A DNA stretch of 64,000 bases, from IMG/VR virus record IMGVR_UViG_3300045988_143165, positions 3,410-67,409 of that record, one strand, 5' to 3'. Positions within the stretch are counted from its first letter, which is position 1. The number at the start of each line of letters is the position of its first letter. The notes beneath the pieces are model-generated. The model did not search any database. It saw nothing but the letters and a program-made list of their open reading frames with translations, and was not told the origin of the DNA. The translations under genes and the position numbers were made by a program. Of the stretch, positions 1-64,000 are shown in pieces. Source of the DNA: a virus.

Positions 1-218
1 ATAAAATAATCAAAGTTGCCACATATTTCGATGTGTCAGTCGATTATTTACTCGGTAGAACAGATATAAAAGGTTCTGCTTCTGAATTGCTTGGAGATGA
101 TGATATTATATCTTTTCAAAGAGCAAGACAAAAAATGTCTCAACAAGATAGAGAACGAATGATGCGAATGCTTAAAGTTGGTTTCGATTACGCCTTTGAG
201 GAGGATAATAACACTTAA
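1..218 (+). CDS. XRE-family helix-turn-helix regulator, C-terminal fragment (5' end lies outside the window)
   Basis: The frame is open from position 3 and translates as ..KIIKVATYFDVSVDYLLGRTD.., which is a typical HTH_3 C-terminus. Its stop overlaps the ATG of the ImmA gene (TAATG). Confidence 0.6.
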   Translation, partial: KIIKVATYFDVSVDYLLGRTDIKGSASELLGDDDIISFQRARQKMSQQDRERMMRMLKVGFDYAFEEDNNT

Positions 219-829
219 TGGTTAGATATATCTATATAAACAATTTGGTGTTGAAAATATATTCTATGTTGCCACAAATCACATTTCCTTTAGATATTCA
301 AGAAGTAATTAAACTCATTCCGAATTGTAGATATATGTCATATCGGAAATTCGCTAAAATAAATAATTGTTCAATAAATGATGTTATCCAAATGTGCGAA
401 AGCAAGTCCGGTTGCACTCATTATGATATTTCACAGGATAGATATTTAATTCTTTGCAATCAGTCAACACAAGGCAATAACAATGTCGGTCGGCAATTAT
501 GGACTTGTAGTCACGAAATAGGGCATATTCTTTGCAAACACCACTCTGCATCTGCTTATTCAAAATTATCGGAGAATAGTTTTATGTGCGCAGAAAATTC
601 TGAATTTGAAAATGAAGCTGATTATTTTGCCGCAACAATATTATCTCCGTTTCCTCTTTATGAATATCTAAATGTTCAATCGCCTTTAGATGTTCAAAAT
701 GTTTTCGGGTTATCAACAGAAGCCTCTCTTTATCGTTATAAAAAATACTTAAAATGGAAACAATATCATCGCAAAACTGCCTGGGAAAATGATATTGTTA
801 AACTTTATAAACAAAAAGGTAGTTATTAA
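218..829 (+). CDS. ImmA/IrrE-family zinc metallopeptidase (anti-repressor protease)
   Basis: HEXXH motif HEIGHILCKH and a downstream EADYFAATILSPFPL segment typical of DUF955/ImmA. It is translationally coupled to the preceding XRE gene. Confidence 0.7.
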   Translation: MVRYIYINNLVLKIYSMLPQITFPLDIQEVIKLIPNCRYMSYRKFAKINNCSINDVIQMCESKSGCTHYDISQDRYLILCNQSTQGNNNVGRQLWTCSHEIGHILCKHHSASAYSKLSENSFMCAENSEFENEADYFAATILSPFPLYEYLNVQSPLDVQNVFGLSTEASLYRYKKYLKWKQYHRKTAWENDIVKLYKQKGSY

Positions 830-854
830 CAATATAATATATTCGTTATATTTT

Positions 855-891
855 ACACCTCATAGGGAACAATCTCTATGAGGTGTTTTTT
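855..891 (+). terminator. Rho-independent terminator
   Basis: Perfect 11-bp inverted repeat acacctcatag/ctatgaggtgt with an 8-nt loop, followed by a T6 run. Confidence 0.5.
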
Positions 892-1326
892 ATGACAAAA
901 CAAGAATATAAACATATACGAAATTTAGCGTGGGATTTACTCATTGATGCAAATATTTCACGGTTGCCAGTTGATATAAATGCTATTGCTACTCTTTATG
1001 ATTTACAACACTTAATTGACAATTCTAAATCTTTATATGATAATACTCTTTCCGTTGCCGAATGTATCTTGAAAATCTTTGGAATGGCGAATCCTGAATT
1101 TCCAAGATACCTTGCTATTAGAATTCTTGCGCCTATGATTATTTTCAAAGAATTAGGTGTTAAATCTGCGGAAGAAATGAGTAGCCTTTCCGGGCTTCCT
1201 ATTGATTTAGCAAATCAGCGATTTAAGCGTTTTGAAATGCTCTTGTCAAGAAGAAATACTTTTCAAACTTCTCGTCTTGAAACAATCGTATTATCACAAT
1301 TCCGTGAATGGATAGATAGCCGTTAA
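892..1326 (+). CDS. hypothetical protein
   Basis: ATG directly after the terminator T-run. The ORF track begins at a GTG inside the hairpin (883). Weak ImmA-N-terminal-like segment LPVDINAIA. Confidence 0.4.
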   Translation: MTKQEYKHIRNLAWDLLIDANISRLPVDINAIATLYDLQHLIDNSKSLYDNTLSVAECILKIFGMANPEFPRYLAIRILAPMIIFKELGVKSAEEMSSLSGLPIDLANQRFKRFEMLLSRRNTFQTSRLETIVLSQFREWIDSR

Positions 1327-1961
1327 TCCTTATTCAAAAGAACCGAGATAGAAGATTCAAGATTCAAAAATGGGCGCACACCGCAGGCACAGTCACAGCC
1401 ATTCTGGTCAAGAATGCCGCTGGAACCGACATAGCAAACGCGACGAGCGTAGTTATTACTCGGAGTGGATGCGGGAGTAATAAGCCACCACCAATCAGGA
1501 TAGATGGATTTCAAACCAAGAATCTTATGATACTTTGCATATTCCATAGCGGTTAAAAGACTTACCTTATCGGTGCAAGTTCCGTAATCATCCAAACCAT
1601 CGAGAGAAGTAAGGTCTCTATCCATAGAGATAATATTGTTTTCTCCGCCGATGATAGCTGCAATCTTCTCGAAATACTCATTATTGAGCATTCTACGAAT
1701 AGGAGATGTATTCCAATTTGAATTATCGCCGAATTTTACTTCTTTATAAGCAAACTCTTTTGAAATAACTCTTGTTCCTTTATCAGTATGTTCCATTACA
1801 ATGAATACTTCATCTCCGAGCTTAAATTCATCTCCTGGTTTTAGTGTTGATAATTCAACTTTATTAGAACAAGTTAATGCTGCAAGTTGCTCTGGATTAA
1901 GGTCAATAGTAACCTTTCCATTTTCAATTTTTATATTTGCACTATCAATGGTAATCTGCAT
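1323..1961 (-). CDS. DUF6273-like protein (paralog A)
   Basis: Carries SPIRRMLNNEYF, TDKVSLLTAMEYAKY and WWWLITPAS...GVRPFLNL motifs. RBS aagggaagaagaaaATG at Met28 of the track ORF. Paralog of 34219..34827. Confidence 0.55.
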   Translation of the reverse strand: MQITIDSANIKIENGKVTIDLNPEQLAALTCSNKVELSTLKPGDEFKLGDEVFIVMEHTDKGTRVISKEFAYKEVKFGDNSNWNTSPIRRMLNNEYFEKIAAIIGGENNIISMDRDLTSLDGLDDYGTCTDKVSLLTAMEYAKYHKILGLKSIYPDWWWLITPASTPSNNYARRVCYVGSSGILDQNGCDCACGVRPFLNLESSISVLLNKD

Positions 1962-2232
1962 TTTCTTCTTCCCTTTTATTTTTAACAATGTACTTGTCCT
2001 TAAATTCATAAATCTCATATCCTTCTTTTGCCCAAAAGTCAAGTTTTTCTTGTGTGCATTCTACTTTGTCTATTCTCTTGACTTGTGTTTCGCTTCGATA
2101 CAAATATTCTCCCATAGTATGAAAAATATCTTTAGTATTCACACCAACGATAAAAAGTTCATAATCATTGGTAATGATAGAATATTTTCTAACATAAAGA
2201 AGATGTGTATAAGGTAACTTTATTTCAGTCAT
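1945..2232 (-). CDS. hypothetical protein
   Basis: ORF with RBS aaaggataaaATG (MTEIKL..) directly after the stop of the methyltransferase. Confidence 0.35.
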   Translation of the reverse strand: MTEIKLPYTHLLYVRKYSIITNDYELFIVGVNTKDIFHTMGEYLYRSETQVKRIDKVECTQEKLDFWAKEGYEIYEFKDKYIVKNKREEENADYH

Positions 2233-2233
2233 T

Positions 2234-2959
2234 TTATCCTTTAATTCGTTCCTGTGCAATATTGTAGTATTGTTGGTCTATTTCTATACCTATGAATTGT
2301 CGGTTAAGCTCTTTACAAGCAATGCCTGTACTACCTATACCCATAAATGGGTCTAATACTATACCGTTTTGTTGAGAAGAATTGTCAATCAATATTTTCA
2401 TCAACTCAACAGGCTTTTCAGTATCGTGTAAATTCTTTCCGTCAATACTTTTTAATTTGATGTTTGGTATAGATAAAATATCGCTCGTTCCACAATGGTT
2501 AATTCTTACGCCACGACCTTTGCGGAAAAATAATATGTATTCAAACTGTGACATATAGAATTGACCCATTATTTTGTTTCCTTTATCCCATATCAAAGAC
2601 TTAATAAAATGGAAACCATAGGGCTTAACGCCATTGTCTTTTTCTTCCTCTGTCGTTAAATCAGTAAAAGTGTTCAACATATGAATAAGATTGATATGAT
2701 TAGTCATTACATAACAATGACTGCCATCTTTTAATATTCTATAAAACTCCGATGCATATTCTGAACAATCAATGTTATTATGCTTAAATACTTGACCTTG
2801 CATATTGATTTTCTTTTGTAACATACCACCTGAATTTCCGGCGTTCCCACGAGAAGTAATTTTATAAGGTGGGTCTGTTACAATTAAATCAATGCTCTCG
2901 TTTGGTATTTTACTTAATTCTGTTAAACACTCTCCACATATAAGATTTGGCAGGGGGTG
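2234..2959 (-). CDS. DNA N6/N4 methyltransferase (beta class). The N-terminal DPPY motif is only reachable through a -1 shift at a C5 tract
   Basis: Motif I DPFMGIGSTG lies near the C-terminus. The catalytic LIVTDPPY motif lies upstream of the first ATG (2824) in the same frame, bounded by a stop at 2960-2962. A TTG start with RBS aaaggaag becomes in-frame if the C5 run (plus-strand G5 at 2954-2958) were C6. Confidence 0.65.
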   Translation of the reverse strand, partial: HPLPNLICGECLTELSKIPNESIDLIVTDPPYKITSRGNAGNSGGMLQKKINMQGQVFKHNNIDCSEYASEFYRILKDGSHCYVMTNHINLIHMLNTFTDLTTEEEKDNGVKPYGFHFIKSLIWDKGNKIMGQFYMSQFEYILFFRKGRGVRINHCGTSDILSIPNIKLKSIDGKNLHDTEKPVELMKILIDNSSQQNGIVLDPFMGIGSTGIACKELNRQFIGIEIDQQYYNIAQERIKG

Positions 2960-2969
2960 TTAATTTTAA

Positions 2970-4169
2970 TCAATATATTGTACTTCCTTTGTTGGTTCTC
3001 TTTATATCTTCTGAAAATTTTGTATTAGATAAATATATATTATCGAAATGTTTTAACAAATCTTGAATTTTACAATTACCTGCAATTTCATTATCCGTAT
3101 AATTCAAATGAGTAATCATAACAGAAGTTTTTGTTCCGCTGATTTTTTCTCTTGCTCTTTGTATATCAGCTTTCACTCTATTGATAAACTCATCATAATC
3201 AAACATTCCATACCTTATTGTTTGCTGGTAATCGTTATAACAGTTTGTAAGGTCAGTTATATCTTTATTTATATCCGACTTATCACATTCTGTTGGTAAT
3301 GTTCCTGCTCCGTGTCTGGTAAAATAAGACCTTGTAATATAACAAATTTCAACATCGCAATCAAAATCATTAACTCTTTGAATGGGTGTATAAGAAGTAG
3401 TATTACTTGCTGTGATGTATGGCAATGCTTTTAGATTATTCTCATCAAGTTCAAGACCTTGCGCACCCTCAAATATAATGGTATTATACTTATTTCGGAT
3501 TCTATCGAAATCACACATAAAAGTTATATATTGCATTTCTCTTAAATCACTAACGAAATGTTCAATTAACCCTTTAGACTTTATCAGCTCTTGATATTCT
3601 TGTGGAATTTCTGTTATTCCGTATTCAAATAATTTTTTAGGTAAATAAACATTTGCTATATTATGTAGATAATCTACAACATCTTTATCGTTCATATGAG
3701 ATAGTTGGTTATAATCTAATGCAAAAACACCATCATCATACCTTTTTTGTGTTTCCCAAATACCATAACCACAAGAACCGTGTCTTTTATTCTCTCTATG
3801 TATTTCAACAATTTGATTGATAAACATATCATACATAGTGCTTACTCTACATTTAGGAGAAATCATACATATAGGTTTGATGCCATATTTTTTAAGCTCA
3901 TTATATTCTTGAATGAAGATTGCAGGATTAACCATAAAGTTTTGGTCAAAGTATGTATGAGCATTATCAAATGTGCCACTTCCAAAATGATGGAAAATAT
4001 GCCTTGTGCCATCTTTAAGTTCGACAGTATGACCTCGTTGACATCCTCCATTAAATAAAACATTTAAGCACTTATTTTTCGCGGATTGAGAGAAAAAATG
4101 TGTTGCCAATCCTTTTCCTTCATCTCCATAATTACTACCTATTACTACTTTGACCTTAACTTTACTCAT
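2970..4169 (-). CDS. adenylosuccinate synthetase family protein (PurA-like; PurZ candidate)
   Basis: P-loop GDEGKGL and GGCQRGHT, FEGAQG, TASNTTS, TRHGAG motifs align with E. coli PurA along the whole length. Confidence 0.8.
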   Translation of the reverse strand: MSKVKVKVVIGSNYGDEGKGLATHFFSQSAKNKCLNVLFNGGCQRGHTVELKDGTRHIFHHFGSGTFDNAHTYFDQNFMVNPAIFIQEYNELKKYGIKPICMISPKCRVSTMYDMFINQIVEIHRENKRHGSCGYGIWETQKRYDDGVFALDYNQLSHMNDKDVVDYLHNIANVYLPKKLFEYGITEIPQEYQELIKSKGLIEHFVSDLREMQYITFMCDFDRIRNKYNTIIFEGAQGLELDENNLKALPYITASNTTSYTPIQRVNDFDCDVEICYITRSYFTRHGAGTLPTECDKSDINKDITDLTNCYNDYQQTIRYGMFDYDEFINRVKADIQRAREKISGTKTSVMITHLNYTDNEIAGNCKIQDLLKHFDNIYLSNTKFSEDIKRTNKGSTIY

Positions 4170-4175
4170 TATTTA

Positions 4176-5033
4176 TCACCAAGAAATTTCAGTATTTGTA
4201 TTTGCAACTTCCTCATCTTTTGCATTGGTTATAATATTAACAATAGTGCTTGCAATATTATTCAATCCAACAGTAAGGAAATGTTTGTTATCAAGATACT
4301 TGCTATAAGTATTGTTAATACCATCTTTATGCCAAGAATAACTTGTAGCAGTATCATCAATAGCCAAGTGGTAAATATCAAATTTTTCACTTGCCGCCTT
4401 ATAAAGTGTTTCTGTTTCAACATCAGTCTGCAATGAATCTCCGGTTACGGCACTTAATCTATTTGCAGGAAGATAAGGATTTAATGATTCATCTCCCATT
4501 GTAATGATAATGCCTTTCTTACCACGCTTCCAGCAATCGAGGTCGGTGTGTTTTAATCCAAAATACCACGCAGCAGTATATGACTCAAATGAATTACCGC
4601 CACCACCTCTTTCAAAATAAATTTTATCAAGCTGCTCGGCAATACGAACATCTGATTCAAACTGTGAAGCCTGAATAGGTGCATTATCATAAGCCAAATC
4701 GCCAATACCCATAACAAGGAATTCCACGTCAGTTACTTCCTCATAGAGTCTTGTCATAACCTCATTGAGTTTCTTTGCGACTTCTGCGGCAGCACTACCC
4801 ATACTACCCGTAACATCAAGAGCAAGAATAACTGGGATTGTATTAGGATGTTCGTCTGAATCACAACACTGACGAACTACATTATAAGGGTCTAATTCAG
4901 GTTGAATACATCTTGACTTAAATAAATCCTGTGCAGAATAACTCTTATCTAAATTACCGTCATCAAGAACAGTTCTACCAACAGATTTTGAGTAAATTGT
5001 ATAATCACTTGTAGTCCAAATTCCGCAACCCAT
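4176..5033 (-). CDS. von Willebrand factor A domain protein
   Basis: MIDAS-like VILALDVTGSMGS segment and a beta-rich vWA-sized body. Confidence 0.55.
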   Translation of the reverse strand: MGCGIWTTSDYTIYSKSVGRTVLDDGNLDKSYSAQDLFKSRCIQPELDPYNVVRQCCDSDEHPNTIPVILALDVTGSMGSAAAEVAKKLNEVMTRLYEEVTDVEFLVMGIGDLAYDNAPIQASQFESDVRIAEQLDKIYFERGGGGNSFESYTAAWYFGLKHTDLDCWKRGKKGIIITMGDESLNPYLPANRLSAVTGDSLQTDVETETLYKAASEKFDIYHLAIDDTATSYSWHKDGINNTYSKYLDNKHFLTVGLNNIASTIVNIITNAKDEEVANTNTEISW

Positions 5034-5629
5034 TATTCTGCCTCCTTATCTTCTGTTACTTCTTCATCATTGTTATCGGAATCGAACATACCATCAAATA
5101 TATCGGTAAACCTATTTCCGCCACCAAGCAACATAAATGGAAGCATTGAAGCCATACCATTATCACCCATTGTTCCGCCATTGCTGCCCTTCATCATTTC
5201 AGACATCATCATATAGGACATCATTTTGCCCATACCTTTTTTACCCTTCATCAAGTCGTTTCCGAACATTGAAACAATCTTGCCGTAAAAATATGTATTA
5301 CCCATAAAAACGTGGCGTTCTGGAAGAATGTCCTTAACAGTTGAATCCTCATAATCAATGACCTTAATTGTATCATTATTTACTGCAATAACACACTTTG
5401 GCTTGCCTGATACAAGAATAATGTCGCCAGCTTCAACTTTATTAGTAGGAATTACAAAGAAAAATTCCTCACCAAGATTGAAAACGAAGTTATTGCAATT
5501 TGTAAGTCTATTTTTCTTGATATTATAAGTCTTATAACCATCACTTGTCTTTACGGCAACCTCACCGTTCATTGAAAGTCTGCACATTCCGTTGGCTACT
5601 TTGCCAAACATACCATTGAACATATTCAT
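5033..5629 (-). CDS. hypothetical Gly/Met-rich protein
   Basis: ORF with a Gly/Met-rich low-complexity C-terminus. Confidence 0.4.
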   Translation of the reverse strand: MNMFNGMFGKVANGMCRLSMNGEVAVKTSDGYKTYNIKKNRLTNCNNFVFNLGEEFFFVIPTNKVEAGDIILVSGKPKCVIAVNNDTIKVIDYEDSTVKDILPERHVFMGNTYFYGKIVSMFGNDLMKGKKGMGKMMSYMMMSEMMKGSNGGTMGDNGMASMLPFMLLGGGNRFTDIFDGMFDSDNNDEEVTEDKEAE

Positions 5630-5646
5630 TTCTTAATCTCCTTTAA

Positions 5647-6417
5647 TTATTTCTTTTTATCTTCAAGCCACTTATTATCAACGACATAAAAACCTACTAC
5701 CAATCCACCTATAAGTAATATCCAAAAAATCCAAAAAACTATTATCTGCCATTCGGACTCAAGGTTTTCGATTGTATCTTCAATATTCTTATCATAATAA
5801 AAGTGAACATTAGAAATTGTATTATCTTTAAGTACAGCGTATAGTGTTCCTTTACATTCGGCAGGAGCAGCATAATACACATATCTTATATCTCCTGATG
5901 AATGCCACCAATCACCATCTACATATATCGTTTTTATTTCTCTTTCACTTGGTAAATGAATTGTATCATAAGGAAACTCAACACCAATAAAATCAATCTT
6001 TGTAGAGCTTTTTGATTCTTGGCTAACATAATCCCAAGTATAATATTCTTCTGTTTCCGTATATGTTTCGGTTTTGCCTTTTGAGTTTGTTCTCGTTTTT
6101 GTTACCGTGCTTGTGTGTCTTGTATATTTCTCTTTGACTTTCTTTATATAGGAGAAGTCTCCTTCAATTTCATCATAAGAAACTGTATCAACAGCTTTAA
6201 GTTCACCATATACGAAAGCATTACCTATGTTTGTTCTCATACCGTGTTGAAATACATCTTTGTTATTATCTATCTGCAATGCCGTGTTGTATTCCTGATA
6301 ATCATTCATTAAAGAATTACTTATTCCGGATGAAATCATAAAACCAAACACAAGCATTACAGCAATAATGATAATACTAAAAAGGACTTCGCGCTTGGTT
6401 ACTAACCTCTTATCCAT
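5647..6417 (-). CDS. membrane protein (DUF2207-like partner of LemA?)
   Basis: N-terminal and C-terminal transmembrane segments, and adjacency to LemA. Confidence 0.4.
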   Translation of the reverse strand: MDKRLVTKREVLFSIIIIAVMLVFGFMISSGISNSLMNDYQEYNTALQIDNNKDVFQHGMRTNIGNAFVYGELKAVDTVSYDEIEGDFSYIKKVKEKYTRHTSTVTKTRTNSKGKTETYTETEEYYTWDYVSQESKSSTKIDFIGVEFPYDTIHLPSEREIKTIYVDGDWWHSSGDIRYVYYAAPAECKGTLYAVLKDNTISNVHFYYDKNIEDTIENLESEWQIIVFWIFWILLIGGLVVGFYVVDNKWLEDKKK

Positions 6418-6420
6418 AGG

Positions 6421-6987
6421 TTAATCTCCGAAAAGATTTGTTGGTGCATCTTCCGATACATCATAATTTAAGTATGAATATTCAATTACCTCATAGCCGA
6501 GCATATCAAGAATATTACTGTTCGGAAATTGCCTTACATACTGATTATAAGATTTAACAAACTTATTAAAATTACTTCGATAATTTGCAATCAAATTTTC
6601 TGTGGTTGTAAGTTCCGACATCAATTCTTTGTAGTTTTCATTGCTCTTTAATTCTGGATAAGCCTCTGCAACTGCGTTAATCATAGTCTGAATCTCATTC
6701 ACAGAATTATCAGACGATGTGCCTCTTGCTTCAACGACAGCCATTAGGGTTTCATATTCGTGCTTATCATACTGTTTAACACAATCAACAAGGTTAGGTA
6801 TAAGGTCTGCTCTGCGCTTTTCCTGAACCTTAATGTCAGACTGCGCCGTACTGATTTGTTCCTCATAAGAAATCGCCTTGTTTTTAACGCCATTGAAACC
6901 GAATACAAACATCATCGAAACAGCAACAATAATAGCAAGAATAATTGCTGCTAATTTCAAACTAAATTTACCTTTTTCTTTAGCCAT
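6421..6987 (-). CDS. lemA: LemA family protein
   Basis: RRADLIPNLVDCVKQY ... AVAEAYPELKSNENY ... TENLIANYRSNFN pattern of LemA. RBS GGGAGGattaaaaATG at MAKEKGK (the track starts at an upstream TTG). Confidence 0.7.
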   Translation of the reverse strand: MAKEKGKFSLKLAAIILAIIVAVSMMFVFGFNGVKNKAISYEEQISTAQSDIKVQEKRRADLIPNLVDCVKQYDKHEYETLMAVVEARGTSSDNSVNEIQTMINAVAEAYPELKSNENYKELMSELTTTENLIANYRSNFNKFVKSYNQYVRQFPNSNILDMLGYEVIEYSYLNYDVSEDAPTNLFGD

Positions 6988-7005
6988 TTTTAATCCTCCC
7001 AACGT

Positions 7006-7398
7006 TTAATCAATGTATGGCAATTCTCTATATATATCAGCAGGAATGTTATTCTGCCATATATAATCATTTTTAAGAATATAATTGTTATATGTATTTG
7101 CTGTCTTATTAGCCCTCATCTTTGCTTGTTCAGCCCAATTTTGTTTTTCTTCATCATCAGAATCTTTATATTGCTCATAAATGAGTTTATCTGAATTATA
7201 AGAAGAAATCATAGAACGACAAGTATCTTCAACCCTTTTTAATGTTTCATAGTTGGTATCATCATCTGCTTTTTGAACTGTACCAAACCAATTATTCCAA
7301 GCTGAAACACCACTTGGAGTTGCAGTAAAATATATAGGCAATCCGATAATAAGAATACAAACCAAAACTATCAATGCTGCAATTACCGATTTACGCAT
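7006..7398 (-). CDS. membrane protein, hypothetical
   Basis: N-terminal TM helix. Directly follows LemA. Confidence 0.4.
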   Translation of the reverse strand: MRKSVIAALIVLVCILIIGLPIYFTATPSGVSAWNNWFGTVQKADDDTNYETLKRVEDTCRSMISSYNSDKLIYEQYKDSDDEEKQNWAEQAKMRANKTANTYNNYILKNDYIWQNNIPADIYRELPYID

Positions 7399-7985
7399 TA
7401 TTTACTTCCTCCATCAATAGATAAAACAGGGTCATCAACTTCAAATGGAATGTCACTAAATAAGAAATCTCCAGTCCATTCAATATATTTTCCATCGGTA
7501 GTAAAGAAGAATATTCCCGGCACATTTTCGCCATAACATCCATCAATACCTGCGATTTCAACCAAGTCATAATAACATTTTCCATTTCCATCTTCATTAT
7601 GGATATGCTGTGGATATTCGGCAGGGAATAGGTAACTGTTCAAACTTGATACTTTACCATCAACAACAAATCTTCCAACAACAGAGCCATTTTCAGAGAA
7701 CAAAACAATATAGCCAAGAGGTTTTTCAACTTCACAGGGTAAAGACATTGCTTTTTCTCTTTGACCATTTACCCAATAGGCTCTTTTAATGACATTATAT
7801 CTTTCGAGAGAATAAGATAAATCTATTGGAGCAGGTTGATTATCAACAATTTCTCCAGAACTTTTCATAGCTGTTTTAGTATTTTCTGATTCACTTGTGT
7901 TATCTACACATCCAGTAAATAAACAGCAAACAGAAAACATAACAAGAACAACCATTAAGATTGAAACAATTCTTTTCTTTTTCAT
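7398..7985 (-). CDS. lipoprotein, hypothetical
   Basis: Signal peptide with lipobox LFTGC. Confidence 0.45.
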   Translation of the reverse strand: MKKKRIVSILMVVLVMFSVCCLFTGCVDNTSESENTKTAMKSSGEIVDNQPAPIDLSYSLERYNVIKRAYWVNGQREKAMSLPCEVEKPLGYIVLFSENGSVVGRFVVDGKVSSLNSYLFPAEYPQHIHNEDGNGKCYYDLVEIAGIDGCYGENVPGIFFFTTDGKYIEWTGDFLFSDIPFEVDDPVLSIDGGSK

Positions 7986-8001
7986 AATAATTTCCTTTCA
8001 T

Positions 8002-8418
8002 TTATACAAATTGTAAGTATATTGGTTTTGGATTGAGCATTGCATTTCCATCTCCGAGAACATATTGGTCGATTTTCGGCTTAATAACTTCTTGAATATA
8101 TGTTTCTCTTATTCGAGAATCCATAAAAATAACTTGTGAACAAATTTCAGAAATCATATTCTCTTTGGTTATTAGATTGATAATGCTACCATTGAAAAAC
8201 TCAATCTTAATTTGCTCACCTTCAGCAATAGATTTTATCTCACAGTCATAAGTCACCTTCTTATAGTATTCAATGATTTCGTCAAGCATTGTTTTAGCAG
8301 AAACCATATCCTCAATATAAAAAGTAATTATGTAGTTCGATAAGGTAATGCACCTATCGAGGAATTTATAACCTCGAATTTTCGATTGTTCAAATATTGA
8401 CATTATCTTGACTCCCAC
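8002..8418 (-). CDS. hypothetical protein
   Basis: ORF in the operon. No motif recognised. Confidence 0.35.
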   Translation of the reverse strand: MGVKIMSIFEQSKIRGYKFLDRCITLSNYIITFYIEDMVSAKTMLDEIIEYYKKVTYDCEIKSIAEGEQIKIEFFNGSIINLITKENMISEICSQVIFMDSRIRETYIQEVIKPKIDQYVLGDGNAMLNPKPIYLQFV

Positions 8419-9440
8419 GGAAATTCAGAATGACCAAAGTGACCAAACTTTGCAGTATCATTAAACTTAAATGTTCCATCTATCAAATGCAAATCTTCGA
8501 TAATCCTTTTTGGTGTGCATTCATCATAGAAACAGTCCGGTATATCAATTACTTCCTTGTTTGTCTTTGCATAAATTCCAAGAGGCTTATCCATACCTAT
8601 TGCATAAGAAATCTGAATTTCGCACCAGTTGACATCGGGTAATGTATCAAGACATTCGATTGCAAGCTGTCTTGCCTTATACGCTGCCGAACGGTCAACT
8701 TTTGTTGGGTCTTTACCAGAGAATGCACCACCTCCGACATTTGCAAAAGATTGATAATTGTCAACTACAATTTTTCTGCCGGTTAGACCTGCATCTCCAT
8801 CAAAACCACCGATTAAGAATTTACCCGTCGGATTGATGTGAAACTCTCTGATTGCAATTCCATAATTTGAACAAAGTGTCTCACAGTAGTCAGTAAGAAT
8901 TTTATCTGTCTCTGCTCGATTTGTTTCTTTGTTCTGATATGAGATAATAAAATCCTTTATATACTCCAATTTGTTATTTTCATCATAGAACCCTGTTATC
9001 TGTGCCTTGCCATCAGGAAGAAATCTGTCATCAATTTTGACAAGTCTATCATAGAATGCCGATAAATCTTGAAGGATAGCCATTGCCGTAGGAATGTAAT
9101 CCACTGTATCTCTGCACGCATACCCGAACATCATTCCTTGGTCTCCAGCACCTCCAGCATCAACGCCCTGCGCAATATCAGGTGACTGTTTACCGATGTT
9201 ATCAATAACTTCATATTTATTTGGGTCATATCCAACATCACGAAGAGCTTCTTTAACAATGTTTGTTACATTGACTAATGCTCTTGAAGTTACTTCACCT
9301 GTTACGAATATTTTTCCTTTGCCGCCGACAGTTTCAATGCCGCATCTGCTATGTTTATCCTGCTTCAAAAAAGCATCAAGAAGTGCATCACTTATTTGGT
9401 CGCAAACTTTGTCAGGGATGTCCTCTAAAAACAATTTCAT
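8403..9440 (-). CDS. metK: S-adenosylmethionine synthetase
   Basis: GAGDQGMMFGYA and GGGAFSGKDPTKVDRSAAY signatures. The N-terminus MKLFLEDIPDKVCDQISD aligns to the E. coli MetK start, so ATG at 9440 is preferred over the track's TTG at 9467. Confidence 0.85.
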   Translation of the reverse strand: MKLFLEDIPDKVCDQISDALLDAFLKQDKHSRCGIETVGGKGKIFVTGEVTSRALVNVTNIVKEALRDVGYDPNKYEVIDNIGKQSPDIAQGVDAGGAGDQGMMFGYACRDTVDYIPTAMAILQDLSAFYDRLVKIDDRFLPDGKAQITGFYDENNKLEYIKDFIISYQNKETNRAETDKILTDYCETLCSNYGIAIREFHINPTGKFLIGGFDGDAGLTGRKIVVDNYQSFANVGGGAFSGKDPTKVDRSAAYKARQLAIECLDTLPDVNWCEIQISYAIGMDKPLGIYAKTNKEVIDIPDCFYDECTPKRIIEDLHLIDGTFKFNDTAKFGHFGHSEFPWESR

Positions 9441-9615
9441 TGCTGTAATAGAAAGACATATAATCAACTCCTTTCATTTTCAACGAAGCGCCAAGTATAT
9501 CCACCTGCGCTTTACGCTCATATTTATTATTACAAACATCGCTTATTCGTTTATAATTTGTTCCTGTTATTAGTTAAACACCTAACAGATTTTCTTCGAT
9601 AAGTTGATTATTCAT

Positions 9616-10551
9616 TTATGTATCTCCTTGTTTGACATACTTTTTATAATTACAACATACATTTTCAAAAAATCTTTCCCAATCACCATTGCTCAAATCG
9701 TATTGTGATATTGAGTGTTTAATACAAAAATCACTATTTGAAAATGCTTTAATCATATTTTGAATTGGTGGTTGTCTATCTCGGCGTATTACCTGACCTA
9801 AATTTCGGAATACAATCCACGCTTCATTTCGTAATATGATTTCGCCCCAACAATCTGAATAACAAAACTTTTCTTTGTTACTTAAATCAATGCCAAAATA
9901 CTTTTTGGCACGATATACCAAGGGTGTTCCATTGTCACTTGGGTCAGATGGTCTATGTAAGGGTGAAAAGAAATCCCTGTGTTTAATCCAAAGGTCATCA
10001 CCTTTTACAACACATTGACACTTGCACTTGTTTAGAATCCAATCCGCTGAAAAACTTTGCTTTACTCCTTTTAATTCTGCTGGTTTTGATAATTTTGGCT
10101 GACCGTAAAATCTATATGAAACCACTTCGCAAAAAAGCGGTGCTGTAAAAAATAATTCGTAAACTTCGGCAGGATTAGAATAAGTAAATGTTATAGGATA
10201 AACTAAACTATCGTTTGACATAAACTGATATTCAACAATGTCATAATACAAATCATCAGCATTGTCTTTATATAGCCTAAATCGTAACATACCATCTTGT
10301 AATTGATACTTATACCATTCTCTTGTTCTATTTTGAGGAATTTTGTGTATTACTAAAAGTTCAGATTTGCTTTTTAACTCTTGAATAGTATCAAGATAGG
10401 ACATATCTGTATATGGTTGAATATCTGTAACATTTTCAGAGCTAAAAACCTGTCTTGCTTTTTCAGCAGTTTCAGCATAAATTAAAGGTTTTGCATTAAA
10501 TTCCTCTATTGTTAAAATCCAGCGTTTCATAGTTTGTAATAATGACTCCAT
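9616..10551 (-). CDS. hypothetical protein
   Basis: 311-aa ORF. No motif recognised. Confidence 0.4.
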   Translation of the reverse strand: MESLLQTMKRWILTIEEFNAKPLIYAETAEKARQVFSSENVTDIQPYTDMSYLDTIQELKSKSELLVIHKIPQNRTREWYKYQLQDGMLRFRLYKDNADDLYYDIVEYQFMSNDSLVYPITFTYSNPAEVYELFFTAPLFCEVVSYRFYGQPKLSKPAELKGVKQSFSADWILNKCKCQCVVKGDDLWIKHRDFFSPLHRPSDPSDNGTPLVYRAKKYFGIDLSNKEKFCYSDCWGEIILRNEAWIVFRNLGQVIRRDRQPPIQNMIKAFSNSDFCIKHSISQYDLSNGDWERFFENVCCNYKKYVKQGDT

Positions 10552-10626
10552 TTATGTAATCATTAGACAACCAATTTTGTGAATGGTCGTTAATGTCATC
10601 ATCTGATATTTCATTTCAAAAACCTC

Positions 10627-10962
10627 TTACTGAAATAATTTTCTGCAATATCCCATTTGAGCTAAATATCTTTTGAAATAAATATTTATACCATTGTGTG
10701 ATTTCTCTTTGAATGTAATAATTTTATACGGGAATCTATCAAGTGATACTACTAAATACTCAAAACCATTTATTGCAATATTCACACTACCATCTGTATT
10801 AAAATAAGCCAAAATAGGATGTTTAATTGAATGTTTTATATTTAGGTTGGGGCATCTTTTGTCAATCATTTCTTTTGCGTGTTTTGTTAATATGTAATTA
10901 TTCGCAATCTCGTTAAGCTCATTATGTTTTAATAATTGTCCTCTATGTCGAATCTGAATCAT
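10627..10962 (-). CDS. hypothetical protein (start uncertain)
   Basis: ORF overlapping the 3' end of the Dam-like methyltransferase in another frame. An internal Met was chosen as start. Confidence 0.3.
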   Translation of the reverse strand: MIQIRHRGQLLKHNELNEIANNYILTKHAKEMIDKRCPNLNIKHSIKHPILAYFNTDGSVNIAINGFEYLVVSLDRFPYKIITFKEKSHNGINIYFKRYLAQMGYCRKLFQ

Positions 10963-11478
10963 ATGTAACCTTCTTTTCAACAGTACATAATGTGTCATTC
11001 TTGCTGCCGCCGTGGGCAACAACAAGAATTTCAATTATTTCAAATCCTCTTTTCTTGCCAACACCATTTGTATTCCAACCAAAAGAAAGACAAACTCCAT
11101 TCGGTTTAAGAATACGAGCAATCTCATCAAGATGTTTTGCTCTCCAAGATGCTTTTGTATGTTCTGCGGTTACTTTGATACCAACACCCTCATAGCATTC
11201 TTTTACTTGACGAAGCGAATATGGTGGGTCATATAAAACCACATCAGCAGATTCACTTTCTATCAACTTCAAAAAGTCTAAAGCATCTAAATGATATGTA
11301 GTATCAAATTTTGGATTTAAGTCATTAGTAATCGTTCCTATATGACAACCATTTGCAAATGGGTCAACAATTACTTTGTTTTTATCCCCCTGGCGGTGTA
11401 TCTCACCACAAGTTCTTTTATTGGAGGAATACTAAATGTTTTGCAGTTAGGCATAGCCCATACTCTGTTTACAATCAT
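10943..11478 (-). CDS. phage Dam-like N6-adenine DNA methyltransferase. Needs a -1 shift at a G5 tract to join the N-terminal ATG to the DPPY frame
   Basis: The frame carrying VIVDPFANG...VVLYDPPYS...ILKPNGVCLSFGW has no Met anywhere (163 codons from stop to stop). The upstream frame has RBS gagggtataaaATG with MIVNRVWAMPNC.. (W-x-x-P like the family N-terminus). The two frames fuse if the G5 at 11387-11391 (minus sense) were G6. Confidence 0.55.
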
Positions 11479-11490
11479 TTTATACCCTCA

Positions 11491-11676
11491 TCACAAGCCA
11501 AACTTCGTTTTGAGCTTTTCCCACAATGTCGGCTGGTGTTTATTACAATGGCAGGGATAATGACGGATTGAACCGTCACGTCCACACTTGATATATTTCT
11601 CACCAAGATTTGCTTTTTGTTCATATTTACATTTCATTTTCATTATCCTTCCTTTGGAAAAGAATATGGTTTGCAA
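11491..11676 (-). CDS. small Cys-rich protein
   Basis: KCKYEQ...KCGRDG...CHC zinc-ribbon-like pattern. Confidence 0.3.
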   Translation of the reverse strand: MQTIFFSKGRIMKMKCKYEQKANLGEKYIKCGRDGSIRHYPCHCNKHQPTLWEKLKTKFGL

Positions 11677-11960
11677 ATTATATAATTACTCATTGCCAAT
11701 AAATCCATAAGTTCTCCTTTTATGTATTTCTCAATATTATTTCTTAATAATAAAAAATTATTGCATTTCTATCAATTTATATGAATTCCTTAAAGCACTA
11801 TGACCTATCGTTGAAGTTATTGTTCCAATCGTTGTTTGGTCTGCTCTAATATTACAATTATAGTTATCATAAAAAATAGCAATATAGGGAGTTTAAGGTA
11901 CATTATGAGTAATAAAAATGATATTTTATGTATTTGCTTTTGTGTTGCTCAATAATGTTT

Positions 11961-12251
11961 TTAAGTAACAACAAATTCGCTAATTGCCGAATAAATATCC
12001 TTTTCGCAAACACACCATATTGTATTCCAATCTACTTCGTGAGCAGTATGCTCTCTTTCAGACTGTTCTCTCTGTGCCATAATCAAAGAACAAAGTAATG
12101 ACTTCGCGGATATATCCCAATCATTTCCATTTTCATCTTTGCCTATGAGTCGCACATCACAATCAATTGTGCTTACTATATTGGTAAACTTTTTAACAGC
12201 AGTAATATTTGATAGCTCAATTTTTGCTTTCATATTTCCACCTCTTTTCAA
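11961..12251 (-). CDS. hypothetical protein
   Basis: ORF with RBS. No motif recognised. Confidence 0.4.
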   Translation of the reverse strand: MKRGGNMKAKIELSNITAVKKFTNIVSTIDCDVRLIGKDENGNDWDISAKSLLCSLIMAQREQSEREHTAHEVDWNTIWCVCEKDIYSAISEFVVT

Positions 12252-12319
12252 CTTTATCTAAAGTATATCATAGGATTTAATGTATGTCAATCGTTTTTCT
12301 CAAAATTATTTCTTATTTT

Positions 12320-14269
12320 TTAGAAATTTCCCATTATATATTCAAGTTCAGAAATAATCTTTGTTCCATACTTCTCAGCAGCTTTATTTTTAGAGCTGCC
12401 AGAAGTCTTATCATTTGTAATTAAATATTGTGTTTTAGAAGTCACGGAAGAAACTACCGTTCCACCTTTTGCTTCAATATCATACACAAGAGCATTACGG
12501 TTGTCAAATTCAACTAATTTTCCTGTAATACAAAATGTTTTGTCTTTGTATCTTTGGCTTAAATCGGATTTTTGTGGTTTTTTAATGTGAAGAATATTAA
12601 CAAGAGGTTGAATATCTTCATAATTATCTACAACATATGAATTGATATTATCACTTGTTGCCTGTCCGATTTCCTGCAATACGCTCCAATCAAATCCTGA
12701 CATTGCAAAATTGATAAACTCTTGAAATGTATTTTCTACTCCTGTTTCTTCACAATATTCAGCTATCGTTCTTGCTGCTGATTTACCAATTCCCGGAATA
12801 CCAATAGCAATAATAATATTGATTAACTGACATTTTTTACTAACTTCAATAGCATTGATAATCTTATCAATGCTTGATTCACCAAAACCTTTTGCTTTTG
12901 CAATTTCATTACGATAATCTTTAAGGTGATAAAGGCTCTCAAAACTTGTAATATAACCCATATCCATAAGGGAGCGTAACCTTTCTTCTGATATGCCTAC
13001 AATATTCATTGCTTCCCTTGTAGCAAAGTTTGAAATTTTATCGTGAAGAATTGCTTTACAATGTCTGTTTGTGCAGTAAAGCATTTCTCTACCGTTATCA
13101 TTCTTTATCGTCACAGGATTTCCACAAGACGGGCATACTGAAGGTATTTGGTATGTATTACTTCTTGTAAGATTTTGTGTGATTTTCGGGATAATCTGAT
13201 TTGCTTTAACAACGGTTACAATGTCACCAATACCAAGTTCAAGCTCTTTGATAATACTTACATTGTTAAGAGTAGCACGAGATACAGTAGTTCCATCAAT
13301 CTCGACAGGCTCAAAAATTGCAACAGGATTTACAAGACCAGTTCTGCTCGTTGACCACTCAATGTTAAGCAAAACCGTTTCGTTTTCCTCTTGATAGAAT
13401 TTATATGCAAGAGAATGTCTTGGGTGATGTCCTGTTCTACCAAGAGAATTTCCATACTCAATATCATCAAACATTCCTACTATTCCATCAATCGGAATCT
13501 GTTTGGTTTCGCATTCATCTTTAATCCATTCAATAGTATTAAAACTATTGGTATAATAAGGTACTACATCAAAACCAAGATTTGATAGAAAATCAAAACC
13601 TTCAGAATGATACTGAATACCAACATTTTCTGCTTCGTGAAGCCTCCAAGCTATAAACTTGATATTCCGTTTTGCAGCAATTTCACTATTCAACTGACGT
13701 ACTGAACCACTTACAAGATTTCGTGGATTTTTATATTTTGTATTTTCTCTTGCTTTAATACGTTCAAATTCATCATAAGTAATAATACACTCGCCATCAA
13801 TTTCGAGTTTACCCTTAAACGGAATTTCTGTTGGAAGATTAGAAAATACTTTTGCATTGTGGGTAATATCTTCTCCGGTTTCACCGTCACCACGACTTTC
13901 GGCTCTTATGAGTTTGCCATTGTCATATGTCAAGGAGCAAGTAAGCCCATCAAGTTTTGCCATAATAAGAAAATCTTTGTTACCGAAATACTTAATAAAC
14001 TCATCAATATCCGTTGTCTTACCAAGAGATAATAAAGGATGGCTATGTTTGACTTTCTGTAACTGACTCAAGCTCATATAACCAACAGATTGTGTCGGTG
14101 AATTTGAGAATATACATCCTGTCTCTCGTTCTAAAACAATTAGTTTATCAAAGAGTTCATCATACTCTCTGTCAGAAATGATACTATTATTATTGTTATA
14201 GTATTCATCTCTGTACTTATTTAACTTTTTGACGAGGGATTTAACTTCCTCTACTCTATTTTCATTCAT
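12320..14269 (-). CDS. ligA: NAD+-dependent DNA ligase
   Basis: Adenylation motif KLDG, an OB/zinc/HhH architecture and a C-terminal BRCT-like segment. 649 aa, typical LigA length. Confidence 0.9.
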   Translation of the reverse strand: MNENRVEEVKSLVKKLNKYRDEYYNNNNSIISDREYDELFDKLIVLERETGCIFSNSPTQSVGYMSLSQLQKVKHSHPLLSLGKTTDIDEFIKYFGNKDFLIMAKLDGLTCSLTYDNGKLIRAESRGDGETGEDITHNAKVFSNLPTEIPFKGKLEIDGECIITYDEFERIKARENTKYKNPRNLVSGSVRQLNSEIAAKRNIKFIAWRLHEAENVGIQYHSEGFDFLSNLGFDVVPYYTNSFNTIEWIKDECETKQIPIDGIVGMFDDIEYGNSLGRTGHHPRHSLAYKFYQEENETVLLNIEWSTSRTGLVNPVAIFEPVEIDGTTVSRATLNNVSIIKELELGIGDIVTVVKANQIIPKITQNLTRSNTYQIPSVCPSCGNPVTIKNDNGREMLYCTNRHCKAILHDKISNFATREAMNIVGISEERLRSLMDMGYITSFESLYHLKDYRNEIAKAKGFGESSIDKIINAIEVSKKCQLINIIIAIGIPGIGKSAARTIAEYCEETGVENTFQEFINFAMSGFDWSVLQEIGQATSDNINSYVVDNYEDIQPLVNILHIKKPQKSDLSQRYKDKTFCITGKLVEFDNRNALVYDIEAKGGTVVSSVTSKTQYLITNDKTSGSSKNKAAEKYGTKIISELEYIMGNF

Positions 14270-14293
14270 TATTATATCCTCAAATATTCAGTG

Positions 14294-14578
14294 TTAATTG
14301 TTCCCATTGCTCACTACTATCGGTTCCCCCGAATATAAGTCATCTTTTACCTTAATAACTTCCTCAACCTCAACAGCTTGGTATTCATTGCCTATTTTAC
14401 GATGCCAACTTCTTTCAAAACCAGCAATAGCCTTTTTCTCGCTTGAATAAGTCTTAATCTGTGTATCACCTATATCATCAATAGGCTTGAAATAATATTG
14501 CCTCGCAAGTCCACACATTATATGTGTACCATTACGGACGATTATGTATCTTTTTCTGGTAATAACTTTACTCATCAT
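14294..14578 (-). CDS. hypothetical protein
   Basis: ORF. No motif recognised. Confidence 0.35.
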   Translation of the reverse strand: MMSKVITRKRYIIVRNGTHIMCGLARQYYFKPIDDIGDTQIKTYSSEKKAIAGFERSWHRKIGNEYQAVEVEEVIKVKDDLYSGEPIVVSNGNN

Positions 14579-15306
14579 AATCCTCCCACGGAATCCTTAC
14601 CTTATATTTACCCTCAAAATATGTTGTACCTACACCGCATTCTTTGCACCATTCATTAAGGTAATCCTGTAATTCAATGATTTTTTTGCTTGGAATATCA
14701 TAGAATGCATCCTCATACAAATCCTCTGTTGCATTTTCAACTATTCCTTGTGCATCAATGTTAATTTTAACAGGCTCGGTTGACCATACAAATTCAGGTC
14801 TTATATCTGAAGGTTCGTGTTCTTCTGCCCAATACTCAAAGAAATCATCCCAATCCATAAAGAAACCGTCATTTCTTCCATACTCGTCAGAAAAGAAATA
14901 TTCCATATTTTTAATCATTTCGGATGGTGCAAGTTCTGCATCATTTAATTCTTTGGCTCTCCGTTGATAAAATTGCTTTCTGTCTAACTCCCTTTGTTGT
15001 TCACAATTATGTTTTGTATATCCACGCTCAATGATACCACCGCAAAGATTACAACGGTGGATAATACCATTAAAACAATGTGGGCAAAAAAGTCAAAATC
15101 TGATGAGAGTAAGGAAACATTCTGCTTTTGTCAGGGTCATCACTTAATCCATAAGGATTTTCACGAATGACAAGTCCTGTGCCGTGACAAACTTGGCAAA
15201 TTTCCTCATCTCCGTGTAAATCCTTTTTCAAATGAACATTAACAAGTTTCTCAACATAATTCTTGTCTGCAACATATTCTGTTTTAGGTTTTACAAATTC
15301 ACTCAT
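14568..15306 (-). CDS. zinc-finger protein with four CxxCxG motifs (DnaJ-type Zn-finger-like), apparently requiring a -1 frameshift at U_UUU_UUG
   Basis: The upstream frame (MSEFVKPK...CQVCHGTG...) stops at 15070. The downstream frame is open from 15092 with 58 start-less codons containing CPHCFNG and CNLCGG, then CKECGVG. The slippery heptamer T TTT TTG (plus-strand A6 at 15086-15091) links the two frames. Confidence 0.5.
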
Positions 15307-15319
15307 TGTTTTGTTCCCT

Positions 15320-15928
15320 TCAAATCTGAAAAAATTTTTTGAAAATATTATTGACTTCTTCTTGTCTTTCCTTAACAAAATCTCTGTCTTTTGGTCTCTT
15401 GCCATAGAACATCTCTTTGAAATCATTTTCAAATTGATTTATTACATTTTTGTCAGCGAGGCTAATTCTGCCCCTTATTACACAAAATTTCTCTGTTTCA
15501 AGATTGAAACAATAGTTTGCTGAACGCTTACCTATTGTCCTCATATATACTTTGTTCAACCTGCGAGATGTAATAATCAAATTCCATCGTGACTTTGGAA
15601 GCCATTCTTTGAATTTTGCATATTTACCATCCAAGTGAGCGTATTTCTTTCTGGTTGCTGCGGCTCGTTTGGCTTTCATACTTCTCTCATATTTTCTTTG
15701 ACGTTCTTCCGATTCTTCCCAATCAATACGCTGACTTTCAAGCATACCATCCCAAATCTCGTCATCGTCATTCCAAGAAGTGCAAGGTGGTTCTATGGGA
15801 TTGCCAGAACCATCGGAAGTCCATCCACCCGGACATTCACTCTCATACAAAGGACACTTTGAGCAATCGTCAATATCTTTGGCGAGAACTACACTATCCT
15901 CATTTTCCATATTATCCATATCTTTCAT
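15320..15928 (-). CDS. hypothetical protein
   Basis: 202-aa ORF, acidic at the N-terminus and basic at the C-terminus. Confidence 0.4.
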   Translation of the reverse strand: MKDMDNMENEDSVVLAKDIDDCSKCPLYESECPGGWTSDGSGNPIEPPCTSWNDDDEIWDGMLESQRIDWEESEERQRKYERSMKAKRAAATRKKYAHLDGKYAKFKEWLPKSRWNLIITSRRLNKVYMRTIGKRSANYCFNLETEKFCVIRGRISLADKNVINQFENDFKEMFYGKRPKDRDFVKERQEEVNNIFKKFFQI

Positions 15929-16130
15929 TTCATCTTTCTGCTACTTCTTTTTATTGTGCAATATCACACTGACTCTGCTTGATTATGTTTTTTAATTCAT
16001 CTGGCGTATAACCCAAATCTTCATACTTTCCGAGGGCGTTTCTCAATGCACATCTTTCCGAATATTCATCTTCAAATGCTTTTGCAGAACCATAATCTCC
16101 CATAAGTGATTTATAAGTTAATCTATCCAT

Positions 16131-16718
16131 TTACATCACCTCTTTTATAGACTCAATGTATTCTTCCGAAGCGTAAAATGGAACACTCATTAACTCTCTC
16201 CGAATTTCGTCATACATCTTGTGTAATTTTGGATTAACCCATTTTTGCCATTCTCTGCGATTATCGGCAACCATTAAGGCTCTTACTTGTGTAGCCGAAA
16301 TAGGTATTTTTCCACGGCTTACAATAATTTCTGTAACATCCTTAATATCATCTGGGTCAAACCATCGAGACCGGCTTTCATCATTACCGTATATCATAAG
16401 TTCAGGCGTCTTATAAATATAACGGTCAATATTATCAAGTAAGTATCGACCCCATTCAGGTCTAATATCATTTTCATTCGTTAAATCAGAAATACCCTTA
16501 ATAATAATTGAGCCATCATCACCGTAAATAGCTCTCAACATTCTTATTCTTGTGTCAATGTTTAGTGGATTTCTTTCTGTTCCACATTCCTGCGAAGAAC
16601 CGACCAAAATTAACACCCTATCACACAGTTTTAACGCCGTATCAACAAGTGATTCGTGACCGATATGAAAAGTTTGAAATCTGCCACAAATAACACCTAC
16701 ATCATATGGTTTGCTCAT
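16131..16718 (-). CDS. nadM: nicotinamide-nucleotide adenylyltransferase (NadM/NadR-type NMNAT)
   Basis: ICGRFQTFHIGH, the (H/T)xGH motif, and a C-terminal ISATQVR (ISSTxxR) motif. Confidence 0.75.
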   Translation of the reverse strand: MSKPYDVGVICGRFQTFHIGHESLVDTALKLCDRVLILVGSSQECGTERNPLNIDTRIRMLRAIYGDDGSIIIKGISDLTNENDIRPEWGRYLLDNIDRYIYKTPELMIYGNDESRSRWFDPDDIKDVTEIIVSRGKIPISATQVRALMVADNRREWQKWVNPKLHKMYDEIRRELMSVPFYASEEYIESIKEVM

Positions 16719-16732
16719 ATTTTATCTCCTTA

Positions 16733-17023
16733 TCAGAAAAAGTTGAATAATAAACTACCCTCAGAAGTTCTTATATCAACGATAGCATTTTCAATTTTAG
16801 TTGTTTCTTTTGTCTCTTTAACCTTTTGGTTGGAGCAAGCGGCAAATGTAAAACACATTATAATACCCATAAAGAAAGCAATAATCTTTCTCCATAAAGG
16901 CATTTTCTTTATTTTAATAGTTTGCTCTTTAGCCTTTGCCTCACAACTCGGACAAACCATTCTGCCTTCGGGAACATAAGCTCCACAACTCACACATCTA
17001 TCATACATTTTCTTTATCCTCAC
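16733..17023 (-). CDS. zinc-ribbon membrane protein
   Basis: CVSCG...CPSCE followed by a TM helix. Confidence 0.4.
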   Translation of the reverse strand: MRIKKMYDRCVSCGAYVPEGRMVCPSCEAKAKEQTIKIKKMPLWRKIIAFFMGIIMCFTFAACSNQKVKETKETTKIENAIVDIRTSEGSLLFNFF

Positions 17024-17579
17024 TATGAATTATTTCTTCAAATGTTCTCGGCGTATAATTCATATAAGGAATCATACAACCAACATTAAACATATTGCAG
17101 GGCTTGTCGTAGAGAGCAACCATTTCATATTTAACTCTCTGCATCATATTCCACTCAAATGAATTATGAACGTGTCCGTAAAAATGGTAAGCACCATAAT
17201 AGTGTCGGTTAAAACAAGGTATAGGGTAGTGGGATAAAATAATGTCATTGCCGTTAATTTTGATTTCTTTGTAATCAACGATTTCAATGAACAAGTCTCT
17301 GATATTCTTGCTTTTAAGTAGTTTTCTATCGTGGTTTCCTATGCAAAGATGTTTGTTTCCATTTAATTGACTGAATACCTCAATAGTCTTTGTTGTGTTA
17401 CCCCAACAAATATCTCCGAGAATCCATACATCATCGTCAAATCCGACAGTTCCATTCCATCGTCTTATAAGTTCGGTATCGTGTTCTTCAATCGTCTTAA
17501 ATGGTCTATTGTCAAATGAGAGACAATTTTCGTGGCTGAAATGCTAATGCAAGTCAGCTATAAAATACATCTGACTCAT
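17001..17579 (-). CDS. calcineurin-like metallophosphoesterase interrupted by an in-frame TAG (pseudogene or readthrough)
   Basis: RBS GGAGGT plus ATG gives MSQMYFIADLH, then TAG (17544-17546), then HFSHEN..GDICWG..GNHD..GHVHN in the same frame with no internal start. Deleting the 6 nt tagcat restores the family motif DLHFSHEN. Confidence 0.55.
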
Positions 17580-17749
17580 ACACTCAACACCTCCAATCTA
17601 TTCCATTTTCTTTTCGTTAGAAATATATTTAAGATTACGAAACCAATCAGCTATGCACATAATTCCAAGTATTGCTCCAATCATTACACCTATTCCAAAT
17701 CCTACCCAAAACATTTAACCGACCTCCTATTATGTCATCATTCTTTATT

Positions 17750-18379
17750 TTACCAGCTTACATAAATATCTATGGTATCACTTGCACAACCGGTATCATA
17801 TACTTTACCACTCTTACCAAATGGCGTGGCTATCACTGTACCTTTGCTTAAAGACGAAGAAGATAAACAAATATAATCATTCCCATCGCAAATGTAACCA
17901 CTTGAATCTGCGTGTCTGCCTGGAATATTCAAACCACTGCCAGGGAGAACTCTTTCGCTATACCAAGTCCATCTCCATCCATTCCAATAAATGACGCCCA
18001 TATTCATAAATTTTGAAGCTGAATATAAAGCCTCACTTGTTTCTGATTTTTCTATTTGTGCTTCTGTTTCTTTTGGTTTCGTAGTTTCCACAGGTTTTAT
18101 TGTCGGCTTAACTGTTGTAGTAGGTTTAACCGTTGTAACTTCTGTCGGTTTTTCTGTTACCTGCTCCGTTGTTACTTCTGTTATTTCTTCTGTGGTTTCC
18201 TCGACCTTTTTAGTAGTTGTAACTTCTGTTGTTAATTGAGTAGTTACAATTACTGTACTTTCTTTGGATTGGTTTTCGCTTTGTTCAATCTCTGAATCTG
18301 TTGCTATAATTACTATTGTGCTGATAACAGCCAGCACAGCAACTAAACAAATCAATCCTTTGATTTTCGCTACTCTCAA
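17750..18379 (-). CDS. membrane-anchored Thr-rich protein with a C-terminal 3D domain (cell-wall hydrolase-like)
   Basis: N-terminal TM, a TTEVTT repeat linker, and a C-terminal GWRW...ICDGNDYICLSS...YDTGCASDTIDIY 3D-domain pattern. Confidence 0.5.
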   Translation of the reverse strand: MRVAKIKGLICLVAVLAVISTIVIIATDSEIEQSENQSKESTVIVTTQLTTEVTTTKKVEETTEEITEVTTEQVTEKPTEVTTVKPTTTVKPTIKPVETTKPKETEAQIEKSETSEALYSASKFMNMGVIYWNGWRWTWYSERVLPGSGLNIPGRHADSSGYICDGNDYICLSSSSLSKGTVIATPFGKSGKVYDTGCASDTIDIYVSW

Positions 18380-18399
18380 ACCTACCTCCTTTGTAAAAT

Positions 18400-18792
18400 T
18401 TACTGGAGTTTTCTACCACAAGTCGGGCAAAAATAAGCAATCTTTTCTTTGCCTGACTTTGTATATAAGACATATTCTCTATAGCCCGAACAATCAATAC
18501 ATCCTTCTTCTTGTGGTACAAACGCCATTTGACTGCCTGATAGATTAGGCAGTGAGTTTTCTTTAATTCTGTAACCATTTTTATTGCAGTAAATATTTAC
18601 CGCTTTAAGTGCAAAATCTGCACTTTCAGCATCAATATTTAATCCGCAGGTTACTTCTACTTCTAAATTGCTGTTAGCCATTTTACACCTTTTCAACAAT
18701 CTGAATACATTGGTTTTCAAACTTTTTGTAGGCATCAAAATATATTTCATTTTTGTCGCCGTTATATGTAAGCTCGTAATACATTCCATCAA
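18400..18792 (-). CDS. hypothetical zinc-ribbon protein
   Basis: CIDCSG...CPTCGRK motif. Confidence 0.35.
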   Translation of the reverse strand: MMECITSLHITATKMKYILMPTKSLKTNVFRLLKRCKMANSNLEVEVTCGLNIDAESADFALKAVNIYCNKNGYRIKENSLPNLSGSQMAFVPQEEGCIDCSGYREYVLYTKSGKEKIAYFCPTCGRKLQ

Positions 18793-18958
18793 GGAGTGTA
18801 GTGCTTAATAGGGCTTTGTTATTTTGCAGAGTCTTACAAGACCATACAACATAAACATCATTTTCTGTAATTTCAGCATTATCACTCTTGTCTAAATGCT
18901 TATTTGCGTAATCCATTACGATTTGCTTACAAAGAACTTCAAACTTTGCCAAATCCAT
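18683..18958 (-). CDS. hypothetical protein
   Basis: ORF. No motif recognised. Confidence 0.3.
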   Translation of the reverse strand: MDLAKFEVLCKQIVMDYANKHLDKSDNAEITENDVYVVWSCKTLQNNKALLSTTLLDGMYYELTYNGDKNEIYFDAYKKFENQCIQIVEKV

Positions 18959-18971
18959 AGGTAATCCTCCT

Positions 18972-19853
18972 TTACAATTTTCTTAACACAAAGTCAGGGC
19001 TACTAAATCCTGCTGCACCCTTATGACCGCCACCACCATATTTCATAGCAAGCACTGCACAGTCAACCTTTGTGGAACGCAATGAATAATTCCAATTATC
19101 TCCATCATATGAGAATCCAATTAGAATATCGTAATCGTTTATATTATCAATGACAAAATCATCACTGCTAACCATAGCCATATTGATAGCAAAACATTTG
19201 TAATCTTCAAGAATTGCTTCAAATCCCTTATTTTCACAATACTCTGCCATCATACATTTTCTATATTCAATAATTATCTTCCCTGCTTCTATAATCTGAT
19301 TCATTTCATCTGATTCACAGAATATATTGCTCCATAAATTATCCCAGATTTTATCCTCTGGTTCGTGTGGATATAATTCAAAGCCTTTTTGAAATCTTCT
19401 TGTCTTATCTCCAAACTCAAAAGTCCAAACATCATAATCCGCAATTAACTTCGTAAACATCGGAGCTGACACAACCATTTCAGGTGTAAATCCTTTAGTT
19501 CCATCAGTAAGAAATGAAAGATAACAATAAGTAAGCATACAACCAGCAATACCGTCATACCTTAACCCTTTAACTTCTTTATCATAATTCTTATATTTTT
19601 CAATTGCTGATTTATGATGGTCAATCCAAATGACATTACTCGTAATTTCAAGTAACTTATCCATTTCTTCCGGAGAAATAGAATAATCTACAATATATAC
19701 AATTTCATTCTTTCCAATAGAGTCAAATGGGAATTCTATCCCATAATTTATTTTGATATATTCATCGGTAAAGTTGTCAGTTAATTTATTTAAGGTTTTT
19801 ACCCAATAACCCGCACATTTACCATCATTGTCTGAATGATAAAATACTTTCAT
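18972..19853 (-). CDS. DHH-family phosphoesterase (NrnA-like nanoRNase / pAp phosphatase)
   Basis: YHSDNDGKCAGY, WIDHHKSA (DHH) and a C-terminal GGGGHKGAAG (GGGH) motif. Confidence 0.6.
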   Translation of the reverse strand: MKVFYHSDNDGKCAGYWVKTLNKLTDNFTDEYIKINYGIEFPFDSIGKNEIVYIVDYSISPEEMDKLLEITSNVIWIDHHKSAIEKYKNYDKEVKGLRYDGIAGCMLTYCYLSFLTDGTKGFTPEMVVSAPMFTKLIADYDVWTFEFGDKTRRFQKGFELYPHEPEDKIWDNLWSNIFCESDEMNQIIEAGKIIIEYRKCMMAEYCENKGFEAILEDYKCFAINMAMVSSDDFVIDNINDYDILIGFSYDGDNWNYSLRSTKVDCAVLAMKYGGGGHKGAAGFSSPDFVLRKL

Positions 19854-19862
19854 AAAACACTC

Positions 19863-20153
19863 CTAACTATAATCAAATTGACCGTTTTTCCAAAAATCTT
19901 CGGAAAACAATTCATTATGTAATTCTTTAGTTTGTCCTGATTCAAAAGCAATTTTAGCCGCTTCTGTTCTATTAACAAAATGAATTGGTCTTTCATTGGT
20001 TATGAAACCCATTTCATAATTTGTTCTATCATATATAATTCCATCATTTTTCATATTTTGAAAAATTTCTGCGTGATTCCAACCAAAATAAATTCTTTCT
20101 TTATTCGGGTTATCTAATTCAAAAAACTTAATAGCTGCCCTTGCAATTTTCAT
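19863..20153 (-). CDS. hypothetical protein
   Basis: ORF. No motif recognised. Confidence 0.35.
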   Translation of the reverse strand: MKIARAAIKFFELDNPNKERIYFGWNHAEIFQNMKNDGIIYDRTNYEMGFITNERPIHFVNRTEAAKIAFESGQTKELHNELFSEDFWKNGQFDYS

Positions 20154-20158
20154 ATTAG

Positions 20159-20509
20159 TTACTCCAACGCAGTAACCGAATATTTAACTGTTCCATCATC
20201 ATAACTATTCTTTTCAATAGTAGCATTTACAGTTTCACCTACTCGGTCTTTGTATTTATCATAGGTTTCTTTTCCATCAACTCTATATTCAACATCATTG
20301 TAAGAAACTATTACTTGATAAACTGCCGGATGATGTATAAATGTATGTACTTTGCCAGAAACAAGTGGCTGAATCCAAGCACTTCTGTGGTAAGTATCAA
20401 TAACTTCAACTTGTTCTACATTTGTTTCAGTTCCAATACATTTAGCACAACCAACAAAACATAGACCAATCATTATAATAACTAAACCCATTGACATAAT
20501 CTTTTTCAT
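20159..20509 (-). CDS. lipoprotein, hypothetical
   Basis: RBS gagagga plus ATG at MKKIM with lipobox FVGC. The start lies 2 nt after the stop of the preceding gene. Confidence 0.45.
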   Translation of the reverse strand: MKKIMSMGLVIIMIGLCFVGCAKCIGTETNVEQVEVIDTYHRSAWIQPLVSGKVHTFIHHPAVYQVIVSYNDVEYRVDGKETYDKYKDRVGETVNATIEKNSYDDGTVKYSVTALE

Positions 20510-20510
20510 A

Positions 20511-21281
20511 TTAAATAATCCTCTCAATCTTATCATAGTGAAGAATAAATTTATCCATAATGGCTTGTTCATTATGATAATGACCAAAATACCACTTGGT
20601 AAATTTAAGTTCACGAGCTATTTCACCAAGATACATTGTTAAAATATCAGGTTTGTAATATCCGTGAGAAATATATGAAACAATATCTTGAGGCGCACAA
20701 TGAGTAATTACATAATCGACTTCATAATTTACCTTTTCTAATTCCCGTCTGCCTCTCTGCATTTCATAGTACGATGGAAGTTCTTTTTCCCACCAAGATA
20801 TGTGGTCAATTCTCAACATTTGCCCTGCTCTGGTTCTTGTATTATAATCCTTAACCAAATCACTCAATGTTGAATAATCTTCAATTTTTAATATACCGTC
20901 TTGAATATCGTGACTACTTGCTCCGCCAAAAGTAAAGAACTTCTTGCCTTCAAATTCAAATACATAACCTCTCATAAGATGATAGATATTGCTACGTATT
21001 CTATGAGCTTTACCGCCGTGATAATTAACAACCTTAAATTCTTTACTCAATCTATCAAAATTCTCGTGATTTCCATCAACAAATAATATCGTAAATGGTT
21101 TATCTTCAAGCCATTTTAACCAATATGTTTCTGTTTTGTCGGAATAAAGATAATTCCAAATTCCACCAAAATCACCACAAATTATCACAGAATCATCTTT
21201 AGTCATTTCCTTTTGTTCAGGAAAATTCTTTGTAGAAAATCTATTGAAATTTGCGTGAGTATCGCCTGTTATATAAATCAT
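20511..21281 (-). CDS. metallophosphoesterase (calcineurin-like)
   Basis: GDTH, GDFGG and DGNHEN motifs. Confidence 0.7.
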   Translation of the reverse strand: MIYITGDTHANFNRFSTKNFPEQKEMTKDDSVIICGDFGGIWNYLYSDKTETYWLKWLEDKPFTILFVDGNHENFDRLSKEFKVVNYHGGKAHRIRSNIYHLMRGYVFEFEGKKFFTFGGASSHDIQDGILKIEDYSTLSDLVKDYNTRTRAGQMLRIDHISWWEKELPSYYEMQRGRRELEKVNYEVDYVITHCAPQDIVSYISHGYYKPDILTMYLGEIARELKFTKWYFGHYHNEQAIMDKFILHYDKIERII

Positions 21282-21338
21282 TCCTTGCTATTACCTCATA
21301 AATTAAAGGGAGTGATATTTCACACTCCCTATGCTTAA

Positions 21339-21989
21339 TTATTCATTAACAGCAGAATTGCCGCCGAATTCTCTCATTGCACGGAGATATGCTTCTTTTT
21401 GAATTTCAATCTCTCTTTCACGATTCTTGTTGGCTTTCTTAATTCTCTTTGCTCTTGCCTTATCTGCTGCTTTCTTTTCCTTTTCTTTTACAGCCTGTTC
21501 TTCTGCTTTTGCTTTTTCTTCTGCTTTTCGGCTGTTCTCATACACTTTCAAGCAATGGTTAATAAGTTTGTTATATGCCGAACTTCCGTTTCCGTTTGTC
21601 CCCATTGAAAGCATTTTCTTTGTAATGCAAATCGAAATGCCCTGCTCCAAAGAGAAAGTATCGGCACTATCAAGCACAGCTTTTTCTTGCGAGTCATCAG
21701 CAAAACTTACAATGACAACTCTATCTTTGATAACCTGAACATCTTTGATGTGAGGAATAATTACACCAGTTGCAGTACCCGTTCCCCACATACCGTTATA
21801 AATAATACGAATGCCTTTGCTGTAATTCTTATCAATATAAGTCTTTGCGCCATCTTGAACTTTACTAAAGATAAAAATTGGATTATTGACATTTTCTGCT
21901 GATGCAATATTACATTCAATTTCACATTCAATTTCTGCAAATTTCTCATTTGAAACATTGCCTTCTGTTCTCTTTTTATATGCTGCCAT
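21339..21989 (-). CDS. hypothetical protein with a Lys/Glu-rich C-terminus
   Basis: ORF with a charged coiled-coil-like tail. Confidence 0.4.
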   Translation of the reverse strand: MAAYKKRTEGNVSNEKFAEIECEIECNIASAENVNNPIFIFSKVQDGAKTYIDKNYSKGIRIIYNGMWGTGTATGVIIPHIKDVQVIKDRVVIVSFADDSQEKAVLDSADTFSLEQGISICITKKMLSMGTNGNGSSAYNKLINHCLKVYENSRKAEEKAKAEEQAVKEKEKKAADKARAKRIKKANKNREREIEIQKEAYLRAMREFGGNSAVNE

Positions 21990-22035
21990 AATTTAATCTC
22001 CTTTTTAATAATAAAACTGTCATTTTAATAATGAT

Positions 22036-22875
22036 TTATAAGTAATCTCTCATTTTAGTAATTCCGTCTATTAACCATTGATATTTACTTGTAACATCAA
22101 CAACCTTTCCACCATAACAATAATAATGAACTATTGGTAATCTCCGATATTCAGGTGTTAATAGATTTGCATTTCTTCTTAATTTATACCAAATAGCTTT
22201 TAGAATCTTATTTTCAAAGTCAGGCTCAAATCTACTACTTTTACCATCATTTGTTTCTTTTAAGATTTCTTTACCTCTGCTTTTAGCATTAAATCCATAT
22301 AAATAACGTAATTCTTCTCTTTCTCTCACCGAATCATCAATAGATAACCAATACCAATATCCCTCAACTGATAGAAAATCACCGTCATCTGTATGTATAG
22401 GAAACTTATAAAAGTTACTTAACATTTTTCCTAAATCAGTTTTGCCTTTACTATAAATATTGATATGTGTAATTCCGTCATCTGTATCTTTTATAGAATT
22501 CATATCAATATATTCTTTTACACAATATCCATTACGATTTAACCAACCGGAAACAATATGTCTGTGGCAAAAATCTCTTGGAATTTCGTAACACACAAGG
22601 GCAATATCTTTGTTATCATTATTAGAACTAATTTTATTTAGTTCATCAATTACATTTTGTGGAGTAAGACTACTTAATACTTCATCATAAAAATGTTCAA
22701 TATAATAATCGTTATTTTTAGTTTTTTTCCACTCGGAAAAGAAACTCCATTTAGGTGCTAATTTCTTATACTCAATTCCATCCCATTTTTCGGGCGGTTT
22801 TCCAGCTATTGAAACTGGTATAATACTTTCTGGCAAATGGCGAATATTTGCAAAATATGTAGTATAAATATTCAT
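22036..22875 (-). CDS. DUF488-domain protein
   Basis: YTTYFANI...LVCYE...FCHRHIV pattern of DUF488. Confidence 0.4.
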   Translation of the reverse strand: MNIYTTYFANIRHLPESIIPVSIAGKPPEKWDGIEYKKLAPKWSFFSEWKKTKNNDYYIEHFYDEVLSSLTPQNVIDELNKISSNNDNKDIALVCYEIPRDFCHRHIVSGWLNRNGYCVKEYIDMNSIKDTDDGITHINIYSKGKTDLGKMLSNFYKFPIHTDDGDFLSVEGYWYWLSIDDSVREREELRYLYGFNAKSRGKEILKETNDGKSSRFEPDFENKILKAIWYKLRRNANLLTPEYRRLPIVHYYCYGGKVVDVTSKYQWLIDGITKMRDYL

Positions 22876-22909
22876 TGATAAATCTCCAATTATCATTTAC
22901 AATATATTA

Positions 22910-23353
22910 TCAATGATATAATTGATATTTTTTACTTATGTAATGAGCCATATCATCTTTAAGAGGACAAAACCAAATTCCAGTTAGTGTTGTTCCGTTT
23001 TCTTCTGGTGTAAGCTCGGTAAGACAAGCATCATAAATTAAACCATAATGAACATTCTCTATCAGCCCAAGTTCTTGTGCAATCTTGACCGCTTTAAGTA
23101 AATGATTTTTATTCCTTGCTTCACAAATGGTTTTTGTAAATGAACCATTTAGATATTGTTCAAATATTTCTTTATCGATTATTCCTTTAATTTCATATCC
23201 GGCATAATCATCCAAAGGTTTCGCATAATTCCTTAATCCACGAGTCCAATATGCTTCGGCACAATGAGATACTTGGGCTGCAAGTTTGCCGGGAGACATA
23301 TTCAAATCTTTTCGCATTATGAATAATCTTCTCATTAAAATAGCTCCCACCAA
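22910..23353 (-). CDS. PTH2-family peptidyl-tRNA hydrolase-like protein
   Basis: RKDLNMSPGKLAAQVSHCA matches the PTH2 signature (DLxMxxGKxxAQxxHA). Confidence 0.5.
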   Translation of the reverse strand: MVGAILMRRLFIMRKDLNMSPGKLAAQVSHCAEAYWTRGLRNYAKPLDDYAGYEIKGIIDKEIFEQYLNGSFTKTICEARNKNHLLKAVKIAQELGLIENVHYGLIYDACLTELTPEENGTTLTGIWFCPLKDDMAHYISKKYQLYH

Positions 23354-23583
23354 TAATCAAAAATTCTCTTATAATCACAATGTCTCATATCGCCTTTATA
23401 TTTGCGTGCTTTCTTGCTTGATATTTTTTTAAGATACTTTTTATATTTCCTGCCACCACAAGAATATTTTATATATCTTCTTTTTTTCTCGTCATACCAA
23501 GCACCAGCACCATATGAATTCTTGGTTTCATTATAAAGTTTTTTAAGTCTGTGATTTCTTTCCTGACTTCTGCGATAACTCAT
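23335..23583 (-). CDS. small basic protein
   Basis: ORF rich in K/R/Y. Confidence 0.3.
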   Translation of the reverse strand: MSYRRSQERNHRLKKLYNETKNSYGAGAWYDEKKRRYIKYSCGGRKYKKYLKKISSKKARKYKGDMRHCDYKRIFDYWWELF

Positions 23584-24394
23584 ATTGCCCTCCCAAGTAT
23601 ATTAAATCATTGACATACTTTCGACCATCTTCCTTAAAAATAGGAGTTTCATTATCAATAATCCATTTACTTCTCCCTGTTGTTTCATCAATCTTACGAA
23701 TACAACAACTACCTCTCTTGTATTTCGTAGGACAATTATTCCAGTTGACACCTTTTTCGAGCATAAGCATATCCTGAATATCGCTTATAGATTTTTTATC
23801 TAACTGCTTATGAGAAAAATATGCTCTACCAACCATCTGAATAGAATTTCTGGTTGCATCATTCTGTCTCCAAAGCAAATTATTGCAAACCTCATCTTTT
23901 GGAATATTAAATACACGGGCATCAAACATTGCCCCTTTATCTATTGCTCTATTAAGTACCTCAATATATTCTGATTCGGGTGGAATATCTATATCTTGAA
24001 GTTCTAAAACCGAATTTATATAATCATTGGCTCTTTTATTGAAAAATTTATTAAAAGCCATTGTTGCCATACTGGCTGCAACGCTCGCACATTTTTGGAT
24101 ATTATAATCAAACCAAGCAGAAGTATCTATATTTCTGTAATCAACAAGAACAAGAGTAATCTCATCGGATTGTGTATATCCAAGAACGCAACCCTGAATA
24201 TTCTCACAAAGATACTTCATTGTCTCCTGCATAGTTTTAGAAAGCACATCATCAAAAGGTTTTTGAAAACCTCTTGTGAATGTATGAAATGCTTTACCGT
24301 CAATTCGTATAATAACTGGGGTTCGAGTTGTCAAATAGTGTCTCGACACAAATTCATACTTTTTCATTCTTTTATCAAATGCACTGTATTTCAT
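23543..24394 (-). CDS. Thg1-like protein (tRNA-His guanylyltransferase family, 3'-5' nucleotidyltransferase)
   Basis: N-terminal KYEFVSRHYL...VIIRIDGKAFHTFT matches the Thg1 family (FEYVR...RLDGRNFH). Confidence 0.65.
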   Translation of the reverse strand: MKYSAFDKRMKKYEFVSRHYLTTRTPVIIRIDGKAFHTFTRGFQKPFDDVLSKTMQETMKYLCENIQGCVLGYTQSDEITLVLVDYRNIDTSAWFDYNIQKCASVAASMATMAFNKFFNKRANDYINSVLELQDIDIPPESEYIEVLNRAIDKGAMFDARVFNIPKDEVCNNLLWRQNDATRNSIQMVGRAYFSHKQLDKKSISDIQDMLMLEKGVNWNNCPTKYKRGSCCIRKIDETTGRSKWIIDNETPIFKEDGRKYVNDLIYLGGQYELSQKSGKKSQT

Positions 24395-24420
24395 ACTCTC
24401 ATCCTCTTTTTTGAATTATA

Positions 24421-24807
24421 TTATGCCATAGCTGATTGCTCTTTCCATTCTTCTTTTACTTGAACATAAGCATCTACTTGATTTGCATAAACCATATTGG
24501 AAGTTCCTATTAGCTGCCCGTGCTTTGTATAAACCTCGGCAGGAACTTTTGCCTTATTTTCAAGAAACTTTCTACCAAGTTCATTAAGGATATAAACACA
24601 ACCCTCTTTATCAACCAAGCCAAAATAGCGAAGTTTCTGCATATTTGCAAATTCACTATGAGTAAGACCAAGATTATCAATCTTACCTTTTCCGCCGTGG
24701 TCTCTTAATTTGAACAAAGCAGAAATAAGAACCTTATTTAGTTTGTGTTTGTATGTAGCAATTCTCTGTCCGCACATAGGACAAGTTTTTACATTAGCCA
24801 TAATCAT
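24421..24807 (-). CDS. hypothetical zinc-finger protein
   Basis: CPMCGQ motif. Confidence 0.35.
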   Translation of the reverse strand: MIMANVKTCPMCGQRIATYKHKLNKVLISALFKLRDHGGKGKIDNLGLTHSEFANMQKLRYFGLVDKEGCVYILNELGRKFLENKAKVPAEVYTKHGQLIGTSNMVYANQVDAYVQVKEEWKEQSAMA

Positions 24808-24828
24808 AACTTCTTATTATTTTTTTTG

Positions 24829-24904
24829 TGGTTGCAGGAGTGGGATTTGAACCCACGATTTTCAGCTTATGAGGCTGACGAGATAACCACTTCTCTATCC
24901 TGCA
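24829..24904 (-). tRNA. tRNA-Met (anticodon CAT)
   Basis: Full cloverleaf. Anticodon loop CTCATAA, T-loop TTCAAAT, CCA encoded. Confidence 0.8.
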
Positions 24905-24960
24905 ATATTGGCTGTTTTTGAAAGTGTCAGCCACACTTAACAACGAAATAGGATTATCTA

Positions 24961-25054
24961 TGGCTCATATAGGATTTGAACCTATGTCTCCGGCAGTGTG
25001 CCTGATTTACACTACATACCTCCGCCAGTGTCTTAACCACTTGACCAATGAACC
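24961..25054 (-). tRNA. atypical 94-nt tRNA-like gene (anticodon arm irregular or with an insertion)
   Basis: Good acceptor (GGTTCAT/ATGAGCC), D-arm (GTC-AAGTGGTTAA-GAC) and T-arm (ATAGG-TTCAAAT-CCTAT). Between D-arm and T-arm there are 39 nt with a 5-bp stem (CTGGC/GCCGG) enclosing 29 nt that include a 6-bp hairpin with a 9-nt loop. Confidence 0.4.
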
Positions 25055-25056
25055 TT

Positions 25057-25139
25057 TGGTGCTGGTGGCGAGATTTGAACTCGCACGCTTATAGCAACAG
25101 ATTTTGAGTCTGCCGTGTCTGCCATTCCACCACACCAGC
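25057..25139 (-). tRNA. tRNA-Leu (anticodon CAA), type II
   Basis: Anticodon loop CTCAAAA, long variable arm, T-arm GCGAG-TTCAAAT-CTCGC, CCA encoded. Confidence 0.75.
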
Positions 25140-25367
25140 AATTCATTTTTTTCAAAGCAGATGGAATAATCGCACTTGGATAAAAAGAAATAGCCAAATC
25201 ATTAACTAAAAATCACTAAATAAAATTTTATCTGTTTTTTTTCATCAATAATATGATATTTCTCTGCATCGCTTTTTGTTTAATAAGCCATACCATAAGC
25301 AACACCGCTTATAAATATTTCATTTATCAATTCCGCAAATTTATCTTTATTCATAATAGATTTCCAA

Positions 25368-25637
25368 TCAATTACCGACTACAATATAAAGAAACTTCTT
25401 GCCCCATTTAATCCATAAACAATCAAGTTCATTAAGAGTAAAAACAAGTTCGGGCTTATTCTTTCTAACTTCTCCGATTGATTTCACTATTCCGGCTTCT
25501 TTCATAATTGCTGGAAGAAATCTTGTATCGGTAAATAATGTCTTTTCTTTTTCATTGGTTTCCCAATCTATATCATCAAGAGCAATCAATGTTTTAGGTT
25601 CTACAATCGGACTTCCGATTATTACATTATGAAACAT
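25368..25637 (-). CDS. hypothetical protein
   Basis: ORF with RBS aaaggagagaacaaaATG. Confidence 0.35.
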   Translation of the reverse strand: MFHNVIIGSPIVEPKTLIALDDIDWETNEKEKTLFTDTRFLPAIMKEAGIVKSIGEVRKNKPELVFTLNELDCLWIKWGKKFLYIVVGN

Positions 25638-26211
25638 TTTGTTCTCTCCTTTCTAAAGTGATTTCAATACCAGTTAGCAACAGTTCAACTACTCTATGCC
25701 GAAACACTGTGAGTTGGTTTGCATAGCCACACCACATCCTCGCCTCATATTACCATTACTAACTGATATTTAGTCACCGTCATTCATTGTTCATACATTC
25801 ACTCTTGCAGTTCGTTATAAATGCACAATCATTTACTGTAATTCCTTTGAATGACTACTCATTATTCCTGCACTCTCGTATTTATAATTCCCTCACTATT
25901 GTGTTACCCCGAGTTATCGTATCGGTAGAGGGCGTAACGCCATATAAATGTCTAACAGAGAGTTTCTTTCTTCTCATTTATATAGTTGCTGTCAGAAACC
26001 ATCAGCCATAGGAGCAGTTTCCACGGAGTTCGCTAATGAGGATTTTGCGATTTGCATATGAAAGTATATTTACCCCACCTATATTCGCAGCGACAGCAAT
26101 ATTTTAATAACCAACTTTTTCATAATAGTGAGCATTGTTAAGAGGCTTTTATGCTTTTGGTATTGGTCGTGAGAGTCGGTTCTCAACCAACCTGTTGCGC
26201 CAACAGGATGT

Positions 26212-26304
26212 TGGCGGCGAGTGTAGGATTTGAACCCACGGGCGGCTCATCACCGCCGCCTGTTTTCAAGACAGGTGCAATAAGCCGGACTCTGCCAACT
26301 CGCC
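26212..26304 (-). tRNA. tRNA-Ser (anticodon TGA), type II
   Basis: Anticodon stem CCTGT/ACAGG, loop CTTGAAA, long variable arm, CCA encoded. Confidence 0.75.
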
Positions 26305-26353
26305 ATATTGCCGGTCTTTCCCGGCTGTCAATAGAGGTGAAACTTAATGAAAA

Positions 26354-26440
26354 GTGGTACTGGTAGTCGGACTCGAACCGACACGGCTTGCAGCCAACGG
26401 ATTTTAAGTCCGCTATGTCTGCCAATTCCATCATACCAGC
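26354..26440 (-). tRNA. tRNA-Leu (anticodon TAA), type II
   Basis: Anticodon loop CTTAAAA, long variable arm, T-arm GTCGG-TTCGAGT-CCGAC, CCA encoded. Confidence 0.75.
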
Positions 26441-26458
26441 ATATTAAATTTTCACTCT

Positions 26459-26536
26459 TGGCACGCCGAGCAGGACTCGAACCTGCGACCTCTTGATTCG
26501 TAGTCAAGCATTCTGTTCCAACTGAACTATCGGCGC
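26459..26536 (-). tRNA. tRNA-Arg (anticodon ACG)
   Basis: Anticodon stem CTTGA/TCAAG, loop CTACGAA, CCA encoded. Confidence 0.8.
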
Positions 26537-26774
26537 ATATGTATATGGCAAAGACCTTTATCTATCTAACTTTGCCCCTGTTAAACAGGTTTTAATCAGA
26601 CAAAAAAATACTCTTAATTTATCTTATGAAATACACAAAAACATAGAAAGGAAAGAGAGAGGTGAAAAATTCTGATTAGGTTTTGTAGTTATCGTATTTT
26701 GTTTTGCTCAATAATGTTTCTTAATGCTGGAAATTTCGGTCTCTTTGATTTTAGGGCTGCTGCCTTACCTCTTG

Positions 26775-26830
26775 GCGACTACCAACAATGTAGATAGGTG
26801 GGAATCGAACCCACGATTAGCAGCTTGATA
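26775..26830 (-). ncRNA. tRNA 3'-half-like cargo (T-arm plus 3' acceptor-like strand) inside structured-RNA unit (a)
   Basis: GTGGG-TTCGATT-CCCAC T-arm followed by CTATCTA. No matching 5' half was found downstream. Confidence 0.35.
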
Positions 26831-26969
26831 TTATGTATTTGAAGAAGGATGAAACCTTTCAGCCAGCTTATATTCAGAAATTTGAGGTTCTTATAATATA
26901 TAGATTAAAAGTCTATTCCTAATAGGTAGAAGGATGAATCTCAACAGCCGAATATTTATTTAACTTACA

Positions 26970-27035
26970 TTAGATATTATAGCACACATTTTACTATTTG
27001 TCAAGTGTTTTTCTCAATATTATTTCTAATTATTT
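26970..27035 (-). promoter_or_regulatory. consensus sigma-A-type promoter with conserved upstream element (P1)
   Basis: Minus sense: TTAGAAATAATATTGAGAAAAACAC, TTGACA, 17 nt, TATAAT. Confidence 0.55.
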
Positions 27036-27200
27036 GAAATTTATTCGATGCGGTAATTTTAACATCTAATAATACTATTGCACTACCAACTGTGCTACAT
27101 CCCATCTTCGATGGAATGGTGGGAGTCGAACCCACGACACATAGTTCCTTGATATATAGAAGGATGATGTTGGTCAGCCGCATATTTTGTATTGTGGAAA
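27030..27200 (-). ncRNA. Y-RNA-like structured RNA carrying a permuted tRNA-like module (unit c)
   Basis: Order on the minus strand: helix 1, internal loop, helix 2, AUCCUUCUA loop, ACTAT, variable GTGTC, T-arm GTGGG-TTCGACT-CCCAC, CATTCCA, loop TCGAAGA, TGGGATG, TA, D-arm GCAC-AGTTGGTA-GTGC, A, ATAGT, 7 nt, helix 2', loop, helix 1'. Acceptor-like strands pair 7/7 (one G-U) and anticodon-like strands 5/5, but the acceptor is capped by a loop. Confidence 0.55.
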
Positions 27201-27476
27201 TTTGTTTCTCTAAAATCTTAATCCCAAATCAAGTGCCTATTGGCGTAGAAGGATGAAAAACAATAGCCACATAATATTTAGAAAGAAGTGTGGGAATTTA
27301 ATGCTCTTTTTAGAAGAATTTGCAGTTCTTGATATTATGTAGAAGGATGAGCATTACAGCCACAAATTATGAATAGTGGAAATCGAACTTTCTATCTTAT
27401 CATCATTATGTAGGTGGCTTAACCACCGAAATTATTTTCTTGTAGAAGGAAGAAAGCCCATAGCCACAAAATACTT

Positions 27477-29726
27477 TTATAATAACTGACCCATAAAGTA
27501 ATCAGTATCGAAAGCCGTGATAATCGGAACTTCCGGCTTTTCCTTTACAACAGGTTTTGTAGTACCCGTAACCTCGTCAAGCTCATTTACAATTTCATAA
27601 GGTACTGTTGTATCATTGCTGAAAATGATGTCTGCTTCATTTCTATCTGTGACAATACTACCTCTTGCAATAGCATTCATCATTATGAGGTCATAAATAT
27701 TTGCCTTATTAAGATGTGTTAAGCCATAGCAAGTTGCGGTTACACCGTGTAAATTACTTTCAAGATTATTTCCATAAAACCTCGAACTTGCATTCTGAAG
27801 GTTCATATCACACCAAATGAATTTACGCTCAACGCAATCGAATATAACGGGTATAGCAACAGTGCTGTCAGCAGTTAAGTCAATCTTCATTTCAACTGTT
27901 TGCGGCTCGAATATCTCGCCGCTATTTATATCTTCTCTTTCCATCCATCCAAAACGGCAATTAGGAAGCGTAGAAAAATGCTGTCCTGTAAAACTATAAA
28001 CCTGAAATGCAATGTATCTACCAGTGTTTTTAGCAACTGCATCAATCTCTACATCAATAAACTCTGCTACACCATCACCATTAACATTTCCGCCATTGGT
28101 AATATCACCCGAATGATATGCTCTGTACTTTGCAGAGCGAAGTTGTGTGTATGATACACGGTCAACATACTGCCAATTTTCATCATAGATGGTTGCAGAA
28201 AGGTCAATATCAACCCTGCTTTCATCCCAGCTATTTCTCGTCTTATCGGTATTAGTCCACCAAATAAAACCACGAACAGCCGTAGCATCTTCCTTAATGG
28301 GCAATTTACTACCACGAACAATGGTCTTAACAGCCTTACTTGCACTTCTCTGACTAAACGGAACAAGGTAGTTTTTGAAATCCTCATCAATATAAACCTT
28401 TCCGAGAAAATCTTTTTCCTTGTACTGTTCAATTAAAGCCTCACGGCAAATCCTTGCAACATTTTTACATACATTGCTATTGATTTTAGGAAGTTCATTT
28501 CTGATAACCATAGCTTTTGCAAGGTTTCCTTTAGGAAAGAATACTCTTACAGGCTGATTATCATTCTCCATTCTTCCTATGAAATGCTGTCTTACCTGAA
28601 GGAGTACAGGAGTTGAGATTTCTGTTGCAACTTCCTTAAAACAGTTGACAATATAATTCGGATTATCTGCATCACGAACAAGTTTGTCAAGTTGCCTTGC
28701 GAACTCTCCGGGTCTTACTTTTAACAAGGTGGCAGCTTCACGCATATCTTTTGCGGTAATTGCTGCCTGAACCTTTCCTGCAAACATAAGAGGCTTTTTC
28801 TCGTTTCTTAAAGTATTGAATGCAGCGTTGACATTGCTATACTTTGCTTTTTTATATTCAAACGGATGAAGAATTTCTGCAACTCTAATCCATTCATACT
28901 GATAACGGAATAAATCCTCTGTTATGTTACCACAACCAGTAAGCAAGTCCATAATCATACGGCGTTCAACCCTACGAAGATTTCTGTACTTGGTTTTTGA
29001 AGCAAGGCTAATGTCGCCATCGGAAAGTGCTGTTACAAGTCGTAAAACATCCGTTGCGGTCTTGAAGTATTTGCCTATTGAATCGGCGCTTTTGATTGGC
29101 GCTTTTTCAATAATGAGTTTTCCAACGAATGCAACATTCTCTTTAAGAGGGATTGTATCAGGAAGATATGTAGTATAATCAGGACAAGCAAGAATGATAG
29201 TTTCAATGTCCTCTTTGTCCTGCTCCGAGATTGATGTCTTGCTCTCAACAAGATTTGTGAAAATAGTCATCAAATCATCGTGACTTCCTACTGATAAAAC
29301 AGCCATTTTATTGTCATCAATAAGCGGTAAACGCTCATTTTTTTCGTATTCGGGAATCAATGTGCCAAATGACCAGTAATGAACGATTGCATTGATAAAT
29401 AACTCAATGTCACTTGCTTCTGCAACCTGCTGTGGGAAGTTCGGGTACATTGGATTATATGTAACATCCGCACCAACAAGTTCTTTAAGTGCAGGAATAA
29501 GGAAACCATAGAAAGCAGTAAACTCATCTCTTGTAAAATGAAATGCTTTTTCAATAAGTTCCTTTGAAAATGTAAATCCAAGAGCCTGAACATTTTTCAA
29601 GCCGGAAACAACGAGTGCTTTTTCTGTCTTGCTCTGCTCATAAGTCATATTAGCAGGTTCAAACATCACTGAATGCTTACGGCGTAACAAAATCTTATCA
29701 AGTTCTGTTAATTTGAAATTCTTCAT
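27477..29726 (-). CDS. large hypothetical protein (749 aa). Alpha-helical N-terminal ~480 aa plus a C-terminal beta-rich region with a possible vWA-like DxSxT segment. Candidate RNA-binding partner of the flanking structured RNAs
   Basis: Long intact ORF with RBS aaaggagattattacaATG, flanked on both sides by the structured-RNA units. No secure motif recognised. A Ro60/TROVE-like assignment is only a hypothesis. Confidence 0.45.
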   Translation of the reverse strand: MKNFKLTELDKILLRRKHSVMFEPANMTYEQSKTEKALVVSGLKNVQALGFTFSKELIEKAFHFTRDEFTAFYGFLIPALKELVGADVTYNPMYPNFPQQVAEASDIELFINAIVHYWSFGTLIPEYEKNERLPLIDDNKMAVLSVGSHDDLMTIFTNLVESKTSISEQDKEDIETIILACPDYTTYLPDTIPLKENVAFVGKLIIEKAPIKSADSIGKYFKTATDVLRLVTALSDGDISLASKTKYRNLRRVERRMIMDLLTGCGNITEDLFRYQYEWIRVAEILHPFEYKKAKYSNVNAAFNTLRNEKKPLMFAGKVQAAITAKDMREAATLLKVRPGEFARQLDKLVRDADNPNYIVNCFKEVATEISTPVLLQVRQHFIGRMENDNQPVRVFFPKGNLAKAMVIRNELPKINSNVCKNVARICREALIEQYKEKDFLGKVYIDEDFKNYLVPFSQRSASKAVKTIVRGSKLPIKEDATAVRGFIWWTNTDKTRNSWDESRVDIDLSATIYDENWQYVDRVSYTQLRSAKYRAYHSGDITNGGNVNGDGVAEFIDVEIDAVAKNTGRYIAFQVYSFTGQHFSTLPNCRFGWMEREDINSGEIFEPQTVEMKIDLTADSTVAIPVIFDCVERKFIWCDMNLQNASSRFYGNNLESNLHGVTATCYGLTHLNKANIYDLIMMNAIARGSIVTDRNEADIIFSNDTTVPYEIVNELDEVTGTTKPVVKEKPEVPIITAFDTDYFMGQLL

Positions 29727-29821
29727 TGTAATAATCTCCTTTGTTTTAATTTGTCGGTAATCATTGAAACTATTTAGAACCCAATTTCTTTAATAGAAGG
29801 AAGTTTCAATATAGCCGTTAA

Positions 29822-29966
29822 GGGAAATTTGATGGAAATTTTATACTCTATTCTTGTAGGCGCTCTATCCGATTGAGCTAACTACCCACGGGGTAGTGCC
29901 GGGCTTGAACCGACAACCTCCTGCTTAACAGGCAAAAGATTTAGAAGGATGAGTATTTTCAGCCAT
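29822..29966 (-). ncRNA. Y-RNA-like structured RNA carrying a permuted tRNA-like module (unit g), immediately 3' of tRNA-Lys
   Basis: Same architecture as unit c. T-arm GTCGG-TTCAAGC-CCGGC, ACTACCC, loop CGT, GGGTAGT (7/7 complementary), TA, D-arm GCTC-AATCGGATA-GAGC, anticodon-like stem CCTAC/GCAGG (4/5). Clamp helices ttgatgg/ccatcaa and atactc/gagtat covary with unit c. The D-arm and variable region resemble the adjacent tRNA-Lys. Confidence 0.55.
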
Positions 29967-29968
29967 CA

Positions 29969-30044
29969 ATGGTGTGCCAGAGAGGAATCGAACCTCCGAC
30001 CTACCGATTAAAAGTCGATTGCTCTACCGATTGAGCTACTGGCA
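29969..30044 (-). tRNA. tRNA-Lys (anticodon TTT)
   Basis: Anticodon stem ATCGA/TCGGT, loop CTTTTAA, T-arm GGAGG-TTCGATT-CCTCT, CCA encoded. Confidence 0.8.
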
Positions 30045-30052
30045 CATATATA

Positions 30053-30128
30053 TTGGGTGGAAGTAAAGGAATTGAACCTTTTCTTGCAGTGTCACAAACT
30101 GCCGTGCTTACCGTTACACTAACAACCA
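30053..30128 (-). tRNA. tRNA-His (anticodon GTG) with encoded G-1
   Basis: Anticodon stem GCAGT/ACTGC, loop TTGTGAC, extra 5' G opposite discriminator C, two U-U pairs in the acceptor stem, CCA encoded. Confidence 0.7.
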
Positions 30129-30134
30129 CATATA

Positions 30135-30210
30135 TTGGAGCATATGGCTGGAATTGAACCAGCAATGACGGAGTTGCAGTCCGCTGCCTTAACCATTTGG
30201 CTACATATGC
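30135..30210 (-). tRNA. tRNA-Cys (anticodon GCA)
   Basis: Acceptor GCATATG/CATATGC, anticodon loop CTGCAAC, CCA encoded. Confidence 0.8.
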
Positions 30211-30597
30211 GTGTTTTGGCGGCTCTACGTCTTTCGTGTTGCAACACTTAAATTCTACCGCTAATTAGTGTCCTTTAGATAATCGTCATTATCGCACCCA
30301 CTAATAAAGGCTATTCCTTTCTTCATAGACTTACGAGAATTAGGTTTTTCAGACTTCTGGCAATTTCCATCTCTGGTTATTATACGAACACCTTTAACCC
30401 TTTGCCTCTATGCCGATTGTGTACTGAACATCGGGAAACATTTTGGAGATTTTATTTTGAGTCGTTGCTCCAACCCTCGACTTGCGAGTATATGCACCTT
30501 GTACTTCGGCATTGAGACTCGTAACTATGAATAAGAAAACCTTTCTCGTCCAATACAAAGGCTGTACCTTTTAATCGCATATTTATCTCTCACTTAC
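30211..30597 (-). other. 387-nt non-coding spacer between tRNA-Cys and tRNA-Trp (possible structured RNA)
   Basis: No ORF of 60 aa or more on either strand. It sits inside a co-oriented tRNA operon. No tRNA, RNase P RNA or tmRNA signature was recognised. Confidence 0.3.
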
Positions 30598-30673
30598 CTG
30601 GCAGGAGAGGAAGGATTTGAACCCTCATCTACATCGGTTTTGGAAACCGGAGTTCTCCATTAAACTACCCACC
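30598..30673 (-). tRNA. tRNA-Trp (anticodon CCA)
   Basis: Anticodon stem CCGGT/ACCGG, loop TTCCAAA, T-arm GAGGG-TTCAAAT-CCTTC, CCA encoded, one U-U pair in the acceptor. Confidence 0.75.
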
Positions 30674-30787
30674 TATATATTACCTTGCTTGTGGTATAAA
30701 CTCTGCAAGGCATAGAGTTTGTATCGTACCACTCAACCCCTTATTTATTCGCTTTATTTTAGGTATCTAATAATTGCGATTAGATTA

Positions 30788-30878
30788 CTGGCGGCGAGGG
30801 TGAGACTCGAACTCACACACCGTTTTCCGGCTACTAACAGTTTAGCAAACTGCTTCCTTACCATTAGGATTACCTCGC
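30788..30878 (-). tRNA. tRNA-Ser (anticodon GCT), type II
   Basis: Acceptor GGCGAGG/CCTCGCC, anticodon loop TTGCTAA, long variable arm, CCA encoded. Confidence 0.75.
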
Positions 30879-30881
30879 CAT

Positions 30882-30957
30882 ATGGCTGGGGTGGTTGGAC
30901 TCGAACCAACGAAATGCAGGAGTCAAAGTCCTGTGCCTTACCGCTTGGCGACACCCC
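30882..30957 (-). tRNA. tRNA-Gln (anticodon TTG)
   Basis: Acceptor TGGGGTG/CACCCCA, anticodon stem CAGGA/TCCTG, loop CTTTGAC, CCA encoded. Confidence 0.8.
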
Positions 30958-30962
30958 AATAT

Positions 30963-31037
30963 ATGGAGCGAATAGAGAGAATTGAACTCTCACTTCAAGT
31001 TTGGAAAACTTGCGTGCTAACCTTTACACTATATTCG
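30963..31037 (-). tRNA. tRNA-Gly (anticodon TCC)
   Basis: Acceptor GCGAATA/TATTCGC, anticodon stem CAAGT/ACTTG, loop TTTCCAA, CCA encoded. Confidence 0.8.
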
Positions 31038-31186
31038 CAAGTGGTTATTTATAAGGCTGTTTATCAAATTCCATTTACTACTGCTTCTGCCTTATATACG
31101 ATACCCGAAACGAACCCCAACATCAAATTGGGCTTATATATATCGCACATACTTCGTAGCACCTTAATAACCGATGAAATTATGTA

Positions 31187-32791
31187 TTACTCTGTTCCAG
31201 CTTCAACAGATGTTTCGGGTAAAACCTTTACGCCGTCAGAATTTACATTTTCATCTTTAACACCATTAACAGTTGTGTTAGTGGTTGTTGCAAGTAAACC
31301 CTTTACGGGTTCGGAAATGCTTGAAACCAAGCCACGAATTTCATCATTAAATGACTGTCCGTTGAGTGCCTGATTCTCTGTATTCAACTTCTTCATAAGG
31401 GCAGGAACACTTGCCAGAGTGTCGATAAGAACATTTCCTGTTCCGCTGGAAGTATTGCCACCACCGATATTTACGAACTCTGCGTTCTGACCGATGTTAG
31501 CCATAATCTCGGCTGTCTTTGTAGCAATAGTAATCTTTGCTTCGTTCTCAATCTTCAACTTCTCAATCTCAAAGTTGACCTTTTCATTGGATGCACGGGC
31601 TTCTGCTAATGCTCTTTCGCCTTCTGCCTGTGCCATTAACTTCTGTTTCTCAACTTCCGCCTCGGCAAGACCTCTCTGGCGAATAACCTCTGCTTCTGCA
31701 ATACCTTTCTGTTTAGTAACATCTGCAACAGCAGTACCCTCTTTACGAGTTTTCTCTGCGGTAGCTTCTGCTGTAATCTTGGTAGCACTTGCTTCTTTCT
31801 CTGCAACCTCAACGGTAGCATCTGCACTTACCTTACGGACATTTGCATCGGCTTCGGCTTCAATTTGTCTCTTTTGCTTTTCAGCCTCGGCTCTTGTAGC
31901 AATTACTTCTTTTTCCTTCATTGCCGCAAGATTAGCCTGTTCTTGCTCAACAACCTTGATACAACCTTGCTGTTGAGCAATTTCCTGCTGCCTAATCGTT
32001 CTCTGCAATTCACCTGCGATTGCGGCATCGGCATCTGCCTTATCTGTTTCTGCTTTAAATTCTGCAATCTTCAAGTTGTTATCTCTTTGTTTAGCAGCAA
32101 CAGCAAGTTTGGAGTCAAGTTCATTCTGGGAAGCAACCTTTTCGGATTCTGCTTTTTGTGTACGAACTGCCTGGTCAACTACCGCCTTTTTGTTCTCTGC
32201 TTCACGGCGCTTATCTTCCATATCAAGAGCAGCAATATTGTCATAGTAGCCGTTATTGTCTGTAATGTCCTGAATGTTGAGTGATACAAGTTCCATACCC
32301 ATATTTACCATTTCATCAGAAACAATTTTTTTAACATTATCGGCAAAAGCAACTTTGTCACGAAGAACTTCTTCCGGTGTCATTGATGCCACAATATCAC
32401 GAACCGCACCTGTTAATGTCAATTTTACATCGTTTATAATTCCGTCTTGACCTCGTTCTTTGAATGAGATAATTGCTTTCTTCAAATTATCCATATTATC
32501 GGTGTCAGGTCTAATCTGTGCAGTCCAATCAATTACAATAGGCACAGATGTTTTGGTCTTTACTTCGTCTCTGTCTGCTGTAACAGTCAACATACAAAGG
32601 TCAAAATATTGAGCCTTTCGGAAAATCGGGATTACAAAAGAACCACCAGATACCTTAATTTTAGGTTCTTTGCCACCTGTTACGATGAGTGCTTTGTCAA
32701 TACCTGCAACTTTATAAATTAAGCAACAGAATATGACAACTACAATAATTGCTGAGATTGCAATTCCGACAGGAATGAGAAATGATGTCAT
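31187..32791 (-). CDS. flotillin-like SPFH/Band-7 domain protein
   Basis: N-terminal TM, then an SPFH core (GGSFVIPIFRKAQYFDL...), a long Ala/Glu/Lys-rich coiled coil and a C-terminal tail, typical of YqiK/FloA-type flotillins. Confidence 0.7.
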   Translation of the reverse strand: MTSFLIPVGIAISAIIVVVIFCCLIYKVAGIDKALIVTGGKEPKIKVSGGSFVIPIFRKAQYFDLCMLTVTADRDEVKTKTSVPIVIDWTAQIRPDTDNMDNLKKAIISFKERGQDGIINDVKLTLTGAVRDIVASMTPEEVLRDKVAFADNVKKIVSDEMVNMGMELVSLNIQDITDNNGYYDNIAALDMEDKRREAENKKAVVDQAVRTQKAESEKVASQNELDSKLAVAAKQRDNNLKIAEFKAETDKADADAAIAGELQRTIRQQEIAQQQGCIKVVEQEQANLAAMKEKEVIATRAEAEKQKRQIEAEADANVRKVSADATVEVAEKEASATKITAEATAEKTRKEGTAVADVTKQKGIAEAEVIRQRGLAEAEVEKQKLMAQAEGERALAEARASNEKVNFEIEKLKIENEAKITIATKTAEIMANIGQNAEFVNIGGGNTSSGTGNVLIDTLASVPALMKKLNTENQALNGQSFNDEIRGLVSSISEPVKGLLATTTNTTVNGVKDENVNSDGVKVLPETSVEAGTE

Positions 32792-32992
32792 ATTTAACTC
32801 CCTCTTATTTCTTTATATTTCTCTTTATATCTAAAAATCGAGCCATAGGTCTCGCACCTATGGGAGCAATGGCTGGATTAGTCTGCGCACAACGTACCAA
32901 CAATTATCTCTCTTAATTACTTTCTATTTTTACATTGCTTTTTCAAACGCCGATACTTTTAAGGAACTTTCTTTTTGGTCGAACATTCTGGA

Positions 32993-33070
32993 GTCGAACC
33001 AGAGCCGCGACTTCACCGCCGCTATGCTACCGTTACACCATTAGTTCTAATTCCTGCCACCCATTCAGTG
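32993..33070 (-). other. tRNA-like fragment ending in CCA (possible attP core or pseudo-tRNA)
   Basis: T-arm TCTGG-TTCGACT-CCAGA, then ATGTTCG-A-CCA. The upstream part has a GAA-containing hairpin but no canonical 5' acceptor or D-arm. A promoter lies upstream and the flotillin gene follows. Confidence 0.3.
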
Positions 33071-33234
33071 ATTGTACGGTCTTTCTGAATGGTTCGTACA
33101 TTGTGGCATATCCTCGTAAGGCTTTGCTGTTCACTACTCGATTGTTATTTATTTAATTTTGCGTTGCTCAATATTATTTCTTAATGCATTTAGAATTGCC
33201 GACCTTTTAGGTCAGCACTCTTGATTACTTCTAT

Positions 33235-33290
33235 ACTATATCATATATTTAGGTGTTTGTCAAGAGGTTTTGCAAAATTATTTTTTTAAG
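33235..33290 (-). promoter_or_regulatory. consensus promoter with conserved upstream element (P9)
   Basis: Minus sense: TTGACA, 17 nt, TATAGT, preceded by TAAAAAAATAATTTTGCAAAACC. A downstream hairpin GCTGACC/GGTCGGC lies at 33199-33217. Confidence 0.5.
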
Positions 33291-34030
33291 ATTGAAATGC
33301 TACAATTTGATACGGTATATTTCGTTTTTTAGCACTATCAATCATTTGTTTTGTTCCTTTACTCTTTCCATTCCAAAATGCAAACACATATGAATCGCAA
33401 GTAGATACATCTATATAGTCGAGCATTTGAATGTTTCTAATATAACCTGCCCTTTTACCGAATTGTTCCCAATTTGCCGGAAACCTCTTTAATAATATGC
33501 ACTTTTCTCTGGCATATCTTTCTCCGAGTTGGTCTGTACCACGAGCAGCACCGCTTATAATAGTTATCTTATTATTAGGGTGTTCTTTGACAAATTTATT
33601 AAGGTACTTTTCCAATAGTTCGTAGTTATTAAAGTCTCTACTACCAGCAATAATAACCCTTATTTCAGGTCTTTCTTCATTAAATAATTTTTCCACAAAT
33701 AAATCCATTTCATAAATCAACTTGAAACAGTTACCGTGAGATGCGTGATTCTGCCAAGAACAGTAAATCTCATTGAACTTTTCTCGCTTCATTCTTCCTT
33801 GTGCTACTAACTTTGCGTACTTTCTTAAACGCTTTTTAACTTGCCTTTTGTTATCTCCATTAGGAACAATTTCAGTCTTGTTATTAAGCGTTAATTTTAA
33901 GTTAGCTAAATACTCTTTGGTTTTAATAAGACATTCTTTTAGATACTCTTTATCATTAGATAGTAAATAAAAGTCATCCATATATCTACCATAATATTTG
34001 CATCCAAGCTCATCGACAATATAATGGTCA
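33286..34030 (-). pseudogene. reverse-transcriptase remnant (motif C YMDD plus thumb) fused to a SLOG/DUF2493-like domain. N-terminal RT motifs are missing
   Basis: The frame is open from the stop at about 34031: VFVLIFLNGLDHYIVDELGCKYYGRYMDDFYLL..KLTLNNKTEIVP (retron/Abi-type RT motifs B', C and thumb), then RVIIAGSRDF...ISGAARGTD...NWEQFGKRAGYIRN...GKSKGTKQ (SLOG-like). Only about 190 nt separate it from the upstream DUF6273 gene, too short for RT motifs 1-A-B. Confidence 0.5.
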
Positions 34031-34218
34031 AGTCCGTTGAGGAATATCAGGACAAATACTTACGTGTATCAAGTGCATATTCTTGTAATTTGTCGGCAAG
34101 TCTGCGAAACTTAACAGGATAATGTTGTCTATTTGTTGTCAAGTCAAAAACCTCTGTATATAGTATTTCCGCTTTTCGCCTATTAGAAATTTAGTTTCTT
34201 CACTCATTTGAAATCATT

Positions 34219-34827
34219 TCAAGATACTAAGATAGAAGAATTCAAGATACAAAACGGGCGAACACCATGGCAACAGCCACAGCCGCACCAACCGAGAATG
34301 CGGCTGGAATTGACACAGCAAACGCCAAGAGCATAGTAATTATTAAGTGTCGTTACACCTGTTGCAGTCCAGAACCACTTATCAACAGCAGGAAGAAATT
34401 CACGATAACGGCGATAGTTCTCCGTAGTAATGATTGAAACATTGTCTTTGCAACTTGCGCCCTTGTTAGAACCATCATCGCACACGAGTTTTACCCTATG
34501 AGAAATGATGTTATCTTTACCTACAACCCTTGCAAGTTCCTTATAAAATTCTCCATTGCAGAATTCACGAACATAACTCTTTGCATAATCACCGGTTTCG
34601 CCAAAGTCCATTTCCTTAACAATGCTTTTTGTGATTACTGCCGTAGTTTCTTCTGCGTGACCAAGAACAATGTATTCACGGTTGCCGAGTTTTACAGTCT
34701 CTCCGGGTTTAACATCACCGAGCTTTTTGCCTGTCTTTTCAAAAAGAAGAATAGCAAGTGAGCCATCATCATTCTGATTGACTGTAACATTTACATTGGG
34801 AATGTTGTTTGTAATATTAACTTTCAT
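34219..34827 (-). CDS. DUF6273-like protein (paralog B)
   Basis: KPGETVKLGNREYIVLGH, FCNGEFYKELA, KWFWTATG...GCGCCHGVRPFCILNSSI motifs. Its 3' end shares nucleotide identity with paralog A. Confidence 0.55.
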   Translation of the reverse strand: MKVNITNNIPNVNVTVNQNDDGSLAILLFEKTGKKLGDVKPGETVKLGNREYIVLGHAEETTAVITKSIVKEMDFGETGDYAKSYVREFCNGEFYKELARVVGKDNIISHRVKLVCDDGSNKGASCKDNVSIITTENYRRYREFLPAVDKWFWTATGVTTLNNYYALGVCCVNSSRILGWCGCGCCHGVRPFCILNSSILVS

Positions 34828-34992
34828 TTTATCAACCTCTTTTTTGCGTATTTCTCAATACGATTTTTAATGTACTCATATAATAGCATACATATCTCCA
34901 TTTGTCAATAACATTTTTGAAAAAAATCAAAATTATTTCTAATTTTCGTGAAAATTAAGATATGTTTTGAAATTATCATATATTCCAAATTT

Positions 34993-35760
34993 CTAATTTG
35001 AATGATATTCAAAGCACGGCATTAACTGTAACTTGAACATATTTTTTTCGTGCATTTCGTTAATTTTTGCCTTTACTTTTTCGTCATCACATATTCCAGT
35101 TCTTATATACTTATCAAGAACTGCATAGGTGAAGCCAAAACTATCTTCATCTGTCTTTCCACAAAGTCCATCTGTCGGAGTTTTGTGTGCAAGCTCATTA
35201 GGTAAGCCACAATCCTCTGCTATGGCAATTACTTCTGTTTTTGTAAGCATTGCAAGAGGACTAAAATCTCCTGCTGCATCACCGTATCGTGTAGAATAAC
35301 CGATATAATCTTCCGAAAGATTGCAGGTATTCATTACTCTGCCATTCATTGATTGAGATACAGCATATAATGTAGCCATTCTCAAACGAGCAGGAAGATT
35401 GATTTTAGTCTGTTCTGAAATATCAATAGGATAATAACCGTCAAAATTTGGGTCATAGTAATCATCAATATTACAGATTATTCCATTGTATGCTTGTTCA
35501 ATATTAACCTCTGTATATTTGATACCAAGATGTGAAACCAACTTAATAGCAGAATCAATATCTTTCTGCACGCCATTTGGCATAAGCACACCAAATACCC
35601 TGTCTTTCCCAAGTGCTTCAACGCACAAAGCAGCAACCGTGCTTGAGTCTATGCCACCTGAAATTCCGATAATAGCATTACAGTCTTTTCCATTTTTTTT
35701 AAATATATCTCTTATCCATTCAACAACATCATTTTTGACTTTTATTACATCAAATGTCAT
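34993..35760 (-). CDS. nadE: NH3-dependent NAD+ synthetase
   Basis: PP-loop GISGGIDSS. About 255 aa, typical NadE size. Distal part of the NAD+ salvage gene set. Confidence 0.8.
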   Translation of the reverse strand: MTFDVIKVKNDVVEWIRDIFKKNGKDCNAIIGISGGIDSSTVAALCVEALGKDRVFGVLMPNGVQKDIDSAIKLVSHLGIKYTEVNIEQAYNGIICNIDDYYDPNFDGYYPIDISEQTKINLPARLRMATLYAVSQSMNGRVMNTCNLSEDYIGYSTRYGDAAGDFSPLAMLTKTEVIAIAEDCGLPNELAHKTPTDGLCGKTDEDSFGFTYAVLDKYIRTGICDDEKVKAKINEMHEKNMFKLQLMPCFEYHSN

Positions 35761-37220
35761 TAGAACTTACCTCCGTGCAATGTATTTCTTACTTCCGAAA
35801 GAGAGTATTCTTTTATCATCTTACCATCACTGAATATAGGCTGGAGCATATTATTCTCGTTATACGCCTCTGCCCAGGTATGACCATCTGTAAATGTGAG
35901 GTCTGAATTTACAATACAACAACCTTTTTGTGATTTCTTAAATCCACCGTCTTTTGGATTCTTAAAAATCGGCACAGATTTTCCGTTAATCTCACAATAT
36001 GTTGCTTTAATGCAAGAACTAAAGGTATCACGGGTAAAAGGCTTTAGAATACCATCTTCCTCAATGCACTGGAATGAGAAAGAACCAACTCCAAGCGCAA
36101 CGTTTGAGCAAGCAAAACCATTCTGCATAAGGATTTCATAGATTTGCTCACATCTCTGTACCGTAATACTATCACCATAAATAGCCTTAACGTGTGGGTC
36201 AAGTACTTTATATCCCTTGCTGTTTACTGTTCCGCCAAAAATATCCCACAGTTTGAATACTGTCCTTGTAACAACCTCAACACAATCACCGGAATCTCCA
36301 CGCATAAGCATACAACCATTGTGTGACATAATTTCAGGTTTTAATTCAGGAAGAACATTATCAATTATGTTCCAGTAATCATATGAATCAAGCACAGCGG
36401 AAAACGAATTATTGGGATAAATTTCCGCTAAAAGTCTGCGAAGAAGCGTAATTTCATCACCATCGACTGCATAATTACTACACATAACTGAATGCTCTGT
36501 GCTGGGTGAACCAAATGCCACAGGTTCTTTTGTGCAATCGCAATTATACATTGCCTCAAGATAGGGAACTGTCGGAACGGTTGCAGTATTCAAAAATGAC
36601 ATACACCAACCTGCACCAGCTTTAATTGCTGATTCTGTGCATTCCTCGCCTCTGAAATCAAATGCTCCGAGTGCTTTTGACTTTGGAACATCATCATCAC
36701 AAGTCAGGTCGTAATATTTATTTACAATCTGACGATATGTATATCCGACTGTTGCAGCCAACATAGGATGCCAGCTTTCAGCAGAAATAAGGCTTTCAAG
36801 AGCTTGTGGAAGCCAAGCGAAATCAGAATGTGTATTTGTAATTCCAAACATCGGAACGTGCATCGGTACAAGTGTTCCTTCAGGAAGTGCCACAATCTTA
36901 ATCGGAAGATAGCCGAGTTTGTGAAGTTCTTCAATCTTCTTAATACCGTAAACATTCTCTCCAAGAGAAGCATCCATAATTCTCTTATAATTTGCGATAA
37001 CCTCGTCAAAAGGTTTATTGAAAAATTCTTCGTTGAAATAATCAATAAGGTATGTTTTTATAAAACCCTGCAACCCAAACATAACAACCTTATCCCATCT
37101 CTTAACTCTCGTCATTCTCGGAGTAAAATAAGATACTGATTTTGTGATTCCTTTGGGCAACATTTCTGCGTGTACTGCCTTATAAAAATCAATAAGCAAC
37201 ATAGGATTTATCTTTCTCAT
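35760..37220 (-). CDS. nadV: nicotinamide phosphoribosyltransferase (NAMPT/NadV family)
   Basis: Aligns with human NAMPT along its length (IDFYKAVH/TDSYKVTH, LPIKIVALPEG, VLDSYDYWN/VSDSYDIYN, LMRGDSGD/IIRPDSGN, NSKGYKVL). RBS taaGGAGaattgaaATG at MRKINP. Confidence 0.85.
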   Translation of the reverse strand: MRKINPMLLIDFYKAVHAEMLPKGITKSVSYFTPRMTRVKRWDKVVMFGLQGFIKTYLIDYFNEEFFNKPFDEVIANYKRIMDASLGENVYGIKKIEELHKLGYLPIKIVALPEGTLVPMHVPMFGITNTHSDFAWLPQALESLISAESWHPMLAATVGYTYRQIVNKYYDLTCDDDVPKSKALGAFDFRGEECTESAIKAGAGWCMSFLNTATVPTVPYLEAMYNCDCTKEPVAFGSPSTEHSVMCSNYAVDGDEITLLRRLLAEIYPNNSFSAVLDSYDYWNIIDNVLPELKPEIMSHNGCMLMRGDSGDCVEVVTRTVFKLWDIFGGTVNSKGYKVLDPHVKAIYGDSITVQRCEQIYEILMQNGFACSNVALGVGSFSFQCIEEDGILKPFTRDTFSSCIKATYCEINGKSVPIFKNPKDGGFKKSQKGCCIVNSDLTFTDGHTWAEAYNENNMLQPIFSDGKMIKEYSLSEVRNTLHGGKF

Positions 37221-37231
37221 TTCAATTCTCC

Positions 37232-38368
37232 TTATACTGCATAATGAATGTTCTTGGTAGGACATCTTGAAAAACTCAAATATTCAACCTCTGTTGACCT
37301 TGCACAATCAACAACCTCTTTACAATCATCATCCTGTGAATATTTGATTTGAATATTTTCAGGACTAATACAATAGAGAAGTTTTTCAACATTATATTCT
37401 GCATCCGATACATTGAAATCAACTCTTACAAAATCATTACCTTTCTTATCTTCAAGCCATAAATAATCTTCATAATCTCCGAACATATCCAAACCGTAGT
37501 TTTTGTGCTGTGCTGTGAGTCCATTCTTATAATGAAGAACAATATTATATCTTAAATAATTATTAAGATTTACAATGTTCAAATCTTTAATAGCTTCCTT
37601 AAATGAAATTCCTGTGTTAATTTCAAATGCGATAGCTCTTAAACAGTCATAATTCAAATTTACTTTTCTTGAAAAAGCGATAATAGAATCAATCTCACCG
37701 TAATACTGTTCATCAAGTTTATCAATAAGATATTCCCGAACTTCCGTTGGTGTCGGATAATCAAATCTGAAATGATAATGAAATCTTCCCGGTCTGTTTA
37801 TTAGATAATTGTTTAACTTACCGAGGTCATTACAAGTAATAACAAACAATTTTTTGCCACCAGAAACACCATCAAATAAGCTCAAAAGATTTGCCTGTGG
37901 AGAAGCCTCTCCATCTCCTGCCTTTACTTCTCCAAATGTCTTATCGAACTCATCAAACAAAACCATAACCTCTTGGTCAATGCTTTCAATATATGATGCA
38001 ATGCCAGGAATATACCTATCTACAACAATAAGTGGAATATCTTTCTTCTGTGCTTCAATAGATAATAGCCTTGCAAATAAAGATTTGCCAATACCCTTAT
38101 CTCCACTTAAAATAACGCCAAGATTTCTGTTAAATTTGTCAAATGAGTTCAAAACCTTATTTACTTTTTCGATATGTACTCCGTAAACTTTATCTTCTTT
38201 TACTTCAATATCGACATACTTTTCAAGATAAAATCCCTTAAATTGACTAAATCTCACAACATAACTTTGTGTTGGAAATTTTTCATATGTTTTTAATGTA
38301 TCATCAAAAACCTCATATGAATTTCCAGAACTAATAACCTTCACTTTATTTTTCCCCCTAATCAACAT
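37232..38368 (-). CDS. AAA+ ATPase
   Basis: Walker A GDKGIGKS, Walker B VLFDEFD, sensor ITCN, RPGRF arginine-finger region. Embedded between nadV and prs. Confidence 0.6.
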   Translation of the reverse strand: MLIRGKNKVKVISSGNSYEVFDDTLKTYEKFPTQSYVVRFSQFKGFYLEKYVDIEVKEDKVYGVHIEKVNKVLNSFDKFNRNLGVILSGDKGIGKSLFARLLSIEAQKKDIPLIVVDRYIPGIASYIESIDQEVMVLFDEFDKTFGEVKAGDGEASPQANLLSLFDGVSGGKKLFVITCNDLGKLNNYLINRPGRFHYHFRFDYPTPTEVREYLIDKLDEQYYGEIDSIIAFSRKVNLNYDCLRAIAFEINTGISFKEAIKDLNIVNLNNYLRYNIVLHYKNGLTAQHKNYGLDMFGDYEDYLWLEDKKGNDFVRVDFNVSDAEYNVEKLLYCISPENIQIKYSQDDDCKEVVDCARSTEVEYLSFSRCPTKNIHYAV

Positions 38369-39261
38369 AAAATTAACTGGTCAATGCCCGAAAGCAATTC
38401 GGACAATTCTCTTGCAATTTCTGCTTGATATTCAAATACCTGTATCTTATCTGATAAGCCAAGAGAATTTGCATACTCTTTAACTTTATCAGTAAAAATA
38501 CTATTAGTAGTAAATACCTTTTTAATCAAACCACTTTTGAAAATTTCTCCATCAAAGATAGTTTTCTCGCAATGTGATATGTAAAGATATACATTCTTTG
38601 CACCGAGTTCTTTTAATTTCTTTGCTGAAAAATAGAATGTACCACCTCGGCTACTGATGTCATCAACAATGATAATATTGCTGTCATTGATTAAATCTTT
38701 TGCACCTGAAACATCAAGTCCTTCGATTTTTCCTGTTTCCCAATTACGCTTTTTAATTCCAAAAGCATAAGGCATATCGAGCATACCGGAATATCTTTTC
38801 ATTGCTCCTTCGTCTGGATAAAAAGCAATAAGAGGTTCATCATTGATTTCGTTTTTAATTTCCTTTATTACCTTTTCGATATAAGGTTTAGGGCTTTCAA
38901 CTTCGATATTGTTAATTAGAGCCTCACTGACAGATGAATGTGGGTCAAGAACAACAACCTTATCAAAATTAAGATTATTGATAAACTCTGCAAAATACTT
39001 TAATGTAAATACATCATTTTCGCTCTTTACCCTATCCTGTCTGGCATTTGGAATGTAAGGCATAACAAGATTTACTTTGTTAGCTCCAATTCTCCTTACG
39101 TGATTTGCAAGGAACATTATGGCAATCATTTCCTCATTGCTTTCAAAATGCCAACAAATAGTAACTGTATGATTGAAAATAAATTCAACATTAGGATTGA
39201 GTCTTAATGTTTCATCGGGAAACTTATTTATTGTTATTTTTTTTCCGTTAATTAAAATCAT
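38362..39261 (-). CDS. prs: ribose-phosphate pyrophosphokinase family (PRPP synthetase, or an ADP-ribose pyrophosphokinase Adps-like enzyme)
   Basis: MPYIPNARQDR (compare PYFGYARQDR) and IIVDDISSRGGT (PRPP-binding loop). Confidence 0.75.
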   Translation of the reverse strand: MILINGKKITINKFPDETLRLNPNVEFIFNHTVTICWHFESNEEMIAIMFLANHVRRIGANKVNLVMPYIPNARQDRVKSENDVFTLKYFAEFINNLNFDKVVVLDPHSSVSEALINNIEVESPKPYIEKVIKEIKNEINDEPLIAFYPDEGAMKRYSGMLDMPYAFGIKKRNWETGKIEGLDVSGAKDLINDSNIIIVDDISSRGGTFYFSAKKLKELGAKNVYLYISHCEKTIFDGEIFKSGLIKKVFTTNSIFTDKVKEYANSLGLSDKIQVFEYQAEIARELSELLSGIDQLILC

Positions 39262-39263
39262 AA

Positions 39264-39791
39264 TTATTCTCCTATAATATCAATCTGACACATCTTCATA
39301 GTAAGAAGTGCTGCCTTATGGCTTTCAGGTGTAACACCGGCACAGCAAGATACATCAACTGCAATGTGAATTTCTGGATAATTCGCTTTCAATAAAAGCG
39401 CATTGGAAACCACACATATATCTGTGCAAAGTCCGACCAATTCGATATATTCAATATTTTCTCCACAAATAAGTTCGGGAAGTGCCGTACTTCCAAATGT
39501 TCTTTTCTGCACATACAATATACTATCTTTACTTTCAAATAGAGCTTTTTGAACCCTCGTATTGATTCTATGACCATAGGTATTTTTAATACAATGCTCT
39601 ACCGGTAAACACTTACCTTCATTCGTATTCAAATAATCATCGCTGTGGGTATCAAGTGTAGCGATAATATCACCATCCCAATTATTGATTTTTTCAATGA
39701 CATTAGGAATAATTGCGACAGCTTCCGGAGTTCCAAGAGAGCCGTCAACAAAATCATTCTGCATATCGACTACAATCAAAAGTTTTTTCAT
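39264..39791 (-). CDS. pncA: nicotinamidase / isochorismatase-family hydrolase
   Basis: VVDMQNDF N-terminus, metal-site LDTHSDDY..PVEHCIKNTYGH and catalytic Cys in LVGLCTDICV, matching the PncA signature. Confidence 0.7.
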   Translation of the reverse strand: MKKLLIVVDMQNDFVDGSLGTPEAVAIIPNVIEKINNWDGDIIATLDTHSDDYLNTNEGKCLPVEHCIKNTYGHRINTRVQKALFESKDSILYVQKRTFGSTALPELICGENIEYIELVGLCTDICVVSNALLLKANYPEIHIAVDVSCCAGVTPESHKAALLTMKMCQIDIIGE

Positions 39792-39855
39792 ATAAATTCT
39801 CCTTTCGCGTACTATATATTGTATTTACAATTTCATTTCACCTAACTCTTGTGTA

Positions 39856-40059
39856 TCAGGGTCTCCTGCTCCGCCCAAAGCATACTTCCTCTAAACTCAT
39901 AAGAAAAAGTTCGTGTTCCACTGCTGAATCAATATCAGAATGATTCCAAAGATTTCCGTCACTGGTTTGCCAAGTAGCTTCAATCAATTTCATTCTATCT
40001 TTCGCTTTGTTCTTCTTTGTTTTAGAAATATAATCTTTATTGTTAATAGGAAAATCCAT
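39856..40059 (-). CDS. hypothetical protein
   Basis: Small ORF. Confidence 0.3.
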   Translation of the reverse strand: MDFPINNKDYISKTKKNKAKDRMKLIEATWQTSDGNLWNHSDIDSAVEHELFLMSLEEVCFGRSRRP

Positions 40060-40300
40060 CGGAACTAACTGGGATAGCTTAATTTTCTACCATCCATTAT
40101 TTGTTTTAGTATATTGAGAAGTAGAGAATATAGTTGCTATATTTTCCGAAGGGTCAATAGCATATACTCTTACAGTTTCGCCAGTCTTTCGCAATCGCAT
40201 TTCTTCATATAACATTTTATCGTTCTCTTTCTATATATAGTGTTTAACTTTTTACATAATTACTATATATTGTAGTAATTATGGCAATAAAAGACGGGTT

Positions 40301-40954
40301 TTATTCACATTCTTCCGAAGTAAGAGCTTCATATTCGGCAAGAAGTGCTGCAACATCAGGAATATTCTGTGCGATAGTCTTATAAAGAATTAAATCCTGA
40401 TTTTCCTTTACGGCTTTATCAAGTTTCTTCTTAATTTCCACTTTTTGCTTCCTGATTGCCTTTCTCTTTTCAAAAGGTGCAAAATCACATTTGCAAACAA
40501 TTTCTTTTGTTACTGATTTGCCATATTCTTCCTGTGTCATAATTCCGACAACCTTTGCTATATTATAACTATTGTCAAAATCACACAGAACAATGTCACC
40601 TTCCTTGATTTCATCATCAAATAATGCAAAGCCATATTTCCTATTTGTGTTATAACCCTGAATAAAATTAACTGTTGCAATTTTGAAATTTCCTGTGAGT
40701 GCCATAATCTGTTCTCCTTTATATTTTTCTATTAACGTTAATGAAAGTTCATTATAATTTCTCGAATATCCACAGTCGAGATGGACTACTACCACATTGT
40801 TATAACAGTTACAATAACCAGTTACAGTTCCAATTTTGCCAGAAGTTAAACAGCCACTTGTTACTTTAACCCTATCTCCTGTTGAGTATTTTCTTTCTGT
40901 TGTCATATTTATACTCCAATTAAAACCTAAATCGGTTTGTATTATATTTTTCAA
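40301..40954 (-). CDS. hypothetical protein
   Basis: 217-aa ORF. Confidence 0.4.
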   Translation of the reverse strand: MKNIIQTDLGFNWSINMTTERKYSTGDRVKVTSGCLTSGKIGTVTGYCNCYNNVVVVHLDCGYSRNYNELSLTLIEKYKGEQIMALTGNFKIATVNFIQGYNTNRKYGFALFDDEIKEGDIVLCDFDNSYNIAKVVGIMTQEEYGKSVTKEIVCKCDFAPFEKRKAIRKQKVEIKKKLDKAVKENQDLILYKTIAQNIPDVAALLAEYEALTSEECE

Positions 40955-41026
40955 TTATGTATTCTTTATTTCTCCACACCCTGCGGAAGATTATAAATTC
41001 TCGGCTTATTATAGTAAAGCCATAAC

Positions 41027-41671
41027 TTAATTTTCTTTTTCATTCTGATTTCTTTCGTTCCCTCTGAACAATTCCGGGAATGCTCTTGGTCTATAACATT
41101 TATTTTGAATATCTGCTATTGTAGTTGACAGAGCCTCGAGAGACGATTTATCAAATTTACATTGCTTTATCAAATTTAATACTGCAATTTCATTTTTATA
41201 TTTTCTTCTCTGCTGCAAAGTATTTTGCAACATTTTGAAACACATCCACCCTTGATAGCAGTTGAATTTTCCAAATTCTATGTAATGTTGAATATCAACA
41301 ATTTCTTTGTCGATTTCACTTAACTTGGCTACGAGTTCATCTTTCCTTGTATCAGAACCAGATAATACATTCATAATTGTATTAACTTTTTCACGCCAAT
41401 CATCAATATTGCCATCATCAATGGCACGAAAACAAAGTTCCTTTTGTTTACTCATATCGTCTTTCTCGATAATGTTTTCTGTGTCAATAAGTTGCACGGC
41501 ATAATTATTTCTAATTGACTTTGCTAATGAGTTATTCAAAACAGAATGAGCTTTTACTTGGCTATCCCATTGTTGTGCCTGTTTAAAACTTCGGACAGGT
41601 ACATATCTTCCTGTTAAATTGTCTTTTCGGATATAGTTTCCTTGCCCATCTGTTAAGACATAAACACCCAT
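41027..41671 (-). CDS. hypothetical protein
   Basis: ORF with RBS aggag upstream. A promoter-like element lies upstream. Confidence 0.4.
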   Translation of the reverse strand: MGVYVLTDGQGNYIRKDNLTGRYVPVRSFKQAQQWDSQVKAHSVLNNSLAKSIRNNYAVQLIDTENIIEKDDMSKQKELCFRAIDDGNIDDWREKVNTIMNVLSGSDTRKDELVAKLSEIDKEIVDIQHYIEFGKFNCYQGWMCFKMLQNTLQQRRKYKNEIAVLNLIKQCKFDKSSLEALSTTIADIQNKCYRPRAFPELFRGNERNQNEKEN

Positions 41672-41768
41672 TTTAATCTCCTGCTTTCTTGATATTGTAT
41701 TTAGTGTTTCTCAATATTATTTCTAAAAGGATTTTTATATAGGCTGCCGAAACAGCCTATATTTCCTG

Positions 41769-42758
41769 TTAATCAACTTTTACAAAAGGTCTTAAAAATC
41801 TTTTAAGGTGTGAAATATTATCAACCTTTACTCCATAATCTCTGGCGCAATTCATCAATTTTGTTACATCATCTGAATTACGGAATGAAAGCAACATTCT
41901 ATTAGTTTCTTCTTCGCCGTACTTTTTAACGATTGAATCATAAAAACCGAGCCAATAGAGAATGCTAAAGTTAATTTTGGTATTATATGGCTGATTAACA
42001 TATACAGAAATCTGTCTGTTAATCATATTACATATAGACCTTATATCTCTATCGTCAAATTCGGCAAGTTGTTTTTCTTGAACAATAAACTTAAAATATC
42101 CGCCTCTATATGTTGTTAAGTAGTATGTTCTCCATTCGACTAATTCATCAATGCCTTCAAATTTTTGTAATAATTCATAGCATCTATCTGTAAGCTGAAC
42201 TGTTCTGCCTGTCATTGCAACAGTCCTGTTTCTATGATTGATTGCACTACCTTTGAATGTAGCAATTTCTTCGGCATTTTCAAATCCTGAATAATACAGC
42301 AACATTATAAGTTCAACATAGTCCGCTCTATCTTCGGTTGTATCATTATGAACTTTATTTATAATACTTTGAACATAATCAAAACGAAGAGTTTCTTTGC
42401 CTTGTGCCAATCTTTTAGTTGCTTCTTTGCCTTTCATTCTTTTATCATATAAAGGATTCTTGATAGGCTCAACCGTATCAATGTAGAAGTTGAAGATTGC
42501 TCGCAATAATACGGTTAAATGGTCGAATGAATAATGAGCCGTCATAAAAGGTATATCCTTACCATTTTTCTTATTGTTAAGCTCGTTAATCAATCCAAAC
42601 AAATCATCAACATCCATATCAATAAGTTCTTTGCCGATTTTTTCCTCATAATCATATAATTCAGTCTTATCAATAATTGCTCTTTGCTTTTCTGCCGGAG
42701 TTCCTTCAATGCTTTTGAAGTATCTGCTTATTAACTGTTTAGTAGAAATTTTGCCCAT
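41769..42758 (-). CDS. hypothetical protein
   Basis: 329-aa ORF. Confidence 0.4.
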   Translation of the reverse strand: MGKISTKQLISRYFKSIEGTPAEKQRAIIDKTELYDYEEKIGKELIDMDVDDLFGLINELNNKKNGKDIPFMTAHYSFDHLTVLLRAIFNFYIDTVEPIKNPLYDKRMKGKEATKRLAQGKETLRFDYVQSIINKVHNDTTEDRADYVELIMLLYYSGFENAEEIATFKGSAINHRNRTVAMTGRTVQLTDRCYELLQKFEGIDELVEWRTYYLTTYRGGYFKFIVQEKQLAEFDDRDIRSICNMINRQISVYVNQPYNTKINFSILYWLGFYDSIVKKYGEEETNRMLLSFRNSDDVTKLMNCARDYGVKVDNISHLKRFLRPFVKVD

Positions 42759-42837
42759 AATTACACACCTCTTAATATTATGACAATTTAATTATAGCAA
42801 GTTAAGAGTTATCTGTCAAGACTTTTCAATAGTGTTT

Positions 42838-43233
42838 TTAAACTGTTACCAGCACAGGAAATTGAATAGCGATAGCATTACTAATATTACATAATGTTTC
42901 TTTATCGCTTACTTTTCCAATACATTTATCAAGACATTCAATAGTAATTGTTGTAATCTGTTCTACAAGCAATGTACTCGGTGTCTTGAGTCCATACTTT
43001 TGATAACTCCACAACTCAACGTGTACCGGCAACTTTCTTTTATTCATTTTAGAAGTCAACGGAATTATGTTAAGTGTAGTGCTATATGTATTGTTTTTGT
43101 CATTAGAGAGAATAAAAACAGGTCTATATCCACTCTGAATACTACCATCTTTAGAAGTCAGATAGCACATCCAAATTTCGCCGCAGCGTGGGTATTCATT
43201 TAAGTTAGTCTTATTAAGCATAATCCATACCAC
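42838..43233 (-). CDS. MazF/PemK-like toxin endoribonuclease (solitary)
   Basis: YPRCGEIWMCYL...GYRPVFILSN...LNIIPLTSK matches the PemK/MazF fold signature. No antitoxin ORF of 60 aa or more lies adjacent. Confidence 0.5.
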   Translation of the reverse strand: MVWIMLNKTNLNEYPRCGEIWMCYLTSKDGSIQSGYRPVFILSNDKNNTYSTTLNIIPLTSKMNKRKLPVHVELWSYQKYGLKTPSTLLVEQITTITIECLDKCIGKVSDKETLCNISNAIAIQFPVLVTV

Positions 43234-43344
43234 CTTATGGCTTTAATATGTAACTTCATAGGCTGGATTAACTTTATTATAATATGTGTGTAATTATGTG
43301 TGGACTTATAATTCCTATCTTTTAATGCTCCTTCCAGCCCATAA

Positions 43345-43430
43345 ATTATAGTAAATCTGTTACTATAATGATTGTAACATAAGGTGTGTTGTTTGTCAAT
43401 AGTTTTCTCAATATTATTTCTAAAATTAAG
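43345..43430 (-). promoter_or_regulatory. consensus promoter plus palindromic operator (P3)
   Basis: Minus sense: TTAGAAATAATATTGAGAAAACTA, TTGACA, 17 nt, TACAAT, then TAGTAACAGATTTACTA downstream. Confidence 0.5.
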
Positions 43431-43830
43431 AAATATTTTTTATATACTTCTGCTCCAGTAAAATGGGATTATTACTTTTACCAAGTTTAATTGTTTCACT
43501 TTTGTTTATATCATATTGATATATGAAGAAATTATCAACGGTAAGTTCTTTTTTAGTGATGAAATATACAATGTCTGTTCTTGTCTTATAAGTTACACAG
43601 ATTTCCTCTGTCTTTGGAATGTCAACAGGGTATATGCTCCAAGTTTCCTTTGACTTATCGGAATATATAATCTCACACCAATCACCACCACGATTGCCAG
43701 ATACCTTATCAATAGAATTTTTACGAACTTCATCGTATTCATTCCACATAAGGTTTTGAGCTTCTTTATTAACTGCGAAATGTCTTGATATTTCATTATT
43801 CACAGTCTTATGAATAAGAATATAAATCAT
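43426..43830 (-). CDS. hypothetical protein
   Basis: ORF. Confidence 0.35.
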   Translation of the reverse strand: MIYILIHKTVNNEISRHFAVNKEAQNLMWNEYDEVRKNSIDKVSGNRGGDWCEIIYSDKSKETWSIYPVDIPKTEEICVTYKTRTDIVYFITKKELTVDNFFIYQYDINKSETIKLGKSNNPILLEQKYIKNIS

Positions 43831-43832
43831 AT

Positions 43833-44039
43833 TTACACCTCATCCCATAAAATTTCCAAACCCTTTAATAGAATTTCATCAGAACAATAGAATATATCTC
43901 CTTGAGTCCATCCACCCTTTGCTGCTGCATTAACCATTATTTGCCCTATGCGGAGTTCCGGGCAAGCATTACATATACATCCGAGATATTCTCTAATTTG
44001 GGCTTTAACTTCGTGATTTTCATAATCATTTTTATCCAT
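43833..44039 (-). CDS. hypothetical protein
   Basis: Small ORF. Confidence 0.3.
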   Translation of the reverse strand: MDKNDYENHEVKAQIREYLGCICNACPELRIGQIMVNAAAKGGWTQGDIFYCSDEILLKGLEILWDEV

Positions 44040-44992
44040 TACTTTGCCACTCCTTCAATCATACCGATAATTTTGTTGATTGCATCAATGTGAATAACAG
44101 GGTCGGTGTTATCTGCATTTTCTGCTCCGGCTTTATATGCCTCTTTGATAATATCTCTCAAAGAATTAGTATCAATACTTACTACGGGCTGCTCTGCAAC
44201 TTCCATATATGTTTTATCACCTGTGACATAATCATCAAAAAATGAACCCATATCATCATAGTAGGTGTCAATCTTCTTCTTTGTTAATCCGATATAGTGG
44301 TTTGTTGTTTTGGTATCGCTATGATTATAGATAGTCTGAAGGAGTTCCATACTATCATAATCATTTGGATGCAACATCCTACTAATCATACCAAAAGTTT
44401 TACGAGGACTATGAGTTCCAATGTTATACTCAATACCAACTTGAACAGCAGCCTTTTTCAAGCCTTTACGGTAGCCATCATCAGTAATAACTCTACCTTT
44501 ATAGTTTCCGCTGGTCTGCACAAAAACATAATTCTTATAATTGTTTTCGGCAGGATTGATACCTGTTTTTTCAATATAAAGCAGAATTGCTTTTTTACAA
44601 GCTGAATTGATATGAGGATTTGCGAGCTTGTCGGTCTTGTCCTCTACGATTTCAAGCAAGTCATTTCTCATCGCACCAGTTGTCGGATTAAAGAAATGCT
44701 CCCAAGTCAAAGTAAGTGTATCACCAATACGGCGAGCCATATTACAGGACAAAACGAAAATTAAATAATGTTGCCACATTTCATTTTGATAAAAGAAATC
44801 TATTAACTTCTTAATATCAGGAATTTCAATAGCATAAACTTCTGATTTCTTGCCTTTCTTTTTGTTGCACACAATATTTTTTGGTGTTCCATCTTTCTTT
44901 AATTTCGTTGCTTTATCCTGTTGAGGAAATTCAATAATATCAATTCCGACTTCCTGGAATAATGGTGTGATTTTTACTGTGTTTGTATTCAT
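44039..44992 (-). CDS. int: tyrosine-type site-specific recombinase (phage integrase)
   Basis: RIGDTLTLTWEHF (box I Arg), GTHSPRKTFG (H-x-x-R) and LLQTIYNHSDTKTTNHYI (catalytic Tyr region). RBS caGGAGGtagtgaaataATG. Confidence 0.7.
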   Translation of the reverse strand: MNTNTVKITPLFQEVGIDIIEFPQQDKATKLKKDGTPKNIVCNKKKGKKSEVYAIEIPDIKKLIDFFYQNEMWQHYLIFVLSCNMARRIGDTLTLTWEHFFNPTTGAMRNDLLEIVEDKTDKLANPHINSACKKAILLYIEKTGINPAENNYKNYVFVQTSGNYKGRVITDDGYRKGLKKAAVQVGIEYNIGTHSPRKTFGMISRMLHPNDYDSMELLQTIYNHSDTKTTNHYIGLTKKKIDTYYDDMGSFFDDYVTGDKTYMEVAEQPVVSIDTNSLRDIIKEAYKAGAENADNTDPVIHIDAINKIIGMIEGVAK

Positions 44993-45009
44993 TATTTCAC
45001 TACCTCCTG

Positions 45010-45100
45010 TGTAGTAAATCATTTACTATGGATAGTATATCATATGTATGCCAGAATGTCAATAATATTTTTGAATTTTCTCAATATTATTTTTAATCCC
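45010..45100 (-). promoter_or_regulatory. consensus promoter plus palindromic operator (P4)
   Basis: Minus sense: AAAAATAATATTGAGAAAATTC.., TTGACA, 17 nt, TATACT, then TAGTAAATGATTTACTA. Confidence 0.55.
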
Positions 45101-45130
45101 AAAATAACGGATTTGTTTTCATCTGTCCTC

Positions 45131-45499
45131 TCATTTCTTGTGGCTTACCCAGGGTAAATCTTCTTTTGCCCAATCCTTTTTAGCGTAATGTGCCATACAC
45201 TTCTTACACAATCCATAAGTTCTATCCCACGGAATTGTTTTAAGATAAGAACCACAGCAATCACAATAATCTCCGGTGCTTTCTCTTTCGCACAATTCTT
45301 TTAGTTCTCTACATCTTTTATCTCCTGTTCTGATACCCTCGAATTTCGGAATTAAATCACTGTCGTTTTTGGTAATAGCCACTTTTGACATATCCCACGG
45401 TAAACCATATATATGTTTTATTATAAAGTTAAATTGAAGTGACACAGATTCCCGACTAAACATCTCATTTGATGTTAAGTCTATATTTGATTTCATCAT
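45131..45499 (-). CDS. Cys-rich hypothetical protein
   Basis: CDCCGS...CKKCM motifs. Confidence 0.35.
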   Translation of the reverse strand: MMKSNIDLTSNEMFSRESVSLQFNFIIKHIYGLPWDMSKVAITKNDSDLIPKFEGIRTGDKRCRELKELCERESTGDYCDCCGSYLKTIPWDRTYGLCKKCMAHYAKKDWAKEDLPWVSHKK

Positions 45500-46248
45500 T
45501 TCTTTTTCCTATCAAGAAAGTTCTTAATGCTTGCAAAGAAACTTTTCTTTTTCTGTTCCTCAACAACAAATCTTGAATTGACTTTTTTAATGCTGTTCAA
45601 CTGTGCTTTTAATTCTTCAATATCTGTTGGTGTTTTAATAGTATGAACAATGTTTCTCTTACCTACTCGTTCAGTCTCATTGACCATCTTATCAAGTGTA
45701 AGGTCGCAATATTCATCAACCCAATCACCAAGATAATAAAAACGGTCAATAACACTTCTCGTTTCGGCATTCTGAAATGTTCCAAATAAAATAGGGTCTT
45801 TTCTTCTACGTTCTTCTGTTACCTTTCGTTCAATCCTGCCAGTATAATCAGTAAACACTATATAAAGCTGGTCGAATTTATCTTTCACCTGCGAAATAAT
45901 TTCAACAATCTCATCAGGAATTTCTCTCTCATAACTTTGAATATCAATAATTTTGACAACATCAGAGGCAACTTCATTGATATAGAACTCAATATCATCA
46001 CGATATACAAATGTATCAATACCCATTGAAACAATCTCTCTTTCTTTCTCAATGCAATTAAGATGAAATAAGAGTTTTTCCATACCTCTCTGCTGACCTG
46101 TTATATTATATTTATTAAGAAGTTCAAGACAATTATCATATACCGATTTTAATTGTTTATCGGTAATTTTCCTTTTCCTCTCTTTTACAATATCAAAATA
46201 CTCCTGCGGAGACATTTTGTTTTCTTCAACCGTTATATTTTCAGTCAT
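45496..46248 (-). CDS. hypothetical protein
   Basis: 250-aa ORF. Confidence 0.4.
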   Translation of the reverse strand: MTENITVEENKMSPQEYFDIVKERKRKITDKQLKSVYDNCLELLNKYNITGQQRGMEKLLFHLNCIEKEREIVSMGIDTFVYRDDIEFYINEVASDVVKIIDIQSYEREIPDEIVEIISQVKDKFDQLYIVFTDYTGRIERKVTEERRRKDPILFGTFQNAETRSVIDRFYYLGDWVDEYCDLTLDKMVNETERVGKRNIVHTIKTPTDIEELKAQLNSIKKVNSRFVVEEQKKKSFFASIKNFLDRKKK

Positions 46249-46262
46249 TATGATTACCTCTT

Positions 46263-46643
46263 TTATCCTATAGTGAGAATAGCTGGATTGACTACCCCAT
46301 CGCCTTCATAGTTATATTCTTTGTTGTGCCATTTCCTTAATTCCTCTCCGTATTCCCAAAGTTGAGACAAGGCATTAACAGCACAACCATACATAAAACC
46401 AGTAATACCCTCTGTATCTGCTTCACGAGATGTACTATCTGCTATATCGACAATTTTATCCCCCGAAGCAATTCTGGATTCCATAAGATTTGCCCATCTT
46501 TCTGCATACCGCACAACTGCATTTGAATAAGGGTCTTTACTGTTTACTGTAACAAACTGATTATAATTTTCCTCTTGACCTGCTTTAATTTTCATTTGAT
46601 TTTCCTCCAATAATTTTAATCCGAGTAAAGTATTTAGTATCAA
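46263..46643 (-). CDS. hypothetical protein
   Basis: ORF. Confidence 0.35.
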   Translation of the reverse strand: MILNTLLGLKLLEENQMKIKAGQEENYNQFVTVNSKDPYSNAVVRYAERWANLMESRIASGDKIVDIADSTSREADTEGITGFMYGCAVNALSQLWEYGEELRKWHNKEYNYEGDGVVNPAILTIG

Positions 46644-46779
46644 TCCCTACATATTATCCATTTTTGCTCCACAATCAGGACATTCATTAGGTATTATCAA
46701 ATGTGGCAATAATTCATATGGTTCTAAATAATATCCACATTCAGAGCAATAATAATCTTCTTCATAATCTTTTATCCAT

Positions 46780-47142
46780 TCAGCCATTACCATTACCGCA
46801 CTTTCTCTCACCATAACTACAGAAATCGTCTGGGTTCATACAGAAGTGGTTGAATAACCTTGTACAAACCGACTGCCCAAATGTATCTTTTGAGAAGTAT
46901 ATACAGTCCTTACATCTTACAACTTTTTGCGCATCGGTGGCAGGGACTTTTTCAATCACATCAAGAATATCGTTGTTATAGCAGGATATACAATCTTCCC
47001 ACTCACCATAATATTCACAATCATCCATAGCGTTTTCTACAGCATTGAGTAATGCTTCACGCTCTATGTATTCTTTTTCAGCCATTATTTTCACGCTCCT
47101 TTCTTTCAGCAATAAGATGTAAGCCTTTGTAACAATCATCAC
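46780..47142 (-). CDS. Cys-rich hypothetical protein
   Basis: ORF. Confidence 0.3.
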   Translation of the reverse strand: MMIVTKAYILLLKERSVKIMAEKEYIEREALLNAVENAMDDCEYYGEWEDCISCYNNDILDVIEKVPATDAQKVVRCKDCIYFSKDTFGQSVCTRLFNHFCMNPDDFCSYGERKCGNGNG

Positions 47143-47293
47143 ATATCTGGATTTTAATTTTTCTCTTTTTTTCGATAGGAATTACAATCTCGCTAAGGCA
47201 ATCAATATCAACTCCTAAATAGAATTCCTTCATTTTAACTGTGTGCGGATTTGAAATAACTTTGTTACAACAATCGCACTGATAGACTCTCAT
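47078..47293 (-). CDS. zinc-ribbon protein
   Basis: CDCCNK...CDDCYKG. Confidence 0.3.
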   Translation of the reverse strand: MRVYQCDCCNKVISNPHTVKMKEFYLGVDIDCLSEIVIPIEKKRKIKIQICDDCYKGLHLIAERKERENNG

Positions 47294-48122
47294 TTAAACT
47301 CTCATTTCCTTTCCTTTAAAACTTTTAATAACTCCCGCACTTCTTTGTACAGGAACGGCAACAAAACTCCATTCGTAAGCGTCACAAATACCGCAAAGCT
47401 CGCCGTAACACTTTCTGCCGCCGTAGGTTTCGCCTTTTATGTGCGAGCAATGATTAAGGCTTTCGCCGCAAACACTACATTTTACTTCATCTGCGGCACA
47501 GCCTATGCCTACTTCCTTTAAAATACCGCTGTCAATCGCCTGAATAATCTCATCGTTACCCTTGGCTTTCGGAATATATGCCCTTGCGGTAAGTCTGAAA
47601 TAATCATCGCCCGTTGCCGTTTTTTTTGCCGTCAACGCTTTCAACCGAACAGGCAAAAATTCTTGCCGTCTGGTTTTTGGCTGTCGGCGAGTGGTCAAAA
47701 ATACCCGTCTTGCCTACAAAAAGTTTTTCAAGTTCAAAAAGCGACTCCACGGTAAAACGCTCGTTGTCACGGTCAATATCGTTGTCGCACAAAACCACAC
47801 TGAAAACATATACCTCGTCCTTTGTCAGCTTTCTGCGTGAATACGCATTGATAAGCTCCAATTCCTTATCGGTAACCTCGGCGGCTTCGGGTGTTCCATC
47901 ATCACTAAGCAAAGTGTGATGTTCGTCACTCCATTTCTGAATAGCTTCGACTGCTTTTTTAGGATAAATCGTTTCAAAGTCTGAACACAGAACATCTATG
48001 CCATTATTCATACTACCTAAAGGGCAGTCCTCACATTTAATGCGACATACCCCATCTCTTGTTCTTTTCGTCATCCTTAACTTTTCGTTGAAGTAGTTTG
48101 TAGTTTTCGTACAATCAATCAT
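47294..48122 (-). CDS. Cys-rich protein with an N-terminal CxxxCxxC motif (possible Fe-S / radical-SAM-like). Two overlapping ORFs joined by a 1-nt shift at an A8 tract
   Basis: ORF 47604..48122 carries GVCRIKCEDCPL. ORF 47294..47698 overlaps it by 95 nt with no RBS, and the two frames meet at minus-sense GGCAAAAAAAACGG (plus-strand T8 at 47631-47638). Confidence 0.35.
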
Positions 48123-48320
48123 TATTAACCTTCCTTTAAATTATGTATTTATTATTTCTAATGTGTATTGTAATTTGGGTCATCACTTTTAAACTTATCA
48201 ATGTATTTATGCTGCATTATAGTTCCATAAATCCAAATAACTATAAAACAAATACTAAATAAGGCAACAATGATTAAAATTACTAATAGTATAATTTGCC
48301 ACCAAGTCATAATTCCTCCA

Positions 48321-48575
48321 TTATACTTGCATACCTTCCGGATATTTCGTTGTCAAAGGTCTGTAATTTTCACCTGCAACCTTGCCGCATTTAGAACATT
48401 TCATTGTAGGTATAACATTCTGATGATAGTTTGCATCATCATATCCGCTTTTTGTTTCGGTATGTCCGCAGTGTTCACACTCAAATATAGCCTTAAAATC
48501 CCTGCGATGCTGTGAAATAATTTCTTTAATTCTCATCTTTCGTCTCCTCTGCAATTTCTTCTTTAACAAGTCCAA
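48321..48575 (-). CDS. zinc-ribbon protein
   Basis: CEHCGH...CSKCGK. Confidence 0.3.
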   Translation of the reverse strand: MDLLKKKLQRRRKMRIKEIISQHRRDFKAIFECEHCGHTETKSGYDDANYHQNVIPTMKCSKCGKVAGENYRPLTTKYPEGMQV

Positions 48576-48807
48576 TGAACTGTGACATAAAATTAGGATT
48601 TTCCTTCAGTATTTCGTGAAATATTGAAACCATAAACTGCTTTTTGATTTCGCTCCATTCTTCCGCTGTAATATCAGGATTCTGTGTTTTTGCTTCATCA
48701 TAGAGTTTCTGTAAAAATTTCTGACCTTTCTCACTATTAAGTGCAGAAGTTTCAGCTGTAATAACTTTCTGAATGAAATCCTCGTAATTATTGTTAAACT
48801 GTGCCAT
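48526..48807 (-). CDS. hypothetical protein
   Basis: ORF. Confidence 0.3.
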   Translation of the reverse strand: MAQFNNNYEDFIQKVITAETSALNSEKGQKFLQKLYDEAKTQNPDITAEEWSEIKKQFMVSIFHEILKENPNFMSQFIGLVKEEIAEETKDEN

Positions 48808-49312
48808 CTGATTTGCTCTCCTGTTCTTTTAATGATTTTATAAATTCTCTATTAGCTGAACGAAACATCATCAATAATGTTTCAGTCAATGGATATTTCC
48901 TATTTGTTCTTTTGGCTTTCTTGATAATCGTTAGCATTCCACTATCATCAAGAACATACACACCTACATAAGCATTGTATTTGATTTCATCTTTTATTTT
49001 GTCGTATGTATCTGATGTCATAACATAATAATTAAAATCGCCAATGAAATTATGACCGTTCTTTGAACGAAAATCATCTACACACGATTTTATTTCATAA
49101 CAATAAAAATCTCCTTTTTCAATGCCTGAAATAGTGTTATTTAACGGTTTAAAAAGCATATAATCAACTCTTATTGGATGCAAACTTCCATAATCAAAAG
49201 TAACCTCTTTTGACATATATATTCTTGTATCATATCTTGGATTTATATGCTTTTCAAGTGCCTTTGATATTTTTATTGTTGTAGCTTTTCTATCCATAGT
49301 CTTAATACTCAA
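48794..49312 (-). CDS. hypothetical protein
   Basis: ORF. Confidence 0.35.
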   Translation of the reverse strand: MSIKTMDRKATTIKISKALEKHINPRYDTRIYMSKEVTFDYGSLHPIRVDYMLFKPLNNTISGIEKGDFYCYEIKSCVDDFRSKNGHNFIGDFNYYVMTSDTYDKIKDEIKYNAYVGVYVLDDSGMLTIIKKAKRTNRKYPLTETLLMMFRSANREFIKSLKEQESKSDGTV

Positions 49313-50132
49313 CCGTCATCCATCGTTTCTTATCCTCATATTTCCACTGAACCATTCCACCGGACACCCTTGTTTCAACATTTTCAAGTTTATCAATGCA
49401 CATTATTCGTTCTCTGCATTTTGCCTTTTCCTCTGTTGAAATATCATATGTTATAGCCCAACGGTCTATAACTTTATCAATCTGTTCAATAGACCATTCA
49501 AGGTCTGACAAATTTGCCTGTCTTTTAAGTTCAGTTTGATGAATGTCAATCATTTTCTGTGCTTCCTCATAAGTCCTGAAAAGCTCACAAGGTATAAAAC
49601 TCTTGTACTCTGGATGATGTTCCGTCATAGGATATTGACGAATGATTCTCCATCCCTTTTTAGAATCTATCTCTGTACAAAAATGGCAATAATCAATATT
49701 CTGAACCTTTACTAATATTCCTTCTTTGATTGCCGTTAAAATATCATCTGTTTTGGATAGACTTAGAGTTTTAGCAATCGCAGGTAATTCTATATCGCTG
49801 CATTCAAAGAGTTTTGTATTATAACTCCATCCTTTTGGTAACTTCTTCCATTTCGTTGGTGTTACAAATTCATTAGATGGCACACCATTGATAAGCCTTG
49901 TATCTGCAAAATCATAAAGTTGAATACAAATCTCGCTTGTATAATGTTCTTCTACTGTTCCAAAATCAACTCTCCATTCGTGACCGTGTTTTTTAATATA
50001 GTAAACAACTGTACCAATAGGAATTTCCTGTCTATTGATGTTTAACTCGGAATTTCGGGTATAGATTTCCGCTTCCTCCTGTGATACTTCACCTATATTG
50101 TTAATTCGTCTTGGTCTGCCGATTACTTCCAT
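49302..50132 (-). CDS. hypothetical protein
   Basis: 276-aa ORF. Confidence 0.4.
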   Translation of the reverse strand: MEVIGRPRRINNIGEVSQEEAEIYTRNSELNINRQEIPIGTVVYYIKKHGHEWRVDFGTVEEHYTSEICIQLYDFADTRLINGVPSNEFVTPTKWKKLPKGWSYNTKLFECSDIELPAIAKTLSLSKTDDILTAIKEGILVKVQNIDYCHFCTEIDSKKGWRIIRQYPMTEHHPEYKSFIPCELFRTYEEAQKMIDIHQTELKRQANLSDLEWSIEQIDKVIDRWAITYDISTEEKAKCRERIMCIDKLENVETRVSGGMVQWKYEDKKRWMTVEY

Positions 50133-50143
50133 TTATAATAACC

Positions 50144-51979
50144 TCACTTTCTAAATTGTGGTTTATAAGTATTGATAATCGGTTTCAATCCTTGTTCCGC
50201 AAAGTATTCAAGTATAGCATCATACTGCTTTCTATCAAATGATGCCCATTTAGATTTTTGTGTAATACAATGTTCTTTGTATGATATATCAAACAGAACT
50301 GTATCAGGAAGGTCATACCATCCGTTGTAAATGATAACATCTCCATAAAACCACTTATAATAAAGACCTTTCTTTCTATGCGGCTTGAATGTCATTTTCA
50401 CAGAATTATCATACTGTGCGTATTGCCCGATTGTGTAACTATAAAATGTTACTTTTGATACCGACATCATACCAAAGTCGCTATACTTTACGATTGTGAT
50501 TCTCTGTCCTGCCTCAAGGTTTGTATTTTTGAATTGTTCCGCTATACTGTCAACTTCTGTAAGAACCTTATACATAACCGTTTTAAGTTCGGGAATTGTA
50601 ATTGCTCTGACAATGCCGGCATTCAACTTGAATTTATTTGCATAAATCCATTCTTTCATACAAGCCTTATATAAATCAAAATCTTCATCCTGCCAGGTCT
50701 TTTTAATTTCATTTTGGCTGATAATCTCGGTGCTGACATCTTCAATAGTTTCTGCAAGTTCAATATTATGCTGATGTTCTTCTTCACTAATACCATAATC
50801 TGAATGGTAAGTGTCAACCTTTTGGCTCTGCTCATCGTAAACATATACATATCTTGCATAATTGTAACCCTGTGGGTCAACGATAAGTTTCAGCTCACCA
50901 TCACAATATATAGCAACGCAATCAATATTGTACCACTCGACAGTTTCCCTTTCTTCTTCGGTCATCATATCGTAGTCTATTGATGATTGGATTCTACGGT
51001 CATCTGTACGGCTTCCGCCCATTCCATCAAAGAATGAATAATCGCTCATCAACTGTTTTTCAAAAAGTGCATAGACCTCTGTGGTAAAATGTACTTCCCT
51101 GGAAACCTGACAAGTTTCTCTGCACTGTTTTTCGTCATAAATTTCAGTGTGGTCAAGGTTGTCATCTTTGTTAGCCTTTAGAATGGCATTCACGATAGTA
51201 TAATTAACTTTTTTAACTGTGTGGTTATCTTCGATAATCTTTTCATTTGCTTTGCGGATTTCAGCACGCTTTTTAGCTTCGGCTTCTTCGATTTCTCTCT
51301 GCTTCATCTGTTCCTCAAACTCTTTCTGCTTGCGGATTTCTTCGGCTGCTTCAAAATCTACCTTGTTCTGCTGAAACACTTTGCACATTTCTTTATCATC
51401 GTCAGTCATTTCCTTCTGCTCATAATGATGACTTAAAATGCTACTTTCATATACGCCATAGAAATTGACATCAAAGTAGTCCGTCATCGAATCACTATTG
51501 TCATAGTTATAACTCTCTGCAAACTTATAAGCATAATGTATAATGGCTTTAATTTCATCGCTTTCAGAACAAAATGGGGAAGCCAGCAGGTCAATGCAAA
51601 TGCTATTATAATCACTTGTTATTGACCATTTACACATAGGAAATCTCGCTCTTAAATTTTTTCTGATTATAGCTGCGATTTCTTTGGTGCTATAGATATG
51701 ATATTTACTGTAATTATCCTCAATTCCATCCGTTCTTGTCATTTCCCATAAGTTGTATTTTTCGTGTTGCTCAGCCTTGTTTTTAATAGGAGAAGAAAAT
51801 TCTCCGAGACTTTCAGCAAATGAAATTCTATCTGCGCTCTGCTTTGCATACCACATTTTCTGCTTTCCACTCCAACGGAAACCATTCTCTTTAAGTGCTA
51901 CAATAATTGAACTTTCAGGCTTACCGTCAAATCTGATTTCAATTCCGTTCTTTTCGTTATTCATTGTAATAGTTGCCAT
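50144..51979 (-). CDS. large hypothetical protein
   Basis: RBS agaggtatttattATG at MATITMNN. First gene after promoter P5. Confidence 0.45.
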   Translation of the reverse strand: MATITMNNEKNGIEIRFDGKPESSIIVALKENGFRWSGKQKMWYAKQSADRISFAESLGEFSSPIKNKAEQHEKYNLWEMTRTDGIEDNYSKYHIYSTKEIAAIIRKNLRARFPMCKWSITSDYNSICIDLLASPFCSESDEIKAIIHYAYKFAESYNYDNSDSMTDYFDVNFYGVYESSILSHHYEQKEMTDDDKEMCKVFQQNKVDFEAAEEIRKQKEFEEQMKQREIEEAEAKKRAEIRKANEKIIEDNHTVKKVNYTIVNAILKANKDDNLDHTEIYDEKQCRETCQVSREVHFTTEVYALFEKQLMSDYSFFDGMGGSRTDDRRIQSSIDYDMMTEEERETVEWYNIDCVAIYCDGELKLIVDPQGYNYARYVYVYDEQSQKVDTYHSDYGISEEEHQHNIELAETIEDVSTEIISQNEIKKTWQDEDFDLYKACMKEWIYANKFKLNAGIVRAITIPELKTVMYKVLTEVDSIAEQFKNTNLEAGQRITIVKYSDFGMMSVSKVTFYSYTIGQYAQYDNSVKMTFKPHRKKGLYYKWFYGDVIIYNGWYDLPDTVLFDISYKEHCITQKSKWASFDRKQYDAILEYFAEQGLKPIINTYKPQFRK

Positions 51980-52019
51980 AATAAATACCTCTTTCTGTAT
52001 GTGTTTCTTGTTTTTGTGT

Positions 52020-52105
52020 TGTAGTAATTCATTTACTATAATCATTATAGCAAACGCTTTTATATTTGTCAAGCATTTTTCTCAAAATTATTTCTAATTC
52101 TGTGA
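52020..52105 (-). promoter_or_regulatory. consensus promoter plus palindromic operator (P5)
   Basis: Minus sense: TTAGAAATAATTTTGAGAAAAATGC, TTGACA, 17 nt, TATAAT, then TAGTAAATGAATTACTA. Confidence 0.55.
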
Positions 52106-52446
52106 AAAAATCTCCGCCGATTTTGTATGCGGAATTTCCATACAGAATAATATACCTTTATGTATAGTATTACTTTTTATACTATTCATTATTCTTATAG
52201 AAATTAAGAATAGTATTGATTTACATACAATTCCTTATTTAATACGATTCTTATGTACATTATTATATTATATATAAATAAGAAATTGTATGCGATAAAC
52301 CCATTTGCTTCTCTATGGTTAATCGAATAGTAATAATAAACAAATAGGTTTATCTTTATTTGAATAATACTATTATTGAATTGATGAAATTAGGAATTGT
52401 CTTTGCTGAACCGCCGCCAGTTTATCCAACCAAATTTTAACAGAAT

Positions 52447-52968
52447 TCATATCTCTGCACTTATCTCTTTAAGCAATATTTTTACTTTGTTGATTTCTTC
52501 CTCTGAATGTGGAGTACCGCCCTCGTTCATCTCAATATACCATTTCAGAACTTCTTCTCTGGTTTGTAGTTCGTTGATATTCACAAGGACATCAATCTCC
52601 ATCGGAAGTCTATCTTCAAAATCCTTGTAGTAGCATCCGAAGGCAGGGATTTCATTGTTGATAAATCGCATAATGGCTGTGGTTCTTTGCAGACCATCGA
52701 CACACACGAACCAACCATCTCTGCCGCCGTGACTCCAAGTAGGACAGTTGAAATAGATGACTCTGCCGGACTTGCCACGGCGGAGCAGAAATTCAATATA
52801 TGCAATCTGCTGTTTCTCCGTCCAAACGTGACCTCTCTGAAAATCTGGATTGAGTTCAAGACCACATTCTTCTACATTCTCATTGACCCATTTTGCAAAG
52901 CGGTCAAGTGGCATATTTACTTGATATGAGCCAGGTCTTGTGAATCTCGGAATGTTTTTAAATTTCAT
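52447..52968 (-). CDS. DUF262 (ParB-like nuclease fold) domain protein, short standalone form
   Basis: LNPDFQRGHVW and VDGLQRTTAI (DGQQR-like) motifs. Confidence 0.55.
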   Translation of the reverse strand: MKFKNIPRFTRPGSYQVNMPLDRFAKWVNENVEECGLELNPDFQRGHVWTEKQQIAYIEFLLRRGKSGRVIYFNCPTWSHGGRDGWFVCVDGLQRTTAIMRFINNEIPAFGCYYKDFEDRLPMEIDVLVNINELQTREEVLKWYIEMNEGGTPHSEEEINKVKILLKEISAEI

Positions 52969-52980
52969 ACCTTATACTCC

Positions 52981-53259
52981 TTATTTGCCAAGAATTTGTT
53001 CAACCGTTTTATCTTCAAATTCACTCCAATTAAATTCTTCGGTTGAAAAATCCGACTCGGTTGCTTTGTCATCATCATACAAGGAGATTTCTCCCTGCTC
53101 ATACAGTGTTCTCACCGCATAACACAAATTTTCCTCATCGGAAAAAGATGGAAGATTTTCTTCATTGTTTTCCAGATATTTCTTTACCTTTTTTACATCC
53201 TCGTCAGAAAGATGTACGGTATAAGTTACTCTTGCTACAACTTCAAATTTCATTCCCAT
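52981..53259 (-). CDS. hypothetical acidic protein
   Basis: ORF. Confidence 0.35.
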   Translation of the reverse strand: MGMKFEVVARVTYTVHLSDEDVKKVKKYLENNEENLPSFSDEENLCYAVRTLYEQGEISLYDDDKATESDFSTEEFNWSEFEDKTVEQILGK

Positions 53260-53337
53260 TTTTCTATCTCCTTGTTATATTTACACAATATATTGTGGTT
53301 TAATTTTGCGGCAGACACAATATATAGTGTATAAATG

Positions 53338-53568
53338 TTAATAAAATGTCGTTTTTATTGTAGGTTTTATACTAATAATTCCGATGTTCATATTGGCATT
53401 TACTTGTTCTTCTCTTTGTATTGAATGAACCGATAATCTATCCTTGTGTTCTCTAAAAAGAATAATTGCTTTTATAATATCATCGGATATACATTCTCCA
53501 ATAAAATTATAACCGCCTACGCAAGCTATGCCATTAACCACATATCTATGTTTAGTCAAATTTAACAT
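53338..53568 (-). CDS. hypothetical protein
   Basis: ORF. Confidence 0.3.
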   Translation of the reverse strand: MLNLTKHRYVVNGIACVGGYNFIGECISDDIIKAIILFREHKDRLSVHSIQREEQVNANMNIGIISIKPTIKTTFY

Positions 53569-53834
53569 TCCTTTCTATTCTGACATACAAACACCTTATA
53601 ATCATCAATATACATTTGTCTTGCCTGGGCTTTGGTATAACCGTAGTATTGTTTTACTCCGTCTATACCATAAACCACCCACGCACCTCTGATGTTCTTT
53701 TCCATAAAGAACACAATACCACGGTTAATTGTTGCCATCGTAAATGTACTCTCTATCTCCGGTAATATATTTTTTATAATCAACTCTGATGAGTTTCTCA
53801 TTACCGACTGTCTTTGCTCCGCTGCCGAAGGCAA
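53562..53834 (-). CDS. hypothetical protein
   Basis: ORF. Confidence 0.3.
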   Translation of the reverse strand: MPSAAEQRQSVMRNSSELIIKNILPEIESTFTMATINRGIVFFMEKNIRGAWVVYGIDGVKQYYGYTKAQARQMYIDDYKVFVCQNRKEC

Positions 53835-54045
53835 TTCTTCCGTTCATTCCGACAAAGTTAATTGTAATATCACGGTTTACCGCCATAATCTCGGCATAAC
53901 ATCTTTCAGTGGGTTTTGCTCCGTCTGTAAATGTAAATCCTTCAGATTCAGCCTGTTTCATAAACTGATTCCCAGTTTCCGAATCTCCGAGATAAACATA
54001 TACTCTGCCATTCTTTTTTACAAGTTCTTTAATTGTTCTGTTCAT
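53725..54045 (-). CDS. hypothetical protein
   Basis: ORF. Confidence 0.3.
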   Translation of the reverse strand: MNRTIKELVKKNGRVYVYLGDSETGNQFMKQAESEGFTFTDGAKPTERCYAEIMAVNRDITINFVGMNGRIAFGSGAKTVGNEKLIRVDYKKYITGDREYIYDGNN

Positions 54046-54221
54046 AGTAATTTTTCCTCTCTAATTTAATTATTAGAGCGTATAAGAAAATCCCATCGTC
54101 ACCGATAGGATTTGATAATCAATTTTCCTATCGGTCAAGCATTAGCACCTTACCTGTTGGCAGGTTGCTGTGCGGTCATAGGGCTTGCTCCCTCACACAC
54201 TCTTAATAGGGTATTTTTATT

Positions 54222-54285
54222 ATATAACATAATTTTTGATTTGTCAATAACAATTTTGCAATTTCTCAAAATTATTTTTAGTCAA
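54222..54285 (-). promoter_or_regulatory. consensus promoter with conserved upstream element (P6)
   Basis: Minus sense: AAAAATAATTTTGAGAAATTGC, TTGACA, 17 nt, TATAAT. Confidence 0.5.
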
Positions 54286-54577
54286 CTTCAAGAAAATTGT
54301 TCACATTAACATCAAATGCAACAGCAAGCATACATAATTTTAGCAATGGAACTTTTACATTTTCACGGCTTCTATTAAGCCAAGAATAAATTGAATCCTT
54401 TTTGCTTTTGGTAATATCTATTAGCTTATCCATTTTTACATTATATGATTCTTTGCATTCAGGATATTTAGCATAGAGATATTTTTCTACATTATCGGCA
54501 ATAACAGATTGGTTTGTATTTTCCCATTGTGAGTTGAATTGTAAAACTTGTGCTGCAAACTGTTTGCTATATTTCAT
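54278..54577 (-). CDS. XRE-family HTH transcriptional regulator
   Basis: C-terminal HTH-like SIYSWLNRSRENVKVPLLKLCMLAVAFDV. Confidence 0.45.
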   Translation of the reverse strand: MKYSKQFAAQVLQFNSQWENTNQSVIADNVEKYLYAKYPECKESYNVKMDKLIDITKSKKDSIYSWLNRSRENVKVPLLKLCMLAVAFDVNVNNFLEVD

Positions 54578-54643
54578 TCAAACTCCTCCAACATATAATA
54601 GTATGGTAATCTATTTACTATTATACTATGTAATATTCTTTTG

Positions 54644-55258
54644 TCAATTTCTTTCTGTGAATACATTAGCATATTGCACACCAAATTTACGAGCATCTTC
54701 GTGATTATCAAAGTATATATCAATACTGTTTCCTTTAATTGCTCCACCACAATCCTGTGCCTCATATTTGTGACCGTTTATGTAAACAATAGCACCATAT
54801 GGAAGAACCGAAGGGTCTGCTGCAATAGTATAATCTGATTTTGCAATTTTTCCTGATGCAGTATATACAATTTCATTACCGTCTTTGTCTATCGGTCTGT
54901 TACTTGCATACTGTTCACAACAAACTGAACACGAGCAATACACCGCCAAACGAAATTCTCCAAGATTTATATATTCAGGCATATTGCCCTCTGTATTGCC
55001 CCGTGTTGCATTTTCAGGCTCTTTGCTTGTATTTATATTCATAAGCATAGTTTGCACCGTAGGTGTGCCTTTCTGCTCAATCAATGACACATTTATATTG
55101 TCTGGTGTCATTGCCACTACTTTTGAATGTGAACAGATAAAGAATATTCCCATAACAACGGCAAGAATTATAACAAATGTAATTGCTGCCATAGTGAAAT
55201 ATTGCCAAGTCAATTTCCCTTTGTTACTCATTCTTTTTGTAAATTTATTATCTTTCAT
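54644..55258 (-). CDS. membrane-anchored 3D-domain protein (cell-wall binding/hydrolase-like)
   Basis: N-terminal TM and a C-terminal YTASGKIA..DYTIAADPS..YEAQDCGGAIKGNSIDIYFD 3D-domain pattern. Second 3D-domain protein in the window. Confidence 0.5.
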   Translation of the reverse strand: MKDNKFTKRMSNKGKLTWQYFTMAAITFVIILAVVMGIFFICSHSKVVAMTPDNINVSLIEQKGTPTVQTMLMNINTSKEPENATRGNTEGNMPEYINLGEFRLAVYCSCSVCCEQYASNRPIDKDGNEIVYTASGKIAKSDYTIAADPSVLPYGAIVYINGHKYEAQDCGGAIKGNSIDIYFDNHEDARKFGVQYANVFTERN

Positions 55259-55286
55259 TTATTTATACCTCTCTTTTTACTTTTAG

Positions 55287-58200
55287 TTAATCGTTTGTGA
55301 TTTTTTGATGACCCCATAAGATTTTAATATTGCCTTTTTCGTCCTTTCCCTTTGTCATTAACACCTTTAGCATCATTTCGTTAATTCCAAACTTACTATA
55401 TAGGTCATCATCTTCGACTTTTTCATCTTTCATAAAAAGGTTCAATTTTTCTTTACACAGAATCATTTTTAACAGATTTCCTTCTATACTGTTTTCATAA
55501 GTTACAAAATATATTTCCTTCCATTCCGTAGAAGTGAATCTGATAAATCGAAAATAAAACTGACTCATACTTGCATTATTCCAATGCAATTCTGGAATAA
55601 TACACTTATTTACAAAGTCAATATTCATACTGCACGATAATGATTGCTGTGTGCAAATTAAAATACCATTTCTTGTTTTTTTCAGTTCATTACAAATTGA
55701 TATTCTTTTCTTTAATGTCGTGTTATTTCCAGTAATAACAAACAATGGTCTATTCGGATATAATTTCTTAATTGCTGTGGCATAAGAATAAACATTGTCA
55801 ACGTGGCGAACACCTATTACAATTCTTTCATTATTCCACTTTTCAATCATCTCAAATACTTTTTTATATTTACTCGACAATTCAGTTGAAGAATATTCTT
55901 TGAATGTGTGAGGACAAGCACATATTTTAAGCAAAAGAGTTAATTGATTTAAGATTCTCAACATAGCATCTTTTCTGCTGTTTCCTGTTGTCTTAAATAG
56001 ATATTGCATTTTATAAAATTCCTCTATTGCTATTGAATATAGTGCTTCTTCTTCCGGTGTGAATTTACAAGTGACATTTTTGATTTCGTAAATTTTCTTG
56101 CCTGTGACTTCTTCAAATTTCCTTGTGATTATCGTTTTGTCAAGCATTTTTTTTAATGCTTCTGAATTATATATATCTTGTGTCTTTTTAACAACTCCAA
56201 ATACAGTGATTTTATCTGGCAGAAAACATTTGCTGAATAATGAATATCCTTTCTTATATGCTGGGAATGGATTATTATATTGTTCATTAAAATCGGAAAT
56301 AATTTCGCCTTTGGTTTCAGAATCCTTATTTTTATCCACAACATAAACAGTTTCACATTCACACAACATATTAACGCTATTATTGTAAAGCAATTCAAGT
56401 TGAGGGTAAATTTCACAAATATTGTTTCGTGTGCTTGTTCCGGTCATACATACTTTGTATTTAATTTTTCTAAAACAACTTAATACTGCTTTTGTTCTCT
56501 TGCTATTTTGATTTGATATGCTATCACTTTCATCCATTACAAGCATAACTTTTTGAGATTGCATTTTAACAAATTTCTTAATATGTTTTTGTAAAGTATT
56601 GAGTATATCAAGAGTAATTAAAACAATTTGTCCTTTTTTAATCTTCTGAATATCCGAATAACTATTGATTCTTATATAGTCATAATGGTAAGCCTCAAGG
56701 CAATCTTGCCAGTTGTTATTTATCGCGATAGCAGTAGAGACTACAAAAGCATTTCTGATATTGTTGTGTTGGAATCTATAATCCATTTGAACTATGCCGG
56801 CAAAAGTTTTTCCGCTGCCCTGTTCCCACTGCAAGAAAACATATCTTTTCTGCAAAAGTTTATTTATATCTTCTTTTTGCTTTTCCGTCAACTTATAAGT
56901 TTCATTTTTGTTATAATCGTGGATAGAAAAATTATCAAGAAATTTCATTATATCAGAATCTTGTTCCATATCCTTAAATGATACTTCATTACTTTGAAAA
57001 TCTTTAATTTTCTTATCAATAAGTTTTTCATACTTTTTGTTTTCAAATTGATATGAACATTGACCTGAAACAATATCGTTAATAGATACAAATTTTCCAA
57101 AATCTCCATATTGTTTATTCAATAAGATTTTCATTTTACGGCTATATGGTTTTAACTTTAAGCCATAATCAGTTTTTACTAATTCAATCTTATCAATTTC
57201 AACTTTATGTTCAGATTTGATAACTTTTCTTAAATAGGCAAGTACCTTATTAGGCGTGATTTTCCTCTTTTCCCATTCTTCATACTTCATTCCTTCTGGC
57301 ATTTTCTGTGTTTGGTATTTGTAAAGATACTCGCTGCATTTTGCATATTTATCCTGTAAAGCAGGATTTCTCTTAATATCAAACATCATTTTTTTAACTT
57401 TATATTCAAATTGTTTTTGTTCTTGAGTCTTGCCATCGTGTAAATTTTCAAAAAACAACTGATTTTTCAACTTATTTCTCAAAGTGATTGCAGGCTTTAT
57501 ATAATTTTCATAAATGAAATTTGAAGATTCTATATTAAGACAATCAATTACAATGTTTTTCGTGCTAAATTTTACATCTAAAATATGTTCACTTTTCTTT
57601 TGGAAAAACATAATTTTAGTAGAAAAATTAGTAACTCCGAGATTTTTGAATGTATCTGAAGGAATGTCAAACTGACATAATAGATTCCATTCTTTTGAAA
57701 CTTCTTCTATCATTCCTCTATCGGAAAAATCATCCGCCAGAAAACTTGATGGAACTACCAGAGCCATTAAACCACCCGGTTTAATATTCTCTGATGCTTT
57801 AATTGTGTAGTATAGTTGTGAAACATAAGTCGTATCTCCAATTTGCCACTTCAAATTAAATGGCGGATTTCCGACAATAACATCTGCTCTTATTTCAGGA
57901 TTATATACTCTTATATCTGAACACCGGATATTTGCTTTTGGGTATAAATATTTTGCAACCTTATAAGATTTCATATCAATTTCACAACCAAAGAAATTAC
58001 TTTCCTGGGGAACAGAATTTGCAAAAGCTCCGTGACCACAAGTTAAATCCATAATTATATCGAATTTGTCCGGTTTCAAACATTGTATTACAAAATCGGT
58101 AATGGCATACGGTGTAAAAAACTGTCCTTGTTCAAATTCTTTTTTGGCTTCTGAATAATCATAATAATTTTCATAGTTTGAAAATTTTTCTCCACTTAAT

Positions 58201-58349
58201 CCACCGTTTCCGGTGTATGAGCTTGCTATGTCAGTTGCAGTTATTCCGTTTTCTTCCGCTATTCCGTTGTCAATCAAATAAAGAATTTTGTTGTTAATCT
58301 CTGCCCGTTTATCTTGTGGAATTATCAAATTTTCAACAATATATTTCAT
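55287..58349 (-). CDS. N6-adenine DNA methyltransferase fused to an SF2 helicase (DarB-like anti-restriction candidate)
   Basis: N-terminal GQFFTPYAI, DLTCGHGAF and VIVGNPPF (gamma-class N6-MTase). C-terminal helicase motifs WEQGSGKT (I), LVMDESDS (II) and MTGTSTRNN (III). 1020 aa. Confidence 0.75.
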   Translation of the reverse strand: MKYIVENLIIPQDKRAEINNKILYLIDNGIAEENGITATDIASSYTGNGGLSGEKFSNYENYYDYSEAKKEFEQGQFFTPYAITDFVIQCLKPDKFDIIMDLTCGHGAFANSVPQESNFFGCEIDMKSYKVAKYLYPKANIRCSDIRVYNPEIRADVIVGNPPFNLKWQIGDTTYVSQLYYTIKASENIKPGGLMALVVPSSFLADDFSDRGMIEEVSKEWNLLCQFDIPSDTFKNLGVTNFSTKIMFFQKKSEHILDVKFSTKNIVIDCLNIESSNFIYENYIKPAITLRNKLKNQLFFENLHDGKTQEQKQFEYKVKKMMFDIKRNPALQDKYAKCSEYLYKYQTQKMPEGMKYEEWEKRKITPNKVLAYLRKVIKSEHKVEIDKIELVKTDYGLKLKPYSRKMKILLNKQYGDFGKFVSINDIVSGQCSYQFENKKYEKLIDKKIKDFQSNEVSFKDMEQDSDIMKFLDNFSIHDYNKNETYKLTEKQKEDINKLLQKRYVFLQWEQGSGKTFAGIVQMDYRFQHNNIRNAFVVSTAIAINNNWQDCLEAYHYDYIRINSYSDIQKIKKGQIVLITLDILNTLQKHIKKFVKMQSQKVMLVMDESDSISNQNSKRTKAVLSCFRKIKYKVCMTGTSTRNNICEIYPQLELLYNNSVNMLCECETVYVVDKNKDSETKGEIISDFNEQYNNPFPAYKKGYSLFSKCFLPDKITVFGVVKKTQDIYNSEALKKMLDKTIITRKFEEVTGKKIYEIKNVTCKFTPEEEALYSIAIEEFYKMQYLFKTTGNSRKDAMLRILNQLTLLLKICACPHTFKEYSSTELSSKYKKVFEMIEKWNNERIVIGVRHVDNVYSYATAIKKLYPNRPLFVITGNNTTLKKRISICNELKKTRNGILICTQQSLSCSMNIDFVNKCIIPELHWNNASMSQFYFRFIRFTSTEWKEIYFVTYENSIEGNLLKMILCKEKLNLFMKDEKVEDDDLYSKFGINEMMLKVLMTKGKDEKGNIKILWGHQKITND

Positions 58350-58350
58350 T

Positions 58351-59121
58351 TTAATTTCCTGCTTTCAGTTTTTCTATTTCTTCATCGGTCATTTCAATAT
58401 ATCCAAGATATTTCTTTGCAAATTCTAATGCAAATTCAGCAGACAAAAACTTAACTGATATACTTCCATTCTTAAATTCTTGAATAGAATCTATCTTATT
58501 ATGTTTTAATGTCGAACATACTTCTGTTTCGTTGTTATCGTAGAAGTAAAGAAGCGGTTTTTGGTCTGTGATTGAGTGTTGGAATTTAATAGCTCTTCCT
58601 TTAACTGAATAATTCCATTTTTCACACCATTTATTCCATTCTTGCCGTTTGATGTCGTTCTTCTCCATAGCTTGTTTAATTGCACATTCTGTAAATGTCA
58701 ATCCTTCTAATCTTCCGAAAATATATTCATCCAAAACTTCCTCTATTGTGATAACATCTAAACTTAAATCTTTATGATATGTAGTTCCATCAAATTTGTT
58801 ATTGCAGGATAAATTCAAGTGATATTTTCGATTAAAATATCCGACAATTTTACTTATAAAGGATGACTTCAAAGATATTAGTTTATTTCTTAAATCATTT
58901 ATTCCACAATCGCAATATTCCCAGATAAAGCCGCTATATTTTCCGCCATCAAATTGATTTTGCCTATCAAAAGCATTTTTGACACTGTTATAAGCCGTTG
59001 AATATGCGTTGTACGCATTCAAAAACATTTCTTCTTCAATCTTACAATGTTCCATATCTTCCGCCGGTAATCTCTTTGAATTATCTACTTTTATATCTGT
59101 AAATTTATCTAATAAATTCAT
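58351..59121 (-). CDS. hypothetical protein (paralog of 59126..60157)
   Basis: C-terminal KNGSISVKFLSAEFALEF resembles KNGKWEVKFISEEEAQKF of the adjacent gene. Confidence 0.4.
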   Translation of the reverse strand: MNLLDKFTDIKVDNSKRLPAEDMEHCKIEEEMFLNAYNAYSTAYNSVKNAFDRQNQFDGGKYSGFIWEYCDCGINDLRNKLISLKSSFISKIVGYFNRKYHLNLSCNNKFDGTTYHKDLSLDVITIEEVLDEYIFGRLEGLTFTECAIKQAMEKNDIKRQEWNKWCEKWNYSVKGRAIKFQHSITDQKPLLYFYDNNETEVCSTLKHNKIDSIQEFKNGSISVKFLSAEFALEFAKKYLGYIEMTDEEIEKLKAGN

Positions 59122-59125
59122 ATTA

Positions 59126-60157
59126 TTAAGCCTCCAATTTGCAGTACATATCGAAGAATTTCTGTGCTTCTTCCTCTGAAATAAACTTTACTTCCCACTT
59201 TCCGTTTTTATAAAATTTGAATGATTCAACCTTATTTCCGTATGCGGAATGCAAGCCGTAAATACCATCTGTTTCTTGTTTATTGTAATAAATGAATGAG
59301 TAATACCAGCTATCATAAATGGAAATGTTATTTTCTCCGCTATCAAAGAATGATAAGGCTCTCATTATTGCCCTAAATGCTGAATTATCTGTGCTTGCTT
59401 CATATTTTTTCCATATACTGCTAAAATGACTATCAAAACCTGTTTCGATTGAAATTTTATTCTTTTTTAATTCAGCATAACCATATTTTCTATATTGATT
59501 AAAACAAGCAGACTTGCAAGAATCAATGATTTCTTTCTTAACTTTGTCAACAAAAGAATATCCGTCTAATTGGACGAAAATATCATCAATGATAGTATTA
59601 AAATCAATTTTTGCTGTAATAACTTTATCTCTGTATTTATCCAGAGATTTTTCATATTCTCTGTTTCTTTCTTTGATTTTATCAATTTCTTCATTGGTTA
59701 GGTTGCGATAGCCCCAATAATTACCATCAACTTGCTTTGGCTTTTCAATTCCGAGTATTTCATCAACAGATTTTACATTTAATTCTACGCCGTATTTTTC
59801 AATAAAATAATCAACAATAGTTGTGATAAAAATTTTGTGAACTCCAGATATTATTTCTGCAAAATCTTCTTTATTTATTGATAAAAAATGATAATCGTAT
59901 TTTTTATAAGAATATCCGTTTTTAGTAAAAGTATTTTCCATCTCAATTTTTTCAAATTGTGATTGTTCTTTTTGCAGTACCTTTAGCAAGTCACCATAAA
60001 TATTTTGATAATTTTTGAGAACTTTAAGATATAATTTTTGGTTAGATTCACAAAATGCAAGGTCATCTTTTGCAATTCTTGTATCGTTTTTAATTTCAAT
60101 ATTTTCAAATTTACTTAATGTGCATTTTTCCATTTCGTTCATCCTCTTTTTATCCAA
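59126..60157 (-). CDS. hypothetical protein (paralog of 58351..59121)
   Basis: 343-aa ORF with a C-terminus related to that of its neighbour. Confidence 0.4.
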   Translation of the reverse strand: MDKKRMNEMEKCTLSKFENIEIKNDTRIAKDDLAFCESNQKLYLKVLKNYQNIYGDLLKVLQKEQSQFEKIEMENTFTKNGYSYKKYDYHFLSINKEDFAEIISGVHKIFITTIVDYFIEKYGVELNVKSVDEILGIEKPKQVDGNYWGYRNLTNEEIDKIKERNREYEKSLDKYRDKVITAKIDFNTIIDDIFVQLDGYSFVDKVKKEIIDSCKSACFNQYRKYGYAELKKNKISIETGFDSHFSSIWKKYEASTDNSAFRAIMRALSFFDSGENNISIYDSWYYSFIYYNKQETDGIYGLHSAYGNKVESFKFYKNGKWEVKFISEEEAQKFFDMYCKLEA

Positions 60158-60175
60158 TCAATAAGATTTTCAACT

Positions 60176-60397
60176 TTACTGCTTATCATTATGACATACG
60201 ATAAACGGCTTAAATTTTCCAACATCATTTGTATCGCCACGACCTGCGGCTACCTTGTTTGCATATGCGACAGCCTGCTCTCCTTGCAATGCGGAAAAGT
60301 AACTTTCCTTGCAGATGTTCGGATTGTAATTGTATGAGCAGAACATTCCAGTGCCGCCGTGGTTATGACCCAGACCGTCAGCAACGTGCCGGTACAT
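60176..60397 (-). CDS. hypothetical protein
   Basis: ORF. An 18-codon ORF with RBS overlaps its start in another frame. Confidence 0.3.
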   Translation of the reverse strand: MYRHVADGLGHNHGGTGMFCSYNYNPNICKESYFSALQGEQAVAYANKVAAGRGDTNDVGKFKPFIVCHNDKQ

Positions 60398-60448
60398 AAC
60401 TTTCGTGCCACTTAATCCAAGTTTTAATTTTCATAGCAATTTCCTCTC

Positions 60449-60667
60449 TTACTTATCAAGTCTTTTCTTCTCTTTGAACTGTCTGCCGGTTGTGTATGAG
60501 TCATATAGTTCATCAACCACCGCAACGGTTATATGATTTCCATTTGCTTTTTCTGTTTCTCTTGCTTGTGTCACCGCTTCTTCGAGAGAACAAGCACAGC
60601 ACCATTGTATATGTGTTCCTTCAACAACTCCGTTTTCATCTTTATCTACTTGAAGTAGCATATACAT
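60449..60667 (-). CDS. hypothetical protein
   Basis: ORF. Confidence 0.3.
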   Translation of the reverse strand: MYMLLQVDKDENGVVEGTHIQWCCACSLEEAVTQARETEKANGNHITVAVVDELYDSYTTGRQFKEKKRLDK

Positions 60668-60669
60668 TG

Positions 60670-61095
60670 TTAGATACCTCTCTTAATCCAGTTGGCAAGA
60701 TTCTGAACTCTGCCCTCTATCATATAGTAGCCGTCTCTGCTTTCATCGCAGATGGAGACTTGTGTGTGGTCGTTGCCGTTGTCCTTGTAGTAGACCATCA
60801 GTGCCGTGTCGCTCTGGATTTCAACCTTGTAGTTACATAGTCTCAATACCGAAGCAGCATCTTCGATACTGCCGATAATCACGAACTTCGGACTATAAAG
60901 AGTGCCAGCATTGCGAACATAATATCTCTTGCGGTTAAAGGTGATATACTGCTTTGCTCCGTCATCCTGAATTTTGCAGGTCTTTCGGCACTCACCATCA
61001 GAGATAACCAAATCACCATAAGGTTGGATTCTTTTATTTTCATAATATGGAATGGTGTAGTTTTTTAATGCTTCAATCTTAATCATTTTATACAT
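60670..61095 (-). CDS. hypothetical protein
   Basis: ORF. Confidence 0.35.
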   Translation of the reverse strand: MYKMIKIEALKNYTIPYYENKRIQPYGDLVISDGECRKTCKIQDDGAKQYITFNRKRYYVRNAGTLYSPKFVIIGSIEDAASVLRLCNYKVEIQSDTALMVYYKDNGNDHTQVSICDESRDGYYMIEGRVQNLANWIKRGI

Positions 61096-61108
61096 CTTAT
61101 TTTACTCC

Positions 61109-61519
61109 TTACTTTATAAAAATGTAGGCACCGCCATCATAGTAATTAAAATCGAAATGGTAATTTTCCTTTAACCATTGGTGGAAACTATCATCATAAT
61201 ATGTGACTTGTTTTATAGGCTTTATGAATGTCAATAATTCAATAAAGCAACCTCTTACACCGTCAATAGTTGATTCTGAAATTACTTCTAATTTTCCCTT
61301 AAAACTGGAACATACGGCTAAAAACTGTGTCCTACAAATATTCGGATTTGTTTTGCTTTCCGTTCTCTTTACAACTACAACGGAATATTTGCCATTGCCA
61401 CCCATAAAAGCATTATAAAATTTACGTGCGTTATGTTTTCTTTCTGCTTTTGATATTCTCATATTATAAACTCCTATCAATAGTAATATCTCTTTACTTA
61501 AATAATCTTGATGAGTCAA
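61109..61519 (-). CDS. hypothetical protein
   Basis: ORF. Confidence 0.35.
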   Translation of the reverse strand: MTHQDYLSKEILLLIGVYNMRISKAERKHNARKFYNAFMGGNGKYSVVVVKRTESKTNPNICRTQFLAVCSSFKGKLEVISESTIDGVRGCFIELLTFIKPIKQVTYYDDSFHQWLKENYHFDFNYYDGGAYIFIK

Positions 61520-61763
61520 AAAGTATTAGCTTTTTACTGTTAGTTTCTCTTGCAGCTGTAAAATGAAAAGCGCTTCTTGCAATTCCTGATAAGAACTTAT
61601 CATCTCCGAGAATAACCCTTGCTTCTTTATGGCTTATTCTTTTGTTATCAAGTGTATAGTTTGTCTTTGTTACAGCCTTGTCTATTTGTATTATGTCGGA
61701 ATTACTGTAATTCAATGTTTTAAGAACTTTTATGTCTTGTTCTGATAAATTTCTGATTGCCAT
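61494..61763 (-). CDS. hypothetical protein
   Basis: ORF. Confidence 0.3.
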   Translation of the reverse strand: MAIRNLSEQDIKVLKTLNYSNSDIIQIDKAVTKTNYTLDNKRISHKEARVILGDDKFLSGIARSAFHFTAARETNSKKLILFDSSRLFK

Positions 61764-61800
61764 ATTTAGCCCTCCATATATGTGTTTCCCTTACTTGTTT

Positions 61801-62307
61801 TTAGTATTCAAGTTTTAACTTACCGTGGCAGCATCCGCAACGGTAACGGTCTGTATTAGTTATCAATTTGCTCATCTTTGTTCTTGTGTAGATGTGTCCG
61901 CAGTCAAGGCATACAACCTTATGATTGATTTCTCTTTGTTTCACGGGAGGTCTTGTTTCTTCAAGCACACCCTTGTCGGTTGCTGAATTTGTCCTTTTGA
62001 TATTATAACCATAAGCTCTATTAACTTTTTGTGCTAATCGCTTCCAGTTATTGCCGTGATTCATACAGCCTTTGCAACTATGCAGCAACTCGTGATGAAT
62101 TGTCTCCTTGAGTCCTTTTACATCGTTTCTCTCATCAAGCAATACATTACTAATGTTTATCGAATATCCGCCTGGAACAGCCTTGCATTGCCCCCATCTT
62201 TTCTTTGCTCTTGTATTTACTGTGAACTCAATAATATTTCCATACTCAATTCCGATATTATCAAGCTCTGTCATACATTCTATTGCATACGCTGTTAAAT
62301 CTCTCAT
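61801..62307 (-). CDS. SprT-like zinc metalloprotease
   Basis: HEXXH (IHHELLHSC) plus a C-terminal zinc ribbon CLDCGH...CGCCHG. Confidence 0.55.
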   Translation of the reverse strand: MRDLTAYAIECMTELDNIGIEYGNIIEFTVNTRAKKRWGQCKAVPGGYSINISNVLLDERNDVKGLKETIHHELLHSCKGCMNHGNNWKRLAQKVNRAYGYNIKRTNSATDKGVLEETRPPVKQREINHKVVCLDCGHIYTRTKMSKLITNTDRYRCGCCHGKLKLEY

Positions 62308-62312
62308 TGTGT

Positions 62313-62564
62313 TTATCTCCTTTTACCGTGTATGCTTAATTTATCAATATAATATCTATATTCTGATGATTCATAATAATATGGGCTAAACTGCTTTGGA
62401 TTGTCGCCACGACTTTCAATAAACTTCTGTGCCTTTTCAAGTTTGAAAAATGCTTCGTCTAAATTTCTTGAACCCCATTCATCTCGTGCCTGTACTCTGA
62501 CTACATAAATCTTTGTAACTTTCATTTTGTTTTTACTCCTATTCTTTGTGATGTAGTAAATCAT
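62313..62564 (-). CDS. hypothetical protein
   Basis: ORF immediately downstream of promoter P7. Confidence 0.35.
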   Translation of the reverse strand: MIYYITKNRSKNKMKVTKIYVVRVQARDEWGSRNLDEAFFKLEKAQKFIESRGDNPKQFSPYYYESSEYRYYIDKLSIHGKRR

Positions 62565-62635
62565 TTACTATACACATTGTAACATAGGTTTAACCATTTG
62601 TCAAGCGTTTTTCTCAAAATTATTTCTAACTTTTT
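62550..62635 (-). promoter_or_regulatory. consensus promoter plus palindromic operator (P7)
   Basis: Minus sense: TTAGAAATAATTTTGAGAAAAACGC, TTGACA, 17 nt, TACAAT, then TAGTAAATGATTTACTA. Confidence 0.55.
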
Positions 62636-62664
62636 AAGAAAAATCCTGTTGCCAGGAATTTTCT

Positions 62665-62895
62665 TTAATTATGTTCTTTTTGTCTTTTAATGTCTGCTCT
62701 GATTAACTCTTTAAGATAACCGGATTTATTTTTTTGACTTTCAAGCTGCTCAATAATATCCGTCTCGTGTGAGAACACTCGCAAGCCATATGTCTTGCTG
62801 GGATGTGTCTCGTGGTATCGTGCCTGATTTGCATAGCCGTTTTTTCTGTTATATTCTTTGTTATAATCAAGTTTTTTCTGACTGCTCTTTGGCAT
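62665..62895 (-). CDS. hypothetical small basic protein
   Basis: ORF. Confidence 0.3.
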   Translation of the reverse strand: MPKSSQKKLDYNKEYNRKNGYANQARYHETHPSKTYGLRVFSHETDIIEQLESQKNKSGYLKELIRADIKRQKEHN

Positions 62896-63215
62896 ATAAA
62901 GCTCCTTCTTATTTGAATTTTTTTAATTTTTTAAGATATTTTTTCCTTGCCTTTTGATTTGGTAAGCTCTGAATATATTTTAGGTGTTGTTCCATATCCT
63001 CAATAGGAGGATTAGCCGGCTGTGCTGCCTTTATAATGCTATATACAGCCCATACAAGCAATATCAATATTGTAACTAATAGATACACTGTATCACGCTC
63101 CTACCTGTAATGTCGGAGAATTTTCCGGCATTCTCTTTTTGATTTACCCATCATCTGGTCTGTCGTATGTTCCGATTGTGATTTGTTTCTCGGCATATCA
63201 TATCACCTCTTATAT

Positions 63216-63250
63216 ATTATAACATAGGTTTATACTATTGTCAATAACTT
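63216..63250 (-). promoter_or_regulatory. consensus promoter (P8)
   Basis: Minus sense: TTGACA, 17 nt, TATAAT. Confidence 0.45.
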
Positions 63251-63764
63251 AATCCTCAAATTCTCGGTCAAGACAAAAATCGTAACGCTCTATAATATCA
63301 TCCGTGTATGTTGTGTTAGGATTATAAACAAGATAGGTTAATATAATTGTTCCGTCATAGGTCTGAAAATCAATACCGTTATAACTAATATAATCGTAAC
63401 CGTTAATGGCATTTAATATTTTGCCGTCTCCCTGTCTCTCGGCATTTGTAACAATACCGATTGCACGCTCTACAATAATCCCGTTGCCCTCTATGCGGCT
63501 TGCTAACAGATTTTCCGTTATATCCCTTGTATCGTATATATCTATGTTATTATATCCTTTATCGTGCAATTCCAGGACGAAGGAATCCTCAATACCGTAA
63601 TAGTCATTGACCGTGTGATATGTTCCGTTAATCGAAAACTGATTGCCTGTGAATACTGTTGTGCTGATGGTCTCCGGCTCAACTTTCGCTGGTGCTGTAT
63701 CTGTGCAAGCCGTGATACTTAATGCAATTACAAGTGCTAAAATAAATGCGATTATCTTTTTCAT
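63249..63764 (-). CDS. lipoprotein, hypothetical
   Basis: Signal peptide with lipobox SITAC. Confidence 0.45.
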   Translation of the reverse strand: MKKIIAFILALVIALSITACTDTAPAKVEPETISTTVFTGNQFSINGTYHTVNDYYGIEDSFVLELHDKGYNNIDIYDTRDITENLLASRIEGNGIIVERAIGIVTNAERQGDGKILNAINGYDYISYNGIDFQTYDGTIILTYLVYNPNTTYTDDIIERYDFCLDREFED

Positions 63765-63781
63765 AGTTTACTCTCCTTTTG

Positions 63782-64000
63782 TTAAAAATATGCTTTGAAA
63801 TAATGAACATTTCCAAAATGGTCAATGCTTTTAAGTCTTACATAATTTTTTGTTACACGGTCAATAGAGAATTTTTCAAATAGATTTAATTTATTTAATC
63901 CGTTCATTAAATCCTCTGCTGTTTCCGAATCTTCCACAACATCACAAATAGCCATAACAGAACAGTTATTGCCATAATATAGATTGCCTAATGCACAAGG
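63782..64000 (-). CDS. hypothetical protein, 3' portion (start beyond the window edge)
   Basis: The frame is open from the window edge to TAA at 63782-63784. Confidence 0.35.
   Translation of the reverse strand, partial: PCALGNLYYGNNCSVMAICDVVEDSETAEDLMNGLNKLNLFEKFSIDRVTKNYVRLKSIDHFGNVHYFKAYF

Follow-up and report, generated by a model that had tools for sequence, protein, structure and literature searches.

Amid 13 tRNA genes, the window (the whole 64-kb stretch of viral DNA analyzed here) carries on its minus strand a tandem array of small, similar units around an open reading frame (ORF) of 749 aa (27477-29726, minus strand). The question raised by this locus is what these units are and whether they belong to the protein in their midst. 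An earlier note, made from the letters alone, had described seven small structured RNAs, two of them with a tRNA-like cargo. Our analysis leads to a broader answer: the array probably encodes a ribonucleoprotein of the Ro60/Y-RNA kind, of which the phage versions would present tRNA mimics. Two aspects go beyond the earlier note, namely that the family reaches far past this phage and that the small cargos look like anticodon-arm mimics.

The shared unit was recognized by reading the sequence and with a simple pairing finder. From 5' to 3', it consists of the first strand of a stem P1, the trinucleotide CUR, the first strand of a second stem P2, the motif (A/U)UCCUUCUA, a variable cargo, the 3' strand of P2, (A)AUUY and the 3' strand of P1. 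P1 has about 5-7 bp with an inner end that is invariably GG/CC. P2 has up to 9 bp and a closing C-G pair, followed by the pyrimidine-rich (A/U)UCCUUCUA. Because P2 reaches 9 bp, the internal loop across the family measures about 3 nt versus 4 nt (CUA/AUUY). The 6/7-nt loop that had been assigned to every unit is present in some window units, where three extension pairs of P2 are not formed.

A covariance model (R1), built from 70 units of other genomes and containing no window sequence, was run over the 64 kb with filters off. It finds exactly eight units, all on the minus strand (E-values between 3e-15 and 2e-4), and the best match after these has an E-value of 0.6. Two units are located upstream and six downstream of the ORF. 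The 11-mer TCATCCTTCTA, allowing at most one mismatch, occurs seven times and only on the minus strand, in the places where it had been reported, versus 2.2 occurrences scattered over both strands in shuffled sequence. All seven units of the earlier note are recovered by R1, and one is added (unit 2 below); the array is likewise real but runs down to position 26723 rather than 26840. Neighboring units are spaced by 0-11 nt, with a single gap of 90 nt as the exception.

Unit 1 (29828-29970; R1 E-value 3e-8; minus strand, like all others) directly adjoins the 3' end of a tRNA-Lys gene (29970). It combines P1 gatgg/ccatc, P2 atactc/gagtat and AUCCUUCUA with a permuted tRNA-like cargo. Unit 2 (29750-29822; 2.9e-11), with UUCCUUCUA, P2 uugaaac/guuucaa and a short cargo, ends 23 nt ahead of the start codon of the ORF. 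Unit 3 (27372-27471; 2.4e-11) starts 5 nt past its stop codon, again with UUCCUUCUA, and has a 50-nt cargo with the hairpin GGUGG-UUAAG-CCACC. Unit 4 (27286-27367; 3.4e-10) carries a putative anticodon-arm mimic, aagaa-CUGCAAA-uucuu, with a loop of the Cys GCA type, and unit 5 (27190-27274; 2.9e-15) a hairpin GCC-AAUA-GGC plus a putative mimic cuuga-UUUGGGA-uuaag with a Pro UGG-type loop. Unit 6 (27046-27185; 4.2e-7) contains the second permuted tRNA-like cargo. Unit 7 (26870-26955; 3.3e-12) has a putative mimic with a Lys UUU-type loop, auaga-CUUUUAA-ucuau. Unit 8 (26723-26869; 2.3e-4), with AUCCUUCUU, holds the third permuted tRNA-like cargo.

The scaffold helices are conserved as helices. 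In a scaffold-only alignment of 77 non-redundant phage units, 82% of the cells are paired versus 57% after shuffling, and the covariation score is 0.657, compared with 0.175 for shuffled units and no more than 0.135 if the pairing partners are shifted by 1-3 columns. For 85 non-redundant bacterial units, the corresponding values are 89.8% versus 55.8% paired and a score of 0.869 versus 0.195. The units came from two sets, A2 with viral and metagenome contigs and A4 with genome and MAG contigs, and some near-identical units are found in both. Columns 13/41 and 14/40, which belong to the P2 extension and lie outside the selection made by the unit finder, are paired in 74-94% with five to six pair types; the third extension pair (column 12/42), equally unselected, forms in 53% of the phage units and in 82% of the bacterial ones. 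U-G pairs are frequent, for example in 37 and 28 sequences at two positions of the bacterial units. Since a U-G pair corresponds to a C-A mismatch on the opposite strand, the units are strand-specific, RNA-level elements with a conserved fold. The helix pairs listed in the earlier note (among them atgcgg/ccgcat and tgatgg/ccatca) are correct, and its argument from compensatory covariation for an RNA fold rather than a DNA repeat stands up in the homologous arrays, where the helices are kept and none of 149 bacterial units lies on the opposite strand.

These data also bear on the idea of a DNA-level repeat (an array of protein-binding sites or the scar of recombination or of a mobile element) or of a small self-cleaving ribozyme. 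A nearly invariant 11-mer in tandem units would suit either. We consider both very improbable, given strand-specific helices that are maintained through compensatory and G-U changes and, for the ribozyme, no matching ribozyme family in Rfam, permissive E-values included. When the window array and bacterial examples were scanned at the gathering threshold and at permissive E-values, no Rfam family matched the scaffold stem, and the matches were limited to sub-threshold ones to YrlA and chance ones.

Several other motifs were considered and rejected. The CUGAUGA/GAAA/UH arrangement of a hammerhead core is absent from the sequence, as are the tandem G-A pairs of a kink-turn or box C/D element, and the flanks are much too short for a group I permuted intron-exon arrangement. 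The motif AUCCUUCUA resembles the 3' end of 16S rRNA and may conceivably mimic the anti-Shine-Dalgarno sequence, but this would be a less economical explanation than pairing with a downstream GGA inside the unit; GGA or GGG is present in 35 of 104 loops, versus 13 expected.

The cargos of units 1, 6, and 8 share one order: the T arm is followed by an acceptor stem capped with a short loop and then by a D arm, with an anticodon-stem-like helix around all of them. In unit 6, a 7-nt loop closes the acceptor stem and the surrounding helix is AUAGU/ACUAU; the D arm of unit 8 resembles that of class II tRNAs (GCCAAGAGGUAAGGC). After un-permuting, i.e., joining the 5' half, an artificial anticodon loop, the 3' half and CCA, ARAGORN draws a cloverleaf tRNA for each of the three, while neither ARAGORN nor the Rfam tRNA model makes a tRNA call for the units in their native order. 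The Rfam model of YrlA (RF02553) aligns to the same units with 34.6 bits for unit 1 (model positions 1-114, window 29833-29942), 35.9 bits for unit 6 (27076-27143) and 21.9 bits for unit 8 (26758-26822), with E-values that are small in these searches and scores that stay well under the gathering score of 69. These three cargos, one more than the two recognized before, are circularly permuted tRNA bodies. The YrlA-type order (T arm, closed acceptor-like stem, D arm, enclosing stem) is present in three of the eight units and absent from the other five.

With the 3' half preceding the 5' half and with complete acceptor, T, D, and anticodon stems, these units might be regarded as permuted or split tRNA genes that yield functional tRNAs by cutting and religation, as in Cyanidioschyzon merolae or Nanoarchaeum. 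This is hardly credible here, as the anticodon loop is missing, the acceptor stems are closed by loops of 3-7 nt and have no CCA, and the bulge-helix-bulge splicing motif is absent (no 3-nt bulges at 4-bp spacing). Furthermore, a tRNA-like cargo is missing from most family members, and the identical topology characterizes YrlA, an RNA that does not serve as a tRNA precursor (PMC4201824).

Units 4, 5, and 7 contain a 5-bp stem with a 7-nt loop (CUGCAAA, UUUGGGA, and CUUUUAA, respectively). The loop of unit 7 is that of the window's own tRNA-Lys, and the loop of unit 5 is presumably that of Escherichia coli tRNA-Pro(UGG). Hairpins of this anticodon-arm-like type (loop Y-U-NNN-R-N) were found in 20 of 49 distinct short cargos of related phages, versus 1.06 expected and a maximum of six over 1000 shuffles. 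The Lys-type loop is placed on compensating stems in different phages (auaga/ucuau, acaaa/uuugu, auaau/auuau, ucaaa/uuuga), the Pro-type loop of unit 5 recurs in other phages as well, and the cargos of relatives further include Ser GCU and Ser UGA types. Related phages mostly keep the cargo types in one order along the array. Judged by loop sequence and geometry, the short cargos of units 4, 5, and 7 are putative anticodon-arm mimics.

The association of the scaffold with the ORF extends over the whole gene family. Viral contigs with homologues of the ORF (59-98% identity) contain same-strand unit arrays on both sides of the gene, as detected by motif scan and tblastn. A bacterial scan with one genome per species yielded 80 loci with homologues at 41-73% identity, spanning Bacillota, Chloroflexota, Cyanobacteria, Acidobacteriota, Bacteroidota, Armatimonadota, and Pseudomonadota (Paenibacillus, Brevibacillus, Bacillus and relatives, Lachnospiraceae, Chloroflexaceae, cyanobacteria, Pyrinomonadaceae, Saprospiraceae, Weeksellaceae, Microscillaceae, Adiutrix, Entomomonas, and Chthonomonadaceae). 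Of the 80 loci, 77 contain one or more units on the gene strand within 600 nt of the gene. These nearby units number 139 (108 upstream, 31 downstream), and 10 same-strand units farther away bring the total to 149. Six Brevibacillus loci (L134, L135, L138, L139, L141, and L146) have an extra same-strand unit about 1.8 kb upstream, with another ORF in between. No conserved protein-coding neighbors were found across the bacterial loci, the neighbors being unrelated from locus to locus. The bacterial cargo is usually a loop of 12-25 nt; loci L160 and L108 contain tRNA-like cargos that also match YrlA weakly. The earlier proposal of the 749-aa ORF as the partner is thus strongly supported by co-occurrence, in bacteria as well as in phages.

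This linkage can be followed down to 25-33% protein identity. In Xanthomonas phage XacN1, three units (R1 E-values from 3e-9 to 6e-5) lie upstream of ORF396, and one of them has a CUUUUAA loop, though on a weaker stem. In Rhodococcus phage Weasels2, gp266 has four variant units on its downstream side; R1 detects three of them (E-values of 8e-5, 0.022, and 0.36), and one of the four has a tRNA-like cargo. The internal loop has diverged to CCA in XacN1 and to AUUAAG/GCUCACC in Weasels2, which would fit co-evolution with the protein. Between units 1 and 2 of XacN1 (L165 2560-2680), we observed a consensus-like TTGACA..TATAAT promoter and, after it, a tRNA-like sequence with CCA at its end. The promoter recalls the one inside the arrays of gut phages.

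That internal promoter, correctly placed by the earlier note, is located in the only long gap of the window array (26976-27004, minus strand) and reads TTGACA-17 nt-TG-TATAAT, with 12 of 12 consensus matches. A perfect TTGACA-17-TATAAT is present inside 10 of 11 related arrays. It is relevant to the main rival explanation, in which the units act in cis as leader or attenuator elements. The protein (or a ligand that its TerD domain senses) would then bind the copies in its own mRNA and control translation or termination, without any trans-acting particle. The 108 of 139 bacterial units that lie just upstream of the gene fit a cis role at least as well as a particle, unit 2 of the window is only 23 nt ahead of the ORF, and several loci show a terminator-like U-run past P1. 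In Paenibacillus loci L100 (4920-5000) and L129 (4905-4995), the unit nearest the gene even separates the Shine-Dalgarno sequence GGAGG from the AUG (..CCUGGAGUCUUAAUAUG), a candidate device for translational autoregulation in which folding of the unit or binding of the protein would set the SD-AUG spacing. However, six of the eight window units follow the ORF, and two of these have a perfect promoter of their own in front; the 31 downstream units in bacteria show the same placement. Several bacterial units also have a -10 box 6-8 nt ahead of P1, as expected of discrete sRNA genes, and there is no obvious autoregulatory use for tRNA-like or anticodon-arm cargos with conserved loops on covarying stems. 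Both roles could coexist, but a cis role alone, which leaves the downstream, separately promoted, cargo-bearing units unexplained, seems rather unlikely to us.

Autoregulatory mRNA leaders, such as the ribosomal-protein leaders and the thrS operator, mimic the RNA ligand of the protein. The family resembles them in having motif copies in the 5' leader of the partner gene, with the Paenibacillus copy between the SD and the start codon, and differs from them in its many downstream copies with their own promoter and in its elaborate, variable cargo.

The position of the array in a tRNA cluster suggests yet another explanation: the scaffold could be a protein-independent cassette that stabilizes or processes tRNA fragments in polycistronic tRNA transcripts, with decoys acting alone and a gene that is merely co-regulated. 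The spacing of 0-11 nt, the adjoining tRNA genes and the closure of each unit by P1, which is processing-stem-like, would agree with this. In bacteria, however, the units occur without tRNA clusters or cargo and yet always by this gene family, and an invariant single-stranded motif and internal loop would be expected of a site that is read by a specific partner more than of a generic stem. We therefore regard the cassette as more doubtful than a cis role, and the Ro60/Y-RNA-like ribonucleoprotein remains our preferred reading.

The wider context of the array also contains tRNA-related and NAD-salvage genes. Beside the tRNA cluster (22036-24394, minus strand) are genes for a Thg1-like 3'-5' polymerase (23543-24394), a PTH2 peptidyl-tRNA hydrolase (22910-23353) and a DUF488-N3a protein; Thg1 is also found near the array in the related loci L081-L083. 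Among the tRNA genes of the window, tRNA-Pro(AGG) (24961-25054, minus strand) was called at 94 nt, which is unusually long for a Pro tRNA, and tRNA-Ser (26212-26304, minus strand) has 93 nt. A metabolic cluster (34993-39261 and 2970-4169, both minus strand) comprises genes for NAD synthase, NAMPT/NAPRTase-like, AAA/STAND-like ATPase, and PRPP-synthetase-like proteins, with an adenylosuccinate synthetase elsewhere; it resembles a module for the regeneration of NAD+ (counter-defence). In related phages (L081-L083, 1-1800), a reverse transcriptase with a fused YAcAr/DprA-like SLOG domain is encoded a few kb from the array, and the window has a stand-alone YAcAr/SLOG protein (33286-33981, minus strand). 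Elsewhere in the window, we found a SAM riboswitch (RF00162; 54125-54212, minus strand) with 58.7 bits, above the gathering score, a SAM synthetase gene (8403-9467) and a gene for a 1020-aa fusion of an N6-adenine methyltransferase with an SNF2/DEAD helicase (55287-58349, minus strand).

The proposed protein partner was modeled with AlphaFold2 (pLDDT 79). The model consists of an alpha-solenoid (aa 1-440), a TerD beta-sandwich (aa ~470-650) and a small C-terminal alpha/beta region. The C-terminal von Willebrand factor A domain of Ro60 is absent, with the TerD domain in its place. Pfam gave no match for the 749-aa protein, and none of 33 homologues matched TROVE (PF05731) even at E<=10. A phmmer search of the PDB sequences gave no match, and two family profiles gave no Ro60 there either, which we count against kinship with Ro60, and Foldseek against the PDB with the model returned only generic ARM/HEAT proteins (E>0.06). 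The protein is matched by PHROG 33734, of unknown function, and scores below the cutoff of NCBIfam NF041916; source annotations for the family read 'TerD family protein' or 'hypothetical protein'. The family comprises 1,459 clusters at 50% identity (E<=1e-30), nearly all of about 700 aa. In fold, the predicted helical part seems to come closest to the Ro60/TROVE ring. The evidence for this Ro-like fold is suggestive, and Foldseek, profile and Pfam searches find no Ro60 or TROVE; we therefore call the protein Ro-like in fold rather than a member of TROVE.

In the preferred reading, the eight units would be small non-coding RNAs, or processed segments of the tRNA-cluster transcript, that act like Y RNAs. 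The conserved scaffold would be the element recognized by the adjacent 749-aa protein, and the variable cargo between the scaffold strands would be an exchangeable effector module, whose short bacterial loop is presumably swapped for tRNA mimics in this phage and its relatives. These mimics would be of two kinds: permuted tRNA bodies that, like YrlA, have no anticodon loop, and anticodon stem-loops on their own. A particle of this kind could bring or sequester proteins that recognize tRNAs (anticodon nucleases, tRNA-modifying or repair enzymes, exonucleases), a recruitment role that would parallel the tethering of Ro60 to PNPase by Y RNAs. tRNA-Lys(UUU) is a target of anticodon nucleases such as PrrC. 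Together with the tRNA-body and anticodon-arm modules and the genes in the context, this suggests that the particle may be a decoy or adaptor for tRNA-directed host enzymes. Direct binding of the RNA by the protein, processing to discrete transcripts and this decoy or adaptor role are what we infer.

A bolder version, which we put forward as tentative, is that of a widespread, unannotated ribonucleoprotein in at least seven bacterial phyla and in large phages, made of a Ro-like alpha-solenoid/TerD protein and its own scaffold RNA. In gut and jumbo phages, it would display anticodon-arm and tRNA-body decoys that bind or neutralize host defence nucleases targeting tRNA (of PrrC, PARIS, or toxin type), and would amount to a new RNA-based means of anti-defence. 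If the preferred reading holds, there would be a second large protein/RNA family in the Ro60/Y-RNA paradigm, with an RNA partner missing from Rfam, and the uncharacterized 'TerD family protein' family would gain a concrete, testable ligand. tRNA mimicry would then be reducible to the anticodon arm alone and could be multiplexed (Lys, Pro, Cys, Ser), giving phages a new answer to immunity directed at tRNAs. Several cultured organisms carry the system and make it directly accessible to tests, namely Niallia circulans NBRC 13626, Paenibacillus and Brevibacillus strains, Ruminococcus sp. YE282, and the phages XacN1 and Weasels2.

Among the known counter-defence strategies of phages, a tRNA-Lys variant of phage T5 neutralizes PARIS, whose target is tRNA-Lys(UUU) (PMC11464382). 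The array is similar in that phage RNAs with the tRNA-Lys(UUU) anticodon loop are encoded in a tRNA cluster beside genes of the RNA-repair type. The difference is that tRNAs of the T5 type are complete and functional and replace the cleaved host tRNA, whereas the array presents its loops on isolated 5-bp stems. As the Lys, Pro, and Cys loops stand on such stems in a non-tRNA scaffold, they could act only as mimics or decoys.

The closest known system is that of the Y RNAs, whose genes share the strand of the Ro60 gene and lie no more than 4 kb from it. The RNAs contain permuted tRNA-like domains and serve as the tether between Ro60 and PNPase (Chen et al. 2014, PMC4201824). Phage phiLo encodes a Ro60 that binds the phage Y-like RNAs Yrl1/2 and attenuates the host PNPase (PMC12135203). 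The similarities are as follows: small RNAs lie beside a protein gene, co-oriented with it and often in multiple copies; both systems occur in bacteria and in large phages; and the RNAs are modular, with a closing stem that bears a protein-site-like motif and a permuted tRNA-like domain (T arm, closed acceptor stem, D arm). The earlier note knew of no described ncRNA family with this architecture, but the YrlA design, a closing stem plus a permuted tRNA-like domain beside the partner gene, matches it.

The differences from YrlA and Ro60 are equally clear. The scaffold here reads GG-CUA...UUCCUUCUA...AUUY-CC. The motif GNCGAAN0-1G near the 5' end of YrlA is a putative contact of Rsr (PMC4201824); a regular-expression search for it over all eight units gave none, their conserved elements being GG-CUR and (A/U)UCCUUCUA, and we count this against a Y-RNA-like reading. 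The Rfam scores for YrlA are about half the gathering score, with a good alignment for the tRNA-like part only, and the scan at the gathering threshold (69 bits) gave no YrlA match among the units. The partner protein has no Pfam TROVE match and a TerD instead of a vWA domain, and most members of the scaffold family have no tRNA-like domain. Finally, cargos consisting of an anticodon arm only, as in the phage members, are undescribed for Y RNAs in the literature searched. Searches for a link between TerD, Y RNA, and tRNA-like elements, for anticodon-arm decoys and for the motif string retrieved nothing relevant from a key literature that was covered incompletely, so that an earlier description may exist. 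The architecture is that of the Y RNAs; the scaffold, the partner family and the anticodon-arm cargos are new with respect to Rfam 15 and the literature searched.

Follow-up and report, generated by a model that had tools for sequence, protein, structure and literature searches.

The DNA analysed here, referred to as the window, is a 64-kb stretch (64,000 nucleotides) of a viral genome. On its minus strand lies a 749-aa open reading frame (ORF) flanked by eight copies of a small RNA-like unit, two upstream and six downstream. The window contains exactly eight copies of the motif GGCTR-N10-TCCTTCT, always on the minus strand and between 26726 and 29969, and every copy has a 3' partner, AUUNCC, with complementary flanks. 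The units share one layout: P1, GGCUR, P2, UCCUUCU, a variable insert and AUUNCC; we refer to the frame around the insert as the clamp. In three of the eight units (U1, U6 and U8) the insert is a permuted tRNA-like module, and the remaining units carry short hairpins. U6, termed unit c, is our main subject. In the following list, R1 denotes a covariance model built from phage units alone, and YrlA denotes Rfam family RF02553.

29829..29969, minus: U1, clamp with a tRNA-like insert and a V hairpin (YrlA, 34.6 bits; strict pattern match at 29914)
29755..29817, minus: U2, short clamp unit within the ORF's 5' leader (R1, 50.7 bits)
27477..29726, minus: 749-aa ORF, with a predicted TROVE-like alpha-solenoid (about aa 1-455), a TerD beta-sandwich (about aa 470-645) and a small alpha/beta C-terminal domain
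27376..27467, minus: U3, clamp unit with a hairpin insert (motif and pairing)
27289..27364, minus: U4, short clamp unit (R1, 40.2 bits)
27193..27271, minus: U5, short clamp unit (R1, 40.1 bits)
27048..27183, minus: U6 (unit c), a 136-nt Y-like RNA, clamp with a tRNA-like insert; ends set by P1 pairing
26976..27004, minus: consensus sigma-70 promoter, TTGACA-17-TGnTATAAT, between unit c and U7 (12/12, extended -10; a consensus match only)
26870..26955, minus: U7, short clamp unit (R1, 34.5 bits)
26726..26867, minus: U8, clamp with a tRNA-like insert that has a class-II-type D arm and a 5-bp closed acceptor (YrlA, 21.9 bits)

U1 starts directly after the CCA of tRNA-Lys, and U2 ends about 13 nt before the Shine-Dalgarno sequence of the ORF, AAGGAG. 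Unit c lies 294 nt downstream of the ORF, on the same strand. Because the promoter match falls between unit c and U7, unit c is probably made from a longer transcript that starts upstream, from which it would have to be processed.

The units stand in tandem, with short A/U-rich linkers between them, within a phage tRNA array. Genes nearby include Thg1, PTH2, DUF488, phosphoesterases, a Band-7 protein and NAD-salvage genes. A comparison with deposited phages by nucleotide similarity returned one weak metagenomic match.

Anatomy of unit c

The whole RNA runs from 27183 to 27048, within the interval 27030-27200 in which a reading of the sequence alone had described a permuted tRNA-like module. 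That reading listed a T arm, a loop-capped acceptor, a D arm and an anticodon-like helix that opens into the clamp, and every one of these elements is present on the minus strand. From the 5' end to the 3' end of the RNA, the parts are as follows.

27178..27183, minus: 5' strand of P1, AUGCGG (partner 27053-27048); its last two bases are the conserved GG
27175..27177, minus: CUG, which is the conserved CUR of GGCUR and lies in the internal loop that separates P1 from P2 (GGCT invariant in 47 units)
27166..27171, minus: 5' strand of P2, AACAUC, partner GAUGUU (compensatory changes)
27158..27164, minus: junction motif UCCUUCU (invariant in 47 units)
27141..27145, minus: ACUAU, 5' strand of the anticodon-like stem, partner AUAGU at 27078-27074 (tRNA register)
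Between ACTAT and the T arm, minus: variable loop GTGTC, 5 nt
27119..27135, minus: T arm, GUGGG-UUCGACU-CCCAC (comparative evidence and alignment to the YrlA model)
27098..27118, minus: loop-closed acceptor, CAUUCCA-UCGAAGA-UGGGAUG, 7/7 pairs with compensatory changes; 3' strand CATTCCA at 27118-27112, 7-nt loop TCGAAGA at 27111-27105, 5' strand TGGGATG at 27104-27098
Between the 5' acceptor strand and the D arm, minus: TA spacer
27080..27095, minus: D arm, GCAC-AGTTGGTA-GTGC in DNA and GCAC-AGUUGGUA-GUGC in RNA, with A14, G15, G18 and G19
27074..27078, minus: AUAGU, 3' strand of the anticodon-like stem, preceded by a single A
27061..27066, minus: 3' strand of P2, GAUGUU (covariation, fold)
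27048..27060, minus: 3' strand of the clamp, AAAAUUA (with the conserved A-U-U-N) followed by CCGCAU, the 3' strand of P1

The two ends of the RNA thus pair as two helices, P1 and P2. An anticodon loop and a free acceptor end are both missing: the anticodon-like stem runs on into P2 and P1. In folding, which had been proposed as a check, unit c has z = -3.55, and the structure that combines clamp and cloverleaf lies 2.5 kcal/mol above the minimum free energy. Orthologues of unit c are found in L001, L002, L003, L006, L012 and L019-L030, and in others. Together with the comparative evidence given below, unit c is a real, conserved RNA gene with a permuted tRNA mimic in its centre.

Comparative evidence for the clamp

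Among 47 distinct phage units, 89% of clamp cells are paired, versus 36-44% when the partners are slid, and 218 cells show double compensatory changes, versus 45-61 in the slid controls; these counts come from alignment A2, in which 3' partners were picked partly by pairing, and so lean toward structure. The P1 position beside GG covaries (CG 27, UA 18 and AU 2 times), and P1 covariation was confirmed in independent bacterial loci. The R of GGCUR pairs with U, as A-U in 28 units and as G-U in 19. In P2, each of six positions shows 12-29 double compensatory changes in the 47 units and 17-81 in 125 independent units. Essentially invariant are GG/CC, CU, the C-G pair that closes P2, UCCUUCU and UU-N-CC, and columns T53, T54 and C56 of alignment A2 do not vary.

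The sequence around UCCUUCU had suggested two further interpretations, neither of which we retained. A P3 hairpin between this motif and a purine run in the insert is unsupported: UCCUUCU pairs with the insert in 32% of cases versus 29% with a shuffled insert, and since pairing is no commoner than by shuffling, the motif is probably single-stranded. TTTCCAC...GGCTG...CATCCTTCT as a repeated promoter was rejected because CCAC/GTGG and the segments that follow it pair and covary. UCCUUCU might also mimic the anti-Shine-Dalgarno sequence.

We then searched with R1 in 80 bacterial-genome loci that encode homologues of the ORF, among them loci from Paenibacillus, Brevibacillus, Priestia, Niallia, Chloroflexi, cyanobacteria, Acidobacteria, Bacteroidota and Saccharibacteria. 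The phage-only model found 128 matches at E <= 0.01 in the 604 kb of these loci, all of them on the ORF strand and adjoining the ORF. In the bacterial matches, 92.4% of cells are paired versus 36-46%, and double changes number 573 versus 92-181, in an alignment (A5) that was fitted to the model and for this reason leans toward structure. Long tRNA-like units score poorly with R1 because of their large insert, and they were counted by pattern tools.

Comparative evidence for the tRNA-like module

Across 30 homologous modules of different related phages, compensatory changes are seen at 7/7 acceptor pairs and at 3/5 T-stem pairs; the other two pairs of the T stem, both GG/CC, are invariant. The D stem is kept, and A14 is invariant. 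Since the closed acceptor covaries at all seven pairs across phages, it has been selected in its closed form. The pairing of ATAGT with ACTAT, noted in the sequence-only reading, forms the anticodon-like stem, which occurs in 19 sequence versions (e.g., ACUAU/AUAGU, ACUGG/CCAGU, ACCGG/CCGGU and GCUGC/GCAGC) and always in the register of a tRNA, separated from the D stem by 1 nt and from the T stem by 4-5 nt. On average 4.42 of its 5 pairs are formed, versus 3.08 with shuffled partners (shuffled maximum 3.62 in 1000 trials). The Levitt pair 15:48 also covaries: it is G15:C48 in 21 modules and A15:U48 in seven, and the A:C combination occurs in none of the 30. The same G15:C48/A15:U48 covariation in YrlA RNAs was used as an argument for a tRNA-like L-shape (Chen et al. 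2014, PMC4201824).

The tRNA mimic is a swappable module, as unit lengths are bimodal (60-90 and 110-149 nt) and the orthologue of U1 in L001, which is 75 nt long versus 141 nt, lacks the tRNA-like insert. The unit lengths take in units of the CAUCC type, as do the looser-regex counts given below.

Comparison with known RNA families

We searched with a strict permuted-module pattern. Its T stem had to have 5 bp and a TTCRANN loop, and its acceptor at least 6/7 bp and a closing loop of 3-13 nt; the D stem had to have 4 bp, with A14 and GG, and the anticodon-like stem had to keep the tRNA register. On both strands of the 64-kb window it matches exactly two sites, 27135 and 29914, both within clamp units, and in 100 Markov-simulated windows it gave no match.

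Unit c is not a pair of ordinary tRNA genes, an outcome that would have counted against the sequence-only reading: ARAGORN finds 13 tRNAs in the window and none at 27030-27200, and the Rfam tRNA model makes no call at unit c even at E <= 10. At gathering thresholds, Rfam models report only tRNAs and a SAM riboswitch, and no Rfam family (Rfam 15, E <= 10) covers the clamp.

The module had been likened to the tRNA-like domains of YrlA RNAs. The architecture, the Levitt covariation and the ranking of Rfam families agree with this, as YrlA is the best family for unit c (35.9 bits, E 2e-5, 27143-27076). Membership in the family does not follow from the same comparison: the match spans model positions 23-85 only, which is the tRNA-like core, and the gathering score of 69 is reached neither by unit c nor by U1 or U8. 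Two of these three units align over positions 23-85 only. YrlA RNAs carry a GNCGAAN0-1G motif near the 5' end, the presumed contact to Rsr (PMC4201824); a regex for this motif found it in none of the eight units, so any mode of binding would differ from those of known Ro/Y pairs.

A weaker similarity exists to permuted, two-piece tmRNA (RF04321; 18.8 bits, E 0.58, gathering score 47 not reached). It is confined to the T arm and acceptor region, where both RNAs have the T arm and, in permuted order, the 3' acceptor strand followed by the 5' acceptor strand; unit c differs by its D arm and anticodon-like stem.

The adjoining protein

The ORF contains no Pfam family, and TROVE in particular gives no match at E <= 0.1. 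Among PDB sequences, phmmer finds nothing, and neither phmmer nor a profile of the protein family retrieves Ro60; the profile returns TerD only (E 0.052). The ORF matches phrog_33734, to which no function is assigned. It also matches NCBIfam NF041916 (MXAN_6230/SCO0854 family RING domain-containing protein) with 410 bits, below the cut-off of 600; the best stretch aligns residues 313-696 with profile positions 387-761 of 842 (E 2e-122). Judged from these alignments, the ORF is related to NF041916 and is not an equivalog of it. Close relatives are named "TerD family protein" at NCBI. The family is large, with 2,870 representatives at 50% identity; the 150 best-scoring ones are mostly full-length matches of about 700-750 aa, and all examples that we examined are annotated only as "TerD family" or "hypothetical".

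AlphaFold2 models the whole ORF from 92 sequences with pLDDT 93.3 and pTM 0.91, and the N-terminal domain alone with pLDDT 93.8. The best PDB fold matches of the predicted N-terminal domain are Ro60 proteins; its other matches are generic solenoids with short or high-rmsd alignments. A Foldseek search of the PDB gave no significant match. True Ro60 homologues differ from one another by 5.8-6.5 A (PMC12135203). Because Foldseek and the profile-sequence searches are blind to the likeness, we limit the claim to a Ro60-like fold in the predicted model, which falls short of proven homology. A Ro60/Rsr partner for the RNA had been suggested from the sequence of unit c. On the one hand, the neighbour on the same strand does have Ro60 as the closest structural match of its predicted model. 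On the other hand, it has no Pfam TROVE domain and no vWA domain: where Ro60 has vWA, this protein has TerD. The TerD domain, a beta-sandwich of the calcium-binding type, keeps the conserved acidic residues of the calcium site and the GD residues (D506, D508, S539-G540-D541, E555 and D558).

Co-occurrence of the protein and the RNA in phages and bacteria

We sampled 80 phage loci from IMG/VR contigs of up to 460 kb that carry homologues of the ORF with 37-96% identity, alongside the 80 bacterial loci described above. The clamp motif lies directly upstream or downstream of the ORF in 71 of the phage loci by the looser regex and in 77 of the bacterial loci; the strict regex matches 68 of the phage loci. 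By motif count, copies are almost always on the strand of the ORF: phage loci have none on the other strand, and bacterial loci have 138 on the ORF strand versus nine. A unit stands within 450 nt upstream of the ORF in 64 of the 80 phage and 62 of the 80 bacterial loci, and 50 of the phage loci have units downstream. Most bacterial loci are limited to one or two short units, placed ahead of the ORF. In Priestia megaterium, the unit ahead of the ORF is located between a promoter-like site and a terminator-like hairpin.

Cultured phages also encode the family, each time as a "hypothetical protein" or "cytoplasmic protein". In Xanthomonas phage XacN1, a clamp unit is found 77 nt upstream of ORF396 (E 6e-6). 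In Rhodococcus phage Weasels2, the protein has 33% identity and the clamp sequence has diverged too; four sequence-diverged units follow the gene, and one of them has a tRNA-like insert.

The genes that neighbour the ORF in bacteria show no conservation except for rtcB, which is directly upstream on the same strand in four loci from Lachnospiraceae/Clostridiaceae MAGs. In these loci, tRNA-like units follow the ORF, and the arrangement resembles the rsr-yrlBA-rtcBA operon of Salmonella.

A proposed Ro60-like RNP with Y-like RNAs of its own

Ro60 and Y RNAs form a classic ribonucleoprotein (RNP) that is still poorly understood. To our knowledge, Y RNAs of bacteria and phages have so far been found only beside recognisable TROVE genes. 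What Burroughs and Aravind wrote in 2016 about RNA repair systems is said to cover TROVE and SPFH scaffolds with cognate RNAs.

The units described here share several properties with YrlA RNAs: a terminal stem formed by the paired ends; a core that combines a T arm, an acceptor closed by a loop (AS), a D arm and, in some cases, a V hairpin; covariation of the Levitt pair; a gene beside and on the same strand as that of the presumed protein partner; several RNAs per locus; and linkage to rtcB in some loci. They differ from YrlA in the clamp, which has its own invariant GGCUR...UCCUUCU...AUUNCC signature in place of GNCGAAN0-1G, in Rfam scores of about half the gathering score, in arrays of up to eight units of which most lack the tRNA-like part, and in a partner without a recognisable TROVE sequence. 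YrlA RNAs are expected on the strand of a Ro60 orthologue with a TROVE domain, no more than about 4 kb away from it, and YrlA itself is bound by Rsr, contains Psi55 and D, and is a substrate of RNase P and of the CCA-adding enzyme (Chen et al. 2014, PMC4201824). On the protein side, Ro60, Rsr and the Ro60 of phage phiLo are ring proteins of TROVE and vWA (PDB 1yvp, 2nvo and 9l5y), and the ORF lacks vWA. Tellurite-resistance proteins of the TerD family share the acidic and GD residues with the ORF; the classical ones are single-domain proteins of about 190 aa with no known RNA partners, whereas the ORF encodes a multidomain protein of 749 aa. Since the RNA falls short of the YrlA score and lacks the GNCGAA motif, and the protein has neither the TROVE sequence nor the vWA domain of Ro60, the system would work like YrlA/Rsr without being a member of it.

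We consider a divergent Ro60-like RNP that has Y-like RNAs of its own, tRNA mimics among them, to be the best reading, with a probability of roughly 0.6. In such a particle, the clamp (P1, the GGCUR/AUUNCC internal loop, P2 with its bulged purine and the UCCUUCU junction) would be the docking site for the adjoining protein, and the insert would be an effector module. In unit c, the effector would be an L-shaped tRNA mimic that has neither an anticodon loop nor a free acceptor end, and sister units hold other modules. Once transcribed and cut into a discrete RNA, the mimic could recruit to the protein a partner that recognises tRNAs (for instance a modification enzyme, a nuclease or a repair enzyme such as RtcB), as proposed for YrlA; another possibility is competition between the mimic and tRNAs for this kind of partner. 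The position of U2, together with the upstream units of the phage and bacterial loci (64 and 62 of 80, respectively), suggests autoregulation, in which the leader unit would let the protein repress its own translation. Candidate roles are the quality control or repair of tRNA or other RNA, or counter-defence, during infection.

We consider each of the rival explanations less likely than a Ro60-like RNP. The same upstream units, the one or two short units of most bacterial loci and the placement of the P. megaterium unit between promoter-like and terminator-like elements would also be expected if the clamp were a cis-regulatory RNA of the adjoining gene (as a leader that binds protein, an attenuator or a riboswitch) with no trans-acting role, the inserts and downstream copies being secondary. 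We regard this as unlikely. Downstream units are present in 50 of the 80 phage loci, arrays that no gene follows reach eight units, and the modules of downstream units are elaborate and conserved, with a tRNA-type tertiary covariation that a leader does not need; autoregulation by a leader copy is, moreover, compatible with a Ro60-like RNP and part of that explanation. That the locus is a genuine, though divergent, YrlA/Ro60 (Rsr) system seems to us very unlikely, even though YrlA is the best-scoring Rfam family for three units and Ro60 is the best structural match of the protein's predicted model: scores of 35.9, 34.6 and 21.9 bits are far under 69 and come in two units from the core alone, GNCGAAN0-1G and Pfam TROVE are absent, TerD replaces vWA, and the clamp has invariant motifs of its own.

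It is highly improbable that the units are self-cleaving or processing elements that cut the tRNA and RNA array and are linked to the protein only indirectly. At E <= 10, none of the ribozyme families in Rfam gives a match; the self-cleaving ribozymes known so far do not keep to a single protein family, and the motif tracks the ORF across phyla, even in single-copy bacterial loci without arrays; what speaks for such elements is the tandem arrangement with A/U-rich linkers in a tRNA array, the need for excision from longer transcripts and the location of invariant nucleotides at a junction. Permuted tRNA genes exist in some algae, and unit c, which has canonical T and D arms and lies between two tRNA clusters, might be such a gene, matured via a circular intermediate, or the remnant of a decayed tRNA pair. 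We find this hardly credible, given that neither ARAGORN nor the Rfam tRNA model calls a tRNA, that the anticodon loop is missing along with any CCA or discriminator at the acceptor, that the closed acceptor covaries at all seven pairs across phages, and that the module sits in a clamp common to units with no tRNA-like part.

A wider proposal, which in our judgement could equally well turn out right or wrong, is that the Ro60-like RNP represents a second branch of Ro60/Y-RNA-type RNPs. This branch would combine a TROVE-like ring fused to TerD with its own GGCUR/UCCUUCU/AUUNCC RNAs, and its about 2,900 protein clusters would extend over large phages and many bacterial phyla. Phages would carry arrays of up to eight RNAs with interchangeable modules, among which tRNA mimics would tether the protein to tRNA-handling enzymes, so that the tRNA pool is repaired, policed or protected during infection. 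Neither Rfam 15 nor the searchable literature, whose coverage is incomplete, yielded a description of this protein-RNA pair, and an earlier mention is possible.

If the reading as a Ro60-like RNP is true, Ro60 has a much larger sister family that is invisible at the sequence level (2,870 protein clusters at 50% identity), with a compact RNA partner that is easy to search for and has no match among Rfam families. Structural work could then draw on hundreds of natural variants of the protein-RNA pair. The idea of tRNA-mimicking Y RNAs would reach gut and environmental phages, and phage tRNA arrays would be tied to an RNA-surveillance or repair particle, with rtcB linked to it in some loci. A large unannotated family of phage genes and many "intergenic" phage repeats would be explained as well. 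Xanthomonas phage XacN1, Rhodococcus phage Weasels2 and Priestia megaterium are cultured systems in which the pair can be studied.

Clamp units and their inserts in related loci

Clamp units, the RNA genes with paired 5' and 3' ends that surround the gene for the 749-aa TROVE-like/TerD protein, vary in what they carry between those ends. The tRNA-like module of unit U1 (window 29969-29829) appears, by sequence comparison, to have been gained or lost recently. This is because its orthologue at positions 3830-3896 of locus L001 is a 75-nt unit without the tRNA-like insert, the P1 and P2 elements of the two units are near-identical, and the L001 phage encodes a protein 90% identical to the 749-aa protein of the window.

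In contigs of Lachnospiraceae/Clostridiaceae metagenome-assembled genomes (MAGs; L087 1752-5600, L090, L092, and L102), the gene order is rtcB, the TROVE-like/TerD gene, and then two to three clamp units. The inserts in these loci are tRNA-like in two clamp units and a T-arm-like hairpin alone in one (CCGGUUCGAAUCCGG), and the 3' clamp motif is CUCACC in place of AUUUCC. Four diverged units, one with a full tRNA-like insert, lie in the unannotated intergenic region 3' of gp266 in Rhodococcus phage Weasels2 (L161 4400-4800, corresponding to about 85460-85860 of NC_041887.1) and follow the pattern GGAUUAAG...UUACUUC...CGCUCACC. The Weasels2 homologue of the 749-aa protein has 33% identity, and clamp sequence and protein appear to have co-diverged.

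The Priestia megaterium BS2-10 chromosome has one clamp unit (L126 2780-2990). A promoter-like TTTACA-17-TACAAT lies ahead of this unit, and a terminator-like hairpin (CAGG...CCTGGCTTTTT) comes after it, right before the ORF start. Judged from this layout, the three elements may form an attenuator.

Promoter and probable host

The window contains a perfect consensus promoter:
26976-27004 (-), extended -10 sigma-70 promoter, TTGACA-17-TGnTATAAT

Together with ribosome-binding sites of the AAGGAG type and nearest MAG relatives from Ruminococcus and Clostridia, this promoter suggests a Bacillota host.

Genes and other RNAs around the tRNA array

The following protein-coding features lie near the array, the SPFH gene immediately upstream of it:
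31190-32791 (-), SPFH/Band-7 protein, 534 aa
22913-24394 and 33289-39261 (-), tRNA- and NAD-related accessory gene cluster

Burroughs & Aravind (2016) reportedly tied the SPFH modules of RNA-repair systems to a tRNA-like RNA. The accessory cluster encodes PTH2, a Thg1-like guanylyltransferase, a SLOG (YAcAr) protein, NAD synthase, a NAMPT-like phosphoribosyltransferase, an AAA ATPase, and a PRPP synthetase-like protein, a gene content characteristic of phage islands for counter-defence and tRNA maintenance.

Two long regions of the array, 25640-26210 (-) and 30215-30600 (-), have no convincing ORFs; an Rfam search of both at E ≤ 1 returned weak noise and no other match. Further unannotated RNAs could reside there. 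The window also includes a tRNA at 24961-25054 (-), called as tRNA-Pro(AGG) by ARAGORN (Rfam tRNA, 51.5 bits), whose 94 nt are too long for a usual tRNA-Pro; the excess may stem from an intron or a long insert, or the anticodon may have been mis-assigned. Elsewhere in the window, a SAM-I riboswitch at 54125-54212 (-) scores 58.7 bits, above the Rfam gathering score of 44.4, and the genome that carries it looks like that of a large phage.

Follow-up and report, generated by a model that had tools for sequence, protein, structure and literature searches.

Closest described systems and the phage locus

UP elements are known from E. coli rrnB P1 and from the Bacillus rRNA, tRNA, PtrxA and PLan promoters, in which an A/T block occupies positions -60 to -39 (PMC4390567, PMC9655642). 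Mutating positions -41 to -43 cripples rrnB P1 (PMC4390567), and the motif AAGAAATAAT is reported as common to UP elements bound by the alpha-subunit C-terminal domain (alpha-CTD) of RNA polymerase in Bacillus (PMC9655642). T4-type phages carry PeSL cassettes, which are repeated strong sigma-70-type promoters with A/T-rich upstream sequence placed before accessory or orphan genes in variable regions (PMC2839356, PMC4122927). In SPbeta, a YonO phage, the short element SPBRE recurs in about ten early promoter regions under one repressor, MrpR, and the regulated genes include toxin-related ones (PMC10516654). Known sites of the Cro/cI and SinR type are 14-17-bp dyads that overlap promoters and are bound by helix-turn-helix (HTH) dimers. 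The host-takeover module of Bacillus phage SPO1 contains many close, very strong sigma-A early promoters with small genes on one strand; no common operator is known in SPO1, whose later transcription depends on phage sigma factors instead of a YonO-type polymerase.

The window examined here, a 64,000-nt stretch of viral DNA, appears to derive from a gut Firmicute's large phage or prophage, which is called SPbeta-like because a YonO-like RNA polymerase of 947 aa is encoded immediately beyond the window. Near-perfect promoters of host type number about a dozen, most with a common upstream element that may act as a booster and five with a putative repressor site. Like the UP promoters, they carry an A/T block in register at -60 to -39, with A at -41 to -43 where the block adjoins the -35 box, and the motif AAGAAATAAT, most copies reading TAGAAATAAT. 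Unlike known UP elements, the phage block is nearly invariant, including its G positions, and also occurs without a core promoter, while three units are shifted by 9 nt and hold a second conserved A-tract insert. The units share the PeSL traits named above, and indel borders of close relatives likewise cluster near them; in contrast, the host is a Firmicute and the phage SPbeta-like, a stem-loop accompanies some units only, and some have a putative operator.

The likeness to SPBRE/MrpR covers the recurrent short element, the YonO-type polymerase, a single candidate repressor and toxin-related genes. The element here, compared with SPBRE by its description, is a 17-bp dyad at +1, and the candidate repressor is a 99-aa lambda-repressor-like HTH protein, unlike MrpR with its tyrosine-recombinase fold; the recombinase-like protein of the window retains its catalytic residues. 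Resemblance to Cro/cI and SinR operators lies in a 17-bp dyad whose outer half-sites, 6 bp each, are spaced by one helical turn, in its overlap with the -10 box or start, in its presence at the candidate repressor's own promoter, and in the fold matches. However, there is no divergent cI/cro switch at the locus, the sites are spread over a 20-kb gene array, and the 99-aa protein has an extra N-terminal helical part. The SPO1 module shares the clustering of strong sigma-A early promoters for host-takeover genes but belongs to an unrelated phage, whereas a putative common operator and a YonO-type polymerase are found here.

Probable promoter units of the window

Exact TTGACA-N17-TAYAAT occurs seven times in the window, always on the minus strand, against 0.11 expected. 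The upstream 22-mer occurs eight times with up to three mismatches, also exclusively on the minus strand (0.03 expected), and the 17-bp palindrome four times with up to two mismatches (0.11 expected). A general sigma-70 scan returned 98 weak sites versus 95 in shuffles, hence no excess; sites with a score of 11-12 out of 12 are confined to the minus strand and, apart from 28662-28690 inside a gene, are all intergenic. Thirteen probable sigma-A promoters were counted, two of them beyond the range covered by the preliminary description, which had also missed two good promoters (42791-42819, and 54620-54647 before the XRE-like gene).

The 22-mer takes three arrangements: 4-5 nt before the -35 box (class A), 14 nt before it (class B), or without a core promoter (class C). 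In class B (54219, 45034, 34880), a conserved insert, wTTCAAAAATnTTA, separates the 22-mer core from the -35 box. The features, all on the minus strand where a strand is given, are as follows.

63216..63244, minus: TG-extended core sigma-A promoter (TTGACA-17-TATAAT) that lacks the 22-mer and is preceded by the end of coding region 63249-63764
62644-62657: terminator-like hairpin just upstream of the next cassette
62554..62629, minus: class A cassette; 22-mer 62608-62629, core 62576-62604, palindrome 62554-62570
54604..54647, minus: XRE-like gene promoter TTGACA-16-TATAAT at 54620-54647; operator-like site TAGTAAATAGATTACCA at 54604-54620, overlapping the final base of the -10 box
54278..54577, minus: gene for a 99-aa lambda-repressor-like HTH protein (fold model, homologues)
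54219..54283, minus: class B cassette; 22-mer core 54262-54277, conserved insert, core 54219-54247
54125-54212: SAM riboswitch, predicted to be driven by the preceding cassette
52022..52097, minus: class A cassette; 22-mer 52076-52097, core 52044-52072, palindrome 52022-52038; LPD29-domain gene downstream
45012..45096, minus: class B cassette; 22-mer 45075-45096, core 45034-45062 (-10 TATACT), palindrome 45012-45028; tyrosine recombinase gene downstream
43349..43423, minus: class A cassette; 22-mer 43402-43423, core 43371-43399, palindrome 43349-43365 (two inner mismatches); MazF/PemK toxin gene downstream
42791..42840, minus: core promoter TTGACA-17-TATAAT with degenerate upstream element AAACACTATTGAAAAG
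41705..41726, minus: class C, perfect 22-mer without -35 or -10 box; a strong hairpin (41737-41762) precedes it, and the start codon of 41027-41671 follows after 35 nt
34851..34944, minus: class B cassette with degenerate 22-mer; core 34880-34908, class C copy 34851-34866 in the 5' leader
33164..33289, minus: core promoter with degenerate 22-mer; core 33235-33263, then a hairpin and class C copy 33164-33185
26976..27029, minus: class A cassette; 22-mer 27008-27029, core 26976-27004; non-coding RNAs and a tRNA cluster downstream
26704..26725, minus: class C copy TTAAGAAACATTATTGAGCAA, with tRNA-Arg about 170 nt downstream
12262..12315, minus: class A cassette beyond the range first described; 22-mer 12294-12315, core 12262-12290
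11725..11966, minus: a pair of class C copies at 11945-11966 and 11725-11746, of which the latter precedes a start codon by 18 nt

The preliminary description had listed at least nine near-identical units. All three motifs hold up and greatly exceed chance, but the units differ among themselves. Within its range the full 22-mer, 4-5 nt and TTGACA-17-TAnAAT are combined only at 62576, 52044, 43371 and 26976, and a fifth such unit lies at 12262-12315. At 54219 and 45034 (likewise 34880) the 22-mer core stands 14 nt from the -35 box, at 33235 the 22-mer is degenerate, and 63216 is a perfect core promoter without it. The supposed unit at 41690-41730 possesses the 22-mer and neither a -35 nor a -10 box, and it belongs to class C.

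The reading of the cassettes as host sigma-A-type promoters, also proposed earlier, is supported by the consensus -35 box, 17-nt spacer, TG-extended -10 box, intergenic location and placement on the gene strand, from which we infer sigma-A use. The SAM riboswitch begins 7 nt past the -10 box of the 54219-54247 promoter, and non-coding RNA and tRNA genes follow that at 26976-27004.

The 22-mer as a probable UP element

With the -35 box set at -35 to -30, the 22-mer agrees at 11-12 of 15 specified positions with the UP-element consensus nnAAAWWTWTTTTnnAAAAnnn. An exact search of reference genomes for the identical 16-mer followed by TTGACA gave 10 matches, including an rRNA promoter of Bacillus haynesii, about 140 nt upstream of where the 16S gene begins, and a clostridial (Ructibacterium) tRNA promoter. 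Because the query was an exact 16-mer, these matches establish compatibility of the sequence with UP function and are not proof that TTGAG is required. The in-register agreement next to the -35 box and the shared 16-mer at rRNA and tRNA promoters nevertheless favor the UP element suggested at the outset.

Pairwise identity inside the genome is 0.93 for the 22-mer versus 0.60 for the spacer, a uniformity far above that usual for UP elements in one genome. In more distant relatives just the A-tract and A/T richness of the upstream element are kept, which fits a degenerate alpha-CTD site. Orthologous promoters of the L135 lineage carry their own variant, AAACATTnnnGAGAAAAAC, and such lineage-specific uniformity may equally well stem from co-evolution with a binding protein that the phage encodes.

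Class C comprises six occurrences, some in 5' leaders, that are conserved in relatives, and a plain UP element fails to account for them. Copies formerly regarded as weaker promoter variants do exist at 11945, 26704, 33164 and 34851; together with 11727, three lie downstream of a core promoter and none upstream. They form a separate conserved class lacking a core promoter and are not weak promoters. The motif at 41705-41726 is intact in relative L023 although its flank has diverged, the 34851-34944 cassette with its class C copy is conserved in L023 and L135, and the copies at 11945-11966 and 11725-11746 both adjoin insertions or deletions in relatives.

The palindrome and its candidate repressor

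The palindrome (TAGTAAATGATTTACTA) has the core AGTAA-N5-TTACT and covers positions -1 to +16 at the predicted transcription start of four cassettes, the number originally reported. It begins 5 nt past the -10 box in all four and in most copies in relatives; two copies begin 2 and 6 nt past it. At the 54278-54577 gene promoter, a fifth copy, with three mismatches in the window, overlaps the -10 box. Outer bases do not vary, and changes are never compensated. These features support a putative operator, to which a repressor would bind.

The product of 54278-54577, one of two XRE-type proteins put forward as repressors, is a 99-aa protein with 25 homologues and no match in a Pfam search. Its lambda-repressor-like HTH model has a pLDDT of 93.4, and among PDB folds it best matches the DNA-binding domain of SinR, the N-terminal domain of CapH, C.AhdI and lambda cI, with weak Foldseek E-values (0.013 at best). 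A perfect dyad lies over the -10 box of the HTH gene promoter in L138, whose protein is 77% identical, and in L133, whose protein is 56% identical and set in a different gene neighbourhood; one relative, L137, has no dyad at this promoter. Because its own promoter bears the site in three lineages and the model is lambda-repressor-like, the protein is likely an autoregulated repressor of the palindrome. The other candidate, the XRE protein at 1-218, is not supported: it belongs to an ImmR/ImmA-type pair and the divergent control region of a relative carries different repeats, TTCTTGA/TCAAGAA.

Alternative explanations

The 22-mer might instead, or in addition, be the site of a sequence-specific phage or host regulator that activates when bound at -50 and that, within a 5' leader or immediately ahead of a gene, represses, blocks elongation or marks a site. 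Class C copies that stay intact while flanks diverge, a TATTGAG core invariant in the window's class C copies despite varying A/T tracts (AAACCGT, AAACAGT), and a uniform variant in every lineage, orthologous promoters included, all agree with such a site, as does an iteron-like repeat, ATTGAGGGTTTG, whose five copies contain ATTGAG and occupy the non-coding stretch that separates the RNA polymerase gene from the early array. The motif is, however, asymmetric and always gene-oriented, an atypical trait for a dimeric regulator; no protein that might bind it was identified; TTGAG becomes TTAGAG, TTCGAG, TCGAG or CAGAAA in distant relatives whose promoters are still perfect; and the same sequence stands at host rRNA and tRNA promoters where a phage factor is absent. 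We regard this reading as rather unlikely. A recognition element of the YonO-like single-subunit polymerase, with classes A and B as tandem phage and host promoters and class C serving the phage enzyme alone, is quite improbable. The enzyme is encoded nearby, and the motif, about 20 nt long, asymmetric and oriented with the genes, frequently comes after hairpins or terminators and stands 18-60 nt ahead of a ribosome-binding site; position 9095 of relative L125 leaves no space for another promoter. A class-C-like copy also stands at the head of the non-coding gap that separates the polymerase gene from late-type genes, a gap resembling the region that holds the YonO start site in SPbeta (PMC5467207). 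Yet several class C copies sit in leaders just past perfect sigma-A promoters, where a second promoter is needless, and the motif degenerates from one lineage to another (GAG to GAA, TTTGGAA). In an SPbeta-like phage, published primers put the YonO start downstream of the position equivalent to the 22-mer, which is missing there, and an exact 18-mer occurs just twice in a 91-kb relative contig that is inferred to lie mostly outside the early arm.

Recombination between cassettes, in the manner of a PeSL linker with little transcriptional role, could also make the upstream sequence uniform. Of 108 synteny breakpoints, 18 are no more than 100 nt away from a unit versus 7.0 expected, a figure that contains the general intergenic bias of breakpoints; variants are uniform per lineage, and whole inter-cassette blocks are present or absent in L023, L129 and L135. 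As the main cause of uniformity recombination is unlikely, since spacers in the same cassettes are not uniform, conversion alone would have to halt within 5 nt of the -35 box, and the UP-consensus register would be coincidental. For the palindrome, a role in RNA is very improbable. Stem-loops at 5' ends stabilise mRNAs in Firmicutes, and a dyad beginning at about -1 to +1 would lie at the extreme 5' end of the transcript, shielding it from 5'-end-dependent decay. The predicted hairpins are nevertheless weak (-2.5 to -5.0 kcal/mol, z-scores -0.7 to -2.5), variant copies lose inner pairs uncompensated, the copy at the HTH gene promoter begins inside the -10 box and cannot be transcribed whole, and relatives keep sequence identity beyond mere pairing.

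Proposed mechanism and significance

We consider it probable that these are modular sigma-A promoter cassettes with an UP-like 22-mer and a dyad bound by the 99-aa HTH repressor. The host primary (sigma-A) RNA polymerase would read each cassette, and the A/T-rich 22-mer, at about -60 to -39 in most cassettes, would recruit alpha-CTDs as an UP element, making the promoters very strong. The HTH protein most likely binds the dyad as a dimer and would prevent initiation both at its own promoter and at those of four operons. These would begin with a small ORF followed by a SprT-like gene (an operon ending in a DarB-like methylase-helicase), with the LPD29 protein, with the recombinase and with MazF. 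The net effect would be a Cro-like or SinR-like shut-off or dosage control. In keeping with the excess of breakpoints near units, the cassettes also tend to border gene blocks gained or lost between relatives, like T4-type PeSL cassettes.

The best explanation is that the cassettes drive accessory, anti-defence and RNA genes on one arm of the phage, with early timing suggested by gene content only. The overall design is already known, and this phage offers a clean example of it, not a new design.

Probable promoter family in the window

The genes of the window all lie on the minus strand except 1-1326. The exact core TTGACA-N17-TAYAAT was found seven times, each time on the minus strand (shuffles predict 0.11). 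Near-exact -35/-10 matches number 13; they lie between genes or at the ends of genes and point along the gene strand. The 22-mer TTAGAAATAATWTTGAGAAAAA is present in eight copies at up to three mismatches, all on the minus strand (0.03 expected), and the 17-bp palindrome TAGTAAATnATTTACTA, hereafter the dyad, in four copies at up to two mismatches (0.11 expected). With these counts the motif family proposed in the preliminary description is real, and its promoters, with the TTGACA and TATAAT hexamers 16-18 nt apart that define the sigma-70/sigma-A type, are probably of the host sigma-A kind it had suggested. A general promoter scan of the window gave no overall excess (98 vs 95 and 80 vs 74 expected), a relaxed scan gave 34 minus-strand and 20 plus-strand sites, and sites scoring 11-12 of 12 in the general scan were on the minus strand in every case and intergenic in all but one. 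Thirteen promoters are counted as probable, one of them doubtful, and most of the 13 carry TG one base ahead of the -10 box.

Promoters and 22-mer copies in the window
63216, 62576, 54620, 54219, 52044, 45034, 43371, 42791, 34880, 33235, 26976, 12262, minus strand: probable promoters
11747, minus strand: doubtful promoter, the 13th in the count
62610, 52078, 43404, 27010, 12296, minus strand: class A, 22-mer, 4-5 nt, -35 box
33268, 42822, minus strand: class A with a degenerate 22-mer
54262, 45077, 34923, minus strand: class B, 22-mer core 14 nt upstream of the -35 box
41707, 34851, 33164, 26704, 11945, 11727, minus strand: class C, 22-mer without a following -35 or -10 box

The 22-mer is thus found in three arrangements. 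In class B another conserved stretch, wTTCAAAAATnTTA, occupies the gap. Of the class C copies, three are in the leader that follows a class A or B promoter, and others come after hairpins, 18-60 nt ahead of a ribosome-binding site. Among class A units the pairwise identity of the 22-mer is 0.93 vs 0.60 for the -35/-10 spacer, so a separate constraint acts on the upstream block. At least nine similar units had been described between 26970 and 63250; core, 22-mer and palindrome all hold up, but the promoter at 63216 lacks the 22-mer, the unit at 41.7 kb lacks a core promoter, and two 22-mer copies (11725 and 12294) fall outside that range. The 41.7 kb unit and four sites previously regarded as weaker variants do not belong to this promoter type because they are class C copies, with no -35 or -10 box after the 22-mer.

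Putative palindromic operator and candidate repressors

In each of the four window units the dyad begins 5 nt past the -10 box and therefore covers -1 to +16. In the relatives compared with the window most copies keep this spacing, and in two it is 2 and 6 nt. The core AGTAA-N5-TTACT never varies; inner positions do, without compensation. A dyad site is also found at the promoter of the gene at 54278-54577 (minus strand), which encodes a 99-aa helix-turn-helix (HTH) protein; the site overlaps the last base of the -10 box, and the window copy has 3 mismatches. The same promoter carries a perfect dyad in L138, where the protein is 77% identical, and in L133, where it is 56% identical and the gene has another neighbourhood, beside a DNA polymerase III beta gene. 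The dyad thus lies over promoters, the candidate regulator's own included, and is kept together with this gene, and the earlier proposal of a shared putative operator behind four promoters stands. A role as a 5' stem-loop stabilising mRNA is very unlikely: as RNA the dyad forms weak hairpins (-2.5 to -5 kcal/mol), its variation is uncompensated, and the copy at the HTH promoter starts inside the -10 box and therefore cannot serve as a 5' RNA hairpin. The exact palindrome has 63 single-copy matches in IMG/VR, essentially all chance, with 1 from a relative.

The HTH protein has no Pfam match even at E <= 5, HTH_3-type families included, and its sole match among PDB sequences is the CapH N-terminal domain (E = 1.3). 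Its structural model (pLDDT 93.4, pTM 0.83) has the helical lambda-repressor-like fold, superposing on the SinR DNA-binding domain with a target-normalised TM-score of 0.77 and an rmsd of 2.4; other structural matches are the CapH N-terminal domain, C.AhdI, C.BclI and lambda cI. It is likely an autoregulated repressor of four operons, the binding itself being inferred. The protein occurs on at least 220 contigs of up to 907 kb, one with the source label Ruminococcus sp., and a pattern search for it in IMG/VR returned nothing. Two XRE regulators had been named as candidates, of which this one is favoured by the dyad found at its own promoter here and in two relatives (L138 and L133) and by its model. 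The other (1-218) is the C-terminal end of an HTH_3 protein of 117-132 aa that forms a pair with an ImmA-type protease, and the repeats in the divergent control region of its homologue in a relative differ from the dyad.

Several further features adjoin these genes. In L135/L136 an IS605-type OrfB/TnpB gene (8656-9843) has inserted immediately ahead of the gene for the candidate HTH repressor, whose promoter and putative operator are displaced in that lineage. The gene at 62665-62895 (minus strand), immediately ahead of the first dyad-bearing cassette, encodes a 76-aa protein that by eye resembles a ribbon-helix-helix DNA binder (no Pfam match), a possible second regulator. A MazF/PemK toxin gene (42838-43221, minus strand) stands under a dyad-bearing promoter, and no antitoxin ORF is visible between the two.

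Structured RNA elements

The promoter at 54219, of class B, is followed 7 nt past its -10 box by the start of a SAM-I riboswitch (54125-54212, minus strand; RF00162, 58.7 bits), which controls a 106-aa ORF (53725-54045) with no assigned function. The HTH gene, promoter, riboswitch and an ORF of about 107 aa are kept as a set in every relative examined, even where protein identity is as low as 56%. A SAM synthetase gene (8403-9467) is present in the phage too, and in a relative the first array gene is SAM-lyase-like.

Two elements at 26758-26822 and 27076-27143 (minus strand) match YrlA, a Y RNA-like tRNA mimic, at 35.9 and 21.9 bits, below the gathering threshold of 69; both have a T-arm, a closed acceptor-like hairpin and a D-arm. 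Around them, across 26780-27500, GGCTG-N9-CATCCTTCTAC is present six times. In relatives, the elements are found again in the non-coding gap that precedes the late genes, and an SPbeta-like phage has weaker look-alikes between yonN and yonK. A further tRNA-like 3' end, GGTTCGACTCCAGAATGTTCGACCA, preceded by a long insert, lies at about 32975-33100 (minus strand) and is called by neither ARAGORN nor Rfam.

Genome type and gene content

By Pfam the window is an accessory arm, and it contains 13 tRNA genes.

Genes of the accessory arm assigned by Pfam
34993-39791 and 46263-46643, minus strand: NAMPT, PRPP synthetase, NadE and isochorismatase, with the Thoeris inhibitor Tad4
Within the arm: 1020-aa methylase-helicase, LPD29 protein and SprT-like protein
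Within the arm: MazF, tyrosine recombinase, SAM synthetase and NAD-dependent ligase
Within the arm: Thg1 and PTH2

The NAD+ rebuilding genes and Tad4 form a counter-defence cluster on the minus strand; the NAD block is absent from L135, and other sequence occupies its position in L023. A 399-aa adenylosuccinate-synthetase-like protein (2970-4169, minus strand) could be a PurZ-type enzyme for 2-aminoadenine DNA.

Among GenBank phages no close relative was found beyond a 580-bp match; many relatives are present in IMG/VR, ENA and Logan. Pfam on about 70 proteins detected neither a polymerase nor a sigma factor within the window. For want of a catalytic motif, the 749-aa protein at 27477-29726 was rejected as a polymerase; its L135/L136 homologue has a weak TerD Pfam match. 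In relatives, the gene for a 947-aa YonO-like two-barrel single-subunit RNA polymerase lies about 6-8 kb past the right window end.

YonO-like polymerase gene in two relatives (Pfam RdRP, motif GADKDGD)
L107, 7053-9896
L143, 1-2430, minus strand

The protein matches Pfam RdRP at 32.5 bits, contains the GADKDGD motif, and is 29% identical to yonO of Spbetavirus Goe12 and 37-39% identical to proteins of Clostridium phage c-st and Enterocloster phages, within a family of more than 3,700 members in metagenomes at E <= 1e-30. Downstream lie ClpP, HU-like and YonG_N-domain genes; the phage is therefore SPbeta-like, with a YonO-type polymerase and late genes of the SPbeta kind. The whole points to an SPbeta-like phage or prophage with an early arm read by host polymerase and late genes presumably read by its own. 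In a relative, the polymerase gene is driven divergently by a class A cassette, and across a 1.2-kb non-coding region a class-B-like cassette without the TTGAG core starts the array with the SAM-lyase-like gene. The non-coding region between the divergent polymerase and early-array promoters (L143, 3400-4620) contains an iteron-like repeat (ATTGAGGGTTTG) in five copies, along with long CT-rich tracts, and could be a replication origin or genome end.

Function of the 22-mer

With the -35 box set at -35 to -30, the 22-mer of class A covers -60 to -39. Compared in register with the UP consensus, reportedly that of Estrem et al. 1998, it agrees at 11-12 of 15 specified positions. The region from -60 to -38 is A/T-rich, with A at -41 to -43, where an A-tract was reported as critical in rrnB P1 (PMC4390567). 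The decamer AAGAAATAAT within the 22-mer is common to two alpha-CTD-bound UP elements in Bacillus (PMC9655642). The 16-mer followed by TTGACA, sought as exact sequence, has 10 matches in 185,579 reference genomes, with a correctly spaced -10 box at most of them. One sits ahead of a Bacillus haynesii 16S rRNA gene, one ahead of a Ructibacterium tRNA gene, and one upstream of a Phormidium tRNA array, where no correctly spaced -10 box was found. The exact-sequence search therefore shows that the 22-mer is compatible with UP function, not that TTGAG is needed. By analogy with host rRNA/tRNA promoters and with the Bacillus elements (PMC9655642), the 22-mer may bind alpha-CTD and stimulate transcription.

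In more distant relatives the promoters remain perfect and the upstream block drifts (AAACATTnnnGAGAAAAAC in L135, TTTAGAG and TTCGAG in L138, GCAGAAAAAC in L132), retaining only the A-tract and A/T richness, which would be the behaviour expected from a degenerate alpha-CTD site. Within-genome uniformity, even at orthologous promoters, and the class C copies do not fit a plain UP element. The UP or activator role first assigned to the 22-mer thus agrees with its consensus register and A-tract but not with a fixed position upstream of core promoters only, since six copies lack a core and three are displaced by 9 nt.

The class C copies suggest another reading, in which the asymmetric 22-mer with its TTGAG core is a promoter or recognition element of the YonO-like polymerase or of a guiding factor, class C copies being promoters for the phage polymerase only and classes A and B dual host and phage promoters. 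This is improbable. Class C copies are indeed conserved, with the motif intact in L023 while 18 nt of flank diverged, and further copies occur in unrelated contexts in L107, L123, L124 and L125; they are asymmetric and oriented with the genes, some leave no space for another promoter, and in relatives a class-C-like copy stands at the head of the non-coding gap that separates the polymerase gene from late-type genes. However, some lie within the leader that follows a perfect sigma-A promoter, lineages differ from one another in a degenerate motif, and in an SPbeta-like phage the YonO start site, bracketed only by a published primer pair, falls downstream of the position equivalent to the 22-mer. 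Recognition of the motif by a phage factor is a further reading of the same class C evidence, of low probability. The promoter sequence recognised by YonO was not yet determined in the 2017 paper characterising the enzyme (PMC5467207), and the literature searched yielded nothing later on YonO promoters.

Other assignments of the 22-mer and class C copies were compared by eye and gave no consistent fit, namely the Bacteroidetes -7 box, SPO1 late, ECF, T4 late and AR9 late promoters, and a weak sigma-A promoter with TTAAGA or TTGAGA as its -35 box. The 22-mer resembles the CodY box (12/15), a likeness set aside because the conserved G breaks the dyad. No consistent RNA fold was found for class C.

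Relation to known systems

The four closest known systems are UP-element promoters, Cro-type/SinR-type operators, the PeSL (early promoter plus stem-loop) cassettes and the SPBRE/MrpR system. In T4-type phages PeSL cassettes (PMC2839356, PMC4122927) offer a suggestive likeness, in that blocks between cassettes are gained or lost; here, whole blocks between cassettes are absent from L135 and L129. Of 108 synteny breakpoints between the window and relatives, 18 are no more than 100 nt from a unit, where 7.0 would be expected (1000 random trials, maximum 16), in a crude test with non-independent breakpoints and uncorrected intergenic bias, so that PeSL-like clustering of borders is suggestive only. 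Hairpins adjoin 62610, 41707, 33164 and some relatives' copies, not every unit. The SPBRE/MrpR system of SPbeta (PMC10516654), a repeated element bound by the MrpR repressor, is a functional analogue from the same broad phage type, with a repressor of another kind. The window's 317-aa recombinase retains R, HxxR, H and Y, and its best matches among those listed are ordinary integrases; a role analogous to MrpR, an inactive tyrosine-recombinase fold, is therefore unsupported.

Nothing needs a new mechanism, as the cassettes belong to known kinds; the conserved class C copies are the one loose end of an otherwise known design. Should they prove to be read by a YonO-type polymerase, the promoter specificity of this enzyme class would be exposed, and only then would the finding be of wider interest. 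The analysis gives a map of regulation in an uncultured lineage of gut phages that is very widespread, indicating which anti-defence and toxin genes stand under strong host-type promoters (Tad4, NAD+ salvage, the DarB-like methylase-helicase, MazF and the riboswitch-controlled ORF) and which of them share one candidate repressor. It also yields strong promoter parts and a candidate repressor-operator pair for Clostridia, together with a putative autoregulatory circuit.

Follow-up and report, generated by a model that had tools for sequence, protein, structure and literature searches.

A widespread three-domain protein encoded beside structured handle RNAs in bacteria and phages points to a second system of Ro60/Y RNA design

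Does a viral gene for a 749-aa protein, lying between two groups of small structured RNAs, encode the protein partner of those RNAs in the way that Ro60 is the partner of the Y RNAs? To our knowledge Ro60 or Rsr with its Y RNAs, such as YrlA, YrlB and Yrn1, is the only well-studied case in which an RNA-surveillance protein is ring-shaped and has modular small RNAs dedicated to it, and its role in bacteria is still only partly understood. Y RNA genes are found on the same strand as rsr at a distance of at most 4 kb, and the Rsr/Ro60 recognition motif GNCGAAN0-1G is located near the Y RNA 5' end (PMC4201824). In phage phiLo a pair of genes for Y RNA-like RNAs, Yrl1 and Yrl2, lies upstream of the gene for Ro60 (PMC12135203). 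The locus described here points to a second system of this design, in which a protein family parallel to Ro60 is combined with a new family of structured RNAs. It is located in a 64,000-nucleotide stretch of viral DNA, referred to below as the window, with the following features:

26725..26869, minus strand: U6, handle with a permuted tRNA-like domain (26758-26822); YrlA 21.9 bits at model positions 23-85, partial R1 match of 19.2 bits, fold
26871..26954, minus strand: U5, handle with an anticodon-stem-loop look-alike (26900-26916; 5-bp stem, loop CUUUUAA, Lys UUU); R1 40.6 bits, fold
26976..27004, minus strand: sigma-70-type promoter (TTGACA, 17 nt, TG-TATAAT; a perfect 12/12), directly upstream of U5
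27048..27183, minus strand: U4, handle with a permuted tRNA-like domain (27076-27143); sequence reading and fold, YrlA 35.9 bits at model positions 23-85
27191..27273, minus strand: U3, handle with an anticodon-stem-loop look-alike (27217-27233; loop UUUGGGA, Pro UGG); R1 52.3 bits
27287..27366, minus strand: U2, handle with an anticodon-stem-loop look-alike (27314-27330; loop CUGCAAA, Cys GCA); R1 41.4 bits
27373..27470, minus strand: U1, handle with the hairpin GGUGG-UUAAG-CCACC; R1 51.6 bits, fold
27477..29726, minus strand: 749-aa ORF for a three-domain protein, intact from ATG to stop; PHROG 33734, NCBI 'TerD family protein'
27480..27764, minus strand: C-terminal alpha/beta domain, aa 655-749 (AF2 model)
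27777..28409, minus strand: TerD beta-sandwich domain, aa 440-650, with invariant D506, D508, S539-G540-D541, E555 and D558
28416..29726, minus strand: N-terminal domain, aa 1-437, an alpha-solenoid that is like TROVE/Ro60 in fold only
29751..29821, minus strand: U8, a minimal handle hairpin; R1 50.9 bits, E 2.3e-10, fold
29829..29969, minus strand: U7 (earlier 'unit g'), handle with a permuted tRNA-like domain; R1 40.7 bits, fold

The initial annotation had described the ORF as intact and as the largest uncharacterised one in the window, and both descriptions hold: it is the largest ORF without a Pfam domain, and the sole larger ORF of the window (55287-58349) encodes a methylase/SNF2 helicase fusion. 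The same annotation had called the protein an orphan, which is not the case, as the match to PHROG 33734, the NCBI family name and many relatives attest. Among 8,000 candidates scored (90% clusters) 3,433 are matches, and at 50% identity there are 2,870 clusters. The protein belongs to a widespread family that is unstudied to date, and the system is very common, being represented by thousands of protein clusters. The AF2 model (pLDDT 91.7) has a helical region at aa 1-437 followed by a beta-rich region at aa 440-650, in agreement with the architecture first proposed, and the front half of the protein would resemble the Ro60 RNA-binding ring in shape. Several Arg/Lys-rich motifs are conserved in the family (KTATDVLRL, RPGEFARRLD and RVFFPKG). 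For the C-terminal domain (aa 655-749) a domain or structure match was not obtained.

The resemblance to Ro60/TROVE that had been suggested may be present in the predicted fold of the helical domain, for which Ro60 is the best structural match, but is not seen in sequence. The Pfam TROVE profile (PF05731) matches neither the 749-aa protein nor any of 59 relatives (0/59), and hhalign gives a probability of 0.2% for the protein family against a 31-sequence TROVE alignment composed of Rsr, human Ro60 and 29 relatives. A sequence link to TROVE is rejected on these grounds. A canonical Rsr or TROVE ORF was not found elsewhere in the 64-kb window at E<=10, nor was canonical rsr seen near family members in the Bacillales and Clostridia loci. 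The putative vWA-like DxSxT segment fared similarly in that the string is present (D508-L-S-A-T512) but lies on the first strand of the TerD fold, and a vWA domain with a MIDAS motif is rejected. Like Ro60, the 749-aa protein would place a cation-binding domain after a helical repeat domain, this being a vWA domain in Ro60 and, by prediction, a TerD domain here, and unlike Ro60 it has an additional C-terminal domain. Both kinds of system occur in bacteria and in large phages, and in both of them the protein gene has one to several small RNA genes next to it, in its own orientation.

The TerD beta-sandwich probably binds calcium. Its assignment is supported by a match of the family profile to the TerD structure 3ibz in the PDB (E 0.0045), and although Pfam TerD (PF02342) does not match the query, it matches 15/59 relatives, with a best value of 2.8e-07. 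Members of the TerD family such as Klebsiella TerD and Streptomyces SCO6318 are single-domain proteins of about 190 aa from tellurite-resistance ter operons, whereas here the TerD domain makes up one third of a 749-aa protein that has a putative RNA partner and lacks nearby ter genes. The terZABCDEF operon context is absent, since neither the window nor any of three bacterial loci has neighbouring genes related to ter. A second match, strong but partial, is to NCBIfam NF041916 (MXAN_6230/SCO0854 family RING domain-containing protein). At 410 bits (E 2e-122) it takes in the end of the helical domain and the TerD domain (aa 313-696), but its score is under the family cut-off of 600 and the 749-aa protein has no RING domain. 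No literature was found on the NF041916 family.

Eight RNA units are located on both sides of the gene and on its own strand, the nearest of them being U8, which ends 25 nt 5' of the start codon, and U1, which starts 7 nt 3' of the stop codon. The covariance model R1 finds seven matches in the window (E 1e-10 to 0.02), all on the minus strand and all within the two flanks, and nothing significant outside these flanks across the 64 kb. The flanking RNAs are far above chance expectation. With default filters R1 missed U4 and truncated U6 because of their long inserts, and both units rest on sequence reading and folds. The folds of the non-coding regions 25640-26205 and 30211-30598 are not unusually stable (z -0.4 and -1.3). 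The units of the window are embedded between tRNA genes.

The eight units have in common a handle of two covarying stems, in which a UCAUCCUUCUA loop is conserved. Its lower part comprises a basal stem ending in GG/CC and an asymmetric internal loop (5' CU(A/G)(U), 3' R(A/C)UUU), and its upper part a second stem of 8-10 bp together with a conserved single-stranded (U/C)(A/U)UCCUUCUA. The apical cargo is variable. An alignment of 73 diverse units yields two helices, and RNAalifold predicts the identical two. The second helix, which was not a criterion for selecting the units, shows 91.6% pairing and has 7 positions at which every type of pair is found, and the covariation score is 0.858 compared to about 0.18 in shuffled or slid controls. 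The handle is not in Rfam (Rfam 15). An E-value scan of both flanks against Rfam yields nothing beyond YrlA and tmRNA fragments below threshold, and at gathering score ten related loci yield only tRNA and tmRNA, with no YrlA. The handle RNAs are a previously undescribed family of small structured RNAs. The conserved UCCUUCUA loop resembles the 3' tail of 16S rRNA.

The initial annotation had termed these flanking elements Y-RNA-like. Structured units on both sides and on one strand are indeed present, but they are not canonical Y RNAs: the YrlA (RF02553) scores of 34.6, 35.9 and 21.9 bits in the window are about half or less of the gathering score of 69 bits, and the Rsr-binding motif is found in the first 30 nt of 0/344 units. 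What the two kinds of RNA have in common is a modular plan, in which the 5' and 3' ends pair into a stem that is accompanied by an internal loop and by a module that varies. In both systems this module is in some cases a tRNA-like domain in permuted order (T arm, closed acceptor stem, D arm). They differ in that the handle has another sequence (GGCU... UCCUUCUA ... UUUCC) without GNCGAAN0-1G/CGAA, and in that handle RNAs form arrays of up to eight or more units, some of them with anticodon-arm-like cargo.

Comparative genomics strongly supports the idea that the protein is the partner of these RNAs. Of 160 related loci searched with the covariance model, at least 155 have a handle next to the gene and without exception on its strand, among them Paenibacillus and Bacillus chromosomes and phage XacN1, where three units lie just upstream of a gene whose product is 25% identical. 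A regular expression for the handle finds 488 occurrences on the gene's strand within about 1-1.5 kb across the 160 loci and 33 elsewhere on both strands, and loci missed by this expression are positive with the covariance model. In 80 bacterial loci all R1 matches (152/152) lie beside the gene and on its strand. A reverse search that started from the RNA pattern alone recovered the protein in 39 of the 55 loci with a structurally verified unit, 39 times on the same strand and never on the opposite one. No tRNAs were found near the gene in the bacterial loci examined, and the three bacterial loci compared have no protein neighbours or conserved protein partners in common, so that the RNA-protein pair appears to be self-contained. 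In bacteria the RNAs are minimal, about 65 nt long, and number one to three; large phages have arrays inside tRNA gene clusters. The strict linkage of RNA and gene makes the system easy to find, and tractable hosts (Bacillus and Paenibacillus) and cultured phages (XacN1 and Weasels2) are available. A search of full-text literature found no description of the protein-RNA pair, although an earlier mention may exist.

These data make it very improbable that the gene simply encodes a stress or calcium-binding protein of the usual TerD type and that the units are parts of the tRNA array, for instance processing signals, unrelated to this protein. The NCBI family name and the position of the window units among tRNA genes would fit such an explanation, but the RNA accompanies the protein in chromosomes without a nearby tRNA gene, no ter operon genes are adjacent, and the 437-aa N-terminal domain, which is foreign to TerD proteins, is kept throughout the family. 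The explanation is already contradicted by the bacterial loci without tRNAs and by the linkage counts in 160 loci.

Linkage of this kind could also arise if the units were cis-regulatory elements of the gene, that is, a leader to which either a ligand or, for autoregulation, the gene's own protein would bind. Just over three fifths of the bacterial unit occurrences (98/152) are directly upstream of the ORF, in the window a unit always lies about 25-90 nt ahead of the start codon, and in Paenibacillus alvei the GGAG before the ATG, the likely ribosome-binding site, belongs to the basal stem. The units in the 5' leader of many bacterial genes and this ribosome-binding site make a cis role possible, but as the whole explanation we regard it as unlikely. 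In many loci, including those of Lachnospiraceae and Niallia, units are present solely downstream of the stop codon, and phages can have eight or more of them on both sides of the gene. The promoter within the array, which has a TTGACA...TATAAT counterpart at the equivalent place in related loci L001, L002, L003 and L006, is predicted to drive U5 and U6 independently of the ORF, and it is not obvious what cargo such as a complete tRNA-like domain would do in a leader. Autoregulation would itself need binding of the protein to the handle, and the cis explanation therefore overlaps in part with the particle proposed below.

Type III toxin-antitoxin systems such as ToxIN and CptIN likewise have structured RNA units in an array that adjoins a protein gene of the same orientation, and the pair might be a toxin-antitoxin-like or defence/anti-defence module whose effector is kept inactive by the adjacent RNAs. 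The module is self-contained and moves between genomes, and some bacterial loci are near GmrSD, LRR or SUFU-type genes. We nevertheless consider this quite improbable, since the units are not identical tandem repeats and have only the handle in common, bacteria often have a single unit that is sometimes downstream of the gene, and a search for a nuclease or other toxic domain found none, the endoribonuclease fold of ToxIN and CptIN included. PADLOC gave no match, and a known defence system is rejected.

The position of the gene, almost always beside handle RNAs, suggests that the two probably form an RNA-protein particle, and we think it rather probable that the ORF and the eight RNAs belong together as protein and RNA parts of a single RNP system that is like Ro60/Y RNA but differently built. 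We infer that the protein would physically bind the constant handle, and that the apical cargo would set which partners the particle recruits or which molecules it imitates. Large phages would have multiplied the RNA into arrays and turned the cargo into tRNA pieces, either a YrlA-like elbow domain or look-alikes of the anticodon arms of tRNA-Lys(UUU), Cys, Pro and Phe. Since the cargo consists of tRNA pieces, the particle would likely act in the surveillance or repair of tRNA or RNA, or would protect against defences that cleave tRNAs during infection.

The tRNA-like modules themselves are evident in the window, where 3/8 units contain a permuted tRNA-like domain as in YrlA (aligned to YrlA model positions 23-85 or 1-114) and another 3/8 contain hairpins that look like anticodon stem-loops of Lys, Cys and Pro. 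In U7 the domain consists of a T arm, a closed acceptor hairpin and a D arm, and Rfam YrlA aligns over its full model (34.6 bits, 29833-29942). Among 344 unique units, T-arm motifs are found in 46, T-arm and D-arm motifs together in 32, and anticodon-arm-like hairpins in 37, with CUUUUAA occurring 14 times; these look-alikes are short AT-rich hairpins, and some could have arisen by chance.

More tentatively, and with some doubt on our part, the family might represent an unrecognised and widespread class of bacterial and phage RNPs in which a Ro-like ring and a calcium-sensing TerD domain are loaded, by way of the handle, with interchangeable guide or decoy RNAs. Phage arrays would then display tRNA elbows and anticodon arms, above all that of tRNA-Lys(UUU), and might divert or sense host anticodon nucleases or, alternatively, recruit tRNA repair enzymes to damaged tRNAs, while the conserved UCCUUCUA strand may thread the ring. 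The idea that phages display parts of tRNAs as decoys against tRNA-cleaving defences is testable. The system offers a direct route to testing how Ro-like particles work and a route to the purpose of the tRNA-like pieces in phage tRNA arrays, and many proteins that at present carry the label 'TerD family' or 'hypothetical' would gain a function. The neighbouring genes in the window include those for Thg1, PTH2 and a Band-7 protein.

The ORF is intact, begins with an ATG and, like nearly all genes in this window of a large phage-like genome (G+C ~33%), lies on the minus strand. It is surrounded by 13 tRNA genes on the same strand, predicted with ARAGORN and Rfam in three blocks, from which it is separated by non-coding stretches. 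Read on the minus strand, these stretches hold a repeated pattern composed of GGCU(G/A), 7-9 nt, UCAUCCUUCUA, a variable insert and AAUUUCC, and at relaxed Rfam thresholds they contain three sub-threshold matches to the bacterial Y RNA-like family YrlA, the gathering score of which is 69 bits:

27477-29726, minus strand: the ORF, 749 aa
24829-25139, 26212-26536 and 29970-31038, minus strand: the three tRNA blocks (ARAGORN, Rfam)
29833-29942, minus strand: sub-threshold YrlA match, 34.6 bits
27076-27143, minus strand: sub-threshold YrlA match, 35.9 bits
26758-26822, minus strand: sub-threshold YrlA match, 21.9 bits

All three alignments span the hallmark core of the family, in which a T arm is followed by an acceptor-like stem closed by a small loop and then by a D arm; closure of the acceptor stem rules out that the matches are two adjacent tRNA genes. 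The repeated pattern and these matches make the initial annotation, which placed Y-RNA-like elements on both sides of the ORF, essentially correct in this respect. A tRNA-Pro with anticodon AGG (24961-25054, minus strand; ARAGORN; Rfam tRNA 51.5 bits) is unusually long at 94 nt and its anticodon is unusual for a bacterial system. The non-coding stretches at 25640-26205 (566 nt) and 30211-30598 (388 nt), also on the minus strand, sit within the tRNA blocks, have no Rfam match and show ordinary folding energies (z -0.4 and -1.3). In related phage-like loci a tmRNA gene joins this array of tRNAs and RNA units (L009 4876-5189, L029 3463-3862, L083 2463-2862); L083 stems from an assembly of the cultured Ruminococcus sp. 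YE282 and is near-identical to the viral contig L029, which suggests a resident phage.

Each RNA unit is composed of a constant two-stem part, the handle, and a variable apical insert, the cargo. Units were collected from 160 related loci as every site at which the 5' pattern is accompanied by a matching 3' end, yielding 417 units (344 unique), and 73 diverse short units (60-80 nt) were aligned to give a consensus. The basal stem comprises 5-7 bp with terminal pairs that are always G-C, G-C, the internal loop reads CUAU on its 5' side and R(A/C)UUU on its 3' side, the second stem comprises 8-10 bp, and the apical loop starts with UCCUUCUA and often ends with UUAG. Despite playing no role in unit selection, the second stem is 91.6% paired in the 73 units; seven of its positions show four to six pair types, and its covariation score is 0.858, as compared to 0.18 for shuffled and 0.13-0.19 for slid partners. 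RNAalifold independently predicts the same two helices. The G-U pairs and compensatory changes show that the element works as RNA; it has no Rfam family. All units share a conserved (C/U)UUCCUUCUA at the loop start (e.g. window 27246-27256 and 29942-29952), parsed CUUC-CUUC-UA, which is reminiscent of the pyrimidine-rich end of 16S rRNA, its 3' tail (in Bacillus, ...CCUCCUUUCUA). The UCUAA of the conserved loop start could pair with a conserved UUAGA preceding the 3' strand of stem 2, and two registers are thus predicted to be possible.

A covariance model of the handle, R1, finds seven units in the window (E 1e-10 to 0.02), all on the minus strand and confined to the two flanks of the ORF; the rest of the 64 kb gives no hit with an E below 0.28. 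U4, the eighth unit, and the full extent of U6 lie beyond the default R1 search because their inserts are too long, and are plain from sequence and fold.

The linkage between RNA and protein is the strongest result. The survey covered 80 viral loci (relatives 37-96% identical) and 80 bacterial or MAG loci (42-67%), and across these 160 the 5' pattern occurs 488 times on the strand of the gene within 1 kb upstream or 1.5 kb downstream and 33 times everywhere else on either strand. In 880 kb of bacterial loci all R1 matches (152/152) adjoin the gene on its own strand, and R1 is positive in 8 of 11 loci that the pattern missed or barely matched, leaving only L075, L114 and L145 negative. The bacterial loci include chromosomes of Paenibacillus, Bacillus, Niallia, Priestia and Brevibacillus, Lachnospiraceae, a Microscillaceae MAG and an Entomomonas MAG. 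Nearby tRNA genes are absent from most of those checked, and three loci examined share no neighbouring protein. The bacterial loci exclude the chance presence of an unrelated TerD stress protein in a tRNA array. Two cultured phages have the gene: Xanthomonas phage XacN1 encodes a homologue of 25% identity, annotated as hypothetical, with three units directly upstream (E 4e-9 to 4e-5), and Rhodococcus phage Weasels2 has weak matches only, located downstream. When the viral collection was scanned in reverse with the RNA pattern alone, 55 loci yielded a structurally verified unit, and in 39 of them the retrieved DNA also encoded the protein, without exception on the strand of the unit; many others ended close to the unit. 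Five loci (L194, L219, L227, L229, L282) have verified units and more than 2 kb of flank on both sides, and the protein is absent from the retrieved DNA. In some large phages units may be scattered further from the gene or exist without it.

The linkage is strict and strand-specific, does not depend on whether the units lie upstream or downstream, and holds over deep protein divergence and unrelated genomic contexts. A direct functional partnership of protein and RNA explains this most simply, and its simplest form would be a protein-RNA complex in which the protein recognises the constant handle. The main alternative, favoured by their frequent upstream position, is that the units form a cis-regulatory leader of the gene. 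Paenibacillus alvei DSM 29 has two minimal units directly before the ORF (L139 4836-4995), and the GGAG located 7 nt before the ATG, a likely ribosome-binding site, belongs to the 3' strand of the second unit's basal stem, which could hide it. In the window an AAGGAG site falls outside U8. Some loci, however, have units downstream only, the cargo can be tRNA-like, and arrays have their own promoter, in the window the following one, which is also seen in relatives:

27004-26976, minus strand: promoter, 12/12 with extended -10, just before U5

This perfect promoter predicts ORF-independent transcription for at least some units. The partnership of protein and RNA is thus preferred.

The protein had been described as an orphan, a claim overturned by 3,433 relatives among 8,000 candidates scored in a word-indexed search and 2,870 clusters at 50% identity in an exhaustive HMMER search. 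Most are full-length at about 700 aa; the longer P0212, P0225 and P0251 (989, 861 and 1072 aa) have extra N-terminal regions. Close relatives are named "TerD family protein" by NCBI, PHROG 33734 (function unknown) matches end to end, and NCBIfam NF041916 (MXAN_6230/SCO0854 RING-domain family) scores 410 bits over aa 313-696, short of its cut-off (600). NF041916 covers RING-domain relatives in Myxococcus and Streptomyces. The 749 aa query has no Pfam domain match. With 59 diverse relatives as input, AlphaFold2 yields a confident model (pLDDT 91.7, pTM 0.89) that bears out the helical N-terminal region and ensuing beta-rich region proposed initially:

aa 1-437: helical region
aa 440-650: beta-rich region
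aa 655-749: small alpha/beta tail

The possible vWA-like DxSxT string does exist (D508-L-S-A-T512), but in the alignment it falls on DLDLSA, the first strand of TerD domains. The invariant D506, D508, S539-G540-D541, E555 and D558 fall in stretches aligned to the TerD DLD and TGD...DDE segments, which form the calcium sites in the structure of TerD from Klebsiella. The lack of any nuclease fold among the matches and of identity between the RNA repeats makes an arrangement of the type III toxin-antitoxin kind unlikely.

The closest known system is that of Ro60/Rsr and its Y RNAs. Rsr-associated RNA genes are encoded on the same strand at a distance of no more than 4 kb, and Y RNAs combine a protein-binding stem containing an internal loop with a second module that is often a tRNA-like domain (PMC4201824); a structure is available for a phage system that has two Y RNA-like genes upstream (PMC12135203). 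Same-strand adjacent RNAs, a stem with an internal loop and a tRNA-like module all recur here. A Ro60-like reading of the protein itself is only partly sustained. A fold match of the modelled N-terminal domain may point in the same direction as the RNA likeness, whereas Pfam TROVE matches none of 59 relatives (TerD matches 15 of the 59), hhalign assigns a probability of 0.2% when the family is compared with a 31-member TROVE alignment, and Foldseek with the full-length model finds no match. Sequence methods do not see a TROVE-like relation of the N-terminal domain, and no TROVE ORF was found elsewhere in the 64 kb window. Unlike Ro60/Rsr, the family lacks a TROVE profile match and a vWA domain, its place being taken by TerD; the GNCGAAN0-1G motif is absent from all 344 units, and the YrlA scores reach half the gathering threshold. 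The particle is therefore described not as a member but, by analogy, as one that would work like Ro/Y RNA with components of its own, the protein being from another family and the RNA handle a different one. The suggested partnership with the flanking RNAs is supported by same-strand linkage in nearly all of the 160 loci and in XacN1; the canonical Ro60/Y RNA identity is not supported. We infer binding, the binding surface, any calcium role and the biological role. A literature search found no published description of this protein-RNA pair, though an earlier computational mention may exist.

The apical loop is short in bacteria and often replaced in phages. Of the 344 unique units, 46 contain a T-arm motif, 32 of these with a D-arm motif too, and 37 contain an anticodon-arm-like hairpin (perfect 5-bp stem, 7-nt loop YU-NNN-R-N). 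The loop CUUUUAA (tRNA-Lys UUU) occurs 14 times, UUUGGGA (Pro) 4 times, and CUGAAAA (Phe-type) and CUGCAAA (Cys) 3 times each. In the window U5, U2 and U3 contain Lys, Cys and Pro look-alikes, respectively, and U4, U6 and U7 carry a tRNA-like domain; one XacN1 unit likewise has a Lys look-alike. The neighbourhood is rich in tRNA-care genes:

18972-24394, minus strand: DHH/DHHA1, metallophosphatase, DUF488, PTH2 and Thg1-like genes, upstream
31187-33981, minus strand: 534-aa Band-7/SPFH (flotillin-like) protein and YAcAr/SLOG protein, downstream

Burroughs and Aravind reportedly linked SPFH modules to a tRNA-like RNA in 2016. From cargo and neighbourhood it may be speculated that the tRNA parts displayed by phage arrays act as decoys or recruiters.

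Elsewhere in the window, a SAM riboswitch (RF00162, 54125-54212, minus strand) scores 58.7 bits, which exceeds the gathering score, and is situated upstream of a 106-aa ORF without Pfam match (53725-54045); a SAM synthetase is encoded at 8403-9467. An NAD-related cluster at 34993-39791 (minus strand) encodes an NAD synthase, a NAMPT-like phosphoribosyltransferase, an AAA/STAND-like ATPase, a PRPP-synthetase-like protein and an isochorismatase/nicotinamidase, and resembles phage NAD+ reconstitution pathways that counter NAD-depleting defences. A 1020-aa fusion of N6 DNA methylase and SNF2/DEAD helicase (55287-58349, minus strand) is located near an LPD29-domain protein (50144-52072) and a GmrSD_N-domain protein (52447-52968).
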